The position numbers were made by a program, and so were the translations under genes. The notes under the pieces are model-generated. The model searched no databases. It worked only from the letters and a program-made list of their open reading frames with translations, and was not told the origin of the DNA. Of a stretch of 64,000 nucleotides of DNA, positions 1-64,000 are shown piece after piece. How positions within the stretch are numbered: position 1 is the first letter of the stretch; the number at the start of each line of letters is the position of its first letter. This DNA comes from a virus (taxonomy: Duplodnaviria; Heunggongvirae; Uroviricota; Caudoviricetes), in IMG/VR virus record IMGVR_UViG_3300015615_001076, positions 26,742 through 90,741 of that record; one strand, 5' to 3'.

Positions 1-8
1 CAGCAAAC

Positions 9-977
9 TCATGCTGGCACTCCTTTCATGTGAGAGATCGTCGAGAGCAGATGCCTGACAGCCGCAGCGGCTTCGTCTTCCGACACGCCCTCTGTCTCGG
101 TGAGGTACTTCGTCATCGTCGCCAGATCGGGCTTGGCGACTTTCCCCGCTTGCAATCCTTTGAGCAGACCGGTAATCAATTTCTTCGTGGAACCGTGTAG
201 TGATTCCTGCCGTAAGGCGCCGCCACCCGCTAAGGCCGCATGATCGGTACCGTACCCAGCCGTCACAGACTTTTCGATGGTTTCGTATTCCAACGTGGAC
301 CCTGGACCGATCCAGGACTTGGCGAAGACATCGAGCGGCATCGTCGTGACACCCGGCACCGTGGGGTTCACCGGCTCACGCGAAAAGCCAATGTTGTTCC
401 AATAGACCTTCTTGATGGCTCGCACGGGCGCCGATTCCCCTTTCGGGAGAATCACGCCACGATCGCGGACATGCCCACCGACTGAGGGATACCAGGGCAT
501 GGGGGGATGGACTTCAGTGAGACTGGACCAAAACTTGTTGGCCTCTTCGGCCATGTCACCGGAGCCTTGGTAAATGAACCCTTTGACGAAGGTCCGCCCG
601 CGCTCGAATCGCACATCGGTCGGTCGTCCAATTTCGTAGCGCCGGGGATTGTCGAGCTTGCGGGCATACCCAATAATCGTCAGATGATCGATATCGAAGT
701 TGCCTTTAGCGAGAAAGTAGTCGGCGGATTCCTTCAGGGCTTCACGCAGGACGCGCTCTCCGTCAAGGTCGGTGCCTTCATTCGACGGTTCACAAAAAAT
801 GACGCGCTGCCCGGCTTCGACCTTGGGGGTCGCTTTCAGGAAAACGTGGGGAAGCGAAATAGCCGACTGGCACTCATGCACCATACGGCGCACGATAGAA
901 CGAAACCCGTGCACCATGAGCGCCATGCGCGACAGATGCACCGGACGCGACACGTGCGACACAAGACCGCTTGACAA
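9..977 (-). CDS. hypothetical protein (322 aa); N-terminus possibly over-extended
   Basis: Long minus-strand ORF in frame with the rest of the element. No motif I can name. Confidence 0.4.
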   Translation of the reverse strand: MSSGLVSHVSRPVHLSRMALMVHGFRSIVRRMVHECQSAISLPHVFLKATPKVEAGQRVIFCEPSNEGTDLDGERVLREALKESADYFLAKGNFDIDHLTIIGYARKLDNPRRYEIGRPTDVRFERGRTFVKGFIYQGSGDMAEEANKFWSSLTEVHPPMPWYPSVGGHVRDRGVILPKGESAPVRAIKKVYWNNIGFSREPVNPTVPGVTTMPLDVFAKSWIGPGSTLEYETIEKSVTAGYGTDHAALAGGGALRQESLHGSTKKLITGLLKGLQAGKVAKPDLATMTKYLTETEGVSEDEAAAAVRHLLSTISHMKGVPA

Positions 978-1206
978 GCAGACTGGCTCGGCAGTATCAT
1001 TATATCAACATATGGTGATATGGAGGGACGCATGAGAAAGCCGACAGCACCAACAGCCACCTTATTGCAGACGATGAAGCTGATTGAAATCCAACTGTCG
1101 TACAACCATGCACCCGATGCCGCCATGCAACAGGTCATGCTCAATGCCGCTCGCGAGGCCATTACCAAAACAGAAGGAAGTATTCGACGATGACGAGAGA
1201 CAGGAG

Positions 1207-1479
1207 ATGGTCGATGAAGGCATGCTCAAGAAACTGATCCACGAAGCAGAACAGGCTGGCGCGTCACTCGCCGTGGCGCCGATGGCCTACAACGCGAAGA
1301 CACAAGAATACGAGCGGGTGGACTATTCCTGCCTCCAGCGCATGCGGGAGGCGATGCGTCAAATAGATCATGACATGAGACACCCGCTTGCGTCGGAGAT
1401 CAAAGGGAAACGTCGGATCATCGTGATCCAGGAGCCGTTTGAAGATTGGAATACCACCCTGAAGGAGTGCATCCCATGA
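1207..1479 (+). CDS. hypothetical protein; C-terminal domain paralogous to 47989..48492 (both end QRMREAM...TTLKECIP)
   Basis: An internal ATG at 1207 gives a 90-aa product. The C-terminal 40 aa are clearly homologous to the C-terminus of the 167-aa protein at 47989..48492, and the last 23 nt are identical as an inverted copy. An alternative small ORF 1031..1198 lies in another frame. Confidence 0.4.
   Translation: MVDEGMLKKLIHEAEQAGASLAVAPMAYNAKTQEYERVDYSCLQRMREAMRQIDHDMRHPLASEIKGKRRIIVIQEPFEDWNTTLKECIP
1453..1475. repeat. 23-nt exact repeat, inverted copy at 47993..48015
   Basis: accaccctgaaggagtgcatccc at the 3' ends of two paralogous genes on opposite strands. Confidence 0.7.
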
Positions 1480-1507
1480 CATCTAGACAAGGCTGATCGA
1501 TCAACGC

Positions 1508-1696
1508 TTGATGAGGGAGGGCATGGCCACATCGAAACAGGGCTCCAGTAAGTTGATTCCACGACAGTTCATGATTAGCGCCGAACAGGACGAGTGGCTC
1601 CGTGAGAAAGAGTACCGCGAGAAGAAGGCCTCGAAGAGTGAGATCGTTCGAGAAGCGTTGGACCGGGCGATGAAAGAGGACAAGAAGAAGACATGA
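1508..1696 (+). CDS. ribbon-helix-helix (CopG/Arc/ParG-like) DNA-binding protein
   Basis: 62 aa. Has a beta-strand then two helices, '...KLIPRQFMISAEQDEWL...SKSEIVREALDRAM', typical of RHH antitoxin/repressor folds. The stop overlaps the start of the next gene (ATGA). Confidence 0.55.
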   Translation: MMREGMATSKQGSSKLIPRQFMISAEQDEWLREKEYREKKASKSEIVREALDRAMKEDKKKT

Positions 1697-2064
1697 GATC
1701 GTCGATGCACTACAGCATGCTCATGGTGATGATGCTGTTCATGTGTGCCACCACGAGCCGCGCTGGGACGGGTTTCGATGACAAATACGAACGGGACTAT
1801 AACATCTTCACCCCAACCAATCGGTATGCTCCCGACAATCCACTGAATCCGGCGAACGCCTCTGCGCCGAACAGTCCGTTCAGTCCCATCAACCGGTACG
1901 ATCCCGACAATCCGGCTAACCCCGCCAATCAATACCGCCCGAATAATCCGTTCAATCCGGCGAATCGCTACCATCCGGAGAATCCATTCAATCCAGCAAA
2001 CCAGTACAACAACGTACCGTTTGCGCCGCTGGACAGGGCGCGAACACGTCAACACAGGCCATGA
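1693..2064 (+). CDS. secreted Asn/Pro-rich tandem-repeat protein
   Basis: N-terminal hydrophobic signal (MLMVMMLFMCATTSRAG). About 8 tandem copies of NRY-x-PDNP-x-NPAN-like units. Confidence 0.5.
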   Translation: MRSSMHYSMLMVMMLFMCATTSRAGTGFDDKYERDYNIFTPTNRYAPDNPLNPANASAPNSPFSPINRYDPDNPANPANQYRPNNPFNPANRYHPENPFNPANQYNNVPFAPLDRARTRQHRP

Positions 2065-2236
2065 AACAGAATCAGAAGAGCAATGCGCACGATCGTGACA
2101 CGCCTAGCAAAGTGTTCGCGGCATGGCACAAGCAGCTACGTAAGTCGGTGCGAGTCGACGCCTCCGGCTTGATCGGCGAACTGCATGGCCCAATTCTTGA
2201 TAAGTGGAGCACGCCACAGGGCAAGAGAGATCGACC

Positions 2237-2668
2237 ATGATGAGAGTGACTGCCTGCGCATTACTCGCTTGGATGATGTGCTCTGGTTGCATGCTCCGTG
2301 AGCTGATCGTTCCGACCCCGTTGGTGCCGGCTCAACTGGCGGCGAATGGAGCCGTCCTGCTCGAAGATCAGCTCGAAGATCCGGAACTGGACGCCAAAGA
2401 CTCCAGCCCGATTGAGGTTGTGGCGGATGTGGTGAACTCACCGGCCACGCTCTTTTGGACCGGCATCTCGCTTCAACTCGCCACGCTCTGGAGCGTCGGG
2501 GAATTGCTCGTGGGGGATCAACCCGATTTTAACAAGCGGATTGCTCAGGTTGAGCGATGGATCGGACCTCGGCTGGCATCGGCCCCCCCACCTCCACCGG
2601 CTCCGCCATCACCGACTCCAACAATGGATGACTGGCGTCAGACGCCGAGGGGATGGGTGCGATATTAA
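2237..2668 (+). CDS. putative lipoprotein with Pro-rich C-terminus
   Basis: The signal ends in lipobox-like LAWMMCSGC. C-terminal PPPPPAPPSPTP linker. The 3' end overlaps the convergent ORF 2529..2891. Confidence 0.4.
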   Translation: MMRVTACALLAWMMCSGCMLRELIVPTPLVPAQLAANGAVLLEDQLEDPELDAKDSSPIEVVADVVNSPATLFWTGISLQLATLWSVGELLVGDQPDFNKRIAQVERWIGPRLASAPPPPPAPPSPTPTMDDWRQTPRGWVRY

Positions 2669-2891
2669 TTTCCGTTTTTCCTCGTAAGATCTCATGCAGC
2701 GCGACGGTGAATTCTTCTTCGGTCACCCCGACCTTTCCACGCAAAAGCGTTTCATGCTGCAAGATGTGCAGGCGTAACAGCGCCAGCTCCGATTGCAGGT
2801 GCTTGTTCGCCGTCTGGAGCACGTCAATCGTCTGTTGCTGCTGTTGGAGTTCCTCGTAGAGCTGTGCCCAACGTGGTCGCTTCATCATCAT
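2529..2891 (-). CDS. coiled-coil hypothetical protein
   Basis: Gln/Leu-rich heptad N-terminus (EELQQQQQTIDVLQTANKHLQSELALLRL). The true 3' end is uncertain because it overlaps the convergent 2237..2668 ORF. Confidence 0.3.
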   Translation of the reverse strand: MMMKRPRWAQLYEELQQQQQTIDVLQTANKHLQSELALLRLHILQHETLLRGKVGVTEEEFTVALHEILRGKTEINIAPIPSASDASHPLLESVMAEPVEVGGPMPAEVRSIAQPEQSAC

Positions 2892-3232
2892 GATTCATCC
2901 CCCTGGTTGAGCGTCCCGACGACATCACAGTGCCGGCGGTCGAGTAAGAGTTGTCGATACCGTTCTTCCTCATCTAGCGTTCGAAGACCGTGCTGTTCCA
3001 GTTGCTCGATGCTTTGATGGACACCCCGACGCATGCCGATCGCCGCGTCTCCAATCTGTGTCCGTGCAGTCTGGGCCTGTTGCAATTGGCCTTCAACCAG
3101 CGCCAAGGCCCGTAGGACCGCCTTGCGGGATTGATTCTCCTGCGGCTGGTCCTCCGGCATCGTCTCGTTCTCAGCGGTTGAGACATCCACATGTTCATCG
3201 TTCGTCTGATCGGCTGTTGTCTGTCCCGTCAT
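2888..3232 (-). CDS. hypothetical acidic protein upstream of the giant helicase gene
   Basis: The stop overlaps the start of 2529..2891 and its start overlaps the end of 3229..9660 (operon-like coupling). Confidence 0.4.
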   Translation of the reverse strand: MTGQTTADQTNDEHVDVSTAENETMPEDQPQENQSRKAVLRALALVEGQLQQAQTARTQIGDAAIGMRRGVHQSIEQLEQHGLRTLDEEERYRQLLLDRRHCDVVGTLNQGDES

Positions 3233-6200
3233 GCTGCCACCGGCTCTTTCGTGTGCTCCGTGAGCAGCGAGGCGGCAATCCCACTGTCCTCCAGACCTTC
3301 ATAGGGCGATGTGAGCATTTCTCGCAAGCCAGACTTCCGTTCCAACCGAGCTTTGTTTTTCTGATCCAAGAGTGAATCGGTTTGCAAGGTCACGACGTCG
3401 ACATCGTGCTTTTGTCCCAGTCGATGAATCCGTCCCGTCCGCTGCCACCACGTCTTGGCTGTGGACGGAATATCAAAATGGATCACAAACCGCCCGCGTT
3501 GCGCATTCATGCCAGTTGCGCCGGCGTCCGACACCACCAGGATATCGGCTTCTGCCTCACGGCCGTTTGGTGGCCGAAACATGAGCTGCTTCCGGCCTTT
3601 TTCTTTGGCCGAATCTGATCCAGTGATGGTGACGACTCGATGACCCTGGGCTTTCAATTGTTTGGTCAATTGCGCCACCGCCTCTCGATGATGCGCGAAG
3701 ATCAACCCCGGCTTGCCTTCCTCCCGATAGCGATTCACTCGCGCAATCGTCTCTTTCATCTTCGCGTTGTGCTCCGGATCTGCCAGATTGACGACTCGCG
3801 ACAGCGCCGTATCTCGCAGGGTGCCCAGGGCCTCATTGAGCCGTGCGCCCATCTCGTCATCCTTCGTGCCGGTAAAGCTCGCTGGGCTGAGTTGCTTTAG
3901 CGCGGAAAGATCAACGGTCCCATCTCGTCGCGCTTGTCGCGCCTTGCGATAAGCCGTCATGACCCCCTCATAATCCGCCTTCTGTTTTTCGGACAAGGCC
4001 ACCGGCACATCCTGCTTGATCGCTTGCACACCAGGATCGACGCGCCCAGGGAACAGCCGACCCATCAACTCTCGCTTGAGGGAGTCCCGTGCCGCCGTCG
4101 TATTGATACCGTACTTCGCCATGAACTCCTCTCGATCGGCATACCGCTCTGGATCGACTTTGCGAAGGGCGTCATGCAACTCAGACACGTCATTCTTGAT
4201 GGGGTCTGCACTAGCCGACACGTAGTAGGGCGTTTCGGCTCCCAACGCATCCAGGACGTTCGCAAAAAGACTGTCGGTCTTCCCTTGACGGTTCAGTGCA
4301 TCATGGGCTTCATCCACATTCAGGTAGTCCCAATGAATGCCTTCTTTCTGCATCGTCTCTTGCAAGGCAACCCGCCGTTGTTTGTCCGTCAAACCTTGAA
4401 ACCGTTGACTCATCTCCTCTTCAGGGATGCCCGCCTGTTTGGCCATCAGATGCACCAGATCATCGCGTAAGGCTTGATGCGTCACGACCGCAAAATGATG
4501 CTTTGGGTCTTTGTAGGCCGCGATGCGTTCATCTCGTGGTGCCCCGGCATTCGCCCACCAGGAATACTGCCCTGGCTCCAACACATTGGCGGCTTCCGCT
4601 CCGAATTGCCGTTGCACGATCGACGGGACCGCAAAGATCCCGCGTCTCACCTTGCCTTGGCTATGCAGATGGGTGAAGGCTCCCAAGGATATCGCTGTCT
4701 TTCCTGACCCTGTTCCCAAGGCCCCAATCATGCGTTTGTTGTGCTCAATCAGCTTTATCAGTCGTTGCTGATTGGCGAATTTTCCGTCCATGCGCATGTC
4801 GGGAATCAACGTCACCGGTTCATTCGGACTAAAGTTTCTGGCGACTTGAGGAAGGGCGGCTGTCAGTTGTTGCTCGACGGTATCCCCCAGTGTCCAGCGT
4901 TCATCGGCTTTCAACGTCGGATGTTTTGGATCCTCTTGCTGAGCTAAGAACATGGAGACTTGGTTTTGATCAGCGATCGCGGCGAGTTCACGAGCGCGAT
5001 CGAGCTTGTCTTTCACGCTTCCGGCCGCATACTTGCCTTCGGTCCGATTGCGTAACTGATCGACCGCTTGTCGTTGTTCGGCTAATCGCGTCTCACGCGC
5101 TTGCGGGTCGACAGCATCCAAATGGGCGATGTTCCCTCGCAGAACCGTCCGTCCCAGTTTCAATGGCTGCTTGGTAACCTTCTTATACTGATCCGCAAAG
5201 GCCTGGACCGCGTGGCTCTTCAGATGATCCTGCATGGCGCCATAGGCACCCTCTCGACCACGATGCAGTTCCACATACTTGTCCCACGACAGTCCGGCCT
5301 GCTGAGCCTGGTCCAACAGCGCTTGCCGCTGGCCATGCCAGGCCTGCCACTCCGGATTCTCTTGGACGCCAAAGAGCCCATCGGATTCTTTGGGCGGTTC
5401 TGGCCCTAAGGCTTCCAGCTGTTCTTTGACCATCCCCTGCTGTTCCGGCTTGGCAAACGTCTGCTCGAAATGGTGTCGAAGAATCGTTTGATCCTGTGGG
5501 CTCAAGTCTCCAATCTTCTTAAAGGCCACCATCCGGCGAGGGTCTTCCGCCATGACGCGATGCAGCGCTTCATAGGTCGGCTTCGCTGTCGGGTCAATCT
5601 GTTGGGCATGCAATGGTGCCGCATCCGGCCCGTACTTCTTCGTCACATATTCCTCGGCCATCCGCCTGAACGTGTCGGTGTGCGCCTCAGCGCGTAATGG
5701 TTTCCCGGTCGCATCCCGTAGTGGGGCTATCCGATCAATCGCCTCGAAATAGGCTTGCCGCTGTCCGTCCGGGACCTGATTCACCAGATCATGAGACAAG
5801 AGGCTGGAATAGATCTGGGCCACCGGCACCCCATCGGCCATGTGATTGCCGATATAGTCCTTCAAGTCCTCTTCAATCAGACCGTGGCTCGACACGGAGA
5901 ACGGCTTGGCAAACGATACCGCTTGTTCATTCGGGTCGGTATACGATGATTGGGGACGACGGGCAAACCCCGCCGGTAACCAGCCCTCTTCATCATGTTC
6001 ACCATTGAGCACCGCTCGTGTGTACTCGTAGCGCTTCGCTTCGTCCGGATCGATGCGGCGCGTGAGTTTCGGAAGGCCACTCTTGTTGATCGTCGCGTAC
6101 CGGGTTTTCCCGTCTGATTCGATCGCATAGTCTTCTTTCGAAAGGCCAATGGCTCGCAACTGCTTGATCGCCGTGTCGTTGTTGATCGATCCAAGCGACA

Positions 6201-9200
6201 CCTGCATGCCCTGAACCGGTCCGGCTTGCAGCGCATACTGCAAGGCGGCGACCGCCTCCATTTCACCCAGTGTGGACCCCAGCAACGACCGCGCTTCCTG
6301 CAACATCTCCACGCGCTTGGCGTTCAACTCACTGGCCACCGCCAGTTCTGTTGGTGAGTCAACCGTCCCGAGTTGAATCTCGCGGGCTTGCTCGCTGAGT
6401 TCCTGAGCCCGTGCAATGGCTTCTCGTGAGGCGTCGACATGATTGGATTGATGATAGGCCGCCAATCGTTCCGTAAACCCCTTCACATCGTCTGGCGCGA
6501 GCTTCGTATGCATCGCGTAGGCTACGGCTTGCGCAGCCCCAGCCGTCCCCAACACCGCGATAACATCATGGGGAATGACGTCTTGTCCGGTCAGCCCTAA
6601 CGACGCTCTGGTGAGCGCGTTCGTGGCACCGACCTGAATATGCCGGTCCAACGATTCCGCATGTTTGTCTGGGTCGTCGAGCGACAACGGCGTTTCGACC
6701 GTGCGGAGAAAGGACTTGCACAGATCTTGACGTTCGCGTTCTTTGGCGTCAGCTTCCAATTCAGCGATGAGCTCACTGGACAGAACCGGCTTCGCGTCGA
6801 TCACGTACGACTTCGCCACCGCCTCTTTCCCGGCCTTGATTGCCTTCGCTTGTTTGCTGGTTTGCGCCTGGACTTGTTGGACCTGTTTGGCCACGGTCAA
6901 GAGTGCCATCGCCTTTGACGGCACAACCGCCTTTGTATTCCGTTGGGTCGTCGCCACCTTGCCGGAGGCCTCGGCCTGTTGGACTTCCTCACGGATCTTA
7001 GCCATTGATTCTTGTAAGCGTTGGCCGGCCTCTGCCGAGCCTGGAGCGACGTCGGTCTTGCGTTGCGCCTTCAGATCCTCCACCTCTTGTTCTAATTCGT
7101 CCTCGGTAAGTCCTGCGGCATGGGCCTTTTCCGCATATCGCGTCCGGTATCCTTTCCCTGTTTCCGTCTGCGTCCCAGTCAGATCGGTCAATCCCAAGAC
7201 ATCCGGTTCGGTTCGATGAATCGAGAGTTCCCCAAGCTTGGCTTCCGCTCGCGCATCGAGGTCATCCATGATCCGTTCACGGGTCTGTTGCACGACGTCC
7301 ATGGCATCCCGCAGCAATTGCCGGTGATGCTTGGCAATCAATACACCCTTCGCGGCGTCACTCAGCCCTTGGAGCTGTTCTGGCTTGAGGTCAATATCTT
7401 CCCAGCCCATGGACTTCGCCACATGATCGATCAGCGTCCGTTCATGCTGCTGCCGCTGGGTTTTCAGTTCAGCTAAGGCCTTCTTTTTGGGCTCATAGGT
7501 GCCGGCTTCCTTGTCCTGCTTGATCCGCTCTTTGTCGGATGCTTTCTTGGCCTTGGCCCGATCCGTGGCCTGTTGTGTGTACTCTTCCTGGCTCTTCACG
7601 TTGGTCAGCTTGAGGTAATTGAGTTTGCCTCCGGCACCGCCGATGACATGATAGGTGCCCTTGTCGGTCTTCGACTCGCGGATGAGGATCGGCTGGCCTT
7701 CGCCATTCCCGCCATGTACCGTAATCCACCGACACGACTCGCCAGGGCCACAGGAGGATTTCTTGAAGGTCATGCGCAATGCGGGTCTGCCTGGACACCG
7801 GCCATCCGTCCGCTCTTCCTCACCACAGATCGCACAACGCGGGTGCCCGTTTGGATGCGTCCAGCGGGCAGCTTTGAAGGCATGCAGGTTGCGGCCTTCT
7901 TGCGTCGACCGTTCACGGATCGCCTTCGTCTCTTCATCATAGTCAGCCTGATCAGCAGCAGAGAGTGATTTGATCATGGCAGGCTTATCTTTAGTGGCTA
8001 GCACCTTGCGCTTGAACTCTTCCATTGGAAGAGTATGCATCGATCCAAAAAAGCGCGGGTCGGTGTAATTGTCGAGAAACGCTTGCTTCGCCTCTTCAGC
8101 CGAATCAAACCCCAGCATTGTCTTATCTTCGTCCCATCGCTTGAAGTCAGGGACAGCCATGGCATGGATCACATACGCATGCGTGGCGTCAGGATTGGGG
8201 CCAAGGAAGCAATCGACATGGTCTCCGTCTACACCTTGGGTACCCCTAATGTACCCATAGGCATGCTGCATCTTGATTTCTCCGGACTCGCCCTTGCGGT
8301 TCGTCCACCGGCGGATGCTGCCTTTCCGGTTTTCGATGGTGATCTCAAGCCCTTGGAAGGTAGTCTTGTAGTCGATCGGATGGCCGCCGCCATGGATGCC
8401 TTTGAAAACCATGGACATTGATGACTTCGAAAGGCGATCGTCTACCGGTTTTTTTGGGGGGCTTCTGTTGAACTCCTGAATAGCGCGTGTTAGACTCTCA
8501 ATGAGCCCGGTGGGCCGGTTGGAAGTCGGGGGCTTCGGCCCTGTCTGCGTCCGCCACGTAATGGACATCGGGCTCGACTCTTCAACGTTCACTGCCTCGA
8601 CCGTATAAATTCGTCTTCCCTGCTCCTGATTCACATACTCTTTAACGGTGAGTTTCACCATCCTCGCTTGTGAACCAACACGCATGGCGGTAAAGAGCCG
8701 ATAGACGGTGCCCATATTGGCATTTGCATCACGGTCAGGTCGCTGCTCGCCGACTCTGGCGTCAGCGAAGAGTCCATCAAGATTCGCGACCGCCAAGGCA
8801 TGCTCATGCGGTGTACTTGACTTGCTCACTGCACTTTCGCTCAGCATCTTGTCGAGCGACTGGCGCGACACCGTGGCGGTAATGCCATCCCCGCTTGTGA
8901 GTGTGCGACCTTGGAACGTACGCGCTATCGTTCTGGCTTCGCTAAACGTGTAGGTCGGGCGAAGTTGCTGTGACTCGATCACCCGTTGCCAATGATCTGG
9001 TGCGGTGAGGGGGGCTGGCGCATCATCCGTATCCGGACGTCTAGACGTCTTTCGCTCATGTTCTCTTACAAATGTGCCATCTTTTTTCGTATACGCTCGC
9101 ACTCTGGCCTTGAGAAAAGCGTGGTGTACCTGTTCGATCGCCTTCCGGAGTTCGTCAGACTCATCATCCCCGACCGTCGCCGCCCGCCAGATCGCGAGCT

Positions 9201-9660
9201 TCAATGCATCCTCTCCGCCAATCGGGAGGACGGATCCAGACGGGGAAAGCTTCGGTGTACCGTCCGGATGCCGATCCACTGTATGCAAGCCGATCAACGC
9301 TAACTTCTGGGCGAGAAACTCATGCGGGGTCTTATACAGTCCACCTGACTGATAGCCGGCTTCCTTCGCAAGATCCTGGACAATACCCTTCGTGTCGTGA
9401 TCTTCCCACAGTAACGGGTGTGGCCAATCGCGTTCCTTCTTCAGCCGTTGAGCGGTTTGGACCATGGCAGTCGAACGCTGATAGGCTTCTTCCGGAGTCG
9501 CCGTCGCAGGACCAACTTTGCGATGAGCGACATAGGGATGCACCACGGCGACGTGACCGTTCGAAGTCTGCCGAACACTGCCAGCCACCTGTACCGCTTG
9601 CTCCTGTTCGAAGCGTAGCGGCAGCGCCTTACGGATGGAACGCAGCACCCACGTCAGCAT
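3229..9660 (-). CDS. giant polyvalent protein (2143 aa) with SNF2/DEAD-like helicase domain
   Basis: Walker A GTGSGKT, DEAH box (LNVDEAHDA), helicase motif VI QRTGRIHRLGQ near the C-terminus. A zinc ribbon lies mid-protein (CAICGEE...CPGRP...CGPGESC). The KDGTFV motif sits at about residue 190. Size and architecture match injected polyvalent phage proteins. Confidence 0.85.
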   Translation of the reverse strand: MLTWVLRSIRKALPLRFEQEQAVQVAGSVRQTSNGHVAVVHPYVAHRKVGPATATPEEAYQRSTAMVQTAQRLKKERDWPHPLLWEDHDTKGIVQDLAKEAGYQSGGLYKTPHEFLAQKLALIGLHTVDRHPDGTPKLSPSGSVLPIGGEDALKLAIWRAATVGDDESDELRKAIEQVHHAFLKARVRAYTKKDGTFVREHERKTSRRPDTDDAPAPLTAPDHWQRVIESQQLRPTYTFSEARTIARTFQGRTLTSGDGITATVSRQSLDKMLSESAVSKSSTPHEHALAVANLDGLFADARVGEQRPDRDANANMGTVYRLFTAMRVGSQARMVKLTVKEYVNQEQGRRIYTVEAVNVEESSPMSITWRTQTGPKPPTSNRPTGLIESLTRAIQEFNRSPPKKPVDDRLSKSSMSMVFKGIHGGGHPIDYKTTFQGLEITIENRKGSIRRWTNRKGESGEIKMQHAYGYIRGTQGVDGDHVDCFLGPNPDATHAYVIHAMAVPDFKRWDEDKTMLGFDSAEEAKQAFLDNYTDPRFFGSMHTLPMEEFKRKVLATKDKPAMIKSLSAADQADYDEETKAIRERSTQEGRNLHAFKAARWTHPNGHPRCAICGEEERTDGRCPGRPALRMTFKKSSCGPGESCRWITVHGGNGEGQPILIRESKTDKGTYHVIGGAGGKLNYLKLTNVKSQEEYTQQATDRAKAKKASDKERIKQDKEAGTYEPKKKALAELKTQRQQHERTLIDHVAKSMGWEDIDLKPEQLQGLSDAAKGVLIAKHHRQLLRDAMDVVQQTRERIMDDLDARAEAKLGELSIHRTEPDVLGLTDLTGTQTETGKGYRTRYAEKAHAAGLTEDELEQEVEDLKAQRKTDVAPGSAEAGQRLQESMAKIREEVQQAEASGKVATTQRNTKAVVPSKAMALLTVAKQVQQVQAQTSKQAKAIKAGKEAVAKSYVIDAKPVLSSELIAELEADAKERERQDLCKSFLRTVETPLSLDDPDKHAESLDRHIQVGATNALTRASLGLTGQDVIPHDVIAVLGTAGAAQAVAYAMHTKLAPDDVKGFTERLAAYHQSNHVDASREAIARAQELSEQAREIQLGTVDSPTELAVASELNAKRVEMLQEARSLLGSTLGEMEAVAALQYALQAGPVQGMQVSLGSINNDTAIKQLRAIGLSKEDYAIESDGKTRYATINKSGLPKLTRRIDPDEAKRYEYTRAVLNGEHDEEGWLPAGFARRPQSSYTDPNEQAVSFAKPFSVSSHGLIEEDLKDYIGNHMADGVPVAQIYSSLLSHDLVNQVPDGQRQAYFEAIDRIAPLRDATGKPLRAEAHTDTFRRMAEEYVTKKYGPDAAPLHAQQIDPTAKPTYEALHRVMAEDPRRMVAFKKIGDLSPQDQTILRHHFEQTFAKPEQQGMVKEQLEALGPEPPKESDGLFGVQENPEWQAWHGQRQALLDQAQQAGLSWDKYVELHRGREGAYGAMQDHLKSHAVQAFADQYKKVTKQPLKLGRTVLRGNIAHLDAVDPQARETRLAEQRQAVDQLRNRTEGKYAAGSVKDKLDRARELAAIADQNQVSMFLAQQEDPKHPTLKADERWTLGDTVEQQLTAALPQVARNFSPNEPVTLIPDMRMDGKFANQQRLIKLIEHNKRMIGALGTGSGKTAISLGAFTHLHSQGKVRRGIFAVPSIVQRQFGAEAANVLEPGQYSWWANAGAPRDERIAAYKDPKHHFAVVTHQALRDDLVHLMAKQAGIPEEEMSQRFQGLTDKQRRVALQETMQKEGIHWDYLNVDEAHDALNRQGKTDSLFANVLDALGAETPYYVSASADPIKNDVSELHDALRKVDPERYADREEFMAKYGINTTAARDSLKRELMGRLFPGRVDPGVQAIKQDVPVALSEKQKADYEGVMTAYRKARQARRDGTVDLSALKQLSPASFTGTKDDEMGARLNEALGTLRDTALSRVVNLADPEHNAKMKETIARVNRYREEGKPGLIFAHHREAVAQLTKQLKAQGHRVVTITGSDSAKEKGRKQLMFRPPNGREAEADILVVSDAGATGMNAQRGRFVIHFDIPSTAKTWWQRTGRIHRLGQKHDVDVVTLQTDSLLDQKNKARLERKSGLREMLTSPYEGLEDSGIAASLLTEHTKEPVAA

Positions 9661-9680
9661 CGTCGCGCTCCTGGCACGTC

Positions 9681-9944
9681 TTAGGAGTCCCTATCAAGAT
9701 AGGAATCAAGATGCGGATCATCAAAGCGCTTAGCATCGTCCTCTGAGGCGTTTACGTCGTCATGCACGCAGGCTAATGGGTTTCCGGCTATCGCTTCCGC
9801 ACAAATCCCCTGGATCTTTGCAAGACGATCAGCAACATACCAATACTGAGGTGTCAGAAATCCTTCTTCGCGAATCGTCTCAATTTCGTATTCGAGCCGT
9901 TTCAGAACGCGGGCAATCTGTTGTTTAGTGAGTGTCATGTCCAT
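9681..9944 (-). CDS. small acidic hypothetical protein
   Basis: 87 aa with a strongly acidic C-terminus (DDVNASEDDAKRFDDPHLDSYLDRDS). Lies between the two giant genes. Confidence 0.4.
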   Translation of the reverse strand: MDMTLTKQQIARVLKRLEYEIETIREEGFLTPQYWYVADRLAKIQGICAEAIAGNPLACVHDDVNASEDDAKRFDDPHLDSYLDRDS

Positions 9945-10097
9945 ACTCGTCCTCCTCGCGATCCATGCAGCCTACGCAGAACAGAGGGATGATCTCGTCG
10001 TCACGATTGGTAGGGCCGAGCCCCATCGCCTTTTGTACCACTACCGCCGGACGCAGCCCGGCCTTTATTTCACGGCCACAGGCCTGACACTGCGTGC

Positions 10098-10454
10098 TCA
10101 TATCCCTCCAGCATCATCGTCATAAAGATGGTAGGGTTCACCCGAATCATGGTAATACGCATCCGGTGAATTCGGCTCGAACGTCGCTCGGTATTGCTGT
10201 TCGTGAATGGCTTCGGCCAAGAGCGCCGCATCGGTCTCAGCCGGTAAGTGAGCCTCCGCTTCCAAATCGGTATAGGCACCCAACAGATAGAGCTGATCTG
10301 GCCCATAGCCGTGCTCTTTTAAGAGCCGTTTCACCGCCCACCAATACACACCGAAATCACGGTAGCGGCGCGGTTCCTCCTGTAGCAGCTGCACGATAGC
10401 TTCGAGCACCGTGTCGACGTCGGGGACTGGTTCAATCGGGTCCTCGGATTCCAT
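10098..10454 (-). CDS. small highly acidic hypothetical protein (possible DNA mimic / chaperone)
   Basis: 118 aa with roughly 27 D/E against 8 K/R. The start abuts the stop of the 1840-aa gene. Confidence 0.45.
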   Translation of the reverse strand: MESEDPIEPVPDVDTVLEAIVQLLQEEPRRYRDFGVYWWAVKRLLKEHGYGPDQLYLLGAYTDLEAEAHLPAETDAALLAEAIHEQQYRATFEPNSPDAYYHDSGEPYHLYDDDAGGI

Positions 10455-10455
10455 G

Positions 10456-13400
10456 TCATCCCGTCTTTCCGAACGTCATCGGTAGCCGACTCTTGATGAC
10501 CGTCTCAAGTGCGGTCATCGGATCCTTTTTCATCGTGTGGTAGTCCGTCATCTTGTCAAGCAGCGTATGTTTCTCCTCCCACCCGATGACGTCTCGGAGT
10601 GCGTCTTGATAATAGGTGCTGGTATACCGTTTTTTGGCCTGGCGCGATGAATAGTTCCTGCCTGCTCCAAACGAGGAATTTTTCTGCTTCTCCTCCCACG
10701 CCAGCTTGACCAACGGTTCGAGATGTCGCTGGATCGGAAGGAGATAGGTCGCCTTCTCAGCGGCGGCATCTCCAGGAAAGACCTTCGCTGGCCTCCCGGC
10801 TTCGTTCAGCGCCCACAAGGCTTCCATCGTCTGCTCCGGGTCCTGATAATCCGGCTTCTCTTTCATCCGTGCACGCAACGCGTGCTGAATCTGATCCGCA
10901 TGCTGTGCAATCAACGAGGCCGGGAACATCCGGAGATGAGACGGCTGGCGGATCTTCGGAATCATTGCGGTCAGCTCATCGGCGTGGCTCACATCCATCG
11001 CGGACGAGAGTCCGCTTGCCAGGTCGTCGATGCGCACAGCGGTCGTACGGTCGTTTCTGTCATACGGTGGAGGCAGTACCCCGATTTCACGAAGCGTGAC
11101 CGAGGCTTTCGGCACATCCACGCTCACCACCCGCCACTGGCTCTCGCCCTTGGTCTTGGTAAAGAGCGGGCGATCATCCCCACCCGACATGGCAAGCGTG
11201 GCCCCCTCATACAACGGCACCCCTTGCGGCGACAGCAGCATCGGCTTGTCGATCGAGAGCATGGCCTTCTGTTCAAAATGCTCATCCTGATGGAGGTCGC
11301 GGGTCATGCGCTCCATGCGCTGTTTGAGTAAGTGCGCGGTCTTGGTCTCTTTGTTCAATAACGCCCCATAGGTCTGGCGGAGCTTCTGCAAGTGACCGAA
11401 CTGGCTGGCGGCTGCAGCCTTCTTAACCGCCCGATACTTCTCTAACTGAGCCTCTTTGTTCTTCGCCAGTTCCGCACGCGCCTGATCCGGATCATCAGCC
11501 ATCATCACGAGAAAGTCATCATGGCTCAGGCTCCCCTCAGCCGCCAAGTTCTCAATCCGATCCGCCCCATGCCAGAGCTGATCCATCCATTCTTTTTTCC
11601 CGGCGATGGTCTGATACCGGTACCCATCGAACGATTTCTTGGCGAGATAGGTATGGACGCGTACCGCCTCCAGCTTGTTCCCTTGGCGAATCCCCCGTCC
11701 GTTCCGCTGTTGCATGCTGGACGGCTCCCAGGGAAGGTCCATATGATGGATGTCGCTCGTCAGTTTTTGCAGGTTGACGCCTTCGCCCATGGTGGCCGTA
11801 TTCCCGATCACGACCCGCAATTTGCCTTGCACATAGTCGTCGGCCACACTATGGCGCTTCGCGCTGTCTTGCGCCACCTGTGCATTGATGATGCCGATTT
11901 GCTCCGCTGGCACACCGGCTTTGATAAGCTTGTCCTTGATCTTTTGATGCACCGCGATCTGATCGGCAAAGATGATCTGCCCACCGTCTTGGAGCATATC
12001 CTTGACCGTCTTGGACACGGCGTCATACTTGGGGCTGTCGAAATCCGTGACGCCTTTGACCCACTCCCCATCGAGTAAGCTCAAGTCCATGGAGGCCTTA
12101 CCCATCTTATCCATGAGGGTAAAGACATGGGCCTCACCCGTCTCTTTCGCCTTGGCGTCGAGGGCCTTGTTGCGAATCGTCGCGTAGACCTGGTGTTGAG
12201 CCTTCGTCATGTCGATGTAATGTTCCTGCACATCCTTCGTGGGGATTTTGAGTCCAACGTCTTCGGCTGTTTTCCGATAGATGTAGCGGCCCATGATGGA
12301 CCGCAGTTCGTTCATGTTCTTGAAGCCCGTGACCACCGACGACATCACAATCTCGCCGTTCGTATCGAGTACCGGCTTGATGGCCGTCTCACAGTAGCGG
12401 TCAATGAAGTCTTCGGCATGTCGGATGCCGCGCTGTGAGAACGCTTCCGGCGCGATATGCGCCAGCATGGAATAGACTTCCAAGGGGGAATTTTTGGTAG
12501 GGGTCGCTGTTAATGCAAACACCCCTCGACCGTTATTGTTCTCACGCACGAAGCGGCATTTATGCTCCATATCCATCGCCCGCTTGGCAAAACCAGATCC
12601 GCCGAGAAACTTGGGTTTTCCGCCGAAGCGACTGCGGGCCTCGTACAGGTTTTTATAGCTATGAAATTCATCTCCTATGATGCAATCCACCCCCAGATCA
12701 TTGAAGTAGATCGCATTGGTCCTCGACCGGAAGTCTTTGTTGGCCATCGCTTGCTGGTACTGTTCGCGGATCTCCCGCACTTCCCGGCGCGTGCCTTCTT
12801 CGAGTTGATCGGCCCGTTGCACCCAGAAATCCGACTCGATGTATTCCCCGCGTTTGATCGGGTCGAGCGTGATTTCGTTGAAGGCCGGTTGCGTCACCAA
12901 CACATAATCAAAGGACTCTTGCGTGAGCTGATGCCACTTCTTGTGGCGTTCCTTCGGATCGTCTGCCGTCGCTTTCAACTTCCCATCTTTCCCTCGGCTG
13001 TGTGTTTCGCCAATGACCAATACCTTCGACCCCGGCATAAATGCCTCGATTTCCGAGACCCAGTTGGCGGTAAGCGATTTCGGCACCACGATAATGGGAC
13101 GCTGAATCTTGCCGTCCTGCTTCAGCGACTTGACGAGGGCAATGGCCATCGGCGTCTTCCCGACCCCAACGTCATAACTGATAATCCCCTTCCCCTCTTC
13201 CTTCGCCCAGCGCAGCGCCGGATGCTGATAGGCATTGAGCGCCCGATCGGGATTCCAGCCCGGTATCTTCACCGGCTGATCGCCATACCGCTTGGGTTTG
13301 TAGCTGTTATAGAGTCGGTTGTAGGTGTCCTCGATCGACGACCGATGGGGAGAGGTCGCCAGCCAATTCTTAAAGTCTTCCTCACGCTCAGGGATACGCT

Positions 13401-15978
13401 TCCATTCATGCTCGGTCATGCGCAGGCGGTTCAGGTAGTCGGTGTAGACGCTATCGAGGTACGCGTTCCCGCCTATGTTCTTGATGGTATAGACGCCATC
13501 GTGAAACGTGACGGCATAGTTTGGCGGGCGTGTGTCGCTCCCATGCTGATGCGCGATCGCGTTGAAATAGTCGGCTAAGACGGTCGTCGGAATCCATCCG
13601 GCGCGTAACGAGACTTCGAACTCCTCCAAGGTTTTTGGCTGAATGGCCTCGTCCAACCACCCGACTTGCTCTTGGAGCTTGTGCTTGAGCGGCCCTTCCG
13701 GAGTGCGCTCCAATGCCGCCGCAACGGCATCGCGCTTGGGGTACAACTCGCCCGACGTGAAATCTTCCCGCAAGACCCATTCTGTGCCGTCCACGTTGAC
13801 CGCATAGCGGTCCGACCCCATCAGGCGTTGGAGGATTTCGTTCCGGACCTCGTCGGTCGTCGCGCCATCCCAGCTCACTGCAAGCTGGTCCACCGTGACG
13901 AATCGCCCGTCCCCGTCCAGCAAGCGCCGCACCACCGCGTCAAAATCTTTGGTATCCAACCCTTGGTGCGTGCTTGAAAAGAGTGTGCCGTCAACCAGAT
14001 CGGACGGCTTCCCGTTGGCGTTGAGCGCCACAATCAGCGGATAGAATCGTGGATCCCGCTCCGCCAGCGCGACCAAGGTCTTATCTTGCAGCGGGAGACC
14101 GAATTCCTTGGCAAACTCCAGCACCTCGTCTTTGATGAGCCGGTCGGACGCCTGTCTGCCTTGCGCCGCTGCATCGGCCAGGTATTTCAGTCGTTGCCCC
14201 AAATCCAGCGCACGACCTTCCTTGCTGGTCGGAGCGTACTGCAGGTCGTCGAGGTCCTCAGCACGGTGCCATCGACGGGGATTCCCTTGGAGCACATATA
14301 AGGTCCCGTTCACCAGCTTGGTGGTGCCGTCTGGTAAGTCCGGATAGGGATTCTTCCTCGACGCGCCATTCAGGCGCTTCACGAAATCAGGCTGCTCGTC
14401 GAAGTGTGCGGCAATCTCCTCAAAGGTCTTGGGACCATGCGTCGATTGATCGAGCGGCGACAGCGCAATCGCCGCCGGCACCCCATCCATTTCACCCGAC
14501 ACATCCAGACCGCCGCGCCAATTGGCTTGGGCGGTGCCGTGGAGATAGCCCCGTCCACTAACCTCCAGAATCTGCCCGTCCAGCCACGGACGGTCCCAAA
14601 CGCCCAACGCTCGCAAATCCACTGGCTCATCGATCACACCGAGTGCTCCGGCGACTGCCTGTGGCCGTTTTCGCAGCACCAAGACATCGGTGACCACGCC
14701 GGTTCCTGAATGCTTGAAGGCCGTATTGGGCATCCGATGCACACCCAGGACTTCGGCTTTTTTCATCACCTGTTCGCGAAACGATCGGCTGGATGGATTG
14801 GTCGAAAGGCCATGGGGCACGACGAGACAGACCACGCCTCCATCTTTGGTCTTATCCAAGGCGGTATCAACAAAATACTCTTCGGCGGTTCCGAGATCGG
14901 GCTTGTCCTGGGCGGCAATCGCGCCCCGCACGCCAAAGGGCACATTGCCGATCACGGCGTCGTATTTGATCGGATCAGCCGTAACGAAATGCTCCAACGC
15001 CAGGTTCACGACTGCATCATCCGGATGCAGAACCGCATTGATCGCTGAGGAAGTCCGGTCCCATTCCACGGCGGTCATTTTAATCCCGGCTGGCTTGGTT
15101 TCCTGGAAAACCCCACTCCCTGCACACGGCTCCAGCACATGCCCCGTAGAGAGTCCGAGCGTGGACAAGATCTTCCACATCGCTGCCGCGACGGCAGGCG
15201 GCGTGTAGTATTCGTTCAGACTGTCCCCGATGCCGCCGTTCCCTGAATAGGCGGCGAGGGTCTTCCGCCAATCCTTCGCAGTTCGATGCAGTGTGCGGAT
15301 TTGCTCTTGTGCGGTGAGCGGTCGGTTGTTCTCTCCGGTCACCCGATCCTTGACCTGATCAATGAGTGCGACGGCCTGCGCATTGGCTTTCTTCCGTGTG
15401 CTCGCGGACCAACCGGATTGTGCCCCAAACGCAGGCAGGTGTGTTTCAATCAAGGCCCAGTCGTCAGCGTAGCTCAAGCCAACGTCAGATTTGTTTGTAG
15501 TGGGTTCCTTCTCATCCAGGTTGGCGGTTGCCCGCACAGAATCTGTGAGATCGAGCAATCCTACAGGTATCTGCATCACATTGCCGTTTGCCAATTTTAC
15601 GGGATATGACGACGGACCGATCTTGGGAGTTTCGATGGGGCCATCGATCACACCGTTCATGAAGGGCTTGCCAATCTTTGCAATGACGGAAGCTCCAACC
15701 GGAAAAACAGAACCCTGTTTATCTGTGCCGTCAGGCACCTCTCTCGTACTTGATTCAGTGACGCGAATCTCTTCCCGTTTTTGTGCCACATCTTGTCGCA
15801 CGGTCGCTCGTTCTGCAGGCGGCGTGTCGAGCATGGTGAACAGCCCGAGCTGTGAGGCGGGTTCGCGCTTGTCCAGATGCTCTGGCACAAAAGTGCCCTG
15901 TTTGGTCGTGTAGGCACTCACCCGTCGGGCTTTAAAGAACAGTCGCAGTCGATCAAGCATGGAGAGATTCCGCCTCAT
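10456..15978 (-). CDS. polyvalent protein (1840 aa): N6-adenine-type DNA methyltransferase fused to SNF2-family helicase
   Basis: N-terminal KDGTFV motif. MTase motif I LEPCAGSGVF and motif IV GNVPFG. SNF2 motifs DEFH, LTATPTKNSPLEVYSMLAHI and QQRNGRGIRQGN. Architecture resembles DarB-like antirestriction proteins. Confidence 0.85.
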   Translation of the reverse strand: MRRNLSMLDRLRLFFKARRVSAYTTKQGTFVPEHLDKREPASQLGLFTMLDTPPAERATVRQDVAQKREEIRVTESSTREVPDGTDKQGSVFPVGASVIAKIGKPFMNGVIDGPIETPKIGPSSYPVKLANGNVMQIPVGLLDLTDSVRATANLDEKEPTTNKSDVGLSYADDWALIETHLPAFGAQSGWSASTRKKANAQAVALIDQVKDRVTGENNRPLTAQEQIRTLHRTAKDWRKTLAAYSGNGGIGDSLNEYYTPPAVAAAMWKILSTLGLSTGHVLEPCAGSGVFQETKPAGIKMTAVEWDRTSSAINAVLHPDDAVVNLALEHFVTADPIKYDAVIGNVPFGVRGAIAAQDKPDLGTAEEYFVDTALDKTKDGGVVCLVVPHGLSTNPSSRSFREQVMKKAEVLGVHRMPNTAFKHSGTGVVTDVLVLRKRPQAVAGALGVIDEPVDLRALGVWDRPWLDGQILEVSGRGYLHGTAQANWRGGLDVSGEMDGVPAAIALSPLDQSTHGPKTFEEIAAHFDEQPDFVKRLNGASRKNPYPDLPDGTTKLVNGTLYVLQGNPRRWHRAEDLDDLQYAPTSKEGRALDLGQRLKYLADAAAQGRQASDRLIKDEVLEFAKEFGLPLQDKTLVALAERDPRFYPLIVALNANGKPSDLVDGTLFSSTHQGLDTKDFDAVVRRLLDGDGRFVTVDQLAVSWDGATTDEVRNEILQRLMGSDRYAVNVDGTEWVLREDFTSGELYPKRDAVAAALERTPEGPLKHKLQEQVGWLDEAIQPKTLEEFEVSLRAGWIPTTVLADYFNAIAHQHGSDTRPPNYAVTFHDGVYTIKNIGGNAYLDSVYTDYLNRLRMTEHEWKRIPEREEDFKNWLATSPHRSSIEDTYNRLYNSYKPKRYGDQPVKIPGWNPDRALNAYQHPALRWAKEEGKGIISYDVGVGKTPMAIALVKSLKQDGKIQRPIIVVPKSLTANWVSEIEAFMPGSKVLVIGETHSRGKDGKLKATADDPKERHKKWHQLTQESFDYVLVTQPAFNEITLDPIKRGEYIESDFWVQRADQLEEGTRREVREIREQYQQAMANKDFRSRTNAIYFNDLGVDCIIGDEFHSYKNLYEARSRFGGKPKFLGGSGFAKRAMDMEHKCRFVRENNNGRGVFALTATPTKNSPLEVYSMLAHIAPEAFSQRGIRHAEDFIDRYCETAIKPVLDTNGEIVMSSVVTGFKNMNELRSIMGRYIYRKTAEDVGLKIPTKDVQEHYIDMTKAQHQVYATIRNKALDAKAKETGEAHVFTLMDKMGKASMDLSLLDGEWVKGVTDFDSPKYDAVSKTVKDMLQDGGQIIFADQIAVHQKIKDKLIKAGVPAEQIGIINAQVAQDSAKRHSVADDYVQGKLRVVIGNTATMGEGVNLQKLTSDIHHMDLPWEPSSMQQRNGRGIRQGNKLEAVRVHTYLAKKSFDGYRYQTIAGKKEWMDQLWHGADRIENLAAEGSLSHDDFLVMMADDPDQARAELAKNKEAQLEKYRAVKKAAAASQFGHLQKLRQTYGALLNKETKTAHLLKQRMERMTRDLHQDEHFEQKAMLSIDKPMLLSPQGVPLYEGATLAMSGGDDRPLFTKTKGESQWRVVSVDVPKASVTLREIGVLPPPYDRNDRTTAVRIDDLASGLSSAMDVSHADELTAMIPKIRQPSHLRMFPASLIAQHADQIQHALRARMKEKPDYQDPEQTMEALWALNEAGRPAKVFPGDAAAEKATYLLPIQRHLEPLVKLAWEEKQKNSSFGAGRNYSSRQAKKRYTSTYYQDALRDVIGWEEKHTLLDKMTDYHTMKKDPMTALETVIKSRLPMTFGKTG

Positions 15979-17314
15979 GGATCGAAGCGGTTAAGCGATC
16001 GAGGTAGGCCTGATGCGTATCGCGTTTGGCGAGCAGCACGCCGCGTTCAGCGGTGCCAAGGTCCGGAGACGTCAGGTCCCAGTCCAGCGTCTCAATGGAT
16101 TTGAGCAGCGCGGTGTGAACCTGATAGGCACGGTGAAGCGGTGTTACGCCCTGGGACGGGCGAGATGGGAGTCCAAGGCTTGGAGGATCTTGTCGTTCCG
16201 GGTTTCCTCCATCTGATCGAACGCGTGCGCGGTCTGTTCCGAGAGGGGCACGGTTCCCGTCGAGGGCTTTGCCAAAGCTGGGCGGTTCGCTGCGCTCCTG
16301 AAGAGCAGCTTGCTCATTTTTTTCAACATCGGTGCTGTACCTCCGCCAGTGCGTGACCCGTGGATCCTGCTTGACCTGATTGTAGGTCTCTTCCGGTCTT
16401 CCGTCAACGGTCTTGGCGATGTAGCTGGGAGGGACAAACCGACCAGACCGGCGAAACCGCTGGACCGCCCGCGCACAGGATTGTTCAATCGGGAGATGGG
16501 CATACAGAATCGAGATTTCATAGCCGAGCATATGAAACCGCTCGACCATCCTTTTGACCTTGCCATCATTCGCCCCGGTGATATCGAGTAAGACATGGTG
16601 GTTGGCCTGCAACGCCTTGGGCAGAAGTTGGCCTTCGGCGATATCGCTGGATTCTTCATGGACCAAGCCGGCATTGCGGCCGTTGTATTCCGGCAGCCGC
16701 TCTTTCACATCATCGGCATTGATCACCGTGAACTCCACGCCCAGTTCTTTGGCCGCCGGCTGAAGTGCCGAGGTCTTCCCGGACGCTGGGGCACCTAACA
16801 GAATGACCGCGTGGGGACGTTGCCCTTCAGAGACAGCCGCTCGCGGATTGAACATGGCCCCCAGAATACTGTCATGGAGCTGCGCCCGTTCGGGATCATA
16901 GGTGCCGTCCGATTGGCGATAGAGATGATGCGTCGATGTCCCGGCTGACACTTCACGCATCGCTTGCTGGATATCTGGTTCCTGCTCGATCGTATGCAGC
17001 CAGGCTTCTAACATCCCTGGCTTCGCTGGCTCGACCTCGGCAACCGGGGGCCGTTCGGTTTGCAGGGGGTCGTCGTGATGAGCAGATTGTTCTTGGTCTA
17101 CCGTCTTCTTCGGGTCTTTCGCCTGTGCGAACTCTTGCTGCGCCTTGGTGCGTGAGTCCTCATGCTCCTGGACCATCGCCGTCTTACCGGACTTGGACCG
17201 GCGCTGATAGGTCTTCACATGCGATTTCACGAAGGTCCCGTCCTTACGTCGATAGCCCGACACATAGTCCTTCCCAAACACCATGCGGAGCATCGACCGG
17301 GCCATCTTCATCAT
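15953..17314 (-). CDS. Zeta-toxin-like P-loop kinase domain protein with polyvalent-type N-terminal motif
   Basis: N-terminal 'GYRRKDGTFVKSHV' motif. Walker A LLGAPASGKTS, then 'DITGAN' and 'LYAHLPIEQSCARAVQRF' segments typical of the Zeta-toxin / AAA_33 kinase fold. Confidence 0.6.
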   Translation of the reverse strand: MMKMARSMLRMVFGKDYVSGYRRKDGTFVKSHVKTYQRRSKSGKTAMVQEHEDSRTKAQQEFAQAKDPKKTVDQEQSAHHDDPLQTERPPVAEVEPAKPGMLEAWLHTIEQEPDIQQAMREVSAGTSTHHLYRQSDGTYDPERAQLHDSILGAMFNPRAAVSEGQRPHAVILLGAPASGKTSALQPAAKELGVEFTVINADDVKERLPEYNGRNAGLVHEESSDIAEGQLLPKALQANHHVLLDITGANDGKVKRMVERFHMLGYEISILYAHLPIEQSCARAVQRFRRSGRFVPPSYIAKTVDGRPEETYNQVKQDPRVTHWRRYSTDVEKNEQAALQERSEPPSFGKALDGNRAPLGTDRARVRSDGGNPERQDPPSLGLPSRPSQGVTPLHRAYQVHTALLKSIETLDWDLTSPDLGTAERGVLLAKRDTHQAYLDRLTASIHEAESLHA

Positions 17315-17835
17315 CGCGGCACCTCAACCCGCATCACAACCTCGTCCCGCAGCGTCGCATTGTTGTTCAACGTGCTAAACGCCGAGAGTTCATATTTTTC
17401 GCCATCGACGCCACCCGTCGCCCACACTTGGACGGCGCGTCGACCTGGAGCCACCACAACCGTGGCCTCTTTCAGCACCGCGTTCGTAGCGCCTGGTTGA
17501 TACGACACCGACACGTTGGTTGAACGGCTGTATCGACCTGGACGCACTAAGGTGGCGACATACGGACCACTGCCATCGATCGATTGCACGTAGACGGTTT
17601 CGTGCGTCGTCCCGTCTTCATCCAAGACCAGCTTGGCCCCGGCGAGCACGTTGATGGTCAATGTCATCGTGTTCTCACCGGCGGTATAAGGTGCCGCGAG
17701 GGTCGTGAGGAGTGCGTCCATCACCCGAAAGGCCGAGGCGGCTCCACTCTGAATCAACAGTCCAGTTGGGAGCTTGCCGAGGAAGCGGAATTCAACGGGA
17801 TAGTCTTCTGTCGGATGCTTAGTGAACGACTGCAT
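17311..17835 (-). CDS. hypothetical protein (174 aa), beta-rich
   Basis: ORF translationally coupled to the neighbours. No diagnostic motif. Confidence 0.4.
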   Translation of the reverse strand: MQSFTKHPTEDYPVEFRFLGKLPTGLLIQSGAASAFRVMDALLTTLAAPYTAGENTMTLTINVLAGAKLVLDEDGTTHETVYVQSIDGSGPYVATLVRPGRYSRSTNVSVSYQPGATNAVLKEATVVVAPGRRAVQVWATGGVDGEKYELSAFSTLNNNATLRDEVVMRVEVPR

Positions 17836-18036
17836 TTAGCTCGCCACCAGGGAGGGTGTGCCGACTGCCCCGTCGTTGATGCTCATGGGGCGTGGCATAT
17901 GCGCTCGACGGGTCAACTCCGCTTGGATCGTTTTTTGGACAGTACGAATCCGTTGTTTCTCTTCTTCAAGTGCATTGACCAGTTGCTCTAGCTCAAGTGC
18001 GGACAAACTGTTGAAGTCACAGGAGACAATGTCCAT
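17836..18036 (-). CDS. small coiled-coil protein
   Basis: 66-aa ORF, LEQLVNALEEEKQRIRTVQKTIQAEL. Confidence 0.3.
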   Translation of the reverse strand: MDIVSCDFNSLSALELEQLVNALEEEKQRIRTVQKTIQAELTRRAHMPRPMSINDGAVGTPSLVAS

Positions 18037-18040
18037 ACAC

Positions 18041-18529
18041 CTACCACCAGGACTTTCGAATCAATCGTGATAGAAACGACCCCTGTGGACGTATCTGAAT
18101 ACCGGGAGGCCCTACGTCGTGCACACGAGAAGTATCCTGAATGATCGTATGCTTGCCGACTAACGCCTCTTCCATCCGATCGATCTCCTTCACCGTCGGC
18201 AACAAACCCCGTTCGTTTCGCTCTGCCTTGTACGCCACCTCGCGCAAGGCGGACGCGAGACGAGCCGCCTCCGATCGTGTAAACAGCCAGACCACTTTGT
18301 GTTGTCCCCAATGGATAGCGGCATACCGACCGCAGGCAGCCATGCGAATTTCAGGAGACCCCTCGTTCGGCGAGGGCCGTCCTTCATCCGCATGCTGCGC
18401 CACCTTACCGAACAGATCGGCTAAGAAGTGCGCCTCGTTCGGTAGTAACACCATAGATTTCACCGGCACCTGCCAGTCAACCATGACATAGCCACTTGCA
18501 ATACCGAAGCGTCGCTCAATCAACATCGG
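18041..18529 (-). CDS. hypothetical protein
   Basis: Start taken at the internal Met (MLIERRFG) to avoid overlap with 18537..18941. Confidence 0.35.
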   Translation of the reverse strand, partial: PMLIERRFGIASGYVMVDWQVPVKSMVLLPNEAHFLADLFGKVAQHADEGRPSPNEGSPEIRMAACGRYAAIHWGQHKVVWLFTRSEAARLASALREVAYKAERNERGLLPTVKEIDRMEEALVGKHTIIQDTSRVHDVGPPGIQIRPQGSFLSRLIRKSWW

Positions 18530-18536
18530 TGTAGCC

Positions 18537-18941
18537 TTACAAGCGAAAGATCTTTGCGCTGCCTTGATCCCATTGGATCGTGATATTCCCGCCATTGGGC
18601 GCAACAGGCAAACCCGTTGCCGTATCGATATAGGCAATCAACCGGCTGGTCGCTTCCACGCCAGAATCCATGAAGATGGCAATAAACGCGCAGGCATCAC
18701 CATTCACATTCGGCAAGACCACATCATCGGCATCCATCACCCCCAAGGCCTTGGTCTTGTTGATGAGATTCCCACTGACGGCCACCCGTGCCGGTGCGCC
18801 AATGCTGGTCAAAAACTGATGGACGTCGATCTGGACGGTGTAATCCGCCGCATCCCCCAAAATGACCTTGATGTTATGCGCGTCCCAATCAAGGTCACCG
18901 CCTGCAAACCCTTCCCGACCTAACCCGTACAAACTATTCAT
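18537..18941 (-). CDS. hypothetical protein (134 aa)
   Basis: ORF between the repeat protein and 18041..18529. Confidence 0.4.
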   Translation of the reverse strand: MNSLYGLGREGFAGGDLDWDAHNIKVILGDAADYTVQIDVHQFLTSIGAPARVAVSGNLINKTKALGVMDADDVVLPNVNGDACAFIAIFMDSGVEATSRLIAYIDTATGLPVAPNGGNITIQWDQGSAKIFRL

Positions 18942-18960
18942 GACGCACTCCTCCTCTGCT

Positions 18961-19488
18961 TCACACGCTCACGACTGGTGCAAACTCTGGCGCAACATTC
19001 ACTGTTGGCACACCCACCGCCTCTCCCCACTCCACGCTGGGTGGTCGTATGGGCGGCACACCTTTCACCAGGACCGGACTCGGCACGAGTTCTCCGCTGC
19101 CGATACCCAAGGCCACCACATAGCGATAGACCGAGATCGCTCCAACCTGTTCGCCCGATCCGATGCTGGGAGGCGCGATCGTGACGGGTCCAGGCTGCAC
19201 CGTGGGTTGTCCGACATACCCGCCATCGATGCCCAGCACCGACACCACCCGCTCTCTGAGCAGACTGGGCAGGCCGATCGCTTCGCCGGACGGGATGCCT
19301 CCCACTACAATGGGGTAGTTCGCCAGAACGGTCGGCGTACCGACGGACTCGTTGGACAGAATCCCAGCCACACCCACTGTGGCAGTCGGCACAATGGTCG
19401 GAGTCCCAACCGCTTCCCCGCTGGGAATGCCCGTGGGGGAGATCGCCTGCGCCTGCCCCCACCAAAAAGACAGCCATCCGCCTAACAT
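18961..19488 (-). CDS. fibre-like repeat protein (GxPTV / IPSGEAVG repeats)
   Basis: About 8 degenerate repeats of G(I/V)xSGE(A/Q)VG(T/V)PT(V/I). The alternative frame 18938..19501 has no such structure. Confidence 0.45.
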   Translation of the reverse strand: MLGGWLSFWWGQAQAISPTGIPSGEAVGTPTIVPTATVGVAGILSNESVGTPTVLANYPIVVGGIPSGEAIGLPSLLRERVVSVLGIDGGYVGQPTVQPGPVTIAPPSIGSGEQVGAISVYRYVVALGIGSGELVPSPVLVKGVPPIRPPSVEWGEAVGVPTVNVAPEFAPVVSV

Positions 19489-19497
19489 GTTGTGACC

Positions 19498-19770
19498 TCA
19501 TGGCTCACGTGGCGCCGGCTCTTTGAGCTTCGCCTTCAACGTCTCGTTCTCAGCCGTCACCAGTTTCAACTTCTGTTGCAGAACGCTATTGAACGCATGC
19601 GCCTGGGCCAGTTGCTGCTCCACCGTTGCGCGATGCTCGTAGAGCACTTGGTTATGCAGGCTCTTCACTAAGAGCTGCTCCGGACAACTGGGCGCTGGCT
19701 CAGCGGCCAGCGCAGGACTCGCGATTAGCAGCAACGCAACGAACAGACCAAGCATGGTGCACCCTTTCAT
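19498..19770 (-). CDS. small secreted coiled-coil protein
   Basis: Signal peptide MLGLFVALLLIASPALAAEP, then a heptad coiled coil. Confidence 0.45.
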   Translation of the reverse strand: MKGCTMLGLFVALLLIASPALAAEPAPSCPEQLLVKSLHNQVLYEHRATVEQQLAQAHAFNSVLQQKLKLVTAENETLKAKLKEPAPREP

Positions 19771-19771
19771 G

Positions 19772-22507
19772 TTAAAACCCCGCTGACGAGCGAGGCGATA
19801 CCGTCAGTATTGTCGGCGTCACACCCGGCACCAAGATGATCGTCCCATCGTCTTTGGTGACCTGACACTGAATCGTCTTGTCGACTGGAGCCTCATTCAC
19901 ACCGATCATTTCCAACTCCGTTACGGTGCCAGCCGGCAGGGCCGGCACCGTAAACACAGAGGTGTCATCGCGCATGATCGTCCCGGCGACGAACGGCGCG
20001 ACCGTTGAGAAGCGTTTGGTCGTGGAGGAGAGCGAACCGGGCATATCCGCTTCCAGGCCGACCCCAAAGAATCGCAGACCGTGCGCACCAGCCGTATTGA
20101 GCACTTTGGTATAGCCCCCGCCGTTTTGCTGGCAGAACCACGCAATCCCGAAGGGACTGGTGGTCGCGACAGACGCCGTCGCTTCGAGGCGCAAGCGAAA
20201 GATGCCATCGGGAATGATCTCGGTTGGGGTGTTCAGGAGCCCTTGCGCCGCCACGCCGGATTCCGTGCCAAACGCCTTGAAGACTTGATAGTTGGTCATG
20301 GTCAGCAGAGCCGTGGGGGGAGGCGCTTCGACAGCAGGCAACAAGGAGACCGCCAGGTGCGCCCAATACTTCGCCGCCCCTAAGACGCCGTCCATGACGC
20401 CGCCATCTGATCCGGACTGCGTACTGGAGGCCAAGAGCAGCGTTTGATTAGCATGGCTGATAGTAGGAAGCGCGGTCTGATTGACCCCTGCTGTATAGGA
20501 GGTCTCATTGGAGGACGCGGCACAATCGATGACGAGTTCCTGCGTATTCGTGGGAGCGGTGACGTTGGGCGTGGCACTCATCGCCGTGTTGCCTACCGCT
20601 GTGTTGAGTCCTGAAGTCTCGCGAAAGTCCGTCGCTCGCCCCAACAGTCCTGTGACGGCCCCGGTGGTCGTCACGTTCAGGGTCCGGACCCCCGATGACG
20701 GAGAGGCCACCTTCCACAATTCCACGGCACGATGGGGAGGCGAGGTCGTTTGACGCTTGACCAGCGAGAGGCTTTGCGCGTCGAGCGTCACGGCACTGAC
20801 CGATCCGACATTGCCCGCCGTATCGCGGAGAGCGATACATACGAGCAGTACATCCGGCACGGTCGTAATGGTATGGGGCCACAAGAGGCTGGCCGCCCCC
20901 GTCGTCCCAGATTGAGACGTGGTTCCGATGACGACGGTACTGGGGGTTCCCCCACCCCCACCCCCGCCACCATACCCAGCCGGAAGCGAGCAGCCCCCCG
21001 CGTTGACGTTCAAGCGCGTATGGATGGAATCGATGGAGGTTCCTGGTTGCCGGTTGATGCCATCCGGATCGGCTGCCCCATGCGGAAACTCTCCGGTGAT
21101 GGGATCCCACAGAGGAGTAGTGGTGAGTGTGCCATTCACATAGCGGTAGAGGATCGTCGCGCCGATATCGCTCCCGCCAGTTCCAGCTCCCTTTGCTGCC
21201 GCGCCAGCCGGTACCCAGAGCTTACAGGTCCCGAGCCCTGGATTGGTGGTGACGGCGTTCGTCCAGTTCGAGGGGAGCGCTGGAGAAAATGCGACTTCGT
21301 TGTTGTAGGAAATTACCCTGTCCCCGCTCCACGTATTATGGCCGGTAATCGAAAAGCCGGACGGGGTGCCAGAGGTACTGGAGAGCCCTTGCACAATAAT
21401 GTTCGTCATGGTGACAGAATTCTGCGCAGGAGTGCCGCCATACGAGGAATCGATGGCCTGAATTCCATGGCCGTTCACGCCCGTACCCCCACCAAGAATC
21501 GTGATATGGTCGAGCACGGCGCCGACGCAATCCTGGCACTTAATCCCGGAAGACGGTGAGGACCAATCCACAATGGCCACATCTTTGATCGTGATGTTCT
21601 GCGGCGAGTGATTCAAGTCGGCGACCTTTCGCCCGTTTGGGAACACGCCGTTTAAATGGTTGCACTTGTAGCAAATCGAGCCCAACACCTTCGACCCGCT
21701 CATCAGGACGCTATTGTCGTAGGTCGCGTTCATCTCATTGAGGAACAGACCGTGAGTGGTACCGTCCGCGATGGAATTTTCAAGGATACAGTTTTTGCAG
21801 GGGTACATGGAAAAGACGGCATCGGCGGCGCCAAGTTGTCCGGCAACCCCGCCAGCGATACGCCCTCCACGAGGGTTGCAGTATTGCCGCCTCACGACGA
21901 CTCGTTCTGATTGCCCTGCAGATACACAATGACGATGAAAGACGTACGATTCATTATCCTCGAAGAGGACATCTTGCGAGCGATAGGCGACGAACGTATG
22001 GTTATTGCCGTAGCGGTTCGGATTGACTGAGAGGTTATTCCGTGCCGTGATGTGATGGCTCGTCTCTATGTAAAATACCTCACCGAGCTCGTTGGTCGAA
22101 GTCGGTAGATAATTGTTATCCGTCGATCTGACATAGAGGCCGTCGAGCACAATATAGGCGCTATTCTGCACCCGCAGCGCATAGCCTGTGCCGTTGTCGA
22201 CGATCTTGGCTTGGCGGTCATGCTCGGCCCGTAAGGTAAACTCGTTCCCCGCCGTACACACCAACCCGCTGATCAACGGCTTGCCGGTACTCGTGCCATC
22301 GCCATAGACCCCGCTCAGCAACACTAGCTCGTCACTGCATCCGGATTTCCCTGCGCTTGAGCCAATGGCAAAGGAAAATGTGAGCCATGGGGTGGATGCA
22401 GACGTGCCGTTGTTACTATTGGAGCCGGTCGGTGAGAGGTAATAGGTCACTGCCGAGGCGGCAGGCGGCAGAAACAGGGAGAGTGCCAGCACCAGAATCA
22501 GCCTCAT
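19772..22507 (-). CDS. secreted right-handed parallel beta-helix protein (pectate-lyase fold; depolymerase/tailspike-like)
   Basis: Signal peptide MRLILVLALSLFLPPAASA. The N-terminus 'VTYYLSPTGSNSNNGTSASTPW' is typical of pectin-lyase-fold proteins. Multiple N-x-[ST] / Gly-rich beta-helix rungs, a GYGGGGGGGG linker and a C-terminal beta-sandwich. Confidence 0.65.
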   Translation of the reverse strand: MRLILVLALSLFLPPAASAVTYYLSPTGSNSNNGTSASTPWLTFSFAIGSSAGKSGCSDELVLLSGVYGDGTSTGKPLISGLVCTAGNEFTLRAEHDRQAKIVDNGTGYALRVQNSAYIVLDGLYVRSTDNNYLPTSTNELGEVFYIETSHHITARNNLSVNPNRYGNNHTFVAYRSQDVLFEDNESYVFHRHCVSAGQSERVVVRRQYCNPRGGRIAGGVAGQLGAADAVFSMYPCKNCILENSIADGTTHGLFLNEMNATYDNSVLMSGSKVLGSICYKCNHLNGVFPNGRKVADLNHSPQNITIKDVAIVDWSSPSSGIKCQDCVGAVLDHITILGGGTGVNGHGIQAIDSSYGGTPAQNSVTMTNIIVQGLSSTSGTPSGFSITGHNTWSGDRVISYNNEVAFSPALPSNWTNAVTTNPGLGTCKLWVPAGAAAKGAGTGGSDIGATILYRYVNGTLTTTPLWDPITGEFPHGAADPDGINRQPGTSIDSIHTRLNVNAGGCSLPAGYGGGGGGGGTPSTVVIGTTSQSGTTGAASLLWPHTITTVPDVLLVCIALRDTAGNVGSVSAVTLDAQSLSLVKRQTTSPPHRAVELWKVASPSSGVRTLNVTTTGAVTGLLGRATDFRETSGLNTAVGNTAMSATPNVTAPTNTQELVIDCAASSNETSYTAGVNQTALPTISHANQTLLLASSTQSGSDGGVMDGVLGAAKYWAHLAVSLLPAVEAPPPTALLTMTNYQVFKAFGTESGVAAQGLLNTPTEIIPDGIFRLRLEATASVATTSPFGIAWFCQQNGGGYTKVLNTAGAHGLRFFGVGLEADMPGSLSSTTKRFSTVAPFVAGTIMRDDTSVFTVPALPAGTVTELEMIGVNEAPVDKTIQCQVTKDDGTIILVPGVTPTILTVSPRSSAGF

Positions 22508-23667
22508 GGAAACACCCAGGGAGCCCTGCGCCTTTGCGCACTCGGAAAGGCCGTGATATCCATCGCATACCAATTATTGAGGGCCGCGACATTATCAGCG
22601 GTGCCTGATCCGCTGGTGCGCACACCGCCCAAGCCAAACCCTGAGATCGTCGCGTCCGTGGTGGGCGCAATCACGGTGACGCCATTGACGTAACAGGCGG
22701 CTTGATCGTTGAGGACGCGCAGTTCAAGGATGTCACCCGCTGTCGGAACGACGAGGGACGAGGCCGCGAGCACGGTTCTGGCCCCGCTGAGGAGGTAGCC
22801 CAGCTCATATTCATCGGTGCCGGCGAGGTCCCGCGCCATGCAGTAGTAATAGGTGCCCGTCGCGTTATTTTCCTTTCGAGCTATCACCCCGGCTTCATTC
22901 ACCGTCGCCGAGTTGCGTGTGAGAATGGCCAACGTCGCGCCAACGGCCATGTCATCGGTTGCCAGGCCCGACGTCATTCGGGCCGCTTGCGTGGCCACAC
23001 TGTTGGTCGTAGTCGCCTGATTCGAGACGATACCGATGACGGTTCCCTGAAATCGGCTCCAGGTGAGCTGGCACGTGAGACTGGTGCTGCTATCAGCACA
23101 ATCCCAATTCTCGTTATAGGACGCGGCCCAGGCGTTTGAGACCTCGATGAGTTTCGAGAGGAGCGTGAACGGCCAGTGAAGCAGCGCGTCGATCGTGCGG
23201 AGATCAGGCACGGAGAACATCGAGCGAGCCACCGGCGCGTCCCAGATCTGTTTTCCACCGATGGTGATACGGTTGGTGCCCTGCGCGGTCAGCCGGAGTT
23301 TCAGACTGTTGGTTTGTGCGACGGCTCCGACGAGATCCGAGAGCGTGTCCATCGTCACCGCCCGGCCCAGCACAGGCTGAAGCGCGGTTTTTAACCCTGC
23401 ACTCAACCGCGTCGAATCATCATCGGGCATCGCAATGACGCCCATCTGAGCCGGCACAGCCGGTCCACGGCAGAGCATGTATCCGGCCACCAGAGCGGGG
23501 TTGACTCGAAGATCAGTACACACCGTTGGATTGGCACTCTTGTGTGCACGATAGGGATCGGTCTCCGTCCCCGTCCCAATCACCGGCGAGAGATACGTGG
23601 CCGTTTGCGCGTGCGCGAGATCCAGGAGACTGGTGACGGCCAGCAGCATGGCGAGCAGAAGCCGCAT
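22504..23667 (-). CDS. secreted hypothetical protein (N-terminus resembles beta-helix cap: QTATYLSPVIGTGTETDPY)
   Basis: Signal peptide MRLLLAMLLAVTSLLDLAHA. ATGA-type overlap with neighbours. Confidence 0.5.
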   Translation of the reverse strand: MRLLLAMLLAVTSLLDLAHAQTATYLSPVIGTGTETDPYRAHKSANPTVCTDLRVNPALVAGYMLCRGPAVPAQMGVIAMPDDDSTRLSAGLKTALQPVLGRAVTMDTLSDLVGAVAQTNSLKLRLTAQGTNRITIGGKQIWDAPVARSMFSVPDLRTIDALLHWPFTLLSKLIEVSNAWAASYNENWDCADSSTSLTCQLTWSRFQGTVIGIVSNQATTTNSVATQAARMTSGLATDDMAVGATLAILTRNSATVNEAGVIARKENNATGTYYYCMARDLAGTDEYELGYLLSGARTVLAASSLVVPTAGDILELRVLNDQAACYVNGVTVIAPTTDATISGFGLGGVRTSGSGTADNVAALNNWYAMDITAFPSAQRRRAPWVFP

Positions 23668-23668
23668 G

Positions 23669-24931
23669 TTAATCACTCCACGAATTGACAAGAAGTTGGA
23701 TTTCCGCTTCCCCACGTAAAAAGAAATTCGCGAGCTGCGCGGACGTGGTCCCGGTGGCGTTCACCTCACACACCCCGTTGATGATGGCGTGTTCGGCCAC
23801 GGTGCCATTGATCGTCAGCGCGGGTGTGACCGCGCTGACTTCACGATATTGGGTGGCCGGGGTGAGCGTGACGGCTTGCTCGTTGGTGGTTTGGTGCGCC
23901 TCGCCGGTATCGACGCCAGGCCGATACGACTTCACCGCACAATCCAGCACAATGTTGCCGGACGGCGAGCCCGCCGTACTCAGGCCCCACAACCGAACCG
24001 TCAGTGTCGTCGCACCCTCCATCCGTTTAATCACCGGGAAATGAAAGGAAAACCCATCGCTATTGGAGTCGGTCAGCTTGCCCCAATAGGCTTTGGCCTG
24101 TCCGGCCACCGGTTGGTCCGGTGCCATGGTGACAGCGCCGCCATGCGATTCGAGGTTGACGGGGAACGACGCGAGGAGCCGATGGGTGGCGTGAAACTTG
24201 TATTTCTCGTTGGGTGTCCCAGCGGCGCTGGGATTGATCTCCAACAGGTTGATGCCATTGGCCTGATCCCGGATCCCGCACTTGTACCCGGTCCAGCATC
24301 GCCAGAGCGTATCGCCCAGCGGTTGGGGCTTCATCATGAGCCCGTCGCTTGCATCGTGAAACCAACAGTAATACTGCGTGAGCGTCCCGACCCGAAAACA
24401 GTTCGCCTCTGAATCGGCCCCGGTAATCGCCTTGCCGAAGGAAAACGCACTCTGGATGGATTGCGCCTCGGCGGTCAGGCCGGCACCGGTCACATGGACA
24501 TAGTTCGCCCCGTCTGACGCGATGAGCGTGCCGCGCCCAGGATCCAAATCGAGATCGGCCGCGCCTTGAATCGTAGAGGTCGTGGGCTGAACCGTCACTT
24601 GGCCAGTCCCGATATTCGCCAAGTAGATGTAATACCCTGCATCAAACCCGGTCGTGCCCGCTTGCGGGAGCGTCACCGAGACAGCCGCCGCATTATCGAA
24701 CGTCACGATACAGCCGCGATCAGCCGCCACAATGGTGTAGCTGGTCCCGGTCTGCGCGTTGACACAGATATTGACGCGGATCGTGCCCGTTGTGGTCACC
24801 GGCGAGCCTGTGGCTGTCTCCAGCCCACCCGAGGCGGTGATGCTGGTGACGGTCCCCGATCCGGACGTCGTGGCCCCATAGGCTGTTGCGGCACACAGCC
24901 AGACCAGCGCGATCCACCCCCATCTGATCAT
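23669..24931 (-). CDS. secreted Cys-containing hypothetical protein
   Basis: Signal peptide MIRWGWIALVWLCAATAYG. Thr/Gly-rich beta N-terminus. Confidence 0.5.
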   Translation of the reverse strand: MIRWGWIALVWLCAATAYGATTSGSGTVTSITASGGLETATGSPVTTTGTIRVNICVNAQTGTSYTIVAADRGCIVTFDNAAAVSVTLPQAGTTGFDAGYYIYLANIGTGQVTVQPTTSTIQGAADLDLDPGRGTLIASDGANYVHVTGAGLTAEAQSIQSAFSFGKAITGADSEANCFRVGTLTQYYCWFHDASDGLMMKPQPLGDTLWRCWTGYKCGIRDQANGINLLEINPSAAGTPNEKYKFHATHRLLASFPVNLESHGGAVTMAPDQPVAGQAKAYWGKLTDSNSDGFSFHFPVIKRMEGATTLTVRLWGLSTAGSPSGNIVLDCAVKSYRPGVDTGEAHQTTNEQAVTLTPATQYREVSAVTPALTINGTVAEHAIINGVCEVNATGTTSAQLANFFLRGEAEIQLLVNSWSD

Positions 24932-26052
24932 TGCAATTCCTCCGTACAAGAGAAGACGACATTGGACGATTCGGAGATCATGTAGACGGCAGCCGGGTTA
25001 CGAATTTCGCCAGCGACGAGCCAGCGTTGTCCGGCGGTCAGACCGACCGAGGCATTGCCCCACCGCACATTGACGTCGGGCGAATGTTTTGTGCAGGACA
25101 GGGACACGCGATTGGCATTCGCAGCGGCCACAAGTGTGGGCGAACCGGTGACGGTCACATCATTGAGCGGCACATGACTGACGCCGGAGCGCACACAGTT
25201 CGCACAGCTCGTCACGAGCTGTCCGCTGGCATTCACGCTCGCCGTGTTACCGCCCTGCGTCAGCGTGCTGAGCACCGGCGTCATCGACGCGATGCCCTGA
25301 ATCGAGAGCACCTGACTGTCGGGAGCCCCCGGCGTCCCGAACGCCGCCGCAAAGTTGGAGGAGGTGAGCAGCGACGCGAGGGTGGTCTCGGTGGCCAGGT
25401 TGGCGCTGTTACTCTGCACCTGCAGCGGCGTCATCCCTGGAATACCCTGGACGGTCCTGACCTGCGTATCAGGGGAGGCCGCTGAACCGAAGGCCGCATC
25501 GTGGGCAGCGGTCGTGAGGAGCGCGGACGTGTTGAGGTTCGTACCGGCGTTGACGGTCACGGTGCCATCGACCGTCAGGGCACCAGACCCATCGCCAACG
25601 AGAAACGTCCCGTTACCAGGATTCACGATGACCGGATTAGCCGTCGTGCCACCGATCACCGAGCCGCCCGAGGCCGGGAGGGCAATCCCGAAGAGGGTCA
25701 GTGTTTGCGTTCCTGCTCCCGAATCGGCATCAACTGTGACATTGGACTGTTGATTGGTGAACGTGCCACTTCCGGCGTTGACGGTTGGGGTGTTCTGGAC
25801 CGCGACATTCAGCCGGTTATTGTTGTCGTCCCACACATCGGCAAAGATCTTGACGAGGCCCTTGAGGAACGCCATTACGCTGTTCGGTGTGACGGCATCC
25901 GTCGAGGCGGTATCCCCTTTCGCGCCGGTGGTCGCATGGGCGCCATCGACGGAACTCGTCTTCTGCGTTTGCGGTGCGCTTTGCGCCTGCACAGGCAATC
26001 CACTGAGCCCAACCAGGACCACCGTGATGAGGAGGACTCGCCTCAGGTGCAT
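24928..26052 (-). CDS. secreted fibre-like protein with internal tandem repeat
   Basis: Signal peptide MHLRRVLLITVVLVGLSGLPVQA. Duplicated ~25-aa unit AAFGSAASPDTQVRTVQGIPGMTPLQVQ / AAFGTPGAPDSQVLSIQGIASMTPVLS. Confidence 0.5.
   Translation of the reverse strand: MHLRRVLLITVVLVGLSGLPVQAQSAPQTQKTSSVDGAHATTGAKGDTASTDAVTPNSVMAFLKGLVKIFADVWDDNNNRLNVAVQNTPTVNAGSGTFTNQQSNVTVDADSGAGTQTLTLFGIALPASGGSVIGGTTANPVIVNPGNGTFLVGDGSGALTVDGTVTVNAGTNLNTSALLTTAAHDAAFGSAASPDTQVRTVQGIPGMTPLQVQSNSANLATETTLASLLTSSNFAAAFGTPGAPDSQVLSIQGIASMTPVLSTLTQGGNTASVNASGQLVTSCANCVRSGVSHVPLNDVTVTGSPTLVAAANANRVSLSCTKHSPDVNVRWGNASVGLTAGQRWLVAGEIRNPAAVYMISESSNVVFSCTEELQ
25273..25497 (-). repeat. in-frame tandem duplication inside the 24928..26052 CDS
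   Basis: Two copies of a ~25-aa unit separated by ~25 aa. Confidence 0.5.
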
Positions 26053-26054
26053 AC

Positions 26055-26555
26055 TCACTCCTGCGTATAGAAGACCCGTCCGGAACACTGCACGGCTTGG
26101 GTCGTATTGACGTTCAACGGACTATTCGTACCGAGCGTGAACCAGGGGTCGGTGTCCTTCGGCAGCAACACGACACCGCCTTGCGCAAGATCGATCACAC
26201 CCATCATCGGGGTGACACCGTCACGGATCGAGACCGATTGGTCCCCGTTCGACCAAAGCAACAGCTTCCAGATGCGAATGATCTTTCCGGCAACGGCCGC
26301 GATGAGGATGTGATCCCCGGTCGTCGCAAAATTGATGGGGAGTTCCAAGAGCCCGCTTGCGGCCTGTCGAACCACCTGTCCATATTCCGTACTCGACGGC
26401 TGCGTATTCTTCACTCGCGCCAAGGCGACTGGATCAACCGGATCCGCCGCCACCTGGCGCGATCGATGGACGACCTGCCCACTGACCGTCAACACATCCT
26501 GGTCTATTTTTTTCCCGGTGCTATCCGGAGGGACCTGAATGTAGCCGTCAGACAT
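26055..26555 (-). CDS. hypothetical protein (166 aa)
   Basis: ORF coupled to the downstream secreted protein. No signal peptide. Confidence 0.4.
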   Translation of the reverse strand: MSDGYIQVPPDSTGKKIDQDVLTVSGQVVHRSRQVAADPVDPVALARVKNTQPSSTEYGQVVRQAASGLLELPINFATTGDHILIAAVAGKIIRIWKLLLWSNGDQSVSIRDGVTPMMGVIDLAQGGVVLLPKDTDPWFTLGTNSPLNVNTTQAVQCSGRVFYTQE

Positions 26556-26558
26556 GCG

Positions 26559-26843
26559 TCATCCTGCTCCGTGCGGTTGTGACGGCGGAGCGGGCGGCAC
26601 CACTCCAGCCAACTCCTTGACCTTCTCCCAGCTACGGCCCCCGACGTACAGGCCGAAAAAGACACCGGCGAGGTAATAGAAATCTTCGTGGAGATCGAGA
26701 TGTTTTGGTTCTTTGCCTTGCCAGAGGAGCCAGGACGGCACGACGATGAAGGCAAAGAGGAGAATGGCGTAAATGACGTAGGGGCCGGTCGGACGAGCGA
26801 GCTTCACGTAGGTGCGTTCAACGTCAGTCATGGCGCACTCCAT
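26559..26843 (-). CDS. small membrane protein (holin-like topology)
   Basis: 94 aa with two hydrophobic helices (YVIYAILLFAFIVVPSWLLW ; FYYLAGVFFGLYVGG). Confidence 0.4.
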   Translation of the reverse strand: MECAMTDVERTYVKLARPTGPYVIYAILLFAFIVVPSWLLWQGKEPKHLDLHEDFYYLAGVFFGLYVGGRSWEKVKELAGVVPPAPPSQPHGAG

Positions 26844-26991
26844 AAAAAAGCCCGGCAGACGAGAGGAGTCTCATCTACCGGGCTTCAGTGAACTGATCAC
26901 CCGATCGAATCGTTTCAATCCTCGCCTGCCCGTTCGAGCAGGCGCACGGCTATCTTACGGCGACTGGTGCATCGCCCAACAGATTATTTCG

Positions 26992-27288
26992 TCACGCGAG
27001 TGCGGCCGGCATGCGACCGCGATAGAGATGCACCGCGCCGCTGTCTCGCGTGCCGATCTTGATCCCATGCTCAAACCACCGCTTCAGCACCACTTCTTCA
27101 TCCTTGTTCGCCACTGAACAAGTCATGGCCACGATGACTTTGTCGTTCTTGTCCGTCACGATGCATTTGTGATCCACGGTCGTGGGGTCGACCCATCGAA
27201 TGCGATCGACATACACACGCCCATGCACGAGTGGACCAGTCACCGCCGAATCCACAATCCACGGATCAGTCTCAAATGAGTTGGCCAT
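26992..27288 (-). CDS. hypothetical protein
   Basis: 98-aa ORF. Confidence 0.35.
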   Translation of the reverse strand: MANSFETDPWIVDSAVTGPLVHGRVYVDRIRWVDPTTVDHKCIVTDKNDKVIVAMTCSVANKDEEVVLKRWFEHGIKIGTRDSGAVHLYRGRMPAALA

Positions 27289-27297
27289 AGATGCTCC

Positions 27298-27546
27298 TTA
27301 CTGTTCTCCGATATACCGCCCGTTGACGACACTGAGACACTTCCCGTTCTGACAGCGCACGCTATCGGCTCCGCTCACGAAATCCCATTCGACTCGCGTC
27401 ATGGACGGCGGAACAGCCTCGGTGTGGACTGGCGGCGATGGCTGTCTCTGTTGCTGACGATACGCCCCGATCAGGGCATAGAGCGCGAGATCCAAGCGCG
27501 TCGTACGCATCAGCCAGCACCAGGCCAAGACGACACGCGTCGTCAT
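27298..27546 (-). CDS. hypothetical protein
   Basis: 82-aa ORF whose start overlaps the MuF-like gene stop. Confidence 0.3.
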   Translation of the reverse strand: MTTRVVLAWCWLMRTTRLDLALYALIGAYRQQQRQPSPPVHTEAVPPSMTRVEWDFVSGADSVRCQNGKCLSVVNGRYIGEQ

Positions 27547-28634
27547 GCGAGCCCAATCCGTTTCTTTTGCGCGTCCGTCAGCTCAATCTGTTTGACCCAA
27601 TTGCAGCGGCAGATCGGGTGGGCTGGAATGGCCGGAACAACTAATTCATCTGGATCACGATCGATCAGCCCAATTCCGTCCACCCGTTTTTTCTTCGCAA
27701 TCGCTCGACCGACATTCATCAGGTGCTTGCCCGCCCAGACCATCGTGTCAGGGTCTTTATGAGTTTGGTGCGCCGGGACCACAAGAAAGGTTTTCCCATC
27801 CTGGCTTTTGCAATAGTCACAACAACCGGGATGCGCAAGCCACCGCACCGATTCTCCAGGCGTCGTCGCCAACAAGAACCCATCTGATCCATTGATGGCC
27901 GTTTCCGTCACCACCACCCGGCGCCAATCGCGATTGAGATCACCAAAAGCATCGGACAAGGCCTGCTGTAGCGGCGCACCCTGATAGCGTATGTGCCCCG
28001 TGGCGATTCTGGCGCGTTCCGCGTCAATCAAGATCTTTTGCAGCTTCGAACGAGTGCCGTGCGTGAGGTCAGCCACCAACCGACCCGCTGAGACTTGCGC
28101 GACTTGGAGCCGGGCGGCATCGGCGTCGTCCATCAATCCCGCTTTGTAGGCCTGCGTCATCGACACCGGAATCTCCGCCACGGCGGCCCTCGGCGTGGTC
28201 ACTGCGCCGCCAGCATGGAGTTTGCCTGCTAAGTACTGGCGAACAGCCTGTCGTTTGGCTTCGTTCTGCGTCAAGGCGACCGGTAGATACTTCTGCATCA
28301 AACAATCCAGCATATCGATATAATCGTGGATCGTGAGGCTGCCCGGCTCGGCTGATCGGGCCAGCTGTTCGAGTTGCTTACATCGGTTCTCCGGTGCCTC
28401 CTCAACTGCCTTTGCCATTTGCCGTGGGGGGCCAGAGACCAGAAGGAGCAGCAATTTCACCTGCAACTTGTGTAGCGCCTGCACCAACCAATCGGTCCCG
28501 GCATTCTCCACTTCGGCGAAGAGCGCACTGGTCGGATGCGGATCGAACAGCATCCGCTCTTCCACGGCTTTACACAGATAATCGACCGCCAGGTTCGCCT
28601 GGTCTGCCGGCACTCTGGTGGCATCGATCAGCAT
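27543..28634 (-). CDS. MuF-like / SPP1 gp7-family head morphogenesis protein
   Basis: C-terminal 'PAHPICRCNW' matches the conserved HPxCRC end of the Phage_Mu_F family. The position downstream of the portal is typical. Confidence 0.7.
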   Translation of the reverse strand: MLIDATRVPADQANLAVDYLCKAVEERMLFDPHPTSALFAEVENAGTDWLVQALHKLQVKLLLLLVSGPPRQMAKAVEEAPENRCKQLEQLARSAEPGSLTIHDYIDMLDCLMQKYLPVALTQNEAKRQAVRQYLAGKLHAGGAVTTPRAAVAEIPVSMTQAYKAGLMDDADAARLQVAQVSAGRLVADLTHGTRSKLQKILIDAERARIATGHIRYQGAPLQQALSDAFGDLNRDWRRVVVTETAINGSDGFLLATTPGESVRWLAHPGCCDYCKSQDGKTFLVVPAHQTHKDPDTMVWAGKHLMNVGRAIAKKKRVDGIGLIDRDPDELVVPAIPAHPICRCNWVKQIELTDAQKKRIGLA

Positions 28635-28861
28635 CAGAGCGCCACAAACCGAAAATCGTCCCGCTCGCAGATCGCTTCAGGAGTGGCGTGGTTCCTCAAC
28701 ACATAGAGCTGATGGACACAAATCGAGCGATGCGCCGCCCGTGCGAGATCCACTTCCGCCGCCACCCGTTCGATCGGCACTTGGATCACGCTCGACGGCT
28801 CGCCGCGCCGGTGAATGATGAAGGGACGTGCTGGATCGTGCAGAACGCCGATGGTCATCAT
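28634..28861 (-). CDS. hypothetical protein
   Basis: Start at the internal Met abutting the upstream gene. Confidence 0.3.
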   Translation of the reverse strand: MMTIGVLHDPARPFIIHRRGEPSSVIQVPIERVAAEVDLARAAHRSICVHQLYVLRNHATPEAICERDDFRFVAL

Positions 28862-29262
28862 ACGGCGTGGGGCTCCCTGGGCTCGCTGGACGGCTGCGTC
28901 GTGTCCGCTTCGATGCACTGCAACAGCTTGGCATAGACCGACACATCTTGGAGCCGTGCCTGGATCCCTTCGACACGGGTCTCAATCCGTTGAGACTTGA
29001 TCCATAAATAGGCATCGACTTGCTTCAGCATATAGACCAGGGCCACCATGGCCGGATCCGTCAGGTCAAGGCCAGGGTAGAGTTTCAGGATGTGGCTCAC
29101 GCGTAAGAAGTTCCCGAGCGGATGACCGCCGTGCGCATAGTCATGGTTCTTCTGGTCATGAAGCTCAAGCTCGTGGAGGGTAAGATCTGGAAACAGCGGA
29201 TGGCCGTTCGGGTAACTGGTCCGTAGAGCCGACAACAGTGCGTGCTTGACGTGATCCATCAC
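28858..29262 (-). CDS. hypothetical protein (His-rich motif HDYAHGGHP)
   Basis: 134-aa ORF. Confidence 0.4.
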   Translation of the reverse strand: MMDHVKHALLSALRTSYPNGHPLFPDLTLHELELHDQKNHDYAHGGHPLGNFLRVSHILKLYPGLDLTDPAMVALVYMLKQVDAYLWIKSQRIETRVEGIQARLQDVSVYAKLLQCIEADTTQPSSEPREPHAV

Positions 29263-29269
29263 GCTTCCC

Positions 29270-29698
29270 CTACGGACACCAATGATGCGTTTTGGTGCCG
29301 CCGTCGTATGGCACCGCGAGTCCCAGATCGAGCAAGACCTGGTTCAGGTTGATGCCGTCGGCCATCACCGTGGCATTCAGTCGAAAATACTTGTCCCGTT
29401 TCGGATCTTGCAGGGCAATCGCTTTGGCCTGTTGCAGATGACGCACGAGCAGCGCTTTCGCGGCCTGTGCCACGCGACGCGCTTCGAGGCAGGGCGCGTT
29501 CAGTTCTGGCGTATCAATCCCCTGCAGTCGGACCGACACGTTCCGGCCAAAGACATCGGGGACATGCTGAATGTTGACGATGCAGGTGTCGCCGTCATGG
29601 CAGCGGACATACTGCACCCCAATCACATCATCGTAGGCCAACACCGGCGTCCACAGGAACCCCACGCCACACGCAAGCACAAGCAGGAACCACCGCAT
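29270..29698 (-). CDS. secreted staphylococcal-nuclease (SNase/thermonuclease)-like nuclease
   Basis: Signal peptide MRWFLLVLACGVGFLWTPVLA. 'DGDT' and 'VRLQGIDTPE' are the catalytic calcium-binding motifs of the SNase fold. Confidence 0.7.
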   Translation of the reverse strand: MRWFLLVLACGVGFLWTPVLAYDDVIGVQYVRCHDGDTCIVNIQHVPDVFGRNVSVRLQGIDTPELNAPCLEARRVAQAAKALLVRHLQQAKAIALQDPKRDKYFRLNATVMADGINLNQVLLDLGLAVPYDGGTKTHHWCP

Positions 29699-29709
29699 CG
29701 CGTCCTCCC

Positions 29710-31554
29710 TTACCCAACGACCACAATCTCATCTGATCGGATGCCGCTCGTCCGACCCACGGCCTTCCGGAACATGGTCGACCGATCCCGGTCCGCGTCG
29801 TCCTTCACGGCCTCATACCCGCCCGCCATCGCTTGATCGGCTTTTGCGGGATCACGGTTGCCTTGATCGGTCACCGCCGATTCTGGTTGGCGACCTTGCG
29901 TGTCACCATCTGGCTGTTTCCGATCTCCCGATTCTTGCACCCTCGCCTCCGGTTCCGGCTTCTCAGGCGTCTGACCAGCCCCACCCAGCGCGGCTTGTTG
30001 CGCTTGGCTATACACGCCGACTAAGGACGGATTAAGCGGCGCATTCCCCCAGGACTCGGTTGTCGGTTCGTCGCCCTCTGCCACGCGCAATTCATTCACC
30101 GATTTGGTGAGTTTCGCATACTCCCGCTTCCATTCGAGATCCAAGGGACGCAGGCCATAGAACCGAAACACATAGTCCGGCGCCACGCGTGACAACAGAT
30201 AGTCCGTCATCCCGTTTTCGAGGAACGACATCAACGGTTCCAGCCCAGTATCTCGCGCATCCGCTAACCGTTCCGCCGTATCGGATCCAGAGAGCGACGA
30301 CCGTCCTGCGTGAAATGATTCGGCATAGATTTCCGTGGGGTCCATGCCATAGACGGCACAGATGATCGAGGTGAGCAGAATCATCCACTTGGCGAAATAC
30401 ATGTCCGTAAACTCGTTGTCGAACTTCGTATAGGTCGCTGAGGATTCTTTGCTGTCGCTCACCATCACCGGTAACGACCAGGCGTTATTGACGCCGCGCA
30501 CCATGGCGTTCCATTGTTGCCTAAAACCGTTCAGCTGGTTTTGATCGAATGAGCCAAAGATCGTGAGCAGCCCCTTCGGAATCGCATTGGCGTCGAATCC
30601 ACGTAGGTTATACGTCAGTGCGTTCAGATAGCCGGTCACGACCTTGACGACCATCTCCGGTGGCGCGTACCCATAGCCGCCAAAGCTCACATCGGATCGT
30701 GGATTCATCGTGAGATAGGCCATCTCGTCCGCGTTATATTTGGTGACCGGCATGCCATCGACGATCTGCACCGCGATGATCTCATCGTCTCCCTGATACC
30801 CTTCTTCCGACGCGAGATAGACCGTGCTGGCATCGACCGCATGATAGCCAAACAGCGACTTGCCGTTGTTGGTCGGCACCGTTTCAATTGCCCACGCATC
30901 GAGCGTGAGAATATCGCGCAGGCTCTTGGTCATGAACGTGGTGAGCGTATCGTGCTTCAGCTGTTGCCGTTTGCGCGGCGTGCGTTCCCATCCGGAGTGC
31001 AGCACGAACTGTTCGAGCGCGGTTTCTTCCGGGCCTTTGCGAGGCTTCACCGTCCCCGTTTCGTCGTTCCGGCGCACTTCAAACCCTAAGTCACGATTCC
31101 GTTCGACCGTGCGGAGAAAGCGCCCGATGACGCGCTGTCGCCGAAGAATGATCGCGTTGATCAGCGGCGTCTGTTCGACCATCAAGCGGAGGTGGAAGGA
31201 GCCAAACTGCGACGGCCGCATTTTGTAGCCGCCTGGGGCTGTGCCGAACATGCCGCGTTCATCGACAAACAACGACATGGCTTCGCCGTGTTTTCTCTCA
31301 CCCTGAATTGGATAGATCCCGGTACCCTGCCAAAGTCCGCCTTTCGCCATCGTGCCTTGGTCGTAGGCAGACTGGATATGTTCGACGAGGGAACGAATGG
31401 CCGATTGATCGGGAAAGTCTGACGTGGTGGGCTGAAACTGGGCTTCGAGTTCCGTGCGGGCCTGGACGCGCTCAGCGACCGGCGCATCAGGAGACGAGGC
31501 GACACGGGCTAATTCAGGAGCATTCATAGCACTCCTACGACGTGAGTAAGACAA
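29710..31554 (-). CDS. putative portal protein
   Basis: 614-aa protein directly downstream of the large terminase and upstream of MuF. The SPP1-like order (terminase, portal, MuF) and the size fit a portal. No motif verified. Confidence 0.55.
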   Translation of the reverse strand: MSYSRRRSAMNAPELARVASSPDAPVAERVQARTELEAQFQPTTSDFPDQSAIRSLVEHIQSAYDQGTMAKGGLWQGTGIYPIQGERKHGEAMSLFVDERGMFGTAPGGYKMRPSQFGSFHLRLMVEQTPLINAIILRRQRVIGRFLRTVERNRDLGFEVRRNDETGTVKPRKGPEETALEQFVLHSGWERTPRKRQQLKHDTLTTFMTKSLRDILTLDAWAIETVPTNNGKSLFGYHAVDASTVYLASEEGYQGDDEIIAVQIVDGMPVTKYNADEMAYLTMNPRSDVSFGGYGYAPPEMVVKVVTGYLNALTYNLRGFDANAIPKGLLTIFGSFDQNQLNGFRQQWNAMVRGVNNAWSLPVMVSDSKESSATYTKFDNEFTDMYFAKWMILLTSIICAVYGMDPTEIYAESFHAGRSSLSGSDTAERLADARDTGLEPLMSFLENGMTDYLLSRVAPDYVFRFYGLRPLDLEWKREYAKLTKSVNELRVAEGDEPTTESWGNAPLNPSLVGVYSQAQQAALGGAGQTPEKPEPEARVQESGDRKQPDGDTQGRQPESAVTDQGNRDPAKADQAMAGGYEAVKDDADRDRSTMFRKAVGRTSGIRSDEIVVVG

Positions 31555-31830
31555 CTCGCAGGCTATTATCTACTGACTGTTGCGTTTCGCGGAGGATTAT
31601 TTCCGGGTGCTGCACATGCTCTAACAAGAATTCGTCAACCATCATCCTGTTACGCACAACACCATTCGGGAGCACAATCCAGGCGTCATAGATCCGCACT
31701 CCCGATTCTCGCTTCCACCAGCCATACAGTGCCCCGTCCAAGAGCGACAACGACCACAGCGGATTCTGCTTGGCCTGTACCGCTCTGACCGACAGTTTCA
31801 AAAACTGGCGCCGCGGGGTGACCCTCCGGC

Positions 31831-34800
31831 TCATTCCTCGGCCCGCTCCATGTATAACGCACACGCTGGCATTCCAGCCTGCACACTGAACCGTCTTGCC
31901 TGACACGTGCTCTTGTCGGCATCGAAATGCTGACACTTCCCGCAGGTCCCTGCGAGGGCGTTCGTCTTCGGCAGCGTCAAGATCTTCGCCTGAATCTGTG
32001 CCGCATCCCCGGCCTGCGTGAGCGATAAGTCCGGCTTCTTCTCCTTCAGCTCTTTGACCGTTGGAACCGTTGATCCGTGTTGGGGCACCCACAATTCCGC
32101 CGTGACCTGCCGGCGCTGATTCGCCATGAGGCAATAGAGGAACGCATGGAGGAAATGCGGGTCCACCCCGATCTCTTCCCACACCATCGTGAATTCTCCG
32201 GTATCCACGGTCTTCTTGGCTTCGGTATCCCGGCGCATCACCGGCAGCTTGCGTCTGGCAACCGACCGGAGATGGAAGAACAAGCCTTGCTCCCCGGTCT
32301 CCGGATTGCCGAGACAGATATGGCTCTGCCGTTCCATGCCCTTCGCTCTGACTTTTTGGACGAGTCCTTCCGGCGTCGGACAAGCCACCTGCCGCAACAC
32401 CCACTGCATCAACGCGAATTCGATGGCCTTGTACCGATCCAGCATGACGTGATGTTCAAACTTACTCTCCGGCTTGGCGCGATAGAGGGCTTTCAGTTGC
32501 TCATCGCGATCACTCCACCGGAGCATATGGACATTCTCGGTGTAGTACGCAAGGAACACGCGGCGCTTAAACTGCTTCGCAAAGCGAACCGCTTCGTTGT
32601 AGCTGGGAAGGGCATCGATCACACAACAGTCGACGTCATAGCGCACCATCAATTCATAGAGTCGATCGAAGGGGGATTCACCTTGCACAATTTCCAGATG
32701 CGCGAGCTTCAACTTGCCATCGCCGGGATAGCCGATCACGACATGGTTTTCGCCGCCGCGTTGGTCCACCCCCATGACACAATGGGTGCCGTCGGTGAGC
32801 CAGTGCAGCTCGTGGTCGACACAGGCCAGCGCCACATCGAGCGGCACAAGAATGCTCTCCGGATCGACATAGGGCAGGCCCAACGTGGAGTTGTAGAATT
32901 CTTGGCGGTCCGTCGCATGCAGCCATTTGTCCCAAATCCGGCGCGGCGTCATGACCGGAGAAATCAATTGCGGAATGTGAAAGCCGATGACACTGTGCTC
33001 TGGCGTCCGCTTCCGGTATTGGCCGTCTTGGAGATCAAGCAGGCGCTTGTCACAGACCGGGCAGCGCCAAAAGTACTCGCCCTTGGATTCTCCGACGCAG
33101 TCAGGCCAATGATCGGTCAAGACCACGCCGTCGTGACACCGGCAGCGGGCATGCCAGGTCCGTTGGTCGGATCGCTGAAAGTAGTGGTGGATATCGGAGT
33201 TATGGACGAGCGCACCACTCTCCGCGAGGACAAACCATGGCGTGCCATCAACTTCAATGTCGTAGGCGAGATCTTCCCCGTCAGGCCTCACGCTACGCAC
33301 TTCCGTAACCGCCAATGCATTCATGATGGGCTGGCTCAGTTGTGAGGTAGGATTGTACGAAACGGTAAAAACGGAGAGCCTTTGTGTGATGACCCTCCCC
33401 CTCGCGTTCGTCCTCGTGCTGGATCTAGCGGCACGGCAGGAGAGCATAGGGCACTTTCCAAGTCGGCGACACAGAAACATCACTTGCGAGGCCAAGATGT
33501 TGCTAGAGGTAAAAAACTCCCATTCGCGCCCAGACGGATGTGACGGCGTAAAGGCCTTGCGTCGGTGTCCATCGCCATCCAGCAAGCCATCCAATAGCGA
33601 GGACAATTGACGGGGCGATCCGCCTAGGATGACATCTGGAATGCACTTCTGGCTGGAACCTGTGCCGCAGGCCGCAAAGACAGTTTCGAGATCTGGGCGA
33701 TGTCGCAGCGTGACACGCACGCCTGCCCTGTCCTCAGTGTACGGCAACCCTTGTGCGTCAGCCCAGGCTTTTACTTTCGTGCGCAGCGGTTTCCCGGTAT
33801 TCTGCCAGAAGTGCCAGGCGTGAAGATCACGTGTGCCTTCTGCGATCCACGCTCCCACTGCATAGCAAGTCAGAAGATCGAGGGGGGCGTCGATCGTGGT
33901 GTCGTGCCACCGAGTGTTCGAGACGTTAGGAAATTCCGTCAATGTGAGCACACCAGAAAGCGGCGGGCCTCCGTGTGCTTTTGGTATGCGAGGAAGGTCG
34001 GCTATAGGAGTCCATTTGATCTGCTTCTTGACGTGCTGACGCGACGGACTCTGGGCGAACCGGTGACTGCCCGTACAGCGAATCGTCGTCCCGCCGCTCA
34101 AGCGCACGGTGACCATCGGGCGAAGTCCACGACAGATCACACCGTTGATAGTCCGCCAGCGTGGACGATTGCCACCGGCACGGTTGTAGGACAAAACGTC
34201 GAATTCCTTCCAGGTGTCAGCGAGGTCACGGATGGCAACCGGGAGCACGCGCCCCGTGATGCGATGTCGCACGACAATAGCGGTCTCGCCTGCAAAGCAA
34301 TCGGGATACCCAGCCGTAGAGACTTTACAATTGATCGGATAGTCGGAATGGCTGACCCGCTCCGAGGCGCGTTCGATGTCCGTCATTTTCATGCGCCGGA
34401 CCTCATCAAAGAAGATGCCGCGCATCGGAATGGCTTCCGTACTCGTTTTCCCGCCCATGTAACTAAAGAAGATCGTACTCGCCCCTAACGACCGCACCCG
34501 CTTCCGGTCCTCTTTTTTGACCTTGAGCCCGTTGATCCGTTGATCGGCCTCCCCGGCTAGAATAGCCAGACTTGGATTCGAGGCCACCATGGGTTGAAAC
34601 CGATCCGACGAAAAGATGTCGGCCATTTCCCGGTCTGGCAGGAAGTACCCGAATTTATCCGCCCAGAACTTCAACGCCGCAAAGATCAGCCCGCCCATAA
34701 TCGTGACGCTTTTCCCAACTTGGGCGGCGGACATGAGGACGAAATCAAACGAGTCCTGGGTACGGTCACACGCAAACGCCTGGTAGGGCTCAATCAGGTA

Positions 34801-35052
34801 GCGATGCCGTGCGAAGTCGATGGGCTTCTTGTCGACGAGGTACGGCCGGGAGGACACGAAGTCGAACAGCGTGTCGGGCAGATTGGTCACCGCCGGCGGC
34901 GGAGCCAGCACCAGCCCGCTATTCGCTCGTTGCTCCAACCGGTCCGCCAGCCCCCACAAGAGGGAGCGCAGTGCGGAGGTCCCGCCCAAAGGCGGCAAAG
35001 TCTTCGGGTTTGGTAAGGTAGCGTGCAACGATGCTCTCCACAATTTGCACAA
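31831..35052 (-). CDS. terminase large subunit interrupted by an intein
   Basis: Walker A SAAQVGKSV and Walker B GIFFDEV. C-terminal nuclease/zinc-ribbon region (CRCHDG...CPVCDKR). An intein (CFAGETAIVV ... LVHN|S) is inserted after the ATPase core. The start may instead be the GTG at 34911 just after the terS stop. Confidence 0.85.
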   Translation of the reverse strand: MCKLWRASLHATLPNPKTLPPLGGTSALRSLLWGLADRLEQRANSGLVLAPPPAVTNLPDTLFDFVSSRPYLVDKKPIDFARHRYLIEPYQAFACDRTQDSFDFVLMSAAQVGKSVTIMGGLIFAALKFWADKFGYFLPDREMADIFSSDRFQPMVASNPSLAILAGEADQRINGLKVKKEDRKRVRSLGASTIFFSYMGGKTSTEAIPMRGIFFDEVRRMKMTDIERASERVSHSDYPINCKVSTAGYPDCFAGETAIVVRHRITGRVLPVAIRDLADTWKEFDVLSYNRAGGNRPRWRTINGVICRGLRPMVTVRLSGGTTIRCTGSHRFAQSPSRQHVKKQIKWTPIADLPRIPKAHGGPPLSGVLTLTEFPNVSNTRWHDTTIDAPLDLLTCYAVGAWIAEGTRDLHAWHFWQNTGKPLRTKVKAWADAQGLPYTEDRAGVRVTLRHRPDLETVFAACGTGSSQKCIPDVILGGSPRQLSSLLDGLLDGDGHRRKAFTPSHPSGREWEFFTSSNILASQVMFLCRRLGKCPMLSCRAARSSTRTNARGRVITQRLSVFTVSYNPTSQLSQPIMNALAVTEVRSVRPDGEDLAYDIEVDGTPWFVLAESGALVHNSDIHHYFQRSDQRTWHARCRCHDGVVLTDHWPDCVGESKGEYFWRCPVCDKRLLDLQDGQYRKRTPEHSVIGFHIPQLISPVMTPRRIWDKWLHATDRQEFYNSTLGLPYVDPESILVPLDVALACVDHELHWLTDGTHCVMGVDQRGGENHVVIGYPGDGKLKLAHLEIVQGESPFDRLYELMVRYDVDCCVIDALPSYNEAVRFAKQFKRRVFLAYYTENVHMLRWSDRDEQLKALYRAKPESKFEHHVMLDRYKAIEFALMQWVLRQVACPTPEGLVQKVRAKGMERQSHICLGNPETGEQGLFFHLRSVARRKLPVMRRDTEAKKTVDTGEFTMVWEEIGVDPHFLHAFLYCLMANQRRQVTAELWVPQHGSTVPTVKELKEKKPDLSLTQAGDAAQIQAKILTLPKTNALAGTCGKCQHFDADKSTCQARRFSVQAGMPACALYMERAEE
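33199..34299 (-). mobile_element. intein with LAGLIDADG homing-endonuclease domain inside terL
   Basis: An N-terminal Cys (CFAGE...) opens a Hint block A. Two LAGLIDADG-like motifs (LLTCYAVGAWIAEGT ; LSSLLDGLLDGDGH). The C-terminus is ...GALVHN followed by a +1 Ser. About 367 aa. Confidence 0.75.
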
Positions 35053-35536
35053 ATTGCAGAATCAAGGTCGGCGTGAGCTTCACCGCCTGGGCCGTTTCGA
35101 TCGCGCTCTTGCGTTGTATCACCATGCTCAGTTGCGCGATTTGCTCACAGGTCGCGTTCATTCGTGCCATATCCGACTGAAACCGCCCTGGATCTTTTTC
35201 CGGCAAGGTCTCGATCGCGCCCCGCGCTTTCTCGGCAAACTCATGAATGATCACGCGCATCAGCGCGATTTCCTTGTCCAGCGACGAGAGATCCGGCGCC
35301 TTCGCCAGCTGTTCAACCATCTCCCGGTTCTGCTCGGACACCACCGACGAGTAGAGCCCGTGCTTGATCGGGGTCTTCCCCCCATGGAGCCAACACCGCC
35401 CTGTCCCGAAATGATCAGTCTTGAACCCAGCCGGATTCGTACAGGTGAGACTGCCATTGCGTCCAGGACCCTGCTTTTTCTTCGCCCCACACTTGCCGGG
35501 TGGTGCATGGGGTGTACGAGAGGCTCGTTTGCGCAT
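34919..35536 (-). CDS. putative terminase small subunit
   Basis: The N-terminal 'GKCGAKKKQGPGRNGSLTCTNPAGFKTDHFGTGRCWLHGGKTP' is the Cys-rich RCxxHGG signature seen in small terminase subunits. It lies immediately upstream of and overlaps terL. Confidence 0.55.
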   Translation of the reverse strand: MRKRASRTPHAPPGKCGAKKKQGPGRNGSLTCTNPAGFKTDHFGTGRCWLHGGKTPIKHGLYSSVVSEQNREMVEQLAKAPDLSSLDKEIALMRVIIHEFAEKARGAIETLPEKDPGRFQSDMARMNATCEQIAQLSMVIQRKSAIETAQAVKLTPTLILQFVQIVESIVARYLTKPEDFAAFGRDLRTALPLVGAGGPVGATSE

Positions 35537-35542
35537 AAGGTG

Positions 35543-35863
35543 CTAGCTCTGCTCCACAGACACCACCAGATTCGCACTGCGCCGATCGATCAACCGCTTC
35601 AGGGATTCTTTGTCAGAATCGGGAACCGTGAACGTCACACGCCCACCGCCATCCCCATCGATCTTGATACACGATGCACCTTGTAAGATCGCATGAAAGA
35701 TAATGGGAATGTCGGAATGATCGTTCTGGTTCACATCACCAGGGCCAAGGTGTGTAGCCAGTTCACGACACCCTATGTGCTCCACCTGCTCGCCTCCCAC
35801 GTGCCCTTCATCCATAATGCTCCTCTGCCAGTTTGAGGCCAATCTCTCCCAAGGCCTCTTCAA
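35543..35863 (-). CDS. hypothetical protein
   Basis: 106-aa ORF. Confidence 0.3.
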   Translation of the reverse strand: MKRPWERLASNWQRSIMDEGHVGGEQVEHIGCRELATHLGPGDVNQNDHSDIPIIFHAILQGASCIKIDGDGGGRVTFTVPDSDKESLKRLIDRRSANLVVSVEQS

Positions 35864-36173
35864 TTTCGTGCACGACTTTCACGCCCATCAGCGGTAACCG
35901 CAACAAGCGCAGACGCGAATAGGTACAGAGTTTCCCAATCGTATCGATGTCATAGCGCACCAGCCGATTCATGGCTCGGGTGGACAGCGTAAATTCTCTG
36001 GCGACCTTCCGTTGATACAGCTCTCGCTTCAATCGTGCGGAAAGCTGGGTTAAGGCTTCAGCAATCAGTGCGTCATCTTCCCATTGCGTAATGGGCGGAA
36101 TTTCGACGGTCGGATCTTCACCGGTCGCGACTAAAATCGGGTGCATCTTCATGCCTCCCTCACCACGCCGCAC
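35808..36173 (-). CDS. RNA polymerase alpha-CTD-like (helix-hairpin-helix) DNA-binding protein
   Basis: 'LSTRAMNRLVRYDIDTIGKL...LPLMGVKVVHEIEEAL' resembles the RpoA C-terminal domain fold. Confidence 0.4.
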   Translation of the reverse strand: MRRGEGGMKMHPILVATGEDPTVEIPPITQWEDDALIAEALTQLSARLKRELYQRKVAREFTLSTRAMNRLVRYDIDTIGKLCTYSRLRLLRLPLMGVKVVHEIEEALGEIGLKLAEEHYG

Positions 36174-36335
36174 AACCAGGATTGAGGAATCTCAGCTCGC
36201 AACCCTGTCTTCGAATGGTGCGCGATCACCACCCGATCCGCATCGTCCATGACGAATACCCCGGAGCACCGACCCAACGCAGGCGAATCCCACACGACCG
36301 TACACCCTGGTTTCCTGTCTGACACCGGCAACAAC

Positions 36336-36581
36336 TCAGAGGCCGGCGCAGACTTCTCGTCGTGAGCGAACGACAGGGCGGGCCTGCTCGTCTTGGTTAC
36401 GCCGCTCCAATTCGATTTCATAATCCTGCACAGACGCGACGGTCACCCCGAAGGTATGAGGCGTGAGCCACACGCGACGCAGCTTCCCTCGATCGATCAA
36501 CCGTGCAATCGTGCTGTGATGCACGCTCAAGCGGATCGCGGCCTGTCTACAACTCATCCACGGTTGCCGTTTCATGACCAT
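36336..36581 (-). CDS. excisionase/AlpA-like HTH DNA-binding protein
   Basis: 'MSCRQAAIRLSVHHSTIARLIDRGKL' helix-turn-helix. Confidence 0.5.
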   Translation of the reverse strand: MVMKRQPWMSCRQAAIRLSVHHSTIARLIDRGKLRRVWLTPHTFGVTVASVQDYEIELERRNQDEQARPVVRSRREVCAGL

Positions 36582-37146
36582 AAAAAAGCCTGACTCCGTA
36601 GGCTTCGCTACGCAATCAGGCTCCGGTGATCCAGTCGCCTTCAACTTACTAGGCTGGACGCGGCTTGCGCATCCGCAACGTCACGGCCACTTCCACCGCA
36701 TCGTGCTCATGCACACGAACAACCAGCTCGCCAAATCCTTCCTGTTTCAAGCGAGCCAAGCGATCCACGATTTCTTGATCAGAATAGCAGACCGTCTGAG
36801 GTTCTTTCATGCGAGTAGACACCGCCTCCCGGTCATCAACAGCCTGATGGGCGTCTTGGTTGGCACATTCACCACGATTTCAGGTCTCTCGTTATCCGCC
36901 TGGGCCTCGAACCGTCCCAGGACTCGTGGTCAGACCGCACCGCTCGTCGCGAGTCCCCGGCCTGTGGTCTTACGGGCGTTACGGGCCTGCCTAGGACAGG
37001 CGCTACTGCTGACACGACAGCATCAGACTGCCCATGACTCGGAGTTGGTTGCAGGCATACGATTCGTCATTCTGCTCTACTCCCACACCACCACTCTACC
37101 CCAAATTGGTGAGCGAGTACGCCCTCATTTGTGCATATTCGGCGTC

Positions 37147-37473
37147 CTACTCAGGCGTAAAGGAATCCTTTACGCCTGCACCAGTTATTTTGGTAACCGC
37201 ATCCTGAGCCTGCTGCATCGCCGCTTTCATTCTGGCATTCCAGACATGCAAGCTCGTCGTCTCTCCTTGGTTACCCCACGCGCTCAAAATATGCTTCAGC
37301 GCCTCACGTAGTGGCTGTGTCGCAAGATCAAGGGTTGACTGCTTGAAGGTATTCGCTTTATGGCGGCTCCTCCTCTGATGTATAGGAAAAATCCCACGGC
37401 GTTTGGAGCGGGTTGCTAGAAACACGATTCGCCGCTTCCATCCATCCCATGCACGGCTCTGACGTGTGCTCAT
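37147..37473 (-). CDS. hypothetical basic protein
   Basis: 108-aa ORF. Confidence 0.3.
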   Translation of the reverse strand: MSTRQSRAWDGWKRRIVFLATRSKRRGIFPIHQRRSRHKANTFKQSTLDLATQPLREALKHILSAWGNQGETTSLHVWNARMKAAMQQAQDAVTKITGAGVKDSFTPE

Positions 37474-37699
37474 GACAGGAAAACTGGATATCCTCCATCA
37501 CACATTTCAGCGCATCCATCACGGTAGCAAGACATCCGTTCGGAATCGTGCCAGCCCGAAAGGCACAGGTGCGACATCGGACTCGCGTGTCCGGAAAGCG
37601 TGTGATCGATTCAGCCTCGGCCTCATCAGCAAGACGAGCCAGTTGAGTGCCCAGCATACGGCCTTCAGGCGTCGGACGATTCGGTACCATGCTCATCAT
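37358..37699 (-). CDS. Cys-rich hypothetical protein
   Basis: 113 aa with CRTCAF...C...C...C spacing. Confidence 0.3.
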   Translation of the reverse strand: MMSMVPNRPTPEGRMLGTQLARLADEAEAESITRFPDTRVRCRTCAFRAGTIPNGCLATVMDALKCVMEDIQFSCHEHTSEPCMGWMEAANRVSSNPLQTPWDFSYTSEEEPP

Positions 37700-37783
37700 T
37701 GCTCCTTCCCTCGGCGTTCGAAGACCTCATCCTCAATGATGAATCCATCTGCTGTATTGAGAGTGAGGATCGCTCTGAGAATT

Positions 37784-38131
37784 TCACGTTCCCTTCCCCT
37801 CCCTCCACTCGCGCACCTCGGGCCGGGCGAGAAAAGCGACGGCAGTTGTCGTATCAAGTCGTGACCATGCTGCATTTTGTGTAATCAGCTCCGCAAATCC
37901 GACCGCCTCGGCCAGGAGGGCGCGATTCGCACCGATCAATGACTCCACTTGCCCTCTCTGTTGCCGAGCATTGATATCGTCGTCTGCTTCCATCGCTTTG
38001 ATCTGCTTATTCAGCCGCTCGCTCTCCCGCTCCTTCTGGGCCAGCGCGGCTTCGAGCGTGTCGATATAATGCATTATTTTTACAAGCTGATCGTTCCCAC
38101 CAAGGCCGCGCCTGGTGCTACGGCTAATCAC
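37784..38131 (-). CDS. coiled-coil hypothetical protein
   Basis: 115-aa ORF. Confidence 0.3.
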   Translation of the reverse strand: MISRSTRRGLGGNDQLVKIMHYIDTLEAALAQKERESERLNKQIKAMEADDDINARQQRGQVESLIGANRALLAEAVGFAELITQNAAWSRLDTTTAVAFLARPEVREWREGKGT

Positions 38132-38487
38132 GATTCAGGCGGCGTCCATCCAGCCCTCACGAGTAGATCAAACGGAATGCGCGTTTCTATATTTGTCAGG
38201 CCATCGTCGCAAACCACACGCAAGTACGGTTTAAATGGATGCGGAACGGAAATATATTCAAGAGGACGATAAAATGTCTCAACTTGAGTATCGTCTACCG
38301 TGCCATCAGTTCGAACATGATCTCGAAACCCTTCCGGTAAACTTCTTTCTCTCCGCTCTGCTTCTTCGACTGTCATGATCTGCGCCATCACATGAAAGTC
38401 GTCCTTGTTTTCCATCATTACCTTTCTGGCCAACATCTGGCCTGCCATTGCGGCTTTCCGCCCGGCATCCCCACGGCGGCTCGACAT
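38128..38487 (-). CDS. hypothetical protein
   Basis: 119-aa ORF coupled to neighbours. Confidence 0.35.
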   Translation of the reverse strand: MSSRRGDAGRKAAMAGQMLARKVMMENKDDFHVMAQIMTVEEAERRERSLPEGFRDHVRTDGTVDDTQVETFYRPLEYISVPHPFKPYLRVVCDDGLTNIETRIPFDLLVRAGWTPPES

Positions 38488-38644
38488 CGCATCGATCCAC
38501 CAGGATGAATGATCACCAGCTCAGGTTTGCATGCAGCCTGGTGAGATGGTCCTTCCTTTTCCCAGACCGTGGCCCAGTACTCACAGTCCGACTTGCTCAA
38601 GTTGCGCACCTCCCGCTGCTCCACATACACCGACACCCGCTCGG

Positions 38645-38914
38645 TCATGCTAGCTCTGTCCATTCAAAGGCTTTCCGAATGCCTGCCTCCGTCACATGGA
38701 AGCAGTGCTCCATTCTTCCCGGCCTCATATATCCCTCCTCAACTAGGGCAAGCACGTCAGCGTACCCATCACACTCTGGTGCTGTCGCGTAGCGGTTATG
38801 ATAGGGCCAGTCCGGGTCTTCAACCGTACGAGGCAGGACAGGCCCATCAGGAAGGCCGAGGGAGTGCCGAAGAATATGTCTTTGCTTAGGACTCATCATC
38901 TCCCCTCCTGGCAT
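38645..38914 (-). CDS. hypothetical protein
   Basis: 89-aa ORF. Confidence 0.35.
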   Translation of the reverse strand: MPGGEMMSPKQRHILRHSLGLPDGPVLPRTVEDPDWPYHNRYATAPECDGYADVLALVEEGYMRPGRMEHCFHVTEAGIRKAFEWTELA

Positions 38915-38921
38915 CCCGCGC

Positions 38922-39119
38922 TTATGGGTTGATCTTCTCGTAGCTCACGACTTTCCTGAGTCCCAGCGCCTTCAACAGCCCTTCGCCGGGGTCTCGTTTC
39001 CCTCTCAACACGTCCGATACATAGGCTGGAGAGAGTTTGGATCGTGTGGCCCATTGATACTGTGAACCTGCTTGTTCACACGCCTCAGCAAGAACGCACC
39101 GCAGTTGGCCGATCTTCAT
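38922..39119 (-). CDS. YdaS/Cro-like HTH protein (paralog of 49518..49736)
   Basis: 'AGSQYQWATRSKLSPAYVSDVLRGKR' is a Cro/CI-type HTH. About 60% identical to the second copy and shares a 20-nt exact DNA repeat. Confidence 0.55.
   Translation of the reverse strand: MKIGQLRCVLAEACEQAGSQYQWATRSKLSPAYVSDVLRGKRDPGEGLLKALGLRKVVSYEKINP
39046..39065. repeat. 20-nt exact direct repeat (second copy 49651..49670) within the paralogous Cro-like genes
   Basis: gtggcccattgatactgtga, with ~80% identity over the flanking ~55 nt. Confidence 0.7.
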
Positions 39120-39421
39120 CACCCCACCTTGTTGGGCTTCAGCACCCGCTTCGCTTCCTTCCCTGGTTGTACGTCCGCCACCTTGACTCGTTTCAGAGAG
39201 CGTGTCTGAAATTGCACCACGCGAGCATGCAACAGGCCAACGCCCTGGAGCTGTTCGTCCGAGGCTCCCAGCTCCTTGCACTTCGCTTCATAGGCTTCTA
39301 GCGCCGCCGGTACCGCTGGATCTCGCGCTAAGAACACAATCGCGTTCTTCTGGCTGTAGGCCTTCCCACTTGACAGCGACACCGCCTCAAACTTGAACTT
39401 CCGATCAATAGCTTCTCCCAT
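39119..39421 (-). CDS. hypothetical protein (100 aa)
   Basis: The internal start is preceded by a strong AAGGAGGG RBS. Confidence 0.4.
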   Translation of the reverse strand: MGEAIDRKFKFEAVSLSSGKAYSQKNAIVFLARDPAVPAALEAYEAKCKELGASDEQLQGVGLLHARVVQFQTRSLKRVKVADVQPGKEAKRVLKPNKVG

Positions 39422-39485
39422 CGGTCCCTCCTTGTGATGAAAATGGCTGACGCCCTTCGTCAGCCGGGTGAACAACCGAATACGC

Positions 39486-39971
39486 TCACATTGGAAAACG
39501 ATACTTAGCGTTGATCCACTGCAGAATACGTATTTCGGCTGGTAACATATACACGTATGGCCCTCGGCTATGCGCCGCCACCCATTCGCCATCCCGCACT
39601 GTGTAGACATAGTTAAACTGAATGCGCGTAATAACCGTCTCGGGCCTACAGCCTGTGTGGGTCTCACAAAAGAACCGCACAAACTCAGACGGCCAACAGT
39701 ACGAACTCGGCGGCGGAAACCCTTCGCGCACACACTCCTCCATGCCATACTCCAGCTCATCCGTCATGCGTCGAAGCGGCTCATGCCGAACGTCGACGGC
39801 CCGGAGAATCTTGAGCCGTTCGATCTTCTCTCCTGGCTTCAAACCCATCCCCTTCTTGACGGCACAGAAGAGTTGTCCAGGCTTGAGATGCGTCCATCCC
39901 AACCGGCGCGTGACCGTCTTCGTTTCGTCCTTCACTTGGTCGATGGTGAGGGCAACGCTCATGTTCCGCAT
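39486..39971 (-). CDS. ASCH-domain-like protein
   Basis: The N-terminal 'LTIDQVKDETKTVTRRLG' matches the GxKxxExR-type motif of ASCH/PUA-like beta-barrels. Confidence 0.4.
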   Translation of the reverse strand: MRNMSVALTIDQVKDETKTVTRRLGWTHLKPGQLFCAVKKGMGLKPGEKIERLKILRAVDVRHEPLRRMTDELEYGMEECVREGFPPPSSYCWPSEFVRFFCETHTGCRPETVITRIQFNYVYTVRDGEWVAAHSRGPYVYMLPAEIRILQWINAKYRFPM

Positions 39972-39987
39972 GGTTTGATTCCCGATC

Positions 39988-40254
39988 TCATTTCGACACC
40001 GCTTCGAGAGTCAGTGCCAAAAGATCCATTTCGTCCATCTTCCAGAGTAGATAGAACTTCCCGCCATGAATCCCGGTCTTGCCTTGATGATGTTCTTTGC
40101 ACAGCGGGATGACCAACCAATCACTGGACCGCTGGCTCATCCCTTGTCCTTCTCGCACGTGATGCAGGTTTGCGGGCGTGTCTCCAAGCCCAAGATGCCG
40201 ACAGAGGACACAGCCCAGACTGGCCACCGTCGTTTTCCATCTCTTGCCCGTCAT
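39988..40254 (-). CDS. small zinc-binding HNH-like protein
   Basis: CVLC...HH...C..HH spacing. Confidence 0.35.
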   Translation of the reverse strand: MTGKRWKTTVASLGCVLCRHLGLGDTPANLHHVREGQGMSQRSSDWLVIPLCKEHHQGKTGIHGGKFYLLWKMDEMDLLALTLEAVSK

Positions 40255-40461
40255 CGATCGTCACCGTTGGCCAGCAGTTTTGGACTTCGAAAATTCATGG
40301 GCTCAACGGTTGTTGTACAAGTGCAGGCCTATCCCAGCCACGATGAGCCCAATCCAAAACCCCACCCCCACTCCGAGCCTCAGCCCTTCGAGTAAATTCG
40401 CATCAATGGTCATACCCATCTTCCTTTCCAGCCCGAGGAGTGGATCACCCCTTACCCCACC

Positions 40462-40830
40462 TCACGGCTCCTGATGTAGCCTGAACCGTATCCCCTTCAG
40501 CTTCATCATTTCGTAAAGATAGTGCGCGAACTCCTCTGGCCTCTGCTGTAGAGATCGCATCGTCACTGCGTGATCTTCCGTCGTTTCCTTCACGACCTCA
40601 ATGATCCGTCTCTCGATATCCCCGATGGCCTTGACTGGCCCACCGTTCAGCCAGCCGTCGAGGCAATCGAACAGGGTAATGACCTGCCGCACACTGAGCA
40701 CGAGTTCTATCTCATCACCGATTTTTAACGCCTCATGAACTCCGGTCAGGCTATCGCGTTCAATGCGGACATTAATCTTGCCATTACACCACTGTTCATC
40801 CTCCGTGAGATCAACGAAGAGGCGTGCCAT
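40462..40830 (-). CDS. hypothetical protein
   Basis: ORF with an internal start. Confidence 0.3.
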   Translation of the reverse strand: MARLFVDLTEDEQWCNGKINVRIERDSLTGVHEALKIGDEIELVLSVRQVITLFDCLDGWLNGGPVKAIGDIERRIIEVVKETTEDHAVTMRSLQQRPEEFAHYLYEMMKLKGIRFRLHQEP

Positions 40831-41377
40831 TTGGATACTCCCGTACGCGCAGATCCTCCGGCCAATGCTTTCCTTGGTGGACGAATTGAATGGCCGACTT
40901 CGATACGCCGCAGAGAACCGCAAGAACTCTTTGGCCTACAATCCCTTTAAGCCGTCTGATTTCATGAACCTGACCAACTGTTAATTTGGCACGGCCATTC
41001 TCTGTTCCGCATAGTGGCCTCCCGCCAGGCCTTCCGTTTCTCACGGCGTGGCGTTGATTTTGGATTTGCGTGAGCCATTCAAGATTGGCAGCACAGTTAT
41101 TTATCTTGTTGCAGTCTTTATGGTTAGGGAACTTCCCTCTCGGCCTACGGCCATGGAATGCCTCAGCAACAAGAACGTGGATGCCGAACGTTCTCTTTTT
41201 GTCTTTTCGGCAGAGTTGCACTCGCATATAGTCACAAGTCTTTGTAGGTGCCTTAGCCCTCAAGATTCGTCCAACAGTCGCGCCTCTCCCACTAGCAACT
41301 CTTCTCACTCGCCCAAGACTGGACACGGTGTATTCGCGCTCGTAGCCAACAACCGGATGCCATTCCTCAATCATCAT
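40811..41377 (-). CDS. NUMOD4-HNH homing-type endonuclease with C-terminal HTH
   Basis: NUMOD4 'WHPVVGYEREYTVSSLGRVRRV'. HNH_3 'HVLVAEAFHG...NHKDCNKINNCAANLEW'. C-terminal tail HWPEDLRVREYP. The start overlaps the upstream stop (ATGA). Confidence 0.75.
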   Translation of the reverse strand: MMIEEWHPVVGYEREYTVSSLGRVRRVASGRGATVGRILRAKAPTKTCDYMRVQLCRKDKKRTFGIHVLVAEAFHGRRPRGKFPNHKDCNKINNCAANLEWLTQIQNQRHAVRNGRPGGRPLCGTENGRAKLTVGQVHEIRRLKGIVGQRVLAVLCGVSKSAIQFVHQGKHWPEDLRVREYPNGTPLR

Positions 41378-42384
41378 GGGTACTCCCTAACTCTTAAATC
41401 TTTCGGCCACTCTTCCATTGCGCCGCCTTTCCTGTCCTGTAAATTCAATCCTCCATTCGCATCCATCTTGGTAAGCGACCAGGTTTCAAGCTCGGATACA
41501 TCAGCAGATGGCCGTGCGCCTATCTGCTTGACAAACACGGGCACGCCCGCCTCCCGGCACTGCTTGACTGTTGAGCGAATCCATGCGAGATCGCACGGCC
41601 TCGCCTTTGGCCCGGACTCGCCGCCGACAACGATCCAATCGAGTTTTTCGTACTGCTTGCCGGTAGGGCTTTTGAGTCGTTCGAGAAATGAGAAACCGCC
41701 ACGGTATAAATCCACCGGCCCCAGCAACGGCTCCGCACTCACCCATCGCACCGCTGCCGGAGTCTGCAGTAAAATCGGAATTCGCTCATCCGCCGTATTT
41801 TGATCCTCGACCGAAACCCCCAGCCACACGTTGGGCAGAGGCCATGCGGCCCACTTGATTTTCGATAGCGGCTCAAGCACTTCCCTTGCAGAATAGGCGC
41901 ACAACAAAGACTCGGCTGAATATTCGTCAGCTTTCGGCCATGCACCACCTTGCTTGACTAGCTCGCGTGTTAATCCTGAGCGATGCGACCCAATCCATTT
42001 AAACCAGGTCAGCATCCTCTCGGGCCGCTTCGTTAGGACCTGGAAAGAATGTTCGGGTGAAGCAGCCATCACGCCAAATATGGACGCAATGAATTTATTC
42101 GGTACATCCTCATGAAACAGATCGGACATCGAATTGACGAACACCTTGCGCGGCTGCTTCCAGTGCAACGGTGCTTCTAGGGATTCCGGCACAAGCTTGA
42201 TCCTGCCGGTCCACCAAGGCCCTTGGCTGCGGAGTTCCGTCAGGCCTTCGTATGGTTGCCCGAGTCCGCTAAAACGATAGGCTTGTTTCATCGCGTAACA
42301 GTTCCGGCACCCTTCTGACACCACCGTACACCCTCTGACAGGATTCCAAGTTGTGTCGGTCCATTGTATGGTCGTCACACCCAT
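41374..42384 (-). CDS. phage Gp37/Gp68-family protein (DUF5131-like)
   Basis: N-terminal 'IQWTDTTWNPVRGCTVVSEGCRNCYA' is the hallmark of this family. C-terminal tail EEWPKDLRVREYP. Confidence 0.75.
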   Translation of the reverse strand: MGVTTIQWTDTTWNPVRGCTVVSEGCRNCYAMKQAYRFSGLGQPYEGLTELRSQGPWWTGRIKLVPESLEAPLHWKQPRKVFVNSMSDLFHEDVPNKFIASIFGVMAASPEHSFQVLTKRPERMLTWFKWIGSHRSGLTRELVKQGGAWPKADEYSAESLLCAYSAREVLEPLSKIKWAAWPLPNVWLGVSVEDQNTADERIPILLQTPAAVRWVSAEPLLGPVDLYRGGFSFLERLKSPTGKQYEKLDWIVVGGESGPKARPCDLAWIRSTVKQCREAGVPVFVKQIGARPSADVSELETWSLTKMDANGGLNLQDRKGGAMEEWPKDLRVREYP

Positions 42385-42403
42385 CAGCTATTTCCCTCCC
42401 CCG

Positions 42404-43324
42404 CTATCGTTCAGCTCGGACGTCTTGGAAGGCTTCGATGAACGCCTTGGCTGCTTCGGCATTGATCGCATTGCCGTATCCGCGCAAGCGCACCACACGG
42501 GCAGAAGCCCTTGTAACCAGCGGGGAAGAGCCGGATTCAATTGGCCTGGCTTTTCCATCAGCGCAGTGGAGCCACTCAGCGTCAGCCCAGAAACCGTTGA
42601 CTGGACCAGGCGTACCACCGCTTGCAAATCGCCCCCCCCTGAATTGAACCGGCCCAGTTCCTTCTTCCGTTGCGCACTTTCCGCCCCTCCGGTCGGTGTC
42701 TTTGGTGTCGGCCACGAAGTCAACGCGACTTGTTGCGACAGCGGAATTCCTGTGTCCCACGGTCTCGGCGGCTTCACGCCTCTTGAATGATCCTGCGCCG
42801 TCGGACTCACCCACGAAGAACAATCGTTGCCGGATGTGCGGCGCCCCGACGCCGCAAGCCGGAAAATCAACCGTCCCGACGGCGTAACCCGCTCCTTCCA
42901 AATCAGCCGAAACAACGTCGACCCACGCGAGTCCGTCTTGACTCGCAACCTGTTCGCCAAAGCATAGGTCAGGGCGACACTCGCGGATGAGCCGGAACCA
43001 TGCGGGCCAGAGATGACGCGGATCGGAGAAGCCTTGCCGTGTCCCGCTCGCACTGAACGACTGACATGGGCAACTCCCTGTCCAAACGGCATCGTCGTCT
43101 GCCCATCCGGCGAGACGTAGGGCATAGGACCAGACTCCAATGCCGGCAAAGAAATGGTGCTGGGTGAATCCGGCAAGGTCTCCTGGCTCGACAGCGACGA
43201 TGCTGCGTTCATCGACTGCTCCATCCGCAATCACCCCTACCTTGATCAACTCTCTGAGCCATGCCGCCATTTTCGGATCGTGTTCGTTGTAGTAGACACT
43301 CACGCTCCATGCCCCGTCTGGCAA
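42404..43324 (-). CDS. DNA (cytosine-5)-methyltransferase
   Basis: Motif I FFAGIG, motif IV SCPCQSFS, ENV-like GEQV, motif VIII RQRLFFVG, motif X GYGNAI. Confidence 0.75.
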   Translation of the reverse strand: MPDGAWSVSVYYNEHDPKMAAWLRELIKVGVIADGAVDERSIVAVEPGDLAGFTQHHFFAGIGVWSYALRLAGWADDDAVWTGSCPCQSFSASGTRQGFSDPRHLWPAWFRLIRECRPDLCFGEQVASQDGLAWVDVVSADLEGAGYAVGTVDFPACGVGAPHIRQRLFFVGESDGAGSFKRREAAETVGHRNSAVATSRVDFVADTKDTDRRGGKCATEEGTGPVQFRGGRFASGGTPGPVNGFWADAEWLHCADGKARPIESGSSPLVTRASARVVRLRGYGNAINAEAAKAFIEAFQDVRAER

Positions 43325-43459
43325 TCAGTGCCCAATCCTTCGGCGCTCCCAATAGCACCGCCGGCAGATACCTTGTCCGGTCATATTCCACGTCGCGACT
43401 TCATGCCGACACCTCGGACATATGCAGGTCTTCACTCGCAGATCGCGCATCACCTGGGC

Positions 43460-43843
43460 CTACTGGGTATACTCCCCGCCTTCATCGTGTGAGGTGTCCT
43501 GTGCGCCGCCCTCGCCTTGCTTGCTCAGAAATTGCACCGTCTCCGCCACCACTTCATGCTTACTGTGTTTGGTGCCGTCCTGGTTCTCCCAGCGCCGTTG
43601 CTGTAACCGGCCTTCGATTAAGGCCTTGCTGCCTTTCGCAAGATACTGGCAGGCGTTCTCAGCCACCTTGCCAAAGGCCACGACGTCCACAAAGCACACT
43701 TCTTCTTTCAGCTCGTCGCCCTGCTTGAACCGTCGATTCGTCGCCAGGCCAAAGGAGCCGACCGGCGTGCCGTTCGTGGTATACCGGAGTTCTGGATTTC
43801 TAGTGAGGTGCCCCAGCATGATGATTTTATTGAAGCCAGCCAT
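43460..43843 (-). CDS. ssb: single-stranded DNA-binding protein
   Basis: 'MAGFNKIIMLGHLTRNPELRYTTNGTPVGSFGLATNRR...VVAFGKVAE...LIEGRL' OB-fold. Acidic Gly-rich C-terminal tail. Confidence 0.75.
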   Translation of the reverse strand: MAGFNKIIMLGHLTRNPELRYTTNGTPVGSFGLATNRRFKQGDELKEEVCFVDVVAFGKVAENACQYLAKGSKALIEGRLQQRRWENQDGTKHSKHEVVAETVQFLSKQGEGGAQDTSHDEGGEYTQ

Positions 43844-43854
43844 CGTGTCTCCTG

Positions 43855-44571
43855 TTAGGCCACTACCGTGATACCGGGAATATTCGTGGACAGCCACGCT
43901 TTGATGCGCTGCATGGCCTCGATCTTCCATGCGCCCCCATCCGCTTCGAACAAGGCGATGGACGGAATGGCACCATCGCGTTCTTGCTTGAATCGCAAAA
44001 CAAACTCAGAAGCAGGCTGCTCAATCTCCGCAAACGTCCGATACGGTGCGAGCTTGTGACGAGGCTTCACGATCTGGCCTTGCTTCAGCGCGACGCCTTT
44101 ACGGGTCGCCACCTGTTGAGAAATGCCATCGTCTGAACTGGTCGTCACGGCTTCAGCCGTCAAGGCCGAGACCAATTCCAACAGTGCTTCCTGTTCTGGT
44201 GTGACGACAAACCGCGAGTGCAGCCCGACGATGAATTCGTCTTTGTCGAGATAGCGCCCAAATGCAAACGAGTCCGCCAACACGGCTTCGGTCGTCGCGT
44301 GATCAATCCGCTTCGCCCAGATATCAATGTGGGTGCTGGACAAGGTGACCGTCTTGTGATTACTCACCAACAGAAAGCACACGGCCCGGTTGAGCTTGTT
44401 CAGTCCACCTTCAATCAGATCCTTCAACCCGGTGAGGGATTGAATCTTCACGACCGATGGAATAGGTTCGGTTACCGCATGAACGGTCGCCGTCGTATAG
44501 GTGCGTCCGAGCATCACCAGTTCTTTGGGTTCCGCCAGCGCCAAGCACTTCTCCAGAAATTCTTTCAACAT
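43855..44571 (-). CDS. hypothetical protein (238 aa)
   Basis: ORF. Confidence 0.4.
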   Translation of the reverse strand: MLKEFLEKCLALAEPKELVMLGRTYTTATVHAVTEPIPSVVKIQSLTGLKDLIEGGLNKLNRAVCFLLVSNHKTVTLSSTHIDIWAKRIDHATTEAVLADSFAFGRYLDKDEFIVGLHSRFVVTPEQEALLELVSALTAEAVTTSSDDGISQQVATRKGVALKQGQIVKPRHKLAPYRTFAEIEQPASEFVLRFKQERDGAIPSIALFEADGGAWKIEAMQRIKAWLSTNIPGITVVA

Positions 44572-44605
44572 TGCGCACTCCTTTCGTGATGAGGCGGTGC
44601 CTCGG

Positions 44606-44980
44606 TTAGGGTCTCAGGTTGTAGATACCCGTTGGCACGAATTTCGACTTGGTCGGTTCCTGGCTCTCTTCGGTATACAAGTGCCCTTGATTCACATCGG
44701 CGCTGTAGGCGGCCAACTTCCCATCTTTTCGGATGAGGAAAATGGTGCTTTTGACCTGGGCAACCGGTGCCGGTTTGGAGTTCACCGAAAACGAGATGGA
44801 CGCGCCGGTACGATCCGGCAACGGCTTGAAATCGAACTGCAAGGTAATCCGCCTGCGCTTATCGGCATCGGTATTGATGTCGGCGATATTCGCCAAGATC
44901 CGTTCCATTTCGTGGTCGAACAGTTCTTTCGCGGCCCCACCACAGATGTTGTCTAAGCTCACGGTTTCCGTCTGATGCAT
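44606..44980 (-). CDS. hypothetical protein (124 aa)
   Basis: ORF. Confidence 0.4.
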   Translation of the reverse strand: MHQTETVSLDNICGGAAKELFDHEMERILANIADINTDADKRRRITLQFDFKPLPDRTGASISFSVNSKPAPVAQVKSTIFLIRKDGKLAAYSADVNQGHLYTEESQEPTKSKFVPTGIYNLRP

Positions 44981-45016
44981 AAGTCCTCCTTGATGGCTTG
45001 TCGTGAAGTATGAGAA

Positions 45017-45304
45017 TTAGCCCATGCCATCCAGCGATGGGCCAAGCACAACCACCTGATCCTTTCGCCCAACCAGGTCGTCTTTGTTCAATTCCATGAC
45101 CGCCTTGACCGGCATGAGTTTGTAGCCGGAGAGATAGATCCAGACAGGCACATTGGAGAGGGCCAGCAGCTGCGTGGCCAAGTCATGAGTGGTCAATATC
45201 TCATCGCCGTTCATGTGATCCATCAGCCCTCCTGTCAATTCAACGCTCCGTCGGTTAACTGCAACAGTCCTCGCTCTGGAATCACGCCCATATCGCACAG
45301 CCAT
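45017..45304 (-). CDS. small hypothetical protein downstream of the ATPase
   Basis: ORF overlapping the ATPase stop. Confidence 0.3.
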   Translation of the reverse strand: MAVRYGRDSRARTVAVNRRSVELTGGLMDHMNGDEILTTHDLATQLLALSNVPVWIYLSGYKLMPVKAVMELNKDDLVGRKDQVVVLGPSLDGMG

Positions 45305-46878
45305 TTCAGATGGCTGTTGAATCGTCCCCCGTTCGGATGAATCCCCAACGCTGCCGCCAGTTCCTCTCGACTCAGACCGTGGTCAAGGGTGGATAACACC
45401 TCCACGATGCGCCGCTGTCCCTCTTCAGGAAGGGTGGTCTTCAGCGCCGCCAGCCCGGTATCCAGCGTAGTCGCGAGATTGGCGCCGGCTGGCAACAATC
45501 GCCACTGATCATCCAGATAGCCAGCGTCCCGCAGCCCCTTGAGATCTGCATTGAATCGTCCACCATTGGGGTGGATGGCTATCCACCGAGCGACGGCTTC
45601 TCGGCTCAACGGAATCTCACGTGCCCACAGCATCTTGACGGTATCGAGAATCCGCTGTTGGCCGCTGGTGAGACCGGCGGATGGAGACGGATCACGCTTC
45701 TGCGTGTCCCGTGGGATAGGCTTTGGATGTATGAGAGGTTGAGCGTTTGTCCTTTGTCTGCTTATATTATTAGCAACTGTGGACAAACCATCCCGTAAGT
45801 CCTTGACTGCCAACGCGATACTCTCTGACAGTGAGGTGCCGCGACTGATAAGATCCTCAAGAGTCTGGGTCTGATAATCGGTAATGGCTGGCACTTCCTT
45901 GACCGACTCGACCGGTTTCTTGGTCAGCTCCGTCTTCAGCCTGGCAATCTCTGCCCGTAAGATTTTGGGGTCGTCTGCTTTAGCTTTTTCCATCGTAGCG
46001 ACCATGCGAGATTCGATGTCCTGCACATCCAACGGAGCCGGGTCCCGTCGTACACGATGTTGCCCGGCTTTGGGGGTCGCTGACGCATCGAACGTTCGTT
46101 TCTTGGCAATCGTGATCTTCTTGAATTGTCGCAGCCATTGGGGAGACCAGAGGTAGCACGTGCCCACAGGAAGACCGGGCAGAGCATCCACGAGATTGAC
46201 ATCACCGCCTTCGTAGGTCAGCCATTCCTTGAGCGCTTTGCGTTCCGGCACACCGTTCAGCTGAAACGCCATGATGCACTCGGCTTGCGTGAGCACCTCT
46301 TTGTTGACCGACTGTGGTCGTTGGGTCAGCATGGAGACGCCGATGCCGTAGTTCCGCCCTAACCGAATGATTTCCTCGTAGACATGCACCATCCGCGTTT
46401 CGTCCTTGCCGACGAACTGCGGGACAATGAGTTGGCACTCTTCGATAATGAGATGCAGGGGGGACGGATCGGCTTCGCCCTTTTTGCGCTGCCAGAGTCG
46501 CGCTCCGAAATCTGCGGCAAACCGTTTTCGATCTGAGTAATTGAACTGGCTCAGATCGAGAATGACGCTGCGCCGACTGTCGACGACGACATCCGCCACC
46601 ACCTCGCCAGCCGTCGCGAGCAAGGGGAGGTCTTGCCGCAGCCCACCAAACACCGGAATGTCATAGCCTTTCGCTTGGCCATCCTGGGCAATGCGCAGCC
46701 CAAACCAATTGCCCACGGTATCGAGGATGACGACCTGGATAGAGGACTCAAGCAGCTCTTCGGCGAGCTTGCCCGAGCCATGCGTCTTTCCACTGCCCTT
46801 TCGTCCGATCCAGGCAAACGTTTGCGTGCAGGCATCGACAGGCAGGCGCATATCGTCAGACAGATGCAGGCTCTTCAT
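45235..46878 (-). CDS. HerA/FtsK-like P-loop ATPase with C-terminal tandem winged-helix repeats
   Basis: Walker A GRKGSGKT, Walker B HLIIEECQ, 'GIGVSMLTQRPQSV' Arg/Gln sensor region. Two C-terminal copies of 'IHPNGGRFN..LK.L.D.G'. Confidence 0.6.
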   Translation of the reverse strand: MKSLHLSDDMRLPVDACTQTFAWIGRKGSGKTHGSGKLAEELLESSIQVVILDTVGNWFGLRIAQDGQAKGYDIPVFGGLRQDLPLLATAGEVVADVVVDSRRSVILDLSQFNYSDRKRFAADFGARLWQRKKGEADPSPLHLIIEECQLIVPQFVGKDETRMVHVYEEIIRLGRNYGIGVSMLTQRPQSVNKEVLTQAECIMAFQLNGVPERKALKEWLTYEGGDVNLVDALPGLPVGTCYLWSPQWLRQFKKITIAKKRTFDASATPKAGQHRVRRDPAPLDVQDIESRMVATMEKAKADDPKILRAEIARLKTELTKKPVESVKEVPAITDYQTQTLEDLISRGTSLSESIALAVKDLRDGLSTVANNISRQRTNAQPLIHPKPIPRDTQKRDPSPSAGLTSGQQRILDTVKMLWAREIPLSREAVARWIAIHPNGGRFNADLKGLRDAGYLDDQWRLLPAGANLATTLDTGLAALKTTLPEEGQRRIVEVLSTLDHGLSREELAAALGIHPNGGRFNSHLKWLCDMGVIPERGLLQLTDGALN

Positions 46879-46896
46879 ATCGTGTGCTTCCCCTCG

Positions 46897-47907
46897 CTAC
46901 GGTCGTGCCCCTTCCAACGCCTCTTGGATTTGCTGGCTCAACTGATTCACCGCTCCAGGAGCATGGTTCGTGAAGATCACGCGCCCGTTGCCGCCCATCT
47001 GTTTCAAGGTGTCAAAGTATTGGGTCATCAACACGACGCTCATGACTTCCTTCGCCTCGGTGCCGGGCATCGCCTTTTGAAACTCCTCGACCGACTCACG
47101 GAGCCCGTCGATAATGGCCTTCCGTTGGCCGGCTAACCCTTCCCCGCTCAAAATGTTGCTTTGCTTGTCGGCCTCGGCTCGCTTGACGGCAAGAATTCGC
47201 TCAGCCTCGCCACGCTCCGTCGCCGCCATGCGCTCACGTTGGGCCGCGTTGATTTCATTCATCGCCTGTTTGACGCGAGTATCTGGTTCGATGTCCGTGA
47301 CGAGCACCCGATGAATCGTGTAGCCAAACGACGACATGGCTTCGGTCAGCTCCTCCTTCACGGCCTGGGCAATCTCATCCTTCTGCGCAAACGCTTCGTC
47401 CAGCTTCATCTTCGGCACTCGGCCTCGAATCACATCGAAGACGTAGGACTTCAATTGCTCCTCGTCGTCGGCCAACATGTAATAGGCTTCGTAAATCTTG
47501 TCTGGCATGACGGCGTACTGTACGGCCGCGTGAAGATCGACGAACACATCATCCTGCGTTTTGGTCTCGACCCTGAGGCCCAGCGCCGAGATCCGCAGAT
47601 CGGCTTCCCACACCCGTTGCTCGATCAGCGGGATCTTGAACCGGAAACCAGGCCGAGCAATCCGATGAAACTTTCCAAACCGCTCGATAATCTCGGCACT
47701 CTGTTGCTGCACGGTGAAAACCGTCCCCGCCACCAGCATGCCGAGCAGGATAACCCCCACGCTGCCGAAGAAGAGGAGCATCCACAGATCGTCGGAGGTG
47801 TGCAGCGAGACCGCTGCCTCGCTGGCCGTCTTGATCGCAGTCATCGCCTCGTCATACCGTACATACGCTTCACCCAATTCATCCCGGACCACTCTCGACC
47901 ATTCCAT
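46897..47907 (-). CDS. SPFH/band-7 (stomatin/HflC-like) membrane protein
   Basis: N-terminal transmembrane helix (LLFFGSVGVILLGMLVAG). SPFH core 'IIERFGKFHRIARPGFRFKIPLIEQ...' followed by a coiled-coil region (AAQRERMAATERGEAERILAVKRAEADKQ). Confidence 0.75.
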   Translation of the reverse strand: MEWSRVVRDELGEAYVRYDEAMTAIKTASEAAVSLHTSDDLWMLLFFGSVGVILLGMLVAGTVFTVQQQSAEIIERFGKFHRIARPGFRFKIPLIEQRVWEADLRISALGLRVETKTQDDVFVDLHAAVQYAVMPDKIYEAYYMLADDEEQLKSYVFDVIRGRVPKMKLDEAFAQKDEIAQAVKEELTEAMSSFGYTIHRVLVTDIEPDTRVKQAMNEINAAQRERMAATERGEAERILAVKRAEADKQSNILSGEGLAGQRKAIIDGLRESVEEFQKAMPGTEAKEVMSVVLMTQYFDTLKQMGGNGRVIFTNHAPGAVNQLSQQIQEALEGARP

Positions 47908-47988
47908 GTGTACCTCCTTCTCTGTGAACGATTAAGGACAGCGGCGGCGTGTGACTACCATTCATAGAGCACGATGGTCAGACTGGTT

Positions 47989-48492
47989 TCAGGGGATGCA
48001 CTCCTTCAGGGTGGTCCGAAACTGCGCAACGGCCGCATCTTCCTTATCCATCCGATCAGCCCCTTGTCGCAGACGCATTGATGGCGGGTAGTACACTGCA
48101 TCGACATCGGAACTCTCGCCAGACTTCGACAGGTATGGAGCAACGGCCTGCATCGCCTCACGCATGCGCTGGTAGCAGGCATACAACAATAAAGGCTCAT
48201 CCCCATCACAGACGCGCTTTATCGCCCCACTGCTCTTCTGATAGAGTTTGCACCTATCTGGCACTTTCGGCAATTCTCCATAGGGAATAAACGGCATCGG
48301 GTCACAGGTGCTGCTCGGCGTTCCGTTCTGGTAGTACACCTTGCATTCAGTCGTCGTGACGGTGAGCTCTCCCGCCCACCCCCACACTGGCCAACTACCA
48401 ATAACTACTAAAAGTAACGGAATTAGTAGTTGCCTCAGCACCACTCCTAGCGCGACGATCCGTGTTGATCCCGAAATCTGTTTCGGGATCAT
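47989..48492 (-). CDS. membrane-anchored Cys-rich protein; C-terminal domain paralogous to 1207..1479
   Basis: Signal/TM RIVALGVVLRQLLIPLLLVVIGSW. C-terminus YACYQRMREAMQAV...TTLKECIP. Confidence 0.45.
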   Translation of the reverse strand: MIPKQISGSTRIVALGVVLRQLLIPLLLVVIGSWPVWGWAGELTVTTTECKVYYQNGTPSSTCDPMPFIPYGELPKVPDRCKLYQKSSGAIKRVCDGDEPLLLYACYQRMREAMQAVAPYLSKSGESSDVDAVYYPPSMRLRQGADRMDKEDAAVAQFRTTLKECIP

Positions 48493-48935
48493 GGTTTCCT
48501 CTTTATTGGCAGTAAGGCCATGTTAGTCATTGCCCTTAGCCATTGGATCACGTCATGGTCACGCTGTAGCGCCTCAACGGCAACACGGTCAGCCTGATGT
48601 CCGTCCGGCGAAAGAAATTCCTCTTGGTGTACAAGCAAACTGCCGATCTTAACCAATAAGGCTGCGCTTGGCTTTAAGGGATCAGGCTTCGTAACCTCCT
48701 CTGGTTCTGGAATCGGACCTGCCCATTCGCCACTGACATTCTCAACCCTGCACGTGGTAGACCCGCTGCAATAGAGTAGATGCGGCCCGTTCACGCGCAC
48801 GATCTCACAGACACGTGGAAACGTTTTTCCATTAATTGGTGTCGCGCTCCGATGCCAGTACCACCCCGGCTTGGTGGGCATAGTTATTGTCCAGAGCATG
48901 CCCCCTCCTTGTTCCGTGCGGCTTCCTGTCGGCAC
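48489..48935 (-). CDS. hypothetical protein
   Basis: 148-aa ORF. Confidence 0.35.
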   Translation of the reverse strand: MPTGSRTEQGGGMLWTITMPTKPGWYWHRSATPINGKTFPRVCEIVRVNGPHLLYCSGSTTCRVENVSGEWAGPIPEPEEVTKPDPLKPSAALLVKIGSLLVHQEEFLSPDGHQADRVAVEALQRDHDVIQWLRAMTNMALLPIKRKP

Positions 48936-49150
48936 CAGTCTTCTAGGCCGGTATAGATCTTCAGTGCTTTTTTAGCCGTTGTCAGATCATCGTAATGCCT
49001 ACGCTGTATTTCCCGACTCACAGCGTGTATGCCTTCGGCAATCATCTCGCGGCAGAGGGATTCGAGTGTCGCGTATAAGCAGAGCCGATCATCCAAATCC
49101 TCCCCGATGAGCCAATTTTCACACCGCTCCTTAATATGCTTGTCGGTCAT
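48884..49150 (-). CDS. hypothetical protein
   Basis: 88-aa ORF. Confidence 0.3.
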   Translation of the reverse strand: MTDKHIKERCENWLIGEDLDDRLCLYATLESLCREMIAEGIHAVSREIQRRHYDDLTTAKKALKIYTGLEDWCRQEAARNKEGACSGQ

Positions 49151-49410
49151 GGCTGCTCCTTCTGCTGTGTCAACTCAACCCACACATCCTCTTGCCATAT
49201 CGTGTAGATGCCGGCATCGAGAGTAATAATGGTTTGTGCTCGCTGGAGTAGGGAGCGCAATCGTGTTTCTGTCTGCGTCGCCGTCGCCAGTTGTGCCTGG
49301 AGCTGTTGGATCTCCTGTCTATGCGCGTCCTTCATCAGATTTATCGCAGTATGCAACTCTGGTTCGGCGGGTTTGCCTGAAGGAGTTGAGGTATTTAAAT
49401 ATGGCAACAC
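49147..49410 (-). CDS. coiled-coil hypothetical protein
   Basis: 87-aa ORF. Confidence 0.3.
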   Translation of the reverse strand: MLPYLNTSTPSGKPAEPELHTAINLMKDAHRQEIQQLQAQLATATQTETRLRSLLQRAQTIITLDAGIYTIWQEDVWVELTQQKEQP

Positions 49411-49517
49411 TTCTTCAGCCGCCGCTTCTCATATTGCCTGGAGCCGCGCAATCTCGGCGCGTTGCTCGGCGTTTTCACGCAATGCGGCAATATGCGCATC
49501 CTGCAATTGTTCGTGGG

Positions 49518-49736
49518 TCATCGCGTCCCCTTTTCACAGTATCCATATTTCACCAGTTTCTTAAGTCCTAGCGATTTCAGTATCGATGGGCCTAGATCCC
49601 GACAACCTGCTAGGACATCTGATACATAAGATGGAGACAGCTTGTGCTTTGTGGCCCATTGATACTGTGATCCAGCTTCCTCGCACGCTTGCTTGAGCAT
49701 GACCAGAACGTCACTGTGGTCTAAATCCACTTTCAT
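49518..49736 (-). CDS. YdaS/Cro-like HTH protein (paralog of 38922..39119)
   Basis: 'AGSQYQWATKHKLSPSYVSDVLAGCR'. Confidence 0.55.
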   Translation of the reverse strand: MKVDLDHSDVLVMLKQACEEAGSQYQWATKHKLSPSYVSDVLAGCRDLGPSILKSLGLKKLVKYGYCEKGTR

Positions 49737-50266
49737 CTCTCCACCTCCCCCAGCTGCACATCCCATGTCTGCTTCACGCCTTGCAGCTTCCTCAGCGCAA
49801 ACGCCTGCTCTTTGTTGCGCTGTTCCTGCCGTGCAAATCGCGCCTCTTGGTCTCGCTTGAACTGGGCAAATTCTCGTTCCACGGCCAGGGGTGGAGCAGC
49901 ATCGCGAGCTTGCTGGGTGCCGGAGGTAAGAGCTGGAGGCATCTTACCTCTCGCGCCGTCCTGCTCCACCGTGACCGTTGGCTTTGATTCATACTGCCAG
50001 ACCATCCCGACCGCGCCGGTACAGAGGCCGAAGAGGTACCAGCCAAGGGCCGCTGCAAAGAGCCGGATTGAAAACTGAGAGACGTGCTGCTCAACGTGCG
50101 TGTTCATATTATGATTTCCTCCCATCCATGGCCCTTGCGCTTCACGATTTTCCACGCAAAGCAGGGGAATTTCTCTCTCGCTATTTTGTATCTCGTGATT
50201 CCGTCTCTGAGGTTGAGCGACCTGCCCTTCACCTCGATCATGGTCAACGTGCCGTCGTTCTGCCAC
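49733..50266 (-). CDS. putative membrane protein
   Basis: Hydrophobic helix FSIRLFAAALGWYLFGLCTGAVGMVW. The N-terminus is uncertain. Confidence 0.3.
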   Translation of the reverse strand: MAERRHVDHDRGEGQVAQPQRRNHEIQNSEREIPLLCVENREAQGPWMGGNHNMNTHVEQHVSQFSIRLFAAALGWYLFGLCTGAVGMVWQYESKPTVTVEQDGARGKMPPALTSGTQQARDAAPPLAVEREFAQFKRDQEARFARQEQRNKEQAFALRKLQGVKQTWDVQLGEVER

Positions 50267-50682
50267 ACGAGAAAGTCAACTCGGTGACGAAGCCCTCGAT
50301 CTTTCGTGGCCTTATTAGGCGGCACGAGCCATATCGAGAAGGCTTCATACCACCACCACTTGATATTCCCCGCGTGTTTCTCCATCGCGAGGAATTGCGC
50401 GTAGGCGTAATTCCACTTGTCGGCCTGCTTCGGCCAGCCGGGAAGAGGTGAGGGGGATGGATTCGATCCATCACTCTTCTTTGTGGGCATCCCTTGGCCG
50501 CCCCCCACCCGTTCATCCGGTATCTCCACCGATCTGCCGCCGGTTCGCACTCTCATGCAAACGCCTTTCTCGTCGCTTGCGTGGTCCGCTCGTAGCTTCT
50601 TCCGTTCATTGGCCATCCGCCTCTCCCGCGATGGCGCACAGACACCACACAAACACCACAAACAGGACATAGAGCACACCAC
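50104..50682 (-). CDS. DUF1064-like PD-(D/E)xK nuclease
   Basis: 'RVDFLVWQNDGTLTMIEVKG' fits the D...E-V-K catalytic signature of the phage DUF1064 family. The start is uncertain. Confidence 0.5.
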   Translation of the reverse strand: MVCSMSCLWCLCGVCAPSRERRMANERKKLRADHASDEKGVCMRVRTGGRSVEIPDERVGGGQGMPTKKSDGSNPSPSPLPGWPKQADKWNYAYAQFLAMEKHAGNIKWWWYEAFSIWLVPPNKATKDRGLRHRVDFLVWQNDGTLTMIEVKGRSLNLRDGITRYKIAREKFPCFAWKIVKRKGHGWEEIII

Positions 50683-50700
50683 CCAAGATCCACCACATGG

Positions 50701-51165
50701 TTACCTCCGATGCCGACGTGGACGGGCGGATCCACCCGTCGCGTTGTTGTGGTTGGTCACGTCATCCCCACTCAACGCCAGACCGGTCCCAATCGCCGCC
50801 CCAGCCGCCGCAAGGCCAACCGCGCCTTGAGTCTGGCTGGCAATCGACGGCCCCGGCGTCAGTTGTGGCGGCACGATGTCCTTGCAGTCGTAGAACCAGG
50901 ATTGCTCCGGATCGGCTTTTCGCAGCTCCGCCATGGCCTCACTCGTATGTTTGTGATCGCACTGCTTGACGGCCCCGGCCTGCATCTGATTCAGCGTGAC
51001 GCGACTGCCCGCTGGAATATCCTCAACGACCCGCCAGCCGTGTTCGGTTTTTAAACCTTGCTCTTGCGGCGAGACACAGCCCGTGAGCAGCAGCAGCGTC
51101 AGCACGTGCATACAACGTGCAACATGTACGTCGAATCTGTCCTGACGAACCCACCATGTTTTCAT
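50701..51165 (-). CDS. putative lipoprotein
   Basis: Lipobox LLLLTGC after a hydrophobic signal. Confidence 0.45.
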   Translation of the reverse strand: MKTWWVRQDRFDVHVARCMHVLTLLLLTGCVSPQEQGLKTEHGWRVVEDIPAGSRVTLNQMQAGAVKQCDHKHTSEAMAELRKADPEQSWFYDCKDIVPPQLTPGPSIASQTQGAVGLAAAGAAIGTGLALSGDDVTNHNNATGGSARPRRHRR

Positions 51166-51177
51166 CTGATCCTCCTC

Positions 51178-51750
51178 TTAGTTGCCCACCACACCGCCCG
51201 CTATGACTCGGGGTATGGCACCGATACATTCCACCGGCAATCCGGTTTTTCGTTTCCTTGCGCCACATCGACAATCTGCACAGAGATGGTGCTCCCGACC
51301 GAAGTAGACCGGGAAGGTGTTCCCACACGCACAAGTCCTCTCGTCGATGCCGCGACACCCGCGATACGTCGGCAACAGCCCCACTTCGACGCACAGCTCG
51401 CTCCACCGTTGTTTAATGCGACGATCCAACAGCACCTTCGGCGAAAACGAGCCTTCGAACTCGTACAGCGTCATGCTGAGGCGCCGGACACCTAAGCGCT
51501 CCGCGACGCACTTGATATCGTGCAACAGCATCTCTTTGGTGATCACCGAGCGAGTGGACCTCGGCGTCCGTCCAGCTTGTCGATCTCGCCAGTATTGCGC
51601 GATGATGGCCAGGTGCTCCGCACACATCGACATCGGCCTCCCGTCCGCTTTGCGCTTGGCAGGCTTCGTACAGCGTTGACAGAGACCGTTCATTTTTTGC
51701 TGGGCAACCCATCGCTGTGATCGCAGCGTGACAACGTTCGACTCATGCAT
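51178..51750 (-). CDS. Cys-rich zinc-finger protein
   Basis: 190 aa with several CxxC pairs. Confidence 0.35.
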   Translation of the reverse strand: MHESNVVTLRSQRWVAQQKMNGLCQRCTKPAKRKADGRPMSMCAEHLAIIAQYWRDRQAGRTPRSTRSVITKEMLLHDIKCVAERLGVRRLSMTLYEFEGSFSPKVLLDRRIKQRWSELCVEVGLLPTYRGCRGIDERTCACGNTFPVYFGREHHLCADCRCGARKRKTGLPVECIGAIPRVIAGGVVGN

Positions 51751-52021
51751 GACGCGCCTCTACCTGTAGACGCTGATCCTGCATCAGAATGAAACCGGTA
51801 TTGTGCGACCAACACGCCCGGCACGACCGGACATGAATCGGCAGGCAGGCCCGGTGAATATCCTGTCCGCACCATCCCACACCCCAGCCTCCTTCCCCGC
51901 TCGGATTGAACCGCTGAATGTTGGCCATGACGTCAATCGGCTGTCGGCATTGCTGGCAGTCCATGCGTGATCCCTTCCAGTAACTTGATCGCTTCAGTGG
52001 TAGGTGCAGGCAGTTCTGCAC
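51743..52021 (-). CDS. small zinc-finger protein
   Basis: CQQC...C..C. Confidence 0.3.
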   Translation of the reverse strand: MQNCLHLPLKRSSYWKGSRMDCQQCRQPIDVMANIQRFNPSGEGGWGVGWCGQDIHRACLPIHVRSCRACWSHNTGFILMQDQRLQVEARHA

Positions 52022-52520
52022 AGATGCGCTGTCCTTCTTCGTAGGTCAATCGTCCCGCTTGTACCGCTGCCTCAATCGCAGATTGACGTTGATGCTTGTC
52101 GTATCCAAGACTGACTGACCATCTGACTAATGCGCCTGCCGCTCGTGCCTCACCGATCAAGGCTTGATATTTTTCTTTAAAAGCCATTCTGGCGGCGATA
52201 GGATCGTCACCAAGCGGAGCGACCACGCTATAAGCTTCTCGCATTTCATCAGTCCACACGATCGTGGCCCACTCGTTCCGCATCGCCACTTGCATCATCG
52301 CCCACGCTTCCTCAACGCCAGGATGGTTGCCTGGAAGGCGATCGATGATGTCCGCCAACGTGATTCGCTTCAGCTCTCGACGACACCGAGTCAGCGCCGT
52401 CATCACCGCACCAGGTTCGTAGAGCGATAAATCCGAGACGACCATGACGAGCTCAGTGTCCGTCATCGATTGACCGATCACCGCATAAGTCCCTTTCACC
52501 GCTTCTGTCAGTGTCATCAC
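51933..52520 (-). CDS. hypothetical replication-associated protein
   Basis: The position beside the YdaU-like gene suggests a role in replication. No motif. Confidence 0.3.
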   Translation of the reverse strand: MMTLTEAVKGTYAVIGQSMTDTELVMVVSDLSLYEPGAVMTALTRCRRELKRITLADIIDRLPGNHPGVEEAWAMMQVAMRNEWATIVWTDEMREAYSVVAPLGDDPIAARMAFKEKYQALIGEARAAGALVRWSVSLGYDKHQRQSAIEAAVQAGRLTYEEGQRICAELPAPTTEAIKLLEGITHGLPAMPTAD

Positions 52521-53380
52521 AACCCCTTCGCCAACATGGCATCGACTCGCTTGATTTGTTCTCTCGCATCGTCTTTCATTTCGGCTTGTTTCACTTCGCT
52601 ACTCGTCACTTTGTTCCCTGTCAGCCATTGCGTACGCAGTCCCTCGCAATCTCGAACCAGGAGGTCAGGAGGATGTCGAGCACGCACGTACAGCGGCCAG
52701 TTATGCGAGAGATAAAATTCAGCGACCGATGGGGCTTCGGTAGACCCAACACGGTCGACGAGCTGACACAGCAAGGAGTTTGTCTTCTGATTTCGAGCCG
52801 GCTCTACCCCGTATCGTCCGCGATAGGCCGAAGCGTACGCCTCCCAGGTGTGCGCACTCTTCGCTGGGGCGACGGGAGTCTCGCCCCCGTCGCACCTCTT
52901 ACTCTTCTTCTTAGGAGAGGAAGGGTTAGGAGAGGAAGGGTTAGGTATTGTCTCTTTCCGCTCGCTTTCTACTCGCTTAGGTGTCGCTTTCTGCTTGGCG
53001 TATTTTCCGTGTCCTTTCCCATACTTATAACCATGCTTCGACCAGATCTCTTTCAGTCGTGGGATATTTCCAGAGGAATATTTTTTAATCAAATACGGAC
53101 CAACATAATCAATCCAATCATGCACTAAGTGACCATCAAGCCATTCCCGCTCTCTCAAGCGAGAGACAAATTCCGACGCGTCTCCATCCCATTCAGCCGC
53201 CTGAGCAATGAGAGCATCAGACCATCGAGACAAATCTCCATCCTCTTGCTGTTCTAAGGCGGTATGCCAGAGCGCATGGAGATGCCCCATCATGTGGGCC
53301 TTTTTCATCTTGAAATCAAAGGCCAGCTCGATCAGTTTTCGATGCCGTCCTAAGACGGTATGACTCTCAATCCAGGCCAC
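52517..53380 (-). CDS. YdaU/DUF1376-like replication protein with Lys-rich C-terminus
   Basis: The N-terminal 120 aa resemble the DUF1376 family found in Rac-type prophages. Low certainty. Confidence 0.35.
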   Translation of the reverse strand: MAWIESHTVLGRHRKLIELAFDFKMKKAHMMGHLHALWHTALEQQEDGDLSRWSDALIAQAAEWDGDASEFVSRLREREWLDGHLVHDWIDYVGPYLIKKYSSGNIPRLKEIWSKHGYKYGKGHGKYAKQKATPKRVESERKETIPNPSSPNPSSPKKKSKRCDGGETPVAPAKSAHTWEAYASAYRGRYGVEPARNQKTNSLLCQLVDRVGSTEAPSVAEFYLSHNWPLYVRARHPPDLLVRDCEGLRTQWLTGNKVTSSEVKQAEMKDDAREQIKRVDAMLAKGL

Positions 53381-53424
53381 TGCGTTCTCCTCGCTCGCTG
53401 TTCATGTGCTGATGACACCATGCG

Positions 53425-53763
53425 TCAACCGCCTTCATTCAAGTTCCCAATCCATCGAAAGATCTTGATCTCACGAGCATGAGACGACGGCAGCGCCGAC
53501 TTCTTATGTCCAATCACTTCCCACCCTTTCCCGATCCACACCGCGCCCCAGGCGTTGACATGGGTCGGCGTCAGCCCTAACCGATCCGCTTCGAGACGCA
53601 GATCATCGGACGTCACCATGCCGCGTTCCTCCGAAATCCTCATCGCCACCGTGCGCATGGTTCGCACAAACACCTGATTGTTCTCTTCCACGGCCGCTTG
53701 CCCGTCGGTCTTGCGCAGGTCACCATCAAAGAGCGGGAGAGGGGCCGCATGCGCCTCAGACAT
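53425..53763 (-). CDS. hypothetical protein
   Basis: ORF. Confidence 0.3.
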   Translation of the reverse strand: MSEAHAAPLPLFDGDLRKTDGQAAVEENNQVFVRTMRTVAMRISEERGMVTSDDLRLEADRLGLTPTHVNAWGAVWIGKGWEVIGHKKSALPSSHAREIKIFRWIGNLNEGG

Positions 53764-54034
53764 TGATCCGCTCCGCTCTCACCCACAGATGTCGCACCAG
53801 CACATCCACCGGTCGTTCAGCGGTCGTGATCGACGACGCCAGGAAGAGCGTCCAGGCCATCCGCTGGTGCAAGTCAGGCACCTGAGAGAGCAGAGAGGCC
53901 GCTGCTTCGATCCAGGCCCACGGCGCGTCGTGCACGCTCGTGGACGATGTCTTCAGATCCTCATAGAGCCAATACAGACAATCCCCCGACGTGATCCGGT
54001 ATGTCTCAGCGGCCTCGGTCATCGGTCTCTCCAT
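53756..54034 (-). CDS. hypothetical protein
   Basis: ORF. Confidence 0.3.
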   Translation of the reverse strand: MERPMTEAAETYRITSGDCLYWLYEDLKTSSTSVHDAPWAWIEAAASLLSQVPDLHQRMAWTLFLASSITTAERPVDVLVRHLWVRAERINV

Positions 54035-54098
54035 CGGTCAACTCGGAATGCCCCGAGTCCAGCAAGCGGGCAAATGTTTTTCAGATTGAGCAACCCCC

Positions 54099-56405
54099 TC
54101 ACGCAAACACCTGCACGTGCGACCCGTCCGCATCAGCCGTCACAAAGATCTGTGACGGAAACGTACTCTTCATCGCCTCCACGTGAGTAATCACGATCAC
54201 GACCTTGAACTCCGAACCCAGAGCGGAGAGGCACTCGCGAAGTTGGGTGAGGCCGTCTTGGTCGAGGCTACCCAATCCTTCATCGATCACCAACGTTTCC
54301 ACCTTCGCACCCGCACGATTCGCCAGCAGCTTGCTGAGTCCAACCCGAATGGCCAGGTCCAGGCGGAATTTCTCCCCGCCAGAAAAGATCTCGTAGCGCC
54401 GCTCCCCTTTGGCATCACTCGCAATGATGTCCAGCGTCTCCGCTAGGCCATCCCGGCTCACCAGCGTTTTCTGAGTTTCGATGCGCACCCGCAGTCCCGT
54501 CGAGGAGATCGTACTGAGGATCTGGTTCACTTCCCGCTCAAGCACCGGCAGAGACGATTCCATGACCAACACCGGAATTAGGGCATAGGCCTCGGCAAGA
54601 GCCTTGTAGTGCCTAAGATCGCGTTCGATGTCCTGGACCAAGACCGTGAGGTGTGCTGCCTCTGGATGAGCCAATTCCGCCCGTGAGAGCTTTTCTTGAA
54701 CCAGCCCTTGTTCGATAAGCTTGGCATTGACCTGTTGGCGAAGTGCCTGCTCTGTGGTGTCCAGGCCTGGCAATTCAGCCGCGAGCTGGTGAATCGTCAG
54801 GGCCAAAGACTCCGCGCTCCGGAGTCGGTCTTGAATCGTCGTCAGTTCAGCCTGCAGTCGATCCCGTTCATACTGCTTCGTTTCCAGATCCGCATCGAGG
54901 CCTGGTAACAGTTGTTCAGCCAGTTCCACCGACGACAGCCGCGCTGCCATCTGTTTCGAGTGAGTCAGGACCGTCTGAAGTCGCGCCTGTTCGCGGCGAC
55001 ACTCGTCTCGCTGTGTGTTCAGTGTGGTGCGCAGCGTCACCATGTCCTGGTACGCGGACTGATCGATGGACGCCGTCCGCGCCAAACGGTCATCGTCGAG
55101 CTGGTTGACGGCTTGGAGGAGATCGCCGGCCATGCACATGGCAATCGCTCCACCGTCGCGTGGTCGTTCGGCGAGTGCCGCCACGTTGGCCGGCAGAGCC
55201 TGTTGAATCTTGGCGGCATTTAAGGTGAACTGACAGCGCTGCTGCAGATCAGGTCCACACGGCACCTTGTCCAACAGCTGCACGGCCTGTTGATCGCGCT
55301 CGATATCCTTCGTGAGGCGGGTGGTGTCGGACTGATATTGCTGGACCAGGAGATCCAGCTTCCCCTTCGCAGTCTGATAGCGCACCTGGATGTCCTGCAC
55401 CGCCTGTCGGTCGGCATCCACAGCCGCAATCTTCTCCGCCAAGGTGGTCAGTTGCGGTTCGAGGTCTGTGCGAATCTGTTGGTCGATGTCCTGCCAACGT
55501 CGTTCCACCTTCTCGGTTTCCTCGAAGGCAGATCGAATCTCTGGCGCCTCGGCCAAGACTGTTTCGTGCGCCGTCCTGGACTGTGTCAGCTGAGCGATGC
55601 GGCGATCGATCTCCTGCACCTGCTGCTGGACCTCCGACACACGGAGCCGATCGGTCTCCGCGTGCGCCAGCTGCGCGTCGAGCGTGGCTTTCCGAGCCAT
55701 CAGATCATGGCGCCGGGTGGTCAGCGTTGAAAGATCAGACTCAAAGGCCGCAACGCACTGTTGAATCGACGCCAGGTGCTGTTGCAAGTCAGGAATGGTC
55801 GCAACCAAGGCTGTGGCGACATCCCGATCACGCACAGCAGTCTCGCACTGTGCAGCGAGGCGATTGGTCTCCGCGTTGGCTCGTGTTTTGAGTGCCGCAT
55901 ACCGGTCGAGCCGAAGGATAGAGGCCAGAATGGCTTTCCGCTCCGTCGGACGGGCTTTGGAAAAGGCGTCCGCTTGACCTTGCAAGAGAAACGCGGTCTT
56001 GGTGAGTAGGTCGTAATCGAGGCCCAACAGCCGTTCGATTTGCTCCTGCGTCTCAGCAATCGAAGCCCCTGAAATCGGCACCCACTCATCACCGTCTTTG
56101 ACGTGCAACGCGAGTTCGCTCTTGCCGGCCTTCGTCCGCTTTGATCGTTTGCGAATGACGTGATAGGTCTGACTGTCTTGCGTCCAGACCACTTGGACCG
56201 ACATTTCCTGTTCACCTGGCTTCATCATTTCGTCGGTCTTGCCACGGCACTGTTCGAAAAAAGCCCAGAGAGGAGCATCGACCAAGCCGGTACTTTTGCC
56301 GGTGCCGTTTTGTCCGATGACCGTGCAGGCGGCAATGTTGGAGAGGTCGATGGTCTCGTCGCCGTAATATCCGAAATTCGAGAGGATAATTTTCAGGAGT
56401 CTCAT
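54099..56405 (-). CDS. sbcC: SbcC/Rad50-like ATPase with long coiled coil
   Basis: Walker A GQNGTGKST, ABC signature FSGGEKF, Walker B/D-loop LVIDEGLGSLD. The central region is rich in coiled-coil QLxxL repeats. Confidence 0.8.
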   Translation of the reverse strand: MRLLKIILSNFGYYGDETIDLSNIAACTVIGQNGTGKSTGLVDAPLWAFFEQCRGKTDEMMKPGEQEMSVQVVWTQDSQTYHVIRKRSKRTKAGKSELALHVKDGDEWVPISGASIAETQEQIERLLGLDYDLLTKTAFLLQGQADAFSKARPTERKAILASILRLDRYAALKTRANAETNRLAAQCETAVRDRDVATALVATIPDLQQHLASIQQCVAAFESDLSTLTTRRHDLMARKATLDAQLAHAETDRLRVSEVQQQVQEIDRRIAQLTQSRTAHETVLAEAPEIRSAFEETEKVERRWQDIDQQIRTDLEPQLTTLAEKIAAVDADRQAVQDIQVRYQTAKGKLDLLVQQYQSDTTRLTKDIERDQQAVQLLDKVPCGPDLQQRCQFTLNAAKIQQALPANVAALAERPRDGGAIAMCMAGDLLQAVNQLDDDRLARTASIDQSAYQDMVTLRTTLNTQRDECRREQARLQTVLTHSKQMAARLSSVELAEQLLPGLDADLETKQYERDRLQAELTTIQDRLRSAESLALTIHQLAAELPGLDTTEQALRQQVNAKLIEQGLVQEKLSRAELAHPEAAHLTVLVQDIERDLRHYKALAEAYALIPVLVMESSLPVLEREVNQILSTISSTGLRVRIETQKTLVSRDGLAETLDIIASDAKGERRYEIFSGGEKFRLDLAIRVGLSKLLANRAGAKVETLVIDEGLGSLDQDGLTQLRECLSALGSEFKVVIVITHVEAMKSTFPSQIFVTADADGSHVQVFA

Positions 56406-57580
56406 TGGGCCTCCTGCGCCACCAGACCGTGATGTTTCTCCACCACCGCTGACATTTCGGCGTCGTCCACTTTGCCAGCCAGCGCTCTCCTCACCGCCTC
56501 ATCGTCGTTCATCACCTTGGCCATCTCGGCATCTCGCATCCGCTCCGGCGTCACGATTTCCACGTCTTCTTTGAAGTAGATGCCTGGATGCTGTTTCCAG
56601 GCTCGCAGGTAATCCTGGATGGCGTCGTATTCCTCGGGCGTCAGACGATCCTTGAACCGAACGACCGTGCCATTGGCCGGCCAGGGCTGCATTTCCCTGG
56701 CGATGGCTCGCGCTTTGTCGATGGTCAGATAGGGACGCGCATGCGGGTTCTCGTGAAACTCGACGCGAGGGGGAATCCCCGTTTCCAGGTCGACGATCAG
56801 AAACCCTTTACGCTCCCGTTCTTCGCCAAATCCGTTCCGCATCAGGGAGCCGGAATACCAAACATGCTTTTTCGGCGTAAGCGCTTGGGACTGATGAATG
56901 TGCCCGAGGGCCGTGTAGTCGAATTCAGCCAATAGATCGAGTGGCAACAAGATATCGTGTTCTAACGAGCGAGGTTGGTCGCCCACCAGCACATTGGCGA
57001 CTGATCCATGCGCGACCAGCACATGAGCATGGTCCGGCTTAAACTGACGAAGAAAGTCCCGGACGATCGCCCGTAATCCATGATTAACCAGAAGCGTAAT
57101 GTTTTCCGGTGACTTGTTGGCATGGTCCTGATTCGCCAGGAGCAGAGCTTTCGTGGGATACGGCAAGAGGAAGAGTTGCAGCGGATCAGGATGTCTCAGC
57201 GTCACAAGGCCTGGCGTCTCGCTGATGGTGACATGCGGCATGCACTTCACTGTTTCAAGCGCGGTCGCTTCATTCGGATTCGGCGACATGTCATGGTTTC
57301 CCGGAATGACATAGACCGGCATAACCTGCGCGAGCTGATACAACCATTCCTTGATGACCCGCACTTCGTTCATGTCCGGTTTCGACGTGTCGAATACATC
57401 GCCAGAGATCACCGCAACATGGCACCCTTCGCTGATGGCAACCGCAGAGACATGCGCCAAGCTTTTCTGCATATCCGTGAGCGTGAGTGAATGCCCCGTC
57501 TCAGGGTCAATGACGAGTTTGCCTGCCAAGCTTCCGTCTGAGTGAGGATGCAAATCCGACACGTGGAGGAGCTTGGTCAT
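56402..57580 (-). CDS. sbcD: SbcD/Mre11-like metallophosphoesterase nuclease
   Basis: DLH, GDVFD, GNHD and HGSV motifs of calcineurin-like phosphoesterases. ATGA overlap with sbcC. Confidence 0.8.
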   Translation of the reverse strand: MTKLLHVSDLHPHSDGSLAGKLVIDPETGHSLTLTDMQKSLAHVSAVAISEGCHVAVISGDVFDTSKPDMNEVRVIKEWLYQLAQVMPVYVIPGNHDMSPNPNEATALETVKCMPHVTISETPGLVTLRHPDPLQLFLLPYPTKALLLANQDHANKSPENITLLVNHGLRAIVRDFLRQFKPDHAHVLVAHGSVANVLVGDQPRSLEHDILLPLDLLAEFDYTALGHIHQSQALTPKKHVWYSGSLMRNGFGEERERKGFLIVDLETGIPPRVEFHENPHARPYLTIDKARAIAREMQPWPANGTVVRFKDRLTPEEYDAIQDYLRAWKQHPGIYFKEDVEIVTPERMRDAEMAKVMNDDEAVRRALAGKVDDAEMSAVVEKHHGLVAQEAQ

Positions 57581-58746
57581 GCTGCCCCCACGTTCTGCAG
57601 CTTCTTTGCCTGCTCCTTATAGAAATTCAGTCGGGCGCGATCACTCCACCGAACAAGCCGTGACGCGGTATAGGCATTCGCCTTCGCCGGGTCGGTCCGC
57701 TTGACCAAGGCCTCTAATTCTCTCGCCTGCTCTTCGACGGAGAGGGCCTTAAAGTCGCACTCGAACACTTCCTCCTTGGTAAGCGGTGGAGGCGTGGGTA
57801 TCGGAGCGGATGGTTGCGGTTGCATGACGGGAGGAGCAGCCGTTGCCGGGGTTGTCGGTTGCGTAAGAGGCACTGGCGCCGGTGGCGGAAGCAGCGTCGC
57901 ACTGGGCGAATGGCCCACATGCGACACTGGGTCCGGCGAGGCCTGGTACTCAAGGGCCGGTGTCTCTCTGACGGGCAGCTGGAGCCGCCCGCTATAGAGC
58001 GTTTCGACCATCCCCAGGGCTTGCGCACGGATGAGCGCCGCATCTTCGGGATCGTTCATATCGAGACGCGCTTGGATCTTGAGCACCAAGAACGGTTGCG
58101 CCAACTCGTCGCTGGTGTAGGATTCGCGCACCCCAAGACTCTTCACCGCAATGCACTTGGCCCCGGTCGACGCTCGCGGCAAAAGATGCTTCTTCAGCTG
58201 CAAGATGTCGTGCCGCGCCTTCTCCTGCACCCATCCGTCGACCGCGTCCGGCGTGGGGAAGGACTGCCGAAACTCCGGACCGTCCTTGGAATCCTGTTGG
58301 TAGGAGACGGCCTTCTTCCGATATTTCTCCACCGATTCTTCACGGAACAGATCCACGCGGATTTCCTTCTCGCCGATGATCGTTTTCTTGGTCCCATCAG
58401 GCATCGGGCAATGGCCGATGGCTCGATAGTGGATGTAATCGGGATTGGACCCGTTATCGACCCGACCCGTCATGCCTGGCCGCACATCCCAATCGATGCC
58501 CAGCGCTTGCTCGATCCGACGCAACGGATTCCGGCCCAGGGCGAATTTGCCGCCAGCCAGCTTGTACACATCGTCTTTGAGGGGATTTGGATCGACCGGC
58601 ACCGGAATCAGCACCGGCACGTGTTTGGCGGGAATCTCTTGGATGACGAATGGGGTAATGAGATGGACACCCGCCTTCTGCAATTCCAGGAGACGACGAT
58701 TCAATTCCTGCATGGACGTAATCGGTTCGGTGACAAAATCAGTCAT
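57577..58746 (-). CDS. putative single-strand annealing / recombination protein with Pro-rich linker
   Basis: The position upstream of sbcCD is typical of a phage SSAP. No family motif confirmed. Confidence 0.35.
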   Translation of the reverse strand: MTDFVTEPITSMQELNRRLLELQKAGVHLITPFVIQEIPAKHVPVLIPVPVDPNPLKDDVYKLAGGKFALGRNPLRRIEQALGIDWDVRPGMTGRVDNGSNPDYIHYRAIGHCPMPDGTKKTIIGEKEIRVDLFREESVEKYRKKAVSYQQDSKDGPEFRQSFPTPDAVDGWVQEKARHDILQLKKHLLPRASTGAKCIAVKSLGVRESYTSDELAQPFLVLKIQARLDMNDPEDAALIRAQALGMVETLYSGRLQLPVRETPALEYQASPDPVSHVGHSPSATLLPPPAPVPLTQPTTPATAAPPVMQPQPSAPIPTPPPLTKEEVFECDFKALSVEEQARELEALVKRTDPAKANAYTASRLVRWSDRARLNFYKEQAKKLQNVGAA

Positions 58747-58762
58747 ACAGCACTCCTTTCGA

Positions 58763-59029
58763 CTAGCGGATGAGAACGCTCAGGGCCAGGAGGAAGAGAA
58801 AGGTCCCCACCAATATCCCCACGCCGATCAGGCCCAGCGTGAGGGCACGTTTGAACGTGAGGTCAATCGCGCCTTGGTAACAGTCGCCACACCACAGCTG
58901 GCCCTTCCGGTGAATCATCCACTGTCGCGAACACCCCTCACGATGGCAGGGTTGCACGGGCAGCTTACTGCCGGAGTCCTGCGTGACAACGCAGTTCGGG
59001 CGATAGCTATGAGAATGACTCGATTCCAT
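58763..59029 (-). CDS. small zinc-ribbon protein with C-terminal transmembrane anchor
   Basis: CHREGC...CGDC, then LTLGLIGVGILVGTFLFLLAL. Confidence 0.3.
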   Translation of the reverse strand: MESSHSHSYRPNCVVTQDSGSKLPVQPCHREGCSRQWMIHRKGQLWCGDCYQGAIDLTFKRALTLGLIGVGILVGTFLFLLALSVLIR

Positions 59030-59204
59030 GCTCTCCTCCTTGCAATAGGGCCATGATGGTCGGGCGATGAAACCGCCAGTCCCCGACCCGTCGCCCTGGC
59101 AACTGTCCAGCTTTGGCCAGCTTGCGGACTTCCCAGACCGAAATCCGCAGGTAGGCCGCCACGTCCTTCGTGGTCCAGACATCCATATCAACGGGTGCAC
59201 TCAT
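59007..59204 (-). CDS. excisionase/AlpA-like HTH protein
   Basis: 'DVAAYLRISVWEVRKLAKAGQLPGRRVGDWRF'. Confidence 0.5.
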   Translation of the reverse strand: MSAPVDMDVWTTKDVAAYLRISVWEVRKLAKAGQLPGRRVGDWRFHRPTIMALLQGGEHGIESFS

Positions 59205-59513
59205 GTGGGTTTACCCACGGATAAACCACTTTCCTCTTGCGCAGGCTCCGCAATCTCCCGTAAAGCGTAGTAGCCAATGCGCAACCCTTTACTCATGGTC
59301 AGCCTCGCTTCACAGGCTTCCTTGATCCATTGTGCGACACGCTTTTGCTTCGCATGGGGTTCACGCCTGCGCATGGCGCACGTCCACATCGCACATTGGC
59401 GTTCGATATCCTCGTACAGCACATCCGGCATCTTGACCCCCACGAATCGAGAACTCTTCGGTTGAGGCATAATGTTGCCCTCCATTCTTGTTGACCGAAT
59501 CCACCACCATCCC

Positions 59514-59747
59514 CTACACGGCAACAGGGTTGACCGCGACCCACTCCGCACTCGTCTCGTCGTGTTCAACCACCCACCGCTCCTGGGCCTGCGTCTCCCG
59601 ATTCGCAATGATTACAGAGTCGAGATACGTCCCGCAGATCAGACAGTGGTACGACGGGCTGTGTGTCTCGTCGGTGAAATCGAGATCCGCGTGAAACCGG
59701 AGTGACACGTCAGGCAGCATGCGCGAGCAACATTTGTGGCAGTTCAT
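59514..59747 (-). CDS. small zinc-ribbon protein
   Basis: CHKCC...CLICG. Confidence 0.3.
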   Translation of the reverse strand: MNCHKCCSRMLPDVSLRFHADLDFTDETHSPSYHCLICGTYLDSVIIANRETQAQERWVVEHDETSAEWVAVNPVAV

Positions 59748-59915
59748 CAGTGGCCCCTTCCTATAAGCCCAGGAATCAGGTCCGTTCCTGCTGCCACACA
59801 AGTCCGAACAGCATGTCCCATCGAGAGATGGGCGAGCCTGCTTTTTCTGATTCCTGAGCAGTTGTTGGTGTTGTCTGTGTTCGCCATGGCAGTGGCTCCT
59901 TGGGATTTCAGGCAA

Positions 59916-60224
59916 TCAATCGCCCGTATACGCCAATCCGTAGTCTCGACGATTCCGTTCAGCGTTGTCGGCGTAGTCCTGGGCGTCTCGGCGACGCACG
60001 GTCGCCGGCACATCTGCACCCATCGCTCGCTCCCGTTCGGTCCGCTCCGCGACGGGTCGGGCATGCTTCAGGCTAGGACCTGCACAGAAAAAGGCATGTT
60101 CAAGCGGAATGTTCAGCGCCGTCGCTTCGTCGAGCAGTCCAAGAGGGTGCTTCATGAAGAAGCAGCGACAGTTTTGCAGGCGTTGGCTTCGGAACTCTCG
60201 TCGGGTGTCGTCAGGGAACAGCAT
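59916..60224 (-). CDS. hypothetical protein
   Basis: ORF. Confidence 0.3.
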   Translation of the reverse strand: MLFPDDTRREFRSQRLQNCRCFFMKHPLGLLDEATALNIPLEHAFFCAGPSLKHARPVAERTERERAMGADVPATVRRRDAQDYADNAERNRRDYGLAYTGD

Positions 60225-60243
60225 GGCAGTGCTCCTTTGGATG

Positions 60244-60462
60244 TCAGGCGACCTTCAGGAAAAAAGACGACGGATCGATATCAAAGGTATTGGCAATGGC
60301 CGTGATGTCTTTGGCTGTGGGGGTCACGCGACCTTTTTCCCAATTGCTGATCGTGACACCACTGCGGCCTATGGCCTTGCCCATTTCGTTATGGGAGAGG
60401 CGCTTAAAACTCCGCAGGGTCTTGAGTTTTGAAGGGTCAAATTCCCAATGATCAGTTTTCAT
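60244..60462 (-). CDS. Cro-like XRE-family HTH regulator
   Basis: 'LSHNEMGKAIGRSGVTISNWEKGRVTP'. Confidence 0.65.
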   Translation of the reverse strand: MKTDHWEFDPSKLKTLRSFKRLSHNEMGKAIGRSGVTISNWEKGRVTPTAKDITAIANTFDIDPSSFFLKVA

Positions 60463-60552
60463 AGTTGTCTATATATACCCTGTTAATTTACATGTCAAGC
60501 GTAAACTTTGACCCTATTAAAAATAATTTCATCGCCTCACAATGCGTCCTTA
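60463..60552. promoter_or_regulatory. divergent promoter/operator region between the Cro-like and CI-like genes
   Basis: AT-rich 90-nt spacer. Palindrome GTCAAgcgtaaactTTGAC at 60494..60512. TTGACA-like hexamer on the minus strand. Confidence 0.4.
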
Positions 60553-60902
60553 TGGAACGCGGGGCACAGCGCCAACCAGCTACTACGCTATGGGGGAAAG
60601 CCCTCGAAGCACTGCGAGAGCGACGCGAGAGAGAGTTAGGTGAGACCTATAGCCAGTATCAACTCGCAAAAGATGCGGATATCCCACAATCCGAATATCG
60701 CAATATGTTGCGCCGTGGAGTGCGTGGCCCGTCGCTCAGCAAGGTCGACTCTCTACTAAGAGCCATGCATTACACATGGAATGAATGGGGGATTGAATAC
60801 GAATCAGTTAAGAGGCGAGAACTGATACTGGCTCATCATCCGAAAGCCATCCCTGTTGAGAAAGTTCTTAAAGGGGGCACAAAGAAATCGTCAGCTGGAT
60901 AG
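60553..60902 (+). CDS. CI-like XRE-family HTH repressor
   Basis: 'YSQYQLAKDADIPQSEYRNMLRRGVRGPSLSKVDSLLRAM'. Divergent from the Cro-like gene. Confidence 0.55.
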
Positions 60903-61071
60903 ACCGAGGGTGCTCAGCGATTCTCGCTGTGAAGTGGTCGGATGGCATCTGGGAGATTCAGGCAAACGACAGAGGATAGCGGATCGTCCCACAGCCAAGC
61001 TATCGTACAAAAGAGGGTGAGCAATCCGCTGGAAGTGTAGCTAGCGTGCAGGACAACGTAAGGAGGCTCCT

Positions 61072-62157
61072 ATGAGGACAGGGTTGATCTTGCTCGCACT
61101 GGTGTTGTTCGCCTCGGTCTCATCATCACGAGCGGATGAATCGACTACTCCTGCGCTCCCTACCGGCCTGCTTGTGGAATACCTCACGAACCTCCACGCG
61201 ACTGTAGAACGGACCAAGGCCTCCCTAGAAAAGCGTCTGGGAGACATACGGAACATGCTTCAGAGTGAACAGCAGCGCGATCAAGAGCTGGTGGCACGAG
61301 CCGAGGCCCATACGCCGCAATCCATGAACGGGGCGATGAAGAAAGAATGGGATGCCACGTTGGCTAGGTTACGCCGTGAAGCGGGCTACAGACTGGCTCG
61401 ATCCCTCAAGAACGAGGCGGCAGGGAAGCCCCTGATCGCTGAGATGGAAGCATTGGTCCACCAGTACGGCACACTGAGCGAGCAAATCAGGGACGTGAAC
61501 GAACGGACCAAACGGACAGTGCCACCGTCTGAGGCCTTATGGTTTGAGCGGGGCGATACTATCAAAGCGGACATCCGACAACTTGATGCGCGGCAACAGG
61601 AGATTGCCACGCGAGACAAGGAGCTGCGCGGGACGGATTGGGAGCGTACCCGCTCCGATGCGATCGTCACGAGTAGTATCGATGCGCTTGAAGACATTAT
61701 CAGCCGTGCGAGGACGCTCACAGGAGCGCAGGGGCCGCCCGTGTTCCTCCAAGAAGGGGGCGAGGAACGCCAGCGGCGTCGGGCCTCCAGAGAGCAGGAA
61801 GCGCAACATCAAAAAGCCGAGGCTGCCGCACAAGCCCCATTTTTGGCTTTTTTGCGCAAGCATGGAGCGACCGATATGTCGGACTGGAACGCGTCATACA
61901 AGCTGTCTGTCAATCCATTTTCCTATCAAGGCAAGCGTGTGTTTTTAAGTGGGCGCTATCACAAGAACATTAGCCGCCACGAGGCCATTGTTACGATTCT
62001 TCCAGATATCGTGGTGTGGCAGACCGCTCGCAATTTGGCTGACGGTTCACCGCTTGTCCGGTGTGTGGTCAAAGTGCTGGGCACCACCTCTGTCCGGCAA
62101 GGCATGATTGAGCGTGACGTTCCGCACGTGCAAGAAATCGAATGCCTCCAAGAATGA
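61072..62157 (+). CDS. secreted coiled-coil protein (cargo)
   Basis: AAGGAGG RBS. Signal peptide MRTGLILLALVLFASVSSSRA. Confidence 0.5.
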   Translation: MRTGLILLALVLFASVSSSRADESTTPALPTGLLVEYLTNLHATVERTKASLEKRLGDIRNMLQSEQQRDQELVARAEAHTPQSMNGAMKKEWDATLARLRREAGYRLARSLKNEAAGKPLIAEMEALVHQYGTLSEQIRDVNERTKRTVPPSEALWFERGDTIKADIRQLDARQQEIATRDKELRGTDWERTRSDAIVTSSIDALEDIISRARTLTGAQGPPVFLQEGGEERQRRRASREQEAQHQKAEAAAQAPFLAFLRKHGATDMSDWNASYKLSVNPFSYQGKRVFLSGRYHKNISRHEAIVTILPDIVVWQTARNLADGSPLVRCVVKVLGTTSVRQGMIERDVPHVQEIECLQE

Positions 62158-62798
62158 CGTCCCTTACCTTCGAATTCACCCACTACCGCTCGCCGAAGCT
62201 GGCTCGCATGCTGGAACTCGCCCGCTTGGGCCAGTTCAGCGAGCGTCGTCTGACCGCAGACGGACCGGCGCTGACGCTGTACACCGCGACATTTCCGATC
62301 GACAAGGATTCCATCAAGACCGTGACGGATCTGGCGATCTGCTTAACCGCCCACCCCTCCGCCCATGTCTCGGCCAACGGCCAACGGATCAACATCCATC
62401 GCGTGGCGAGCATTTTGCAATGCTATGAACAGAGCTTTCAGCCCAGCGATTGGCGGGCGCATTGTTGGCAACCTCGACCGGCCAGGTTCTTGGAAGATGC
62501 GGTCACGCGAGGAGCGATTATCGAGGGCGTGGACATTCTACTGTCCTGTAGCGGGACTACGGCGCAGCGGACCTACAATGATGGCTTCTCCACCCTGCCC
62601 GATCGCGACCGCCCCATTTGGATGTTTCCCTGCCGGTATGCGAACTGTGCGCCGGTCGCCACCGAGTTATCCTTGCGCCATCCTGCAGGACTCCGCGCCC
62701 AAGTTGAACAGGCCCTCACCCACTACGAATGTCGCTGGTGTCCGCGCCTCCAGAGCCTCGATGAATGGGAATTGTTGCAGTGGGGAACACCCCCATGA
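62154..62798 (+). CDS. hypothetical Cys/His-rich protein
   Basis: ORF coupled to neighbours. Confidence 0.4.
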   Translation: MTSLTFEFTHYRSPKLARMLELARLGQFSERRLTADGPALTLYTATFPIDKDSIKTVTDLAICLTAHPSAHVSANGQRINIHRVASILQCYEQSFQPSDWRAHCWQPRPARFLEDAVTRGAIIEGVDILLSCSGTTAQRTYNDGFSTLPDRDRPIWMFPCRYANCAPVATELSLRHPAGLRAQVEQALTHYECRWCPRLQSLDEWELLQWGTPP

Positions 62799-64000
62799 AA
62801 CCTACCCGTTTCGAACGTGGCGTCTATCAACGGGTCACGAACGGAAAAGACGAGTACGGCTCGCGCTGTGACGAGATCGACGGCACCACCCAATGGTGTT
62901 GGGGATTCTCGACGGCTGCGAAAGCCCGCGCTGATTATCATGCTCGCAGGACAGCCGTGCGGGATCGTCGCAAGGCCGGTGGACTGATTGTCCCCACCAC
63001 GCATACGATGGCTCAGCTCCGAGATGAATATCTCTCAACGATCAAAGGCAAGCGGGTGGCGTACAAGGATCGGAAGCGCCATCTCGATTTTTGGGCCGCA
63101 CACTTCGGCAAACAACCCGTGCTCACCATCACACCCGTGCAGGTCGAACAGGCTCTTGTGGCATTGAAAGACACCAAAGGTCTGCACAATGCGACCGCTA
63201 ACCGCTATGCCGAGTCACTCCGGAGACTCATGCGCAAGATGGTCAGCCCGTTCGCCTGGGTGCAGGAGTTTTGGCGGAAAGTCGAACTCTATGACGAACC
63301 ACGCCCCTTACCGAATCCGCTGACCGAGGAGCAGGAGGATCGTCTCTATGCCTCTCTCGACCCACAGGATGCCTTATATGCACGGCTGGATGTCCTGATC
63401 GGCTTACGACTCATGCAGTTTTTCTCGTTACGCTGGGAATACCTCTGGTGGGATCAAGCCCTCCTGGGGTTGCCGGCCTTTAAGCGTCATCCGGCTCGCC
63501 GCCTCCCCTTGATCCAAGAAGCGATGGCGATCTTTGCCGTCCTCTGGGAACAGCAACATCGGCCGAAGTCCGGATGGATCTTCCCGATGCGTCGCACCCG
63601 GTGGATTGGCGTCGTCGGCCAACTCCGTGTGTTGCAACGCGTCAAGGACCCGATCATTGACCCGACTCGACATCTGAATGCCCACAACTGGTATAATCTT
63701 CGGTACCGCACTGCGGTCCTCAAGGTCGGGTTGGACGGGGTGACGTTTCACACGTTGCGGAAAACCTGGGCCTCGCGGTTAGGCCCCTTTGTGCCGGAAC
63801 GGATCCTGCAAATTTTGGGAGGGTGGCTGAGCGTGGCGCCGGTGAAACACTACTGTCTGCCATTCGACCATGCGATCCGGGACGCCATGGAGCGAGCGCA
63901 TACCGCACAAAAAAGTGTCGTAAAAGTGTCACCTGACCATTGCATTCCGGTCGGGAAAATGGCCGAACTCGTTGAACGACAAAAAGAAAAGCTGGCGTAG
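62795..64000 (+). CDS. int: tyrosine recombinase / phage integrase
   Basis: C-terminal catalytic region 'HTLRKTWASRL ... LGGW ... HY' (R...HxxR...Y). N-terminal SAM-like domain. Confidence 0.8.
   Translation: MKPTRFERGVYQRVTNGKDEYGSRCDEIDGTTQWCWGFSTAAKARADYHARRTAVRDRRKAGGLIVPTTHTMAQLRDEYLSTIKGKRVAYKDRKRHLDFWAAHFGKQPVLTITPVQVEQALVALKDTKGLHNATANRYAESLRRLMRKMVSPFAWVQEFWRKVELYDEPRPLPNPLTEEQEDRLYASLDPQDALYARLDVLIGLRLMQFFSLRWEYLWWDQALLGLPAFKRHPARRLPLIQEAMAIFAVLWEQQHRPKSGWIFPMRRTRWIGVVGQLRVLQRVKDPIIDPTRHLNAHNWYNLRYRTAVLKVGLDGVTFHTLRKTWASRLGPFVPERILQILGGWLSVAPVKHYCLPFDHAIRDAMERAHTAQKSVVKVSPDHCIPVGKMAELVERQKEKLA

Follow-up and report, generated by a model that had tools for sequence, protein, structure and literature searches.

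A leader-hairpin tag shared by unrelated effectors of one phage head-gene lineage is a candidate virion-loading signal

Encapsulin cargo-loading peptides are short, conserved peptides that are joined through a flexible linker to unrelated enzymes and dock inside an HK97-fold shell; they are usually C-terminal, about 10 aa long and of a GSL-type motif. The capsid targeting sequence of phage T4 is also about 10 aa long and is removed at L/I-x-E sites. In T4 IPIII, this short N-terminal peptide loads otherwise unrelated proteins into the prohead (Mullaney and Black 1996, as cited in PMC9024508), and the prohead protease cleaves T4 targeting sequences off (PMC9024508). In phage P1, DarB and Ulx are head proteins that are ejected together with the DNA (PMC9024508; PMC12810830); the N-terminal 30 aa of DarB form a capsid-targeting sequence that suffices to load a reporter into capsids, while Ulx “aids DarB localization” (PMC9024508). 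Another P1 protein, Hdf, is the early-packaged partner of DarA. Effectors fused to MuF (Mu gp30/SPP1 gp7) or to portal proteins follow the same logic, with a head-incorporation module joined to variable effectors (PMC5512222), and polyvalent proteins have been proposed to undergo processing (PMC5512222).

We analyzed a 64,000-nucleotide stretch of a Caudoviricetes record (IMG/VR IMGVR_UViG_3300015615_001076, positions 26,742–90,741; hereafter the window), in which a sequence-only reading had labeled three neighboring open reading frames as a helicase, a methyltransferase-helicase and a Zeta-like kinase. All three are present on the minus strand and Pfam agrees with the labels (proteins A, B and C, Table 1). 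Protein A matches DNA helicase and DarB-like PHROG families and is 40% identical across 1500 aa to the helicase of locus L017, whose gene has the minor head protein gene on one side and the protease gene on the other. Protein B matches the PHROG DarB-like antirestriction family (2e-117), and the AF2 model of C contains a folded core at aa 90–330 (pLDDT 82–94). Pfam searches of A, B and C detected no peptidase, MuF or portal domain.

Table 1. Features of the window and positions of the tag copies in proteins A, B and C.
Feature	Coordinates	Strand	Residues (aa)	Sequence or basis
Head maturation protease homologue	9..977	(-)		PHROG head maturation protease 1.3e-23; positioned downstream of the genes for the tagged effectors
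Protein A, 2143-aa polyvalent helicase	3229..9660	(-)		ORF and Pfam
Layout of A				Tag copy, ~120-aa domain, tag copy, LPD3 (241-352), InPase (432-552), SNF2/DEAD helicase (1630-2082)
Tag copy A2	9049..9150	(-)	171-204	LRKAIEQVHHAFLKARVRAYTKKDGTFVREHERK; immediately upstream of LPD3 module
Canonical copy in A			181-204	AFLKARVRAYTKKDGTFVREHERK
Tag copy A1, divergent long type	9517..9660	(-)	1-48	MLTWVLRSIRKALPLRFEQEQAVQVAGSVRQTSNGHVAVVHPYVAHRK
Ulx-like protein, 118 aa	10098..10454	(-)		PHROG Ulx-like anti-restriction 1.4e-17; immediately downstream of B
Protein B, 1840-aa DarB-like methyltransferase-helicase	10456..15978	(-)		Pfam N6_Mtase and SNF2
QLGLF motif of B, directly after the tag	15838..15852	(-)	43-47	Matches QL[SD]LF
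Tag copy B1	15865..15978	(-)	1-38	MRRNLSMLDRLRLFFKARRVSAYTTKQGTFVPEHLDKR
Canonical copy in B			14-38	FFKARRVSAYTTKQGTFVPEHLDKR
Protein C, 453-aa Zeta-toxin-like P-loop kinase	15953..17314	(-)		Pfam Zeta_toxin, aa 162-316
Whole tag of C	17150..17314	(-)	1-55	Leader MMKMARSMLRMVF and two hairpins
Canonical copy in C			12-39	VFGKDYVSGYRRKDGTFVKSHVKTYQRR
Hairpin 1 of C			15-32	KDYVSGYRRKDGTFVKSH
Hairpin 2 of C, overlapping hairpin 1			30-55	KSHVKTYQRRSKSGKTAMVQEHEDSR
Minor head protein of the lineage, 363 aa, conserved	27543..28634	(-)		Homologues adjoin the portal gene; candidate docking partner
Portal protein of the lineage	29710..31554	(-)		Pfam Phage_portal
GpA-type terminase with intein-like insertion	31831..35052	(-)		Pfam GpA_ATPase and weak Intein_splicing match

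The three proteins have in common the element hhhF-K-A-x-V-x-x-Y-x-[RK]-x-x-G-T-x-V-x-x-H, which spans a leader and a β-hairpin. In pairwise BLASTP comparisons this motif is the top match of every pair (C/B 2e-5, C/A 7e-4, B/A 8e-4), outscoring even the helicase domain common to A and B. We searched the six-frame translation of the window with an independent profile compiled from 116 segments of foreign proteins and free of window sequence, and recovered A2 (E = 1.7e-12), B1 (E = 4e-8) and C (E = 1.6e-5), bearing out the earlier proposal of a shared motif at E-values of 2e-12 to 2e-5; no further copy in the window was significant, the next match having E = 0.5. The consensus F-K-A-R-V-x-A-Y-T-K-K-D-G-T-F-V-x-x-H given previously is literally present only in A, with B reading KQGTFV and C GKDYVSGYRRKDGTFV; the residues identical in all three copies are K, V, Y, K, G, T, F, V and H. 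The motif is not a low-complexity match, and homologues carry it. Most third codon positions differ among the DNA sequences of the three copies; therefore, conservation acts at the protein level and does not reflect recent duplication. A profile search matched 842 protein clusters at E≤1e-3, and 17 divergent copies show no variation at Y, G, V and H and almost none at T. Homologues of C at ≥45% identity all keep a tag, save for one N-terminally truncated sequence of 314 aa. In 12 homologues of C, the nine invariant residues (K30, H32, Y36, R38, V48, E50, H51, D53 and R55) are all inside the tag, hairpin 2 being the invariant hairpin, and the linker that follows varies freely.

The tag is a modular element of about 40–50 aa, consisting of a hydrophobic leader (M-x-K-[SA]-h-h-h-h ... 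h-h-K-[AS]), a basic β-hairpin ([HR]-V-x-x-Y-T-[RK]-K-D-G-T-x-V-x-x-H-[DE]-D-K-R) and a flexible linker by which a cargo domain is attached. In the AF2 model of C, the hairpin is predicted with a pLDDT of 95 for aa 21–30, and a disordered linker (aa 51–88) separates the tag from the folded cargo, on which it does not pack. The motif had previously been placed at the N-terminus of two proteins and about 190 aa into the third; these positions stand, but the N-terminal copy A1 had been overlooked, as had the presence of two overlapping hairpins within the copy of C. Thus, all three proteins begin with a copy. A1, which reads VLRSIRKA..VQVAGSVRQTSNGHVAVVHPYVAHRK, aligns with copies X2 and X3 of L001 and with the long-type copies of L082, L094, L149 and L141; because A1 helped build the long-type profile, its membership is alignment-based and carries no independent score. 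That profile cross-detects canonical copies. B1 is kept at the N-terminus of the L001 orthologue (MNRLLIFLKTKVAGYMTQGGTWVDQHYDKR). In a set of 80 phage-type carriers, about 65 copies are N-terminal and about 63 internal, with up to 4–5 per protein (four in the single 1617-aa protein of L001), and the internal copies sit at module starts. The cargo domains are unrelated effectors of the polyvalent/anti-defense repertoire, namely InPase (7), ART-PolyVal (5) and DUF6900 (4), along with PBECR3, LPD3, NUDIX, Acb1, Zeta, DMP19, RadC and helicases. A QLGLF-type motif lies at a fixed distance past the hairpin in P0154, P0204, P0230, P0245 and the PHB04 protein ATI15667, and between leader and hairpin in long-type copies. 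The QLGLF of B fits QL[SD]LF, the β-clamp-binding consensus.

All phage-type tag loci with readable context belong to one head-gene lineage, which is Mecenats66/PHB04-like. Each of the nine independent phage-type loci whose flanks reach head genes (L001/L081, L010/L011, L015, L017, L019, L044, fHe-Yen8-01, PHB04 and ST4) encodes at least one homologue of the window terminase, portal, minor head protein or protease, although not all four are visible in each. The window portal shares 37–43% identity with those of every phage-type motif locus and has 206 relatives in IMG/VR. The alignment of the window terminase with that of L011 is split around aa 251 and 607. Homologues of the 363-aa minor head protein adjoin the portal gene in L011, L015, L017, L019, L044 and fHe-Yen8-01; the protein has no Pfam, PHROG or PDB match, and its gene presumably occupies the position of MuF in Mu-like head modules. 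The Mecenats66 homologue is annotated “putative minor head protein” (PMC9503643 supplement). The window protease shares 42% identity with gp003 of fHe-Yen8-01, annotated “head maturation protease”. The stretch from the minor head protein gene to the prohead protease gene contains the large effector genes in the window, L017 and Mecenats66. A scan starting from portal genes detected the tag in 22 of 80 loci, on the portal strand in every case. A search of 72,556 plasmids returned no significant tag match, even though conjugative elements carry the same cargo domains as tag carriers (PMC5512222).

The comparison with P1 is most direct for protein B, which matches DarB with a BLASTP E-value of 7e-50. 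The homology begins at aa 47 of DarB and aa 195 of B, so that the tag and linker of B (aa 1–194) stand in place of DarB aa 1–46. The DarB capsid-targeting sequence and the tag of B share their location upstream of the first conserved helix, but the DarB N-terminus (MNKLSMGVFRCSSVSEILKYIRAITSHRAP) has no sequence similarity to the tag. The gene order of B and the Ulx-like protein is that of P1 darB-ulx, and the Ulx-like protein matches P1 Ulx itself (BLASTP 2e-9, phmmer 1.5e-6). No homologues of the P1 Dar components DarA, DdrA and DdrB were found in the window; therefore, another loading route is needed. The tag is common to three neighboring genes and hundreds of clusters, whereas our literature search found no such sharing of the P1 signal.

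The other described systems resemble this locus in part. Like the T4 IPIII signal, the tag is a short N-terminal peptide and the window head module encodes a prohead protease; the tag differs in being 40–50 aa long, in its predicted hairpin and in its internal and multiple copies. Remote homologues of the C Zeta domain are fused to PF04233 (Phage_Mu_F) or PF04860 (Phage_portal) in place of the tag, whereas in the window a mini-tag is the putative loader, and the minor head protein has a gene to itself, without a detectable MuF signature. The layout of short peptide, flexible linker and unrelated enzymes is similar to that of encapsulin cargo peptides, without homology. A and B have the LPD3, InPase and methylase-helicase dyad typical of phage-type polyvalent proteins (Iyer, Burroughs, Anand, de Souza and Aravind 2017), the portal-terminase gene context is likewise present, and ART-PolyVal, PBECR3, RadC and similar domains occur in tag carriers from other loci; the conjugative-element branch differs in lacking the tag among the plasmids searched. 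Term searches of that study (PMC5512222) found no such element, searches of Pfam, NCBIfam, PDB and the literature returned no description of the tag, and no Pfam LPD family matches it.

The hairpin core Y-x-[RK]-x-D-G-T-x-V-x-x-H-x-R is also widespread among bacterial proteins that are secreted, lipoprotein-like or kinase-linked, where it frequently forms tandem arrays. The secreted hairpin-repeat proteins combine a signal peptide with V-x-V-x-G-Y-T-[RK]-K-D-G-T-Y-V-x-P-H-x-R-S-x-P-D-G-N..N-N-W-S..N-P-Y-T-G; they lack the hydrophobic M-x-K-hhhh-K-A-H leader and the E-H-D-D-K-R tail of the phage tag, and they are exported, often tandem or C-terminal, and chromosomal, with flanks devoid of phage head genes. 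We found no function or family name for them.

We consider it somewhat probable that the tag serves one phage lineage as a virion-loading (capsid-targeting) signal and that A, B and C are packaged. The sequence-only reading had proposed that a shared targeting or packaging signal marks proteins which enter the host along with the DNA, and this is the best-supported reading, by indirect evidence: the lineage, the cargo, the DarB/Ulx comparison, the position of the tag and of the effector genes, the MuF or portal fusions of remote C homologues and the absence from plasmids agree with it. The hairpin core in secreted bacterial proteins does not; the hairpin alone therefore has a more general property and cannot be a capsid-specific signal. 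The protein-level, rather than DNA-level, conservation also counts in favor of loading. A tag carrier of the cultured Yersinia phage fHe-Yen8-01, gp131, is annotated “particle associated protein”, as is gp002, the minor head protein homologue; that record labels particle-associated proteins separately from hypothetical ones, the label being an unpublished database annotation for which we found no paper. Against loading, fHe-Yen8-01 gp129, gp130 and gp133 and the L017 helicase have no canonical tag, though they are particle-associated or head-module proteins, the tag does not resemble the DarB targeting sequence, and the well-conserved internal copies need an extra assumption, because one N-terminal signal would suffice. 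The restriction to a single lineage could stem from vertical descent and cassette shuffling alone.

It is possible, though unlikely, that the tag instead acts after injection, its basic hairpin anchoring effectors on nucleic acid or on some conserved host factor, helped in some proteins by the adjacent QLxLF β-clamp motif, which would concentrate them on the incoming DNA or the replisome. The element is indeed basic (net charge about +6, counted on the consensus), AKP-rich, histone-H1-like tails follow it in several carriers (P0001, L010), several copies per protein suit multivalent binding, and the hairpin occurs in capsid-unrelated bacterial proteins, including secreted HNH nucleases (L027, L043). 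The form QL[SAG]LF keeps a constant spacing to the hairpin in B, ATI15667, P0154, P0230 and P0245, and it also occurs inside long-type copies, but QLxLF is present in only 4 of 131 copies. Moreover, many of the cargo domains have activities not directed at DNA (NUDIX, InPase, Acb1, ART, Zeta kinase), and DNA binding by itself is not known to bring a protein into a procapsid. A host-directed module should also have spread with its cargo to conjugative elements and other phages, whereas the tag stays within a single head lineage and the plasmids searched lack it.

The internal copies, located exactly at module boundaries, bear on two further explanations. We regard as improbable that the tag is a processing or delimiter site at which the head maturation protease or another peptidase cuts polyvalent precursors into modules starting M-x-K-[SA]; such cleavage is compatible with virion loading, and both could act together. 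The removal of T4 targeting sequences (PMC9024508) and the proposed processing of polyvalent proteins (PMC5512222) provide precedents, the head maturation protease gene adjoins the effector genes, and modules fused in L001 (helicase-...-Zeta) include one that is the separate gene C in the window. About 25 of the roughly 63 internal copies, by hand count, keep the Met in P-M-x-K-[SA], far above a Met background assumed to be about 2%; these Met residues may be no more than a trace of recent gene fusions or of internal translation starts. The Met often follows a Pro, an unusual arrangement for a scissile bond, a conserved cleavage-type motif could not be defined, N-terminal copies require no cleavage, and A, B and C contain no peptidase domain. 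Very improbably, the tag has no biochemical role of its own and is a conserved fusion scar or cassette boundary that travels with effector modules as they are shuffled, or that promotes their recombination. Its boundary location, the fusion and splitting of modules between relatives and its confinement to one lineage would suit a scar, but a scar would not account for the residues kept in the three window copies while third codon positions differ freely, for the invariant residues of the 17 divergent copies, for the 842 clusters matched, for the C homologues, whose invariant residues lie in the tag next to a variable linker, or for the high-confidence AF2 hairpin.

As a virion-loading signal of a Mecenats66/PHB04/Dolphis-like head module, the tag would dock during procapsid assembly on a conserved head part, such as the portal, the 363-aa minor head protein, the scaffold or the inner capsid wall. 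Unrelated counter-defense enzymes, here A, B and C, would thereby become enclosed and then be ejected with the DNA, and copies inside polyvalent proteins would mark module starts and may add avidity or turn into N-termini upon processing. The leader-plus-hairpin module is undescribed in the databases and literature searched, and it recurs on hundreds of unrelated effectors in one phage lineage.

Three neighbouring gene products of the window share a short peptide: a 2143-aa helicase polyvalent protein (A), a 1840-aa DarB-like methylase-helicase (B) and a 453-aa Zeta-like kinase (C). An ORF check and Pfam bore out the three ORFs and the domain labels given to them by the sequence-only reading, and we located the common peptide at residues 181–204 of A, 14–38 of B and 12–39 of C. 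The consensus quoted in that reading is letter-perfect in A only, B having KQGTFV, and its inventory of three copies, all of them real, overlooked an N-terminal copy in A and a second hairpin in C. Residues 1–48 of A form this divergent, “long-type” copy, which aligns with copies in locus L001 and other relatives of the lineage, and C carries two overlapping hairpins, the second of which (aa 30–55) holds nine residues that are invariant in an alignment of 12 homologues.

Features of the window (coordinates in nt)
Feature	Position	Strand	Basis
Head maturation protease gene	9–977	-	PHROG head maturation protease, 1.3e-23
A (helicase polyvalent protein)	3229–9660	-	Pfam LPD3, InPase, SNF2/DEAD helicase
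Ulx-like gene	10098–10454	-	PHROG Ulx-like, 1.4e-17; P1 Ulx, 2e-9 and 1.5e-6
B (DarB-like methylase-helicase)	10456–15978	-	Pfam N6_Mtase (N6-methyltransferase), SNF2
C (Zeta-like kinase)	15953–17314	-	Pfam Zeta_toxin PF06414, 1.5e-20
933-aa ORF	19772–22573	-	signal-peptide-like N-terminus
403-aa ORF	22504–23715	-	signal-peptide-like N-terminus
426-aa ORF	23669–24949	-	signal-peptide-like N-terminus
386-aa ORF	24928–26088	-	signal-peptide-like N-terminus
363-aa minor head protein gene	27543–28634	-	homology to the lineage's minor head protein
Portal protein	29710–31554	-	Pfam
GpA-type terminase	31831–35052	-	Pfam; intein-like insert

In pairwise BLASTP of A, B and C the motif was the top match of each pair, and between B and A it outranked their common helicase domain. 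A profile of 116 segments, all taken from other proteins, recovered the three copies from a six-frame translation of the window with E-values of 1.7e-12, 4e-8 and 1.6e-5, the next match having E = 0.5. These scores exclude chance or low complexity as the source of the motif. At the DNA level most third codon positions differ among the three copies, which points to selection on the peptide and rules out a recent DNA duplication or gene conversion. Every homologue of C with at least 45% identity carries the tag, bar one 314-aa sequence that has no N-terminal region; the motif is thus kept in homologues rather than absent from them.

Comparison of ~130 copies gave the anatomy of the element. The phage-type element opens with a leader made up of [P]-M-x-K-[SA] and a run of four or five hydrophobic residues. 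The core h-h-K-[AS]-[HR]-[VI]-x-x-[YF]-T-[RK]-K-D-G-T-[FVY]-V-x-[EAP]-H comes next, and often a tail, [DE]-D-K-R-x-A-A-x-P, ahead of a variable linker rich in Pro, Ala and Lys. AlphaFold2, applied to the N-terminal 45 residues of C with a small alignment, predicted a beta-hairpin (mean pLDDT 95 for aa 21–30). In the full-length model of C the tag hairpins do not pack on the cargo, and a disordered linker (aa 51–88) separates them from a well-folded Zeta core; the predicted picture is that of a tethered peptide module. The Walker A motif G-x-P-A-S-G-K-T is conserved in the homologue alignment and the Zeta core is folded in the AlphaFold2 model; judged by homology, C is a member of the Zeta toxin/P-loop kinase family. 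Beyond the kinase core the model has a disordered segment (aa 331–389) and then a predicted two-helix hairpin (aa 392–452, window 15953–16140; pLDDT 84–96), which is conserved in homologues.

When 1.84 billion cluster representatives were searched with a profile, 842 proteins matched at E≤1e-3, 61 of them at E≤1e-10, and the best 145 new matches fall into two classes. The phage type, or class 1, accounts for 80 of these 145 proteins. Its copies (~65 N-terminal, ~63 internal), of which a single protein may have as many as four or five, all stand at module starts, and by our own count among the matches listed ~25 of the internal ones keep the “M-x-K-[SA]” leader including the Met. Most class 1 members have no Pfam domain; the domains found are InPase (7), ART-PolyVal (5), DUF6900 (4), PBECR3, LPD3, NUDIX, Acb1, Zeta, DMP19 and RadC, a cargo that by domain assignment is the polyvalent/counter-defence repertoire. 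Class 2 has only the hairpin core in common with the tag and consists of secreted or lipoprotein-like bacterial proteins. It includes proteins with a signal peptide and V-x-V-x-G-Y-T-[RK]-K-D-G-T-Y-V-x-P-H-x-R-S-x-P-D-G-N..N-N-W-S..N-P-Y-T-G, often in tandem; C-terminal tails of ~135-aa proteins in Chryseobacterium, Pedobacter and Flavobacterium; and Ser-rich arrays, once ahead of a Ser/Thr kinase (P0170, five hairpins before the kinase). Since the core also occurs in class 2, the hairpin is a more general module, and what marks the phage type is the leader and the acidic-basic tail. Some motif searches returned only proteins of ≤83 aa, an apparent length bias that makes them uninformative on large carriers.

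The small secreted hairpin proteins of bacteria (loci L012, L014, L016, L018 and L020–L074; proteins P0011–P0099, P0139 and others) form a large, apparently unnamed family, which no Pfam or NCBIfam model matches. Its pattern is a signal peptide, then V-x-V-x-G-Y-T-[RK]-K-D-G-T-Y-V-x-P-H-x-R-S-x-P and then D-N-[YW]-S-T-[KR]-G-N-x-N-P-Y-T-G; the two members at L027 and L043 carry a C-terminal HNH nuclease.

When whole A or whole B served as the single query, no related loci were found, and C as query found one close relative, L001. This locus (L001/L081) is the only close relative in IMG/VR; its Zeta protein is 45% identical to C and its portal 57% identical to that of the window, the portals of the other phage-type loci being 37–43% identical. 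Its DarB-like protein has the tag at the N-terminus, and its 1617-aa polyvalent protein has four copies, one N-terminal, two of the long type at internal module starts and one just before the Zeta module. In the window the Zeta module is a separate gene. The DarB-like protein of L001 (L001:11314–18630) also contains LAGLIDADG and HINT intein domains, which B does not have.

A tblastn search of 50,697 phage records with the phage-type consensus matched only six cultured phages, of ~90–95 kb: Pseudomonas phages Jeremy, Dolphis and Touem01, Bordetella phage PHB04, Yersinia phage fHe-Yen8-01 and Aeromonas phage ST4. One further, weak match (E = 3), in a Desulfofustis phage, is probably spurious. 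In the cultured phages the tag is carried by NUDIX hydrolases or by small or unknown proteins. The carriers of Jeremy, ST4 and fHe-Yen8-01 are encoded upstream of the terminase gene and beside a large ART polyvalent protein; that of PHB04 is downstream of the terminase by a few kb, with no ART protein annotated in the stretch examined. All nine independent phage-type loci that reach head genes (L001/L081, L010/L011, L015, L017, L019, L044, fHe-Yen8-01, PHB04 and ST4) encode at least one homologue of the head-module proteins of the window, a set formed by the terminase, the portal, the head maturation protease and the 363-aa protein beside the portal. In PHB04 and ST4 the terminase alone is visible, and in L017 just the 363-aa protein and the protease. 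The flanks examined for Jeremy stop short of its head genes; the Dolphis terminase is reported to group with those of PHB04 and Morganella phage Mecenats66 (PMC9503643). A scan in the opposite direction, which began with the portal, recovered 206 relatives of it in IMG/VR. Of the 80 portal loci examined (1.0 Mb), 22 had a tag no more than 10 kb from the portal gene; the tag was invariably encoded on the same strand as the portal and in most cases at the start of an ORF. Against 72,556 plasmids the same consensus gave nothing significant (best E = 2); yet as many as 40% of known polyvalent proteins, with domains of these kinds, are encoded by conjugative elements (PMC5512222).

The gene order of Mecenats66 is terminase, portal, two small genes, a “putative minor head protein” (363 aa) and a 1371-aa helicase, followed by a small gene, the prohead protease, one gene and the major capsid protein (PMC9503643 supplement). 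The same layout is seen in the window and in L017, where the effector genes are flanked by those for the minor head protein and the protease; sequence searches with the 363-aa protein gave no link to MuF or any fold. The GenBank record of fHe-Yen8-01 keeps “particle associated protein” apart from “hypothetical protein”, and the former label is given to the tag-bearing gp131 and to its neighbour, a 2146-aa ART polyvalent protein, as well as to the portal and the 363-aa gp002. Its use for a tag carrier and an ART polyvalent protein is the sole, indirect, indication that phage-type polyvalent proteins of this lineage may be packaged and delivered on infection. A literature search found no paper on this phage, nor one describing these data. 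Proteins gp129, gp130 and gp133 of fHe-Yen8-01 and the L017 helicase are particle-associated or head-module proteins without the canonical tag.

The N-terminus of gp129 (L075:2092–8532), MLVLAKAL..AGYVLIDGRWKK, has an “hhhh-K-A” leader and then a different hairpin-like stretch; that of the L017 helicase (L017:5415–9965), ..RLLIKADA..HWITVHPNG, has a similar leader, again with a different hairpin-like stretch. Large virion-linked or Zeta-bearing proteins, these two along with P0305, P0328, P0329 and P0333, start with a similar “M-x-K-hhhh-K-A” leader, a further example being MAKLVLLLKAHRSGDLVPIKKQVTRSGKSFMQTVWV. Such leaders with other hairpin-like stretches hint at a wider, more degenerate N-terminal leader family.

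B scored 2e-117 against the PHROG DarB-like family and, compared with P1 DarB, 7e-50 with further segments in BLASTP and 1e-127 in phmmer; by these alignments it is a true DarB homologue. The darB-ulx gene pair of P1 recurs in the window, where the Ulx-like gene is just downstream of B; both P1 proteins reside in the head and are ejected along with the DNA, and Ulx aids DarB localisation (PMC9024508). The BLASTP homology begins at residue 47 of DarB and residue 195 of B, so the tag and linker of B stand exactly at the place of the DarB targeting sequence (aa 1–30). The two are unrelated in sequence, however: the N-terminus of DarB has no hairpin motif, and we rejected homology between tag and targeting sequence. 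A phmmer search of the six-frame window with P1 DarA, DdrA and DdrB, Dar-system partners that form the platform for loading, gave nothing at E≤0.01; in P1, Hdf is packaged first, together with DarA (PMC12810830).

Like the capsid-targeting sequences of T4 IPIII and P1 DarB, short N-terminal peptides on unrelated proteins, the tag is N-terminal on A, B and C; its N-terminal copies also occur in ~65 other carriers with unrelated cargo. A and B fit the phage-type polyvalent proteins, which combine several repertoire domains in one polypeptide (LPD3, InPase and helicase in A, N6_Mtase and SNF2 in B) and adjoin the portal-terminase module; in the window the portal, GpA terminase, minor head protein and protease lie on the same strand. 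Remote homologues of the Zeta domain of C in other phages are without the tag, and among them P0288, P0298, P0323 and P0335 are fused to Phage_Mu_F (PF04233) and P0313 to a portal domain (PF04860), both head-incorporation modules recognised by Iyer et al. (PMC5512222). These fusions have the same architectural role as that proposed for the tag, whereas Pfam found neither domain in A, B or C. In its proposed function the element resembles the capsid-targeting sequences of T4 internal proteins and P1 DarB; by sequence it belongs neither to these nor to the MuF or portal fusions. Pfam at E≤10 with nine tag segments returned nothing relevant, NCBIfam has no model for the tag, a PDB profile search gave a spurious best match (E = 0.56), and PHROGs, scanned with whole A, B and C, have no family for it. 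A literature search with the motif strings found no paper on the element, and term searches of the polyvalent-protein paper (PMC5512222) found no such element. We rate the element as a new and widely shared tag, probably for loading, that would be functionally akin to known capsid-targeting sequences.

The 64-kb window is phage DNA; its large ORFs are nearly all on the minus strand and include an SbcCD-like pair. No cultured phage or plasmid matched the region in DNA searches at near identity. The sole database copy of C, the identical P0272, is encoded on a 719,510-bp JGI contig, so the window is probably a prophage within a chromosome-sized contig; a homologue 51% identical to C comes from a Nitrospirota MAG. 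An intein-like insert seems to split the window terminase, whose alignment to the L011 terminase is broken at about aa 251–607 and whose match to Pfam Intein_splicing is weak. Directly after the portal gene, a 142-aa ORF (29270–29698, minus strand) is staphylococcal-nuclease-like (PF00565, 7e-10), and a virion-associated nuclease would be plausible at this place. Four consecutive minus-strand ORFs (19772–26088) separate the tagged effectors from the minor head protein gene, and their sole annotation is weak PHROG “tail protein” matches; exported proteins, as their N-termini would predict, are unexpected within a head module.

We give slightly better than even weight to the reading that the element is a virion-loading tag of the Mecenats66/PHB04-like head lineage; encapsidation of A, B and C, the docking partner and any cleavage are what we infer. 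The tag would dock during procapsid assembly on a conserved head component, for which the portal, the 363-aa minor head protein, a scaffold and an inner shell are candidates, and the docked, unrelated counter-defence enzymes would be enclosed and later ejected with the DNA. The element as observed is a motif under protein-level selection, with a predicted hairpin and tethered anatomy, placed at N-termini or module starts. Its cargo is diverse, it is tied to one head lineage and absent from the plasmids searched, and in B it accompanies DarB/Ulx homology and occupies a position equivalent to the DarB targeting sequence.

An alternative is that the element tethers effectors to nucleic acid or a host factor after injection. 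QLGLF-type pentapeptides beside some copies match the bacterial beta-clamp-binding consensus, QL[SD]LF/QLxLxL. QLGLF occurs at aa 43–47 of B (window 15838–15852), in a disordered region, and QLSLF twice in protein X of L001 (L001:6464–11317, aa 115–135); in P0154, P0230, P0245 and PHB04 ATI15667 (L077 aa 39–43) the hairpin is followed at +17 by QLSLF, QMSLF or QLALF, and P0204 also has QL[SAG]LF beside its tag. The pentapeptide keeps a fixed distance after the hairpin, or lies between leader and hairpin in long-type copies, and is often followed by a second motif, TPD[LM]F. It was found beside 4 of 131 tag copies, compared with 0.45% of random 70-aa windows, and by its match to the consensus is a putative beta-clamp-binding motif. 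Such a tether would also agree with the basic charge of the element, the H1-like tails of some carriers and the hairpins in non-phage proteins; it sits poorly with cargo that does not act on DNA and with the restriction to one head lineage, and we consider it unlikely.

Still less probable is a processing or delimiter site, a role that could coexist with loading: copies lie at every module boundary, modules are fused or split between relatives, the internal Met is retained and a protease gene is adjacent, yet no cleavage motif could be defined. The conserved internal Met may instead be an internal translation start; Shine-Dalgarno sites were inspected there in the few internal copies with DNA, and even true starts have weak sites. 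That the element is a passive cassette boundary is very improbable given synonymous divergence alongside invariant residues.

To return to loading, a broader claim is more tentative and falls a little short of even: leader plus hairpin may be a portable signal for cargo loading throughout the lineage, a phage equivalent of the cargo-loading peptides of encapsulins, that defines the whole set of proteins packed and injected by Mecenats66/PHB04-like phages and by prophages related to them, its hairpin core being an ancient binding module also present in secreted bacterial proteins. If so, the motif alone would identify hundreds of injected counter-defence effectors, most without a known domain, and could be transferred to foreign proteins as a means of loading them into these virions.

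To our knowledge, how phages choose their capsid-carried proteins is understood in few models only, namely T4 internal proteins, P1 Dar, MuF fusions and N4 vRNAP. The element would be notable because many cargo families throughout a lineage would be marked by one recognisable peptide, and injected phage proteins would become predictable from sequence if the tag shared by unrelated enzymes does serve loading. The 842 protein clusters would then be flagged as candidate first-wave anti-defence effectors, including Acb1, NUDIX, InPase, ART and DarB-like enzymes and many domains without known function. An understudied head module would gain a testable docking interaction, and phages of Pseudomonas, Yersinia, Aeromonas, Bordetella and Morganella a compact tag for engineered cargo. 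Should the tag act after injection instead, it would still be a new short module linking many counter-defence enzymes.

Follow-up and report, generated by a model that had tools for sequence, protein, structure and literature searches.

The window, the whole 64,000-nucleotide stretch analysed here (positions 26,742 to 90,741 of the IMG/VR virus record IMGVR_UViG_3300015615_001076), carries a compact block of genes (3229-17314, minus strand) that lies, within an integrase-carrying prophage, between the genes for the portal and the prohead protease. The block spans 14,086 bp and its gene junctions are tight, with overlaps of 8 nt (the probable DarB-like start at 15960 over the kinase stop codon) and 4 nt and a spacer of 1 nt. 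A terminase gene is also among its neighbours, and ~10 kb of unrelated ORFs, several of them with signal-peptide-like N-termini, break up the head module between a conserved 363-aa protein and the kinase. The features are given below from the portal gene onwards, together with the copies of a short peptide common to three large proteins; PHB04 is Bordetella phage vB_BbrM_PHB04 (Phabquatrovirus), the closest isolate, and L003 and L054 are two related loci.

29710..31554 (-): portal protein, which bounds the head module on the upstream side (phrog_12, E 3e-29; 41% identity to the PHB04 portal)
27543..28634 (-): conserved protein of the head module, 363 aa, with homologs upstream of DarB in 55/70 loci (PHB04 gp030 31% identical)
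15953..17314 (-): P-loop kinase of the Zeta-toxin-like type, 453 aa, whose stop codon lies across the start of the DarB-like gene
17198..17284 (-): the kinase's copy of the shared peptide, aa 11-39, MVFGKDYVSGYRRKDGTFVKSHVKTYQRR
10456..15978 (-): DarB-like protein gene; maximal ORF 1840 aa, likely start 15960
15862..15945 (-): shared peptide copy at the DarB-like N-terminus, aa 12-39, RLFFKARRVSAYTTKQGTFVPEHLDKRE
14629..15396 (-): LPD36-like region (GNGGIG) and N6-adenine methyltransferase domain (TP motif, motif I, motif IV NVPF), from Pfam N6_Mtase and the P1 DarB alignment
11629..13239 (-): SWI2/SNF2-type ATPase, both lobes, motifs I-VI (Pfam ResIII, SNF2-rel_dom, Helicase_C)
10098..10454 (-): Ulx-like protein, 118 aa, starting 1 nt after the DarB-like stop codon
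9681..9944 (-): 87-aa ORF separating the Ulx-like gene from the giant helicase; the Nitrospirota relative has a homolog at this place too
3229..9660 (-): polyvalent giant protein, 2143 aa; an N-terminal extension of roughly 630 aa fused to a head-module helicase of ~1,513 aa
9514-9660 (-): degenerate shared peptide copy, aa 1-49 of the giant helicase protein
9040..9123 (-): internal shared peptide copy in the giant helicase protein, aa 180-207, HAFLKARVRAYTKKDGTFVREHERKTSR
8605..8940 (-): LPD3 domain (large polyvalent-protein-associated domain 3), aa 241-352 (Pfam PF18798, E 2.7e-13)
8005..8367 (-): InPase domain (polyvalent-type inorganic pyrophosphatase-like OB fold), aa 432-552 (Pfam PF18823, E 4e-36)
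7795..7857 (-): Cys3/His knuckle, aa 602-622, HPNGHPRCAICGEEERTDGRC, present in relatives L003 and L054
3232..7773 (-): helicase core, comprising a small N-terminal beta domain, ~950 mostly helical aa and an SF2 ATPase
2888..3232 (-): 114-aa ORF with its start codon overlapping the stop codon of the helicase gene in the sequence ATGA; in L003 and L054, too, a homolog comes next after the helicase
9..977 (-): prohead (head maturation) protease, which bounds the cassette on the downstream side (phrog_1028, E 1.3e-23; 43% identity to PHB04 gp022)

Proteins of the DarB type rank with the largest anti-restriction factors known. The first-pass annotation had read the 1840-aa frame as a fusion of an N6-methyltransferase, with motifs I and IV, to a complete SNF2 helicase, and this was confirmed both by Pfam (N6_Mtase, aa 254-450, E 5.5e-9; ResIII, aa 914-1161; SNF2-rel_dom, E 4e-26; Helicase_C, aa 1324-1433) and by reading of the motifs. 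The true start is probably Met7, which gives a protein of 1834 aa identical to a database entry (P0001). From N- to C-terminus it comprises the shared peptide, a variable linker, an LPD36-like helix region, the N6-adenine methyltransferase, a conserved middle region, the SNF2 ATPase and a variable C-terminus in which Pfam gave no meaningful match at E<=5. The methyltransferase is of the EcoKI/TaqI-like gamma class, with an N-terminal TP motif (EYYTPP, aa 256-261, YTP at aa 258-260, by sequence inspection), motif I (VLEPCAGSGVF, aa 281-291) and a motif IV of the NPP(Y/F) type (GNVPFG, aa 344-349, the same letters as in P1 DarB). In the C-terminally fused SWI2/SNF2-type ATPase, the Walker A (DVGVGKTP, aa 936-943), DEFH (aa 1103-1106), motif III and motif VI are all present and conserved, with TATPTKNSP at aa 1157-1165 and QQRNGRGIRQG at aa 1423-1433. 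When 22 DarB-like sequences of ~40% identity were aligned, the catalytic residues proved invariant, among them Y258, T259, E283, P284, G289, N345 and P347 of the methyltransferase; the ATPase motifs were invariant as well. For LPD36, a helical region defined by a GxGU motif N-terminal to the methyltransferase, the peptide AAYSGNGGIG aligned with AGYTGEGGIG of P1, its G246, G248 and G249 being invariant in the 22 homologs, and an AlphaFold2 model placed helices in this LPD36-like region; Pfam returned no LPD36 match in the N-terminal region even at E<=5. Sequence matches in the PDB were to the ATPase domains of Rad26, CHD1L and ISWI, with no DarB structure among them. Nucleotide searches of phage and plasmid collections with the DarB-like gene gave no match, and no relative was found when a reference-genome collection was scanned with DarB-like peptide patterns.

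The DarB-like protein is collinear with P1 DarB over aa 195-1522, about 1,300 aa (E 7e-50, 8e-44 and 6e-27), in four ordered segments (query aa 195-498, 758-981, 866-1281 and 1315-1522; E 7e-50 to 3e-13) that cover the methyltransferase, the middle region and both helicase lobes, and identity reaches 37% where the methyltransferase region meets P1 DarB aa 47-336 (E 7e-50). The next gene encodes a homolog of P1 Ulx (BLASTP E 2e-9) that matches phrog_1629, 'Ulx-like anti-restriction' (E 1.4e-17), and has no meaningful Pfam match at E<=5. The likeness to DarB that had been proposed from the DNA alone extends to a DarB-Ulx pair. The P1 head contains about 40-45 copies of DarB, whose first 30 residues are enough for capsid targeting, Ulx is a P1 head protein listed as a helper of DarB localization, and protection against EcoB/EcoK restriction has been tied to Ulx, DarB and DdrB (PMC9024508, PMC12810830); DNA methylation by P1 DarB is a prediction from sequence (PMC5512222). 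No phmmer match at E<=1 to P1 DarA, Hdf, DdrA or DdrB was obtained in any six-frame segment of the window, the PHB04 locus or the Nitrospirota locus. These are four of the six P1 Dar components and the ones that stepwise incorporation requires in P1; with no detectable homolog of them, incorporation here cannot follow the P1 route.

The second giant, described at first pass as an SNF2/DEAH helicase with a zinc ribbon, is indeed a helicase: Pfam detected a DEAD/ResIII/SNF2 ATPase with GTGSGKT at residue 1649 and DEAH at residue 1783, followed by Helicase_C at 1978-2082, and the SF2 ATPase (window 3385-4782) carries the motifs GTGSGKT, DEAH and QRTGRIHRLGQ. Pfam added the LPD3 and InPase domains, neither of which had been named. 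The zinc ribbon came down to the Cys3/His knuckle, which is kept in both L003 and L054 (in L054 at a different position) but has no match to Pfam or any other family model, so that a zinc ribbon is no more than plausible. Polyvalent, virion-associated proteins are the only ones from which LPD3 and InPase have been described (PMC5512222), and an InPase match was also obtained at the C-terminal end of a portal protein of known structure (PDB 9b41_L, E 1e-17). The small beta domain at the start of the helicase core reads RWITVH...GGAGGKLNYLKL. The ~1,513-aa helicase part is of the type usual in the PHB04-like phage clade, the majority of 228 helicase homologs being 1,510-1,530 aa long, and among relatives its N-terminus is swapped (LPD3 versus ART-PolyVal). 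The helical part of ~950 aa bears no enzyme signature; an AlphaFold2 model of aa 630-1640 (pLDDT 73, pTM 0.43) found no PDB match by Foldseek at E<=0.001. At E<=5, Pfam gave only a weak DUF1408 match (E 0.08, on the kinase N-terminus) in the N-terminal regions of the window's large proteins.

The kinase noted beside the two giants was likewise borne out as Zeta-like, with a Pfam Zeta_toxin match at aa 162-316 (E 1.5e-20; 74 bits against a cutoff of 22.3) and the Walker A GAPASGKTS. A homolog with 49% identity occupies the same position in a Nitrospirota MAG. No epsilon/PezA-like antitoxin family was matched by Pfam in the adjacent genes, the neighbours being a weakly Gp77-like ORF and the DarB-like gene. 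As judged from its sequence and surroundings, the product is a Zeta-like kinase domain and not part of a toxin-antitoxin module.

How constant this arrangement is was judged from 70 related loci, each with a DarB homolog. Ulx lies downstream of DarB in 64 of them, the giant helicase is found in 57, the 363-aa protein in 55, InPase in 54 and the Zeta-like kinase in 35, and all the cassette genes have the same orientation as the DarB gene across the 70. The 363-aa protein gave no meaningful Pfam match at E<=5. Its counterpart in Morganella phage Mecenats66, judged by position and size and unaligned, is ORF60 (~363 aa by coordinates), annotated as 'putative minor head protein'.

The kinase, the DarB-like protein and the helicase have a short peptide in common (FLKA..V..YT.KDGTFV..H..KR), with a hydrophobic LFLK[AST] start followed by V.GY.RKDGT.V..H.DKR. 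Besides the three strong copies in the window, 77 were found in related loci, and 80 out of 80 were on the coding strand. All 22 DarB-family N-termini carry it, with Gly28 invariant and His34 conserved in at least 90% of these homologs, and in relatives it stands on modules with HD, PAPS-reductase, InPase, ART-PolyVal and Zeta domains; some copies lie inside proteins, where modules join. AlphaFold2 modelled the DarB-like copy as short paired beta-strands, a hairpin-like element (block-mean pLDDT 87-92). Conservation is at the level of the peptide and not of the DNA: the three copies agree only where the peptide demands it and differ at synonymous positions, and recent DNA duplication was discarded as their origin. 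The hydrophobic-K pattern alone is too short to carry weight. The prohead protease was rejected as a bearer of the peptide, its '...GSMLKATP' being conserved within the protease family itself. Literature searches found no description of the peptide, and searches of PMC5512222 for terms such as N-terminal signals, signal peptides and leaders were empty, so that it is apparently not described there. The peptide is a candidate capsid-targeting signal. We put forward tentatively that it may be a portable signal for capsid targeting, ejection or both in a large, mostly uncultured phage clade. If so, it would mark the whole injected proteome (DarB, helicase, InPase, ART, HD, PAPS-reductase-like and Zeta-like modules), and the giant proteins would be concatenations of once-separate tagged cargo genes, possibly recut at these junctions. 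A packaging signal of this kind would also serve as a simple predictor of which proteins these phages inject, and could be used to load capsids with foreign proteins, a use to which the T4 and P1 signals have already been put.

Taken together, the block is probably an internal-protein cassette of a temperate tailed phage of the PHB04 clade, whose products would be packed in the head and injected against host restriction. Placed between portal and protease, the cassette genes would be transcribed along with the head genes, to yield the Zeta-like kinase, an adenine-methyltransferase/SNF2 translocase of the DarB-like type with its small partner Ulx, and the polyvalent LPD3-InPase-helicase giant. 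These proteins would enter the prohead, possibly guided by the shared N-terminal peptide, and be ejected with the DNA into the next host. There the DarB-like enzyme may load on the entering DNA, translocate along it at the expense of ATP and, by analogy with P1 DarB, methylate the DNA or shield it in cis from type I-like restriction, while the accessory enzymes might, early in infection, have nucleotides or proteins of the host as their targets. A counter-defence role of the second helicase and the Zeta-like kinase is something we only infer.

It is possible, though we think it unlikely, that the giant helicase, perhaps with the 363-aa protein, is a core structural or mechanical part in this clade, needed to assemble the head or eject the DNA (as an internal-body protein, or as a motor that helps draw DNA into the cell), and that only DarB-Ulx, InPase and Zeta are accessory counter-defence cargo inserted next to it. 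A full-length helicase homolog occupies the same slot in Mecenats66 (minor head protein, helicase, small ORF, protease, MCP), in a block from which DarB and Ulx are absent, and Thermus phage phiMa has a similar layout, with no DarB in the roughly 12 kb examined beside its helicase. Being present in relatives without DarB, the giant helicase may belong to the core of the head module and not be an addition for counter-defence, and its very uniform length (~1,510-1,530 aa) and its ~950 helical aa with neither enzyme signature nor PDB fold match point the same way. However, the helicase is fused to typical effector domains, LPD3 and InPase in the window and ART-PolyVal in relatives; nothing tested contradicts a core part, and the intact ATPase motifs are compatible with both roles.

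The methyltransferase-helicase fusion might stay unpackaged and methylate progeny DNA processively in the producing cell before encapsidation, as a self-protection methylase. The intact adenine-methyltransferase and translocase motifs would allow this, and the separate DNA methyltransferase encoded at 42404-43324 of the window shows that the phage invests in DNA modification. This is nevertheless improbable, given a gene that lies within the head-morphogenesis block and is paired with Ulx (in P1 a head protein listed as a DarB localization helper), homologs in P1 and JC1 that are virion proteins (PMC9024508, PMC9144972) and a conserved N-terminal tag common to unrelated enzymes of the same block. 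We consider it very improbable that the SNF2 and methyltransferase genes are a prophage-borne defence system of the lysogen, akin to DISARM, BREX, Zorya, Dpd or a type ISP restriction-modification enzyme. In favour of it, the element is a prophage with an integrase, and partial PADLOC and NCBIfam matches to DrmD, ZorD, DpdE, BrxH and MAD2 were obtained, but these were confined to the generic ATPase or methyltransferase domain and fell far under the curated cutoffs (56 bits against 610 for DrmD). The genes scanned held no nuclease or PLD domain and no DrmA/B/C or BrxA-L partners, and the position is that of a late head operon, with the same arrangement in about 70 phage contigs. An assignment of the helicases to DrmD, ZorD, DpdE or BrxH was ruled out: the best NCBIfam scores were 34-62 bits against cutoffs of 500-1,500, the PADLOC matches were limited to the ATPase lobes and no partner genes were seen among the genes scanned.

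Against known systems, the DarB-like protein repeats the domain order of P1 DarB (a putative LPD36-like region, gamma-class N6-adenine methyltransferase with GNVPFG, conserved middle, SNF2 ATPase), but identity is just 28-37%, the two ends (190 aa at the N-terminus, 320 aa at the C-terminus) bear no relation to P1 DarB and the hairpin-type N-terminal peptide is absent from it. As in P1, where ulx directly follows darB and the two lie by the portal gene, the Ulx-like gene here comes straight after the DarB-like one, within the interval from portal to prohead protease; unlike the six-protein P1 Dar list (PMC12810830), the cassette adds a giant helicase and a Zeta-like kinase. The shared peptide recalls the T4 internal proteins and the 30-aa signal of P1 DarB in being a short N-terminal peptide on otherwise unrelated head-cargo proteins, as would be expected of a capsid-targeting signal (PMC9024508); the likeness is one of form and placement, and the window peptide also occurs internally. 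The kinase has the Zeta_toxin P-loop kinase domain of Zeta/PezT, above the Pfam threshold, and a weak match to the AvrRxo1/XopAJ kinases, but differs from both in sitting in a head module and bearing the shared cargo tag.

The resemblance to polyvalent proteins, suggested at first pass, also holds. As in those proteins (PMC5512222), there is a methyltransferase-SNF2 'dyad' with a putative LPD36-like region, there are LPD3 and InPase domains, the neighbourhood is one of phage packaging genes between portal and prohead protease, and domains are shuffled among the relatives. Several effector or LPD domains are joined in one polypeptide beside head genes in the 2143-aa LPD3-InPase-SF2 helicase protein; the difference is that Pfam detected no metallopeptidase or other processing peptidase domain in the window proteins. 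The DarB-like giants of Bcep22-like podophages offer a second parallel, with phrog_10089, 'DarB-like antirestriction', matching both window giants, and one podophage giant, JC1 gp69 (4,515 aa), was found in purified virions by mass spectrometry (PMC9144972). There a single polypeptide of ~4,500 aa, encoded where the morphogenesis module ends, combines the functions and no Ulx is reported, whereas the window has separate genes, a Ulx-like one among them. The earlier view of an unusually large counter-defence payload of ~14 kb was right as to size but not as to rarity, the cassette being the rule in the clade (70 loci) and Bcep22-like phages carrying DarB-like proteins of ~4,500 aa (PMC9144972).

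By itself, the locus is a further case of something already known and not a new principle; what it brings out is that the DarB-Ulx pair travels within a conserved head-module cassette together with an uncharacterised second helicase of ~1,500 aa and swappable enzymes. The PHB04 proteins are known from annotation only, and literature searches found no proteomics for PHB04 or its relatives. The order is the same in PHB04, running from the portal through gp028 (InPase), gp027 (DarB-like), gp026 (Ulx-like) and gp025 (helicase) to the gp022 protease, and identities are 44% for DarB, 43% for Ulx and 42% for the helicase core (1,528 aligned columns against gp025). The differences are that InPase stands alone in PHB04 and is fused to the helicase in the window, that the PHB04 helicase (1,518 aa) lacks the N-terminal extension, that the Zeta-like kinase was not detected in the 44 kb of PHB04 examined and that the window has ~10 kb of extra ORFs before the kinase. 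Since the cassette occurs in dozens of environmental phages and also in PHB04, a cultured phage, laboratory testing is possible.

The window is a prophage in which a tyrosine integrase gene continues past the right end and replication and SbcCD-like genes are also found; exact copies of both giant proteins it encodes were present in a metagenomic contig of 719,510 bp. As a portal gene lies upstream of the giant genes and a prohead protease gene downstream, both are placed inside the head-morphogenesis block:

9-977: head-maturation (prohead) protease
3229-9660, minus strand: giant helicase, 2143 aa in the ORF list; Pfam LPD3 (aa 241-352), InPase (aa 432-552, window 8005-8367, E 4e-36), DEAD/ResIII/SNF2 (aa 1630-1869) and Helicase_C (aa 1978-2082)
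10098-10454, minus strand: Ulx-like protein, 118 aa
10456-15978, minus strand: DarB-like protein, 1840 aa in the ORF list; Pfam N6_Mtase (aa 254-450), ResIII, SNF2-rel_dom (E 4e-26) and Helicase_C
15953-17314, minus strand: kinase, 453 aa; Pfam Zeta_toxin, 74 bits
27543-28634, minus strand: conserved 363-aa head-module protein
29710-31554: portal
31831-35052, minus strand: large terminase, 1073 aa
62765-64000: tyrosine integrase

Pfam annotation of both giants bore out the methyltransferase-SNF2 fusion that the first-pass annotation had read in the 1840-aa ORF, including N6-MTase motifs I and IV (VLEPCAGSGVF and GNVPFG). YTP, DVGVGKTP, DEFH, TATPTKNSP and QQRNGRGIRQG were also read in the sequence and, in an alignment of 22 homologs (~40% identity), catalytic residues were invariant in the methyltransferase as well as in the ATPase. 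The start codon is most likely Met7 at 15960, which yields the 1834-aa database protein P0001, agrees with the N-termini of close relatives and leaves an 8-nt overlap with the kinase stop. The neighbouring junctions are similarly tight, with a 1-nt spacer between the DarB-like and Ulx-like genes and an ATGA overlap between the helicase gene and the next ORF.

The DarB-like protein ends in IKSRLPMTFGKTG (window 10459-10497). In some homologs (P0003, P0007, P0008 and P0011), the equivalent 'KS-hydrophobic-F-GK' junction continues into an extra C-terminal module beginning KSFxGHxGRPGxxGGS, and many cargo ORFs in relatives carry a similar 'MIKA/KS + hydrophobic run' immediately ahead of the stop codon; such ends may mark junctions made by fusion or recombination. 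Hint, intein-splicing or LAGLIDADG domains occur in DarB-family homologs P0011, P0012, P0048, P0055, P0080 and P0105 and in helicase-family homologs P0157, P0199, P0221 and P0226, the P0011 insertion lying directly after the DExH box (...DEGHC/FPKGT...VHN/CYKNL...).

The second giant did prove to be a 2143-aa SNF2/DEAH helicase (GTGSGKT, DEAH and QRTGRIHRLGQ were read in it), and its LPD3 and InPase domains support the proposed likeness to polyvalent proteins. The 'zinc ribbon' also ascribed to it corresponds to a 21-residue Cys3/His motif (aa 602-622) that recurs in two relatives and was matched by no model. Residues 630-2143 share 42% identity over 1,528 aligned columns with gp025 of the closest cultured relative, Bordetella phage vB_BbrM_PHB04, which is annotated as a superfamily II helicase and nothing more. 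We detected 228 members of this family, mostly of 1,510-1,530 aa; in the window's subclade the N-terminus is extended by InPase-containing sequence, several members also have ART-PolyVal, and the window protein is the one member with a recorded LPD3. PHB04 encodes InPase on its own as gp028, immediately ahead of the DarB-like gene, and therefore the window giant represents neighbouring cargo genes fused into one. Among solved structures, InPase matched the last 117 residues of a phage portal ('gp19 Portal', PDB 9b41 chain L, E 1e-17), so that it physically belongs to a portal in another phage, which fits a place inside the capsid. In an AlphaFold2 model of residues 630-1640 (pLDDT 73), long helices come after a small beta domain at the N-terminus, and no solved structure matched significantly. 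Judging from sequence, a function can be proposed solely for the C-terminal SF2 ATPase, and the protein is a putative helicase. The Zeta-like kinase was likewise recovered, with the Walker-type motif GAPASGKTS read directly. No antitoxin was detected among its neighbours, and a toxin-antitoxin module was ruled out on that account.

The most interesting by-product was a short peptide common to three consecutive proteins, which opens with a hydrophobic 'LFLK[AST]' and continues as V.GY.RKDGT.V..H.DKR:

17198-17284, minus strand: kinase, aa 11-39, MVFGKDYVSGYRRKDGTFVKSHVKTYQRR
15862-15945, minus strand: DarB-like protein, aa 12-39, RLFFKARRVSAYTTKQGTFVPEHLDKRE
9040-9123, minus strand: giant helicase, aa 180-207, HAFLKARVRAYTKKDGTFVREHERKTSR
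9514-9660, minus strand: degenerate copy at the giant helicase's own N-terminus

DNA agreement among the first three copies was confined to positions required by the peptide. The peptide stood at the N-terminus of 22/22 aligned DarB-family proteins, with one glycine invariant and one histidine at least 90% conserved. A profile built from 19 copies and searched against 2.3 million residues of six-frame translation (E ~0.01 or better) returned 80 matches, three in the window and 77 in related loci (L001-L072); the coding strand accounted for every one of them and the opposite strand for none. Of 66 distinct contexts, 51 were at ORF N-termini and 15 internal, and a methionine lay 3-25 residues upstream in 55 of the 66, compared with 26.8 ± 3.9 when positions were drawn at random from these ORFs. 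Tagged modules in relatives included InPase, ART-PolyVal, HD, PAPS-reductase-like and Zeta-like domains. AlphaFold2 modelled the peptide as short paired beta-strands (block-mean pLDDT 87-92); no Pfam model matched it and we found no description of it in the literature searched. We infer that it is a candidate capsid-targeting or ejection tag, and a possible marker of module boundaries in fused cargo proteins, for which PHB04 allows a direct test. The peptide is absent from P1 DarB, in which aa 6-10, MGVFR (L002, 3863-3990), reported as necessary for capsid targeting, show a loosely similar hydrophobic-F-basic pattern; this resemblance is no more than a lead. The DarB-like protein of Thermus phage Lalka27a (L076, 2074-2373), whose N-terminus is MDLVRLYQELLAKAEQPALF, retains the 'K-A-E-Q-..-L-F' element that many members of the family share, and lacks the hairpin part.

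Elsewhere in the prophage, the terminase ORF has an ATPase at aa 88-222 and nuclease-side matches at aa 613-981; the ~350 aa in between, with a weak Intein_splicing match below cutoff (E 8e-4), may be an intein. Six minus-strand head-module ORFs (19498-19770, 19772-22573, 22504-23715, 23669-24949, 24928-26088 and 29270-29698) have signal-peptide-like N-termini. Apart from the last, an SNase homolog, none had a Pfam match, and two gave only weak PHROG 'tail' matches. Secreted proteins are odd at this position; a moron insertion may account for them, or they may be tail or surface proteins of an unusual sort. Within 41374-43324, 45235-47907 and 54099-57580 lie a DUF5131 protein adjoining a DNA methyltransferase (phrog_363), a weakly HerA-like ATPase adjoining an SPFH/Band 7 protein, and SbcC/SbcD-like nuclease subunits.

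We considered 70 loci with a DarB homolog (68 from an alignment-based IMG/VR scan, plus one each from PHB04 and a Nitrospirota MAG), in which all tallied genes were co-stranded with DarB.

Genes and domains accompanying DarB homologs in the 70 loci
Ulx homolog immediately downstream: 64
Giant helicase: 57
Homolog of the 363-aa protein: 55
InPase domain: 54
Protease downstream: 37 (count limited by flank length retrieved)
Zeta-like kinase: 35
Portal upstream: 31 (count limited by flank length retrieved)

The cassette is thus normal for its clade, and the payload is not 'unusually large' as first claimed. Many related contigs span 80-98 kb, with PHB04 nearby at 94 kb. The Nitrospirota MAG offered the closest context, with kinase, DarB-like (56% identity), Ulx-like (60%), small ORFs and ART-PolyVal-InPase-helicase (61%) in the same order. 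The window departs from the clade norm in having the kinase immediately ahead of the DarB-like gene, InPase and LPD3 fused to the helicase, and ~10 kb of extra ORFs separating the 363-aa protein from the kinase.

Morganella phage Mecenats66 has its helicase flanked by the prohead protease and a 'minor head protein' in a block without DarB/Ulx, and Thermus phage phiMa looks similar; because of these layouts, we retain a rival reading in which the helicase would be a core component of the head or of ejection rather than cargo. A cytoplasmic self-methylase role for the DarB-like fusion, with which its invariant methyltransferase residues could be reconciled, agrees poorly with the head-module context and the Ulx pairing. 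A defence-system reading was rejected, as the DrmD, ZorD, DpdE, BrxH and MAD2 matches spanned only generic ATPase or MTase domains with scores far under curated cutoffs. The finding is real and its original classification essentially correct: this is DarB/Ulx-type and polyvalent, putative virion cargo of a known kind, in a conserved and largely unstudied cassette that also includes an uncharacterised giant helicase.

Among isolated phages, the best tblastn match of the DarB-like query was PHB04 (44% identity over 79% of the query), followed by the Thermus Lalka phages, annotated 'DarB-like', and by DarB of P1, P7, D6 and SJ46 (~30% identity). The likeness to P1 DarB was upheld pairwise by four segments in the same order in both proteins, namely the MTase with the N-terminal helical region (37% identity, E 7e-50), the middle region, helicase lobe 1 (E 8e-44) and helicase lobe 2 (E 6e-27). 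The downstream 118-aa ORF gave matches to 'Ulx-like anti-restriction', a PHROG family (E 1.4e-17), and to Ulx of P1 (E 2e-9). At the sequence level the 1840-aa protein belongs to the DarB family, and it retains its Ulx partner; a darB/ulx pair has also been noted for the Thermus Lalka phages (PMC11437467). [quoted passage not shown] A DarB-like giant of JC1 was detected by mass spectrometry of purified virions (PMC9144972), and methylation coupled to translocation, or protection, of injected DNA has been proposed (PMC5512222). By analogy, packaging and restriction protection would be putative roles of the window locus. Since no homolog of the other four P1 Dar proteins was detected there, the locus does not reproduce the Dar system of P1; in P1, ulx also follows darB, adjoining the portal gene, and the window shares this DarB-Ulx order.

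What the first reader, a model, noticed from the sequence alone, without database searches (positions are those of the whole stretch)
31831..35052. Large terminase subunit split by an intein with LAGLIDADG homing endonuclease
The N-extein ends ...STAGYPD. The intein opens with Cys (CFAGETAIVV), contains two LAGLIDADG-like motifs and ends ...LVHN before a +1 Ser. The C-extein continues the terminase nuclease and zinc-ribbon region. This is a mobile element within a mobile element and a useful marker for lineage tracing.
Basis: seen in the sequence. Interest (0 to 1): 0.55.

Follow-up and report, generated by a model that had tools for sequence, protein, structure and literature searches.

The report
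Intein inside a phage terminase gene
The phage DNA-packaging enzyme gene in this window is interrupted by a self-splicing protein element (an intein) that carries its own homing nuclease; it is real, but it is a new example of a common and well-understood kind of element.

Summary
The observation and the interpretation both hold. On the minus strand, ORF 31831..35052 encodes a gpA-type large terminase (TerL). It is interrupted in frame by a 367-aa insertion at window 33199..34299.

- **Clean insertion.** With those residues removed, the protein matches TerL profiles and the TerLs of cultured phages in one unbroken stretch. Among 72 homologues, 70 are intein-free and align straight across the junction (...STAGYP-[D/N]-[S/T]DI...).
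- **Canonical class-1 intein.** It has Cys1, block B T76-x-x-H79, block F D347, terminal H366-N367 and a +1 Ser.
- **Nuclease domain.** A double-motif LAGLIDADG domain is nested inside, with acidic residues E154 and D243.
- **Family evidence.** Single-sequence family hits are weak. A 20-member profile of its relatives hits PI-PkoII, VMA inteins, I-DmoI and PI-SceI.
- **Structure.** An AlphaFold model (pLDDT 89) superposes on nuclease-bearing inteins (TliVMA, TM 0.71).
- **Insertion site.** It lies five residues after the invariant ST motif, which I infer to be the ATPase C-motif.
- **Relatives.** They include full inteins, mini-inteins and empty sites at the same position.

Inteins in terminase genes are well known, so this is a new member of a known kind. 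Splicing and nuclease activity are inferred, not shown. Interest is low.

The parts
31831..35052 (-). Maximal ORF of the intein-containing large terminase (TerL, gpA type). The real start is probably TTG at 34938 or GTG at 34911.
   Evidence: ORF; PF05876 GpA_ATPase, phrog_675 TerL at 2.8e-76 after removing the intein; database copy P0001 is 1035 aa and starts at ORF residue 39; upstream gene stops at 34919.
34300..34938 (-). N-extein, the N-terminal part of the ATPase domain. It holds Walker A AAQVGKS (34708..34728), Walker B GIFFDEV (34399..34419) and the invariant ST of the STAG motif (34309..34320, inferred C-motif/sensor I). It ends ...YPD.
   Evidence: coordinates; invariant D178, E179, S207, T208, A209 in P0001 numbering. 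The C-motif assignment is inferred from the spacing after Walker B, by analogy with HK97 TerL E154/T186 (PMC9410871).
33199..34299 (-). Intein, 367 aa (ORF residues 252-618), from Cys1 to Asn367.
   Evidence: Clean 367-column insertion in alignment A1. TIGR01443 intein_Cterm scores 17.5, above its cut-off of 15.6. Intein_splicing is hit by 20 of 20 relatives. Family profile against PDB inteins. AF2 model with pLDDT 89.1 matches nuclease-bearing inteins 7qsu, 1vde, 1dq3 and 2cw7.
33940..34299 (-). N-terminal splicing (Hint) lobe: block A CFAGETAIVV (34270..34299) and block B CTGSHRF with T76 and H79 (34057..34077).
   Evidence: C1, T76, H79 invariant; TIGR01445, residues 252-332; alignment to DnaX and DnaB mini-inteins.
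33400..33885 (-). Nested LAGLIDADG homing-endonuclease domain. Motif 1 is LLTCYAVGAWIAEGT (33832..33876, E154); motif 2 is LSSLLDGLLDGDGH (33565..33606, D243).
   Evidence: G149, G155, D243 invariant; E154 at least 90% conserved; profile hits I-DmoI at 2e-9 and the PI-PkoII endonuclease region at 1.4e-10; LAGLIDADG_3 in 13 of 20 relatives; helices 142-154 and 229-243; I-DmoI and I-Tsp061I matches.
33199..33315 (-). C-terminal splicing lobe: block F AYDIEVDGTPWFVL (33226..33267, D347) and block G GALVHN (33199..33216, H366-N367).
   Evidence: D347, H366 and N367 invariant.
31831..33198 (-). C-extein. It begins with the +1 Ser codon (33196..33198), then holds the end of the ATPase domain with its zinc ribbon CRCH...CPVCDK (33046..33144), the nuclease domain, and a C-terminal Cys cluster (31861..31947). 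The stop codon is at 31831..31833.
   Evidence: Pfam and PHROG coverage of the spliced protein; invariant C599, C601, C626, C629 in P0001 numbering; coordinates.

Best explanation
A canonical class-1 intein with a nested double-motif LAGLIDADG homing endonuclease sits in frame in the ATPase domain of a gpA-type large terminase. The terminase belongs to a phage or prophage.

**Position.** The intein lies five residues after the invariant ST of the STAG motif, which I take to be the ATPase C-motif/sensor I.

**Splicing (inferred).** The gene is translated as one precursor of about 1035-1073 aa. The intein then excises itself in four steps:
1. An N-S acyl shift at Asp(-1)-Cys1, assisted by block B T76/H79.
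2. Attack by the +1 Ser hydroxyl, giving a branched ester.
3. Cyclisation of Asn367, assisted by H366 and block F D347, which releases the intein.
4. An O-N shift that joins ...STAGYPD to SDIHHYF..., giving an active TerL of about 670-700 aa.

**Homing (inferred).** The freed intein acts as a monomeric LAGLIDADG nuclease. It would cut intein-free alleles at the ...GGxTAyCCCrAy|wCsGAyATC... junction during co-infection or prophage encounter. Recombinational repair would then copy the intein in.

**What is shown and what is not.** Shown: the insertion, its fold family, conservation of the catalytic residues, the empty and occupied alleles, and the mini-intein derivatives. Inferred: that splicing and cleavage actually occur.
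For: - **Clean in-frame insertion.** 70 of the 72 homologues found (the list includes the window's own protein, P0001) are 590-708 aa and align across the junction with no gap except the 367 intein columns. Only P0001 and P0002 carry the insertion.
- **Spliced protein matches TerL in one stretch.** It matches phrog_675 in one stretch, residues 73-614 to profile 34-550, at 258 bits against 236.5 bits in two stretches. It matches PF05876 in one stretch at 49.3 bits against 40.1. It aligns as one tblastn piece over 85-93% of its length with annotated TerLs of Thermus, Yersinia, Bordetella and Pseudomonas phages.
- **Splicing residues conserved.** C1, T76, H79, D347, H366 and N367 are invariant in 20 relatives. 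The +1 residue is Ser.
- **Endonuclease residues conserved.** G149, G155 and D243 are invariant and E154 is at least 90% conserved.
- **Profile hits to solved structures.** The family profile hits PI-PkoII at 2.8e-22, the TliVMA intein at 2.8e-20, I-DmoI at about 2e-9 and PI-SceI at 3e-6.
- **Fold match.** The AF2 model (pLDDT 89.1, pTM 0.89) matches whole nuclease-bearing inteins: 7qsu at E 4e-17 with TM 0.71, and also PI-SceI, PI-PfuI and PI-PkoII.
- **All stages of the intein life cycle at this site.** Full inteins occur in P0002, P0073, P0074 and P0075. Mini-inteins lacking the nuclease occur in P0079, P0080, P0088 and P0095. Empty sites are numerous, including P0003 at 82% extein identity.
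- **Sporadic distribution.** Intein identity exceeds extein identity for the distant carriers (P0074: 46% against 37%). Closer TerLs at 45-82% identity lack the intein. This fits horizontal homing with losses.
- **Composition and selection.** GC3 of the intein is lower than in the exteins in both carriers (0.63 against 0.72-0.74 in the window; 0.57 against 0.80-0.81 in P0002). Comparing the window copy with P0002, the intein ORF is intact with pN 0.34 against saturated pS 0.77.
Against: - **Weak single-sequence hits.** Intein_splicing scores 23.3 against a cut-off of 35.8, TIGR01445 scores 21.5 against 24.5, and LAGLIDADG_3 scores 14.7 against 22.5. The intein is therefore divergent, and the assignment leans on the family profile and the predicted fold.
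- **No usable model from the sequence alone.** The single-sequence AF2 model was useless, with pLDDT 36.
- **Block F histidine replaced.** The block F His seen in most relatives (HNF/HNY) is replaced by P/W (TPWF) in this subgroup.
- **No experimental evidence** for splicing or DNA cleavage.
- **Divergent copies.** The two close copies are only 54% identical. Recent homing is not shown, and the nuclease could already be inactive.
- **Word-index search found nothing.** The search with the intein alone returned nothing, not even the protein itself. I attribute this to the tool, because the exhaustive search found 157 relatives.
Confidence: 0.93

Rival explanations
1. The element is a splicing-competent intein whose LAGLIDADG domain has lost nuclease activity. 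It would be a fixed, no longer mobile intein on its way to becoming a mini-intein.
For: Mini-inteins without the nuclease domain exist at the same site (P0079, P0080, P0088, P0095). The two full copies closest to each other are only 54% identical, less than their exteins at 67%. The single-sequence LAGLIDADG_3 score is below the cut-off.
Against: The acidic residues E154 and D243 and the glycines of both motifs are conserved across 20 relatives. The nuclease domain is intact, models at high confidence and has no stops. The sporadic distribution fits continuing mobility.
Confidence: 0.3
2. The element is a dead insertion. The intein no longer splices, and the terminase is a non-functional remnant in a decaying prophage.
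For: The window lies on a 719-kb contig, so it may be a prophage. Nothing shows that the phage is active. The block F His is missing.
Against: The 1073-codon frame is uninterrupted. Every essential splicing residue is present and invariant in the family. The exteins keep all invariant TerL residues. The same intein subgroup with the same block F variant is maintained in at least five diverged terminases.
Confidence: 0.05
3. The element is not an intein. It would be either a bacterial intein-like (BIL)/Hint domain or a free-standing homing-endonuclease gene fused in frame.
For: Weak Hint-module hits appear in 2 of 20 relatives.
Against: The element has the intein-specific terminal His-Asn followed by a +1 Ser, Cys1, and the nuclease nested between the two Hint lobes, exactly as in PI-SceI and the VMA inteins. 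Its boundaries coincide to the residue with the gap in intein-free homologues.
Confidence: 0.02

Closest known systems
Terminase large-subunit inteins of actinobacteriophages (PhagesDB surveys; bioRxiv 10.1101/2025.01.02.630785)
   Same: [quoted passage not shown] That survey found 293 of 784 phage inteins in TerL and 712 with canonical LAGLIDADG architecture. It also describes sporadic distribution, mini-intein decay and movement between sites.
   Different: Here the host is a gpA-type (PF05876) terminase of an uncultured, roughly 57% GC phage or prophage, not an actinophage TerL. No intein relative was found by tblastn in 50,697 deposited phage genomes. The insertion site after the STAG motif was not compared with the sites in that survey.
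Nuclease-bearing archaeal and yeast inteins with solved structures: TliVMA/PhoVMA (7qsu, 7qss, 7qst), PI-SceI (1vde), PI-PfuI (1dq3), PI-PkoII (2cw7)
   Same: The overall architecture is the same: a Hint splicing domain split by a double-motif LAGLIDADG domain. Foldseek gives E 4e-17 to 3e-11 and TM up to 0.71. The family profile gives E 2.8e-22 to 3e-6.
   Different: Sequence identity is only 11-16%. The host proteins differ (V-ATPase, ribonucleotide reductase, DNA polymerase). This intein is smaller, at 367 aa against 454-537 for PI-SceI, PI-PfuI and PI-PkoII. I did not examine which extra domains of those proteins it lacks.
Lambda gpA-type large terminase (Pfam GpA_ATPase PF05876 / GpA_nuclease PF20454; PHROG 675)
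   Same: The exteins match PF05876 above its cut-off (49.3 against 25.6) and phrog_675 at 2.8e-76 over nearly the whole profile. They carry Walker A, Walker B, the zinc ribbon and the nuclease region.
   Different: The nuclease Pfam hit is below its cut-off (12.7 against 22.5). Identity to cultured-phage TerLs is only about 30%. There is an extra C-terminal Cys cluster, and the gene is interrupted by the intein.

Membership tests
Intein (class 1, canonical) | In-frame insertion whose removal restores a contiguous, conserved host protein | tested here: met
   Alignment A1 shows a 367-column gap in 16 of 18 sequences. The spliced protein gives a single-stretch PHROG/Pfam match and a single tblastn piece against phage TerLs.
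Intein (class 1, canonical) | N-terminal nucleophile (Cys/Ser) at position 1 and the block B TxxH motif | tested here: met
   C1, T76 and H79 are invariant in 20 relatives.
Intein (class 1, canonical) | C-terminal His-Asn (block G) followed by a +1 Cys/Ser/Thr on the C-extein | tested here: met
   The sequence ends ...LVHN|S. H366 and N367 are invariant. TIGR01443 scores 17.5 against a cut-off of 15.6.
Intein (class 1, canonical) | Hint fold of the splicing domain | tested here: met
   The AF2 model (pLDDT 89.1) matches mini-inteins (DnaB, DnaE, RecA, RadA) and full inteins. This rests on a predicted, not a solved, structure.
Intein (class 1, canonical) | Curated family score thresholds (Pfam PF14890, TIGR01445) | tested here: not met
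   PF14890 scores 23.3 against 35.8 and TIGR01445 scores 21.5 against 24.5 for this single sequence. All 20 relatives hit PF14890 at E<=0.01, the best at 4.8e-24. The shortfall reflects divergence, not absence.
Intein (class 1, canonical) | Actual protein splicing (excision plus ligation) | not testable with these tools
   Requires expression with western blot or mass spectrometry of the junction peptide.
LAGLIDADG homing endonuclease (double-motif, monomeric) | Two LAGLIDADG helices, each ending in a catalytic acidic residue | tested here: met
   Motifs lie at intein residues 142-156 (E154) and 232-245 (D243). They form helices 142-154 and 229-243 in the model.
LAGLIDADG homing endonuclease (double-motif, monomeric) | Sequence or fold similarity to characterised LAGLIDADG enzymes | tested here: met
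   The family profile hits I-DmoI at about 2e-9 and the PI-PkoII endonuclease region at 1.4e-10. Foldseek hits I-Tsp061I and I-DmoI at E about 8e-5. Pfam LAGLIDADG_3 for the single sequence is below its cut-off, at 14.7 against 22.5.
LAGLIDADG homing endonuclease (double-motif, monomeric) | Site-specific cleavage of the intein-free allele | not testable with these tools
   Requires an in vitro cleavage assay on the empty junction, for example the P0003 allele.
gpA-type terminase large subunit | GpA_ATPase domain with Walker A and Walker B, followed by a nuclease domain, next to a portal gene | tested here: met
   PF05876 scores 49.3 against a cut-off of 25.6 and phrog_675 gives 2.8e-76. The portal gene lies at 29710..31554. 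The same gene order is seen in L001 and L002. The Pfam nuclease hit alone is sub-threshold.

The most novel reading that the evidence does not exclude
This intein belongs to a previously uncatalogued clade of phage inteins with no relative in deposited phage genomes. The clade has moved repeatedly between targets:
- three closely spaced sites in gpA-type terminases (after STAGxPx, within ST|CGLP, and in the zinc-ribbon CG|C);
- the catalytic GD|C site of transglutaminase-like proteins.

If so, it would be a natural series for studying how a LAGLIDADG intein retargets ("extein switching").
Probability: 0.35. Interest if true: 0.4.

Novelty: new member of a known kind. Interest (0 to 1): 0.2.

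Why it matters
- **Annotation.** The gene should be recorded as TerL plus an intein, not as an oversized or fused protein. The mature terminase is about 670-700 aa.
- **Phage biology.** It is a further case of a selfish element sitting at a catalytic motif of an essential packaging ATPase. That placement protects the element from deletion.
- **Possible material for retargeting studies.** The family found here includes full inteins, mini-inteins, empty alleles, a double-intein terminase, and relatives at neighbouring sites and in another host protein. It could be used to study intein homing and retargeting, and could yield a new splicing domain or LAGLIDADG scaffold.
- **No new concept.** Terminase inteins are the commonest phage inteins.

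Tried and rejected
- **Word-index homologue search with the intein alone.** It returned nothing, not even the parent protein. I treat this as a tool limitation, because the exhaustive HMMER search found 157 relatives.
- **Single-sequence AlphaFold model.** pLDDT was 36, so it was unusable. It was replaced by the alignment-based model.
- **phmmer of the spliced TerL against PDB sequences.** No hit. The site could therefore not be mapped on a solved gpA-type structure, and the C-motif assignment rests on spacing and invariance only.
- **tblastn of the intein against 50,697 phage genomes.** No match.
- **Genome-contig scan.** The alignment was too divergent to give search patterns. The single-protein scan found no relative, so the host organism remains unidentified.
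- **Look-up of the window's own protein.** Not on record.
- **Antisense ORFs inside the gene (32077..33345 + and 33700..34488 +).** I checked whether they encode an antisense nuclease of the kind reported in some actinophage inteins. There were no Pfam hits, so I consider them spurious ORFs of GC-rich DNA.
- **dN/dS between the two closest intein copies.** It could not be computed properly because synonymous sites are saturated. Only pN against pS is reported.
Full report
**What is in the sequence**

The finding's coordinates (31831..35052) are exactly one open reading frame on the minus strand. It is 1073 codons long, counted from the first in-frame TTG. The quoted strings are all present. 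The N-terminal part ends ...KVSTAGYPD. The next residue is Cys (CFAGETAIVV...). 367 residues later the insertion ends ...ESGALVHN and is followed by Ser (SDIHHYF...).

The insertion is ORF residues 252-618, which is window 33199..34299 on the minus strand. The true start of the gene is probably internal to the ORF. The database copy of this protein (P0001, 100% identical, 1035 aa, on a 719,510-bp JGI contig) starts at the TTG at 34938. The upstream gene stops at 34919, and a GTG at 34911 is also possible.

**The host protein is a gpA-type large terminase and the insertion is clean**

- The unspliced protein hits Pfam GpA_ATPase (PF05876, 40.1 bits) and PHROG 675 "terminase large subunit" (236.5 bits), each in two stretches.
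- After deleting residues 252-618, both become single stretches with higher scores. PF05876 gives 49.3 bits over spliced residues 88-303, matching profile positions 12-232 of 247. phrog_675 gives 258 bits (E 2.8e-76) over residues 73-614, matching profile positions 34-550 of 576.
- A search of 5.8 billion proteins gave 72 hits, one of which is the window's own protein, P0001. Seventy of them are 590-708 aa. Only P0001 and P0002 (1032 aa) carry the insertion.
- In the alignment of 18 of them, the 16 short proteins run straight across the junction (...STAGYP-[D/N/G/E]-[S/T/C/A]-DI...). The only large gap is the 367 intein columns.
- The closest relative, P0003 (82% extein identity), has an empty site, STAGYPN|TDIDHYF.
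- The spliced protein aligns as one tblastn piece over 85-93% of its length with annotated TerLs of cultured phages at about 30% identity. These include Thermus phage Lalka8, Yersinia phage fHe-Yen8-01, Bordetella phage PHB04 and Pseudomonas phage Dolphis.
- A portal gene follows at 29710..31554. The same terminase-portal order is seen in the loci of P0002 and P0003.

That test fails to refute the finding.

**The insertion is an intein with a nested LAGLIDADG endonuclease**

On its own the sequence is divergent:
- Intein_splicing scores 23.3 bits against a cut-off of 35.8.
- TIGR01445 scores 21.5 against 24.5.
- LAGLIDADG_3 scores 14.7 against 22.5.
- Only TIGR01443 (intein C-terminus) passes, at 17.5 against 15.6.
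- phmmer against PDB gives only marginal hits to DnaX and DnaB mini-inteins.

An exhaustive HMMER search of 1.84 billion representative proteins found 157 relatives, 24 of them at E<=1e-10. I cut out 19 full-length relatives and aligned them with the window's intein. The invariant residues are exactly the catalytic ones:
- C1 (block A).
- T76 and H79 (block B, TxxH).
- D347 (block F).
- H366-N367 (block G).
- G149, G155 and D243 of the two LAGLIDADG motifs, with E154 at least 90% conserved.

Further support comes from profile and fold comparison:
- All 20 members hit Pfam Intein_splicing, and 13 hit LAGLIDADG_3.
- The family profile hits PI-PkoII (2.8e-22), the TliVMA intein (2.8e-20), many mini-inteins, I-DmoI (about 2e-9) and PI-SceI (3e-6).
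- The single-sequence AlphaFold model was useless, with pLDDT 36.
- With the 20-sequence alignment the model reached pLDDT 89.1 and pTM 0.89. The two LAGLIDADG motifs form helices 142-154 and 229-243.
- Foldseek against the PDB returns whole nuclease-bearing inteins first: TliVMA 7qsu at E 4e-17 with TM 0.71, then PI-SceI, PhoVMA, PI-PfuI and PI-PkoII. Mini-inteins and free LAGLIDADG enzymes follow.

**Where it sits in the terminase**

- Walker A (AAQVGKS, 34708..34728) and Walker B (GIFFDEV, 34399..34419) lie in the N-extein.
- The invariant S-T of STAG lies 29 residues after the Walker B Glu. In HK97 TerL the C-motif/sensor I Thr186 lies 32 residues after Walker B Glu154 (PMC9410871).
- I therefore infer that the intein sits five residues after the ATPase C-motif. 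I could not test this on a structure. A conserved catalytic site is typical for inteins.
- The C-extein first completes the ATPase domain, including the zinc ribbon at 33046..33144, and then carries the nuclease domain.

**Mechanism (inferred from the residues)**

Standard class-1 splicing:
1. N-S acyl shift at Asp(-1)-Cys1.
2. Transesterification to the +1 Ser.
3. Cyclisation of Asn367.
4. O-N shift, giving mature TerL with the junction ...STAGYPD-SDIHHYF....

The free intein would act as a monomeric double-motif LAGLIDADG nuclease on intein-free alleles. It would then be copied in by recombinational repair.

**Evidence bearing on mobility**

- **All stages of the homing cycle occur at this one site.** These are full inteins (P0002, P0073, P0074, P0075), mini-inteins of 147-179 aa that have lost the nuclease (P0079, P0080, P0088; P0095 by inspection of its sequence), and many empty sites.
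- **Presence is sporadic.** TerLs at 45-82% extein identity lack the intein, while TerLs at 37-38% carry it. For those distant carriers the intein is as similar as, or more similar than, the extein (P0074: 46% against 37%).
- **The intein is rare in this clade.** None of 29 IMG/VR relatives has it.
- **Composition differs.** GC3 of the intein is below that of the exteins in both close carriers: 0.63 against 0.72-0.74 in the window, and 0.57 against 0.80-0.81 in P0002.
- **The ORF is under constraint.** Comparing the window copy with P0002, pN is 0.34 against a saturated pS of 0.77.

This fits horizontal homing plus loss. It also means the intein is a poor simple lineage marker.

**Rivals**

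- **A splicing-competent intein with a dead nuclease cannot be excluded** (about 0.3 within the intein reading). The two closest copies are only 54% identical, and mini-inteins exist at the site.
- **A non-splicing remnant in a decaying prophage is unlikely** (about 0.05), given the intact frame and intact catalytic residues.
- **A BIL/Hint domain or a fused free-standing nuclease is rejected.** The His-Asn/+1 Ser ending, the nested architecture and the exact boundaries all argue against it.
- **Antisense ORFs within the gene have no family hits**.

**Comparison with what is known, and novelty**

- Inteins in phage large terminases are common. In a recent survey of actinobacteriophages, 293 of 784 inteins were in TerL and 712 had the canonical LAGLIDADG architecture. 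Mini-intein decay, multiple insertion sites and extein switching were also described (bioRxiv 10.1101/2025.01.02.630785).
- What is particular here is the host, a gpA-type TerL of an uncultured phage or prophage, together with the divergence of the intein. No relative was found in 50,697 deposited phage genomes.
- Relatives of this intein occur at two other nearby sites in gpA-type terminases (ST|CGLP, and the zinc-ribbon CG|C). One terminase has two inteins (P0073). Relatives also occur at the GD|C site of other proteins, one of which hits Pfam Transglut_core.
- That pattern is a lead for site and extein switching, but I did not test it phylogenetically.

**Verdict**

- Observation: confirmed.
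- Interpretation: supported.
- Novelty: new member of a known kind.
- Interest: about 0.2.

Noticed in passing
P0073 (1298 aa), not in the window: A related gpA-type terminase carries two inteins of this family. One is at the same STAGYPG|TDI site. The second is 20 residues downstream in the zinc ribbon (VKCG|C...HN|CSDG).
   Followed up: partly
P0076, P0082, P0077, P0081, P0083: Relatives of the intein occupy two other sites in gpA-type terminases. One is three residues upstream (MST|CGLPE, where Cys replaces the Ala of STAG). The other is in the zinc ribbon (CG|C). This suggests site switching within the same gene.
   Followed up: partly
P0085-P0206: More distant relatives of the intein sit at a GD|C...HN|C[D/E]D site in proteins of about 500-650 aa. 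One of them (P0093) hits Pfam Transglut_core, so the intein appears to interrupt the catalytic Cys motif of transglutaminase-like proteins.
   Followed up: partly
window 33226..33267 (-), intein residues 345-358: In this subgroup block F reads DGTPWF, where most relatives have xxxHNF/HNY. The usual block F histidine is replaced in all inteins at the STAGxPx site.
   Followed up: no
window 3229..9660 (-) and 10456..15978 (-): Two giant ORFs of 2143 and 1840 aa have helicase, DNA-methyltransferase and DarB-like antirestriction PHROG hits (phrog_11801, phrog_10089, phrog_62). They are probably injected anti-restriction proteins of the phage.
   Followed up: no
window 45235..46878 (-): A 547-aa ORF gives a partial hit to a different terminase-large-subunit PHROG (phrog_2666, residues 14-226 to profile 317-503, E 2e-19). 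It is a second terminase-like or nuclease-domain protein about 10 kb from the TerL.
   Followed up: no
window 15953..17314 (-), 54099..57580 (-), 46897..47907 (-): There is a Zeta-toxin/AAA_33 domain protein, an SbcC-like plus metallophosphoesterase (SbcD-like) pair, and an SPFH/Band 7 protein. No tRNA was found in the whole window.
   Followed up: no
whole window / source contig: The database copy of the protein lies on a 719,510-bp JGI contig. All 64 kb examined looks phage-like, whereas related viral contigs are about 58-100 kb. Whether the source is a bacterial chromosome with a prophage or something larger was not resolved. The genome-contig scan found no relative.
   Followed up: partly
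window 31861..31947 (-), C-terminus of TerL: A C-terminal Cys cluster (TCGKCQHF...C...PAC) is conserved among the closer TerL homologues and absent from more distant ones. It may be an extra metal-binding tail of unknown role.
   Followed up: no
(tool behaviour): The word-index protein search with the 367-aa intein returned no hit at E<=1e-3. Yet P0001 and P0002 in that collection contain it, and the exhaustive search found 157 relatives.
   Followed up: no
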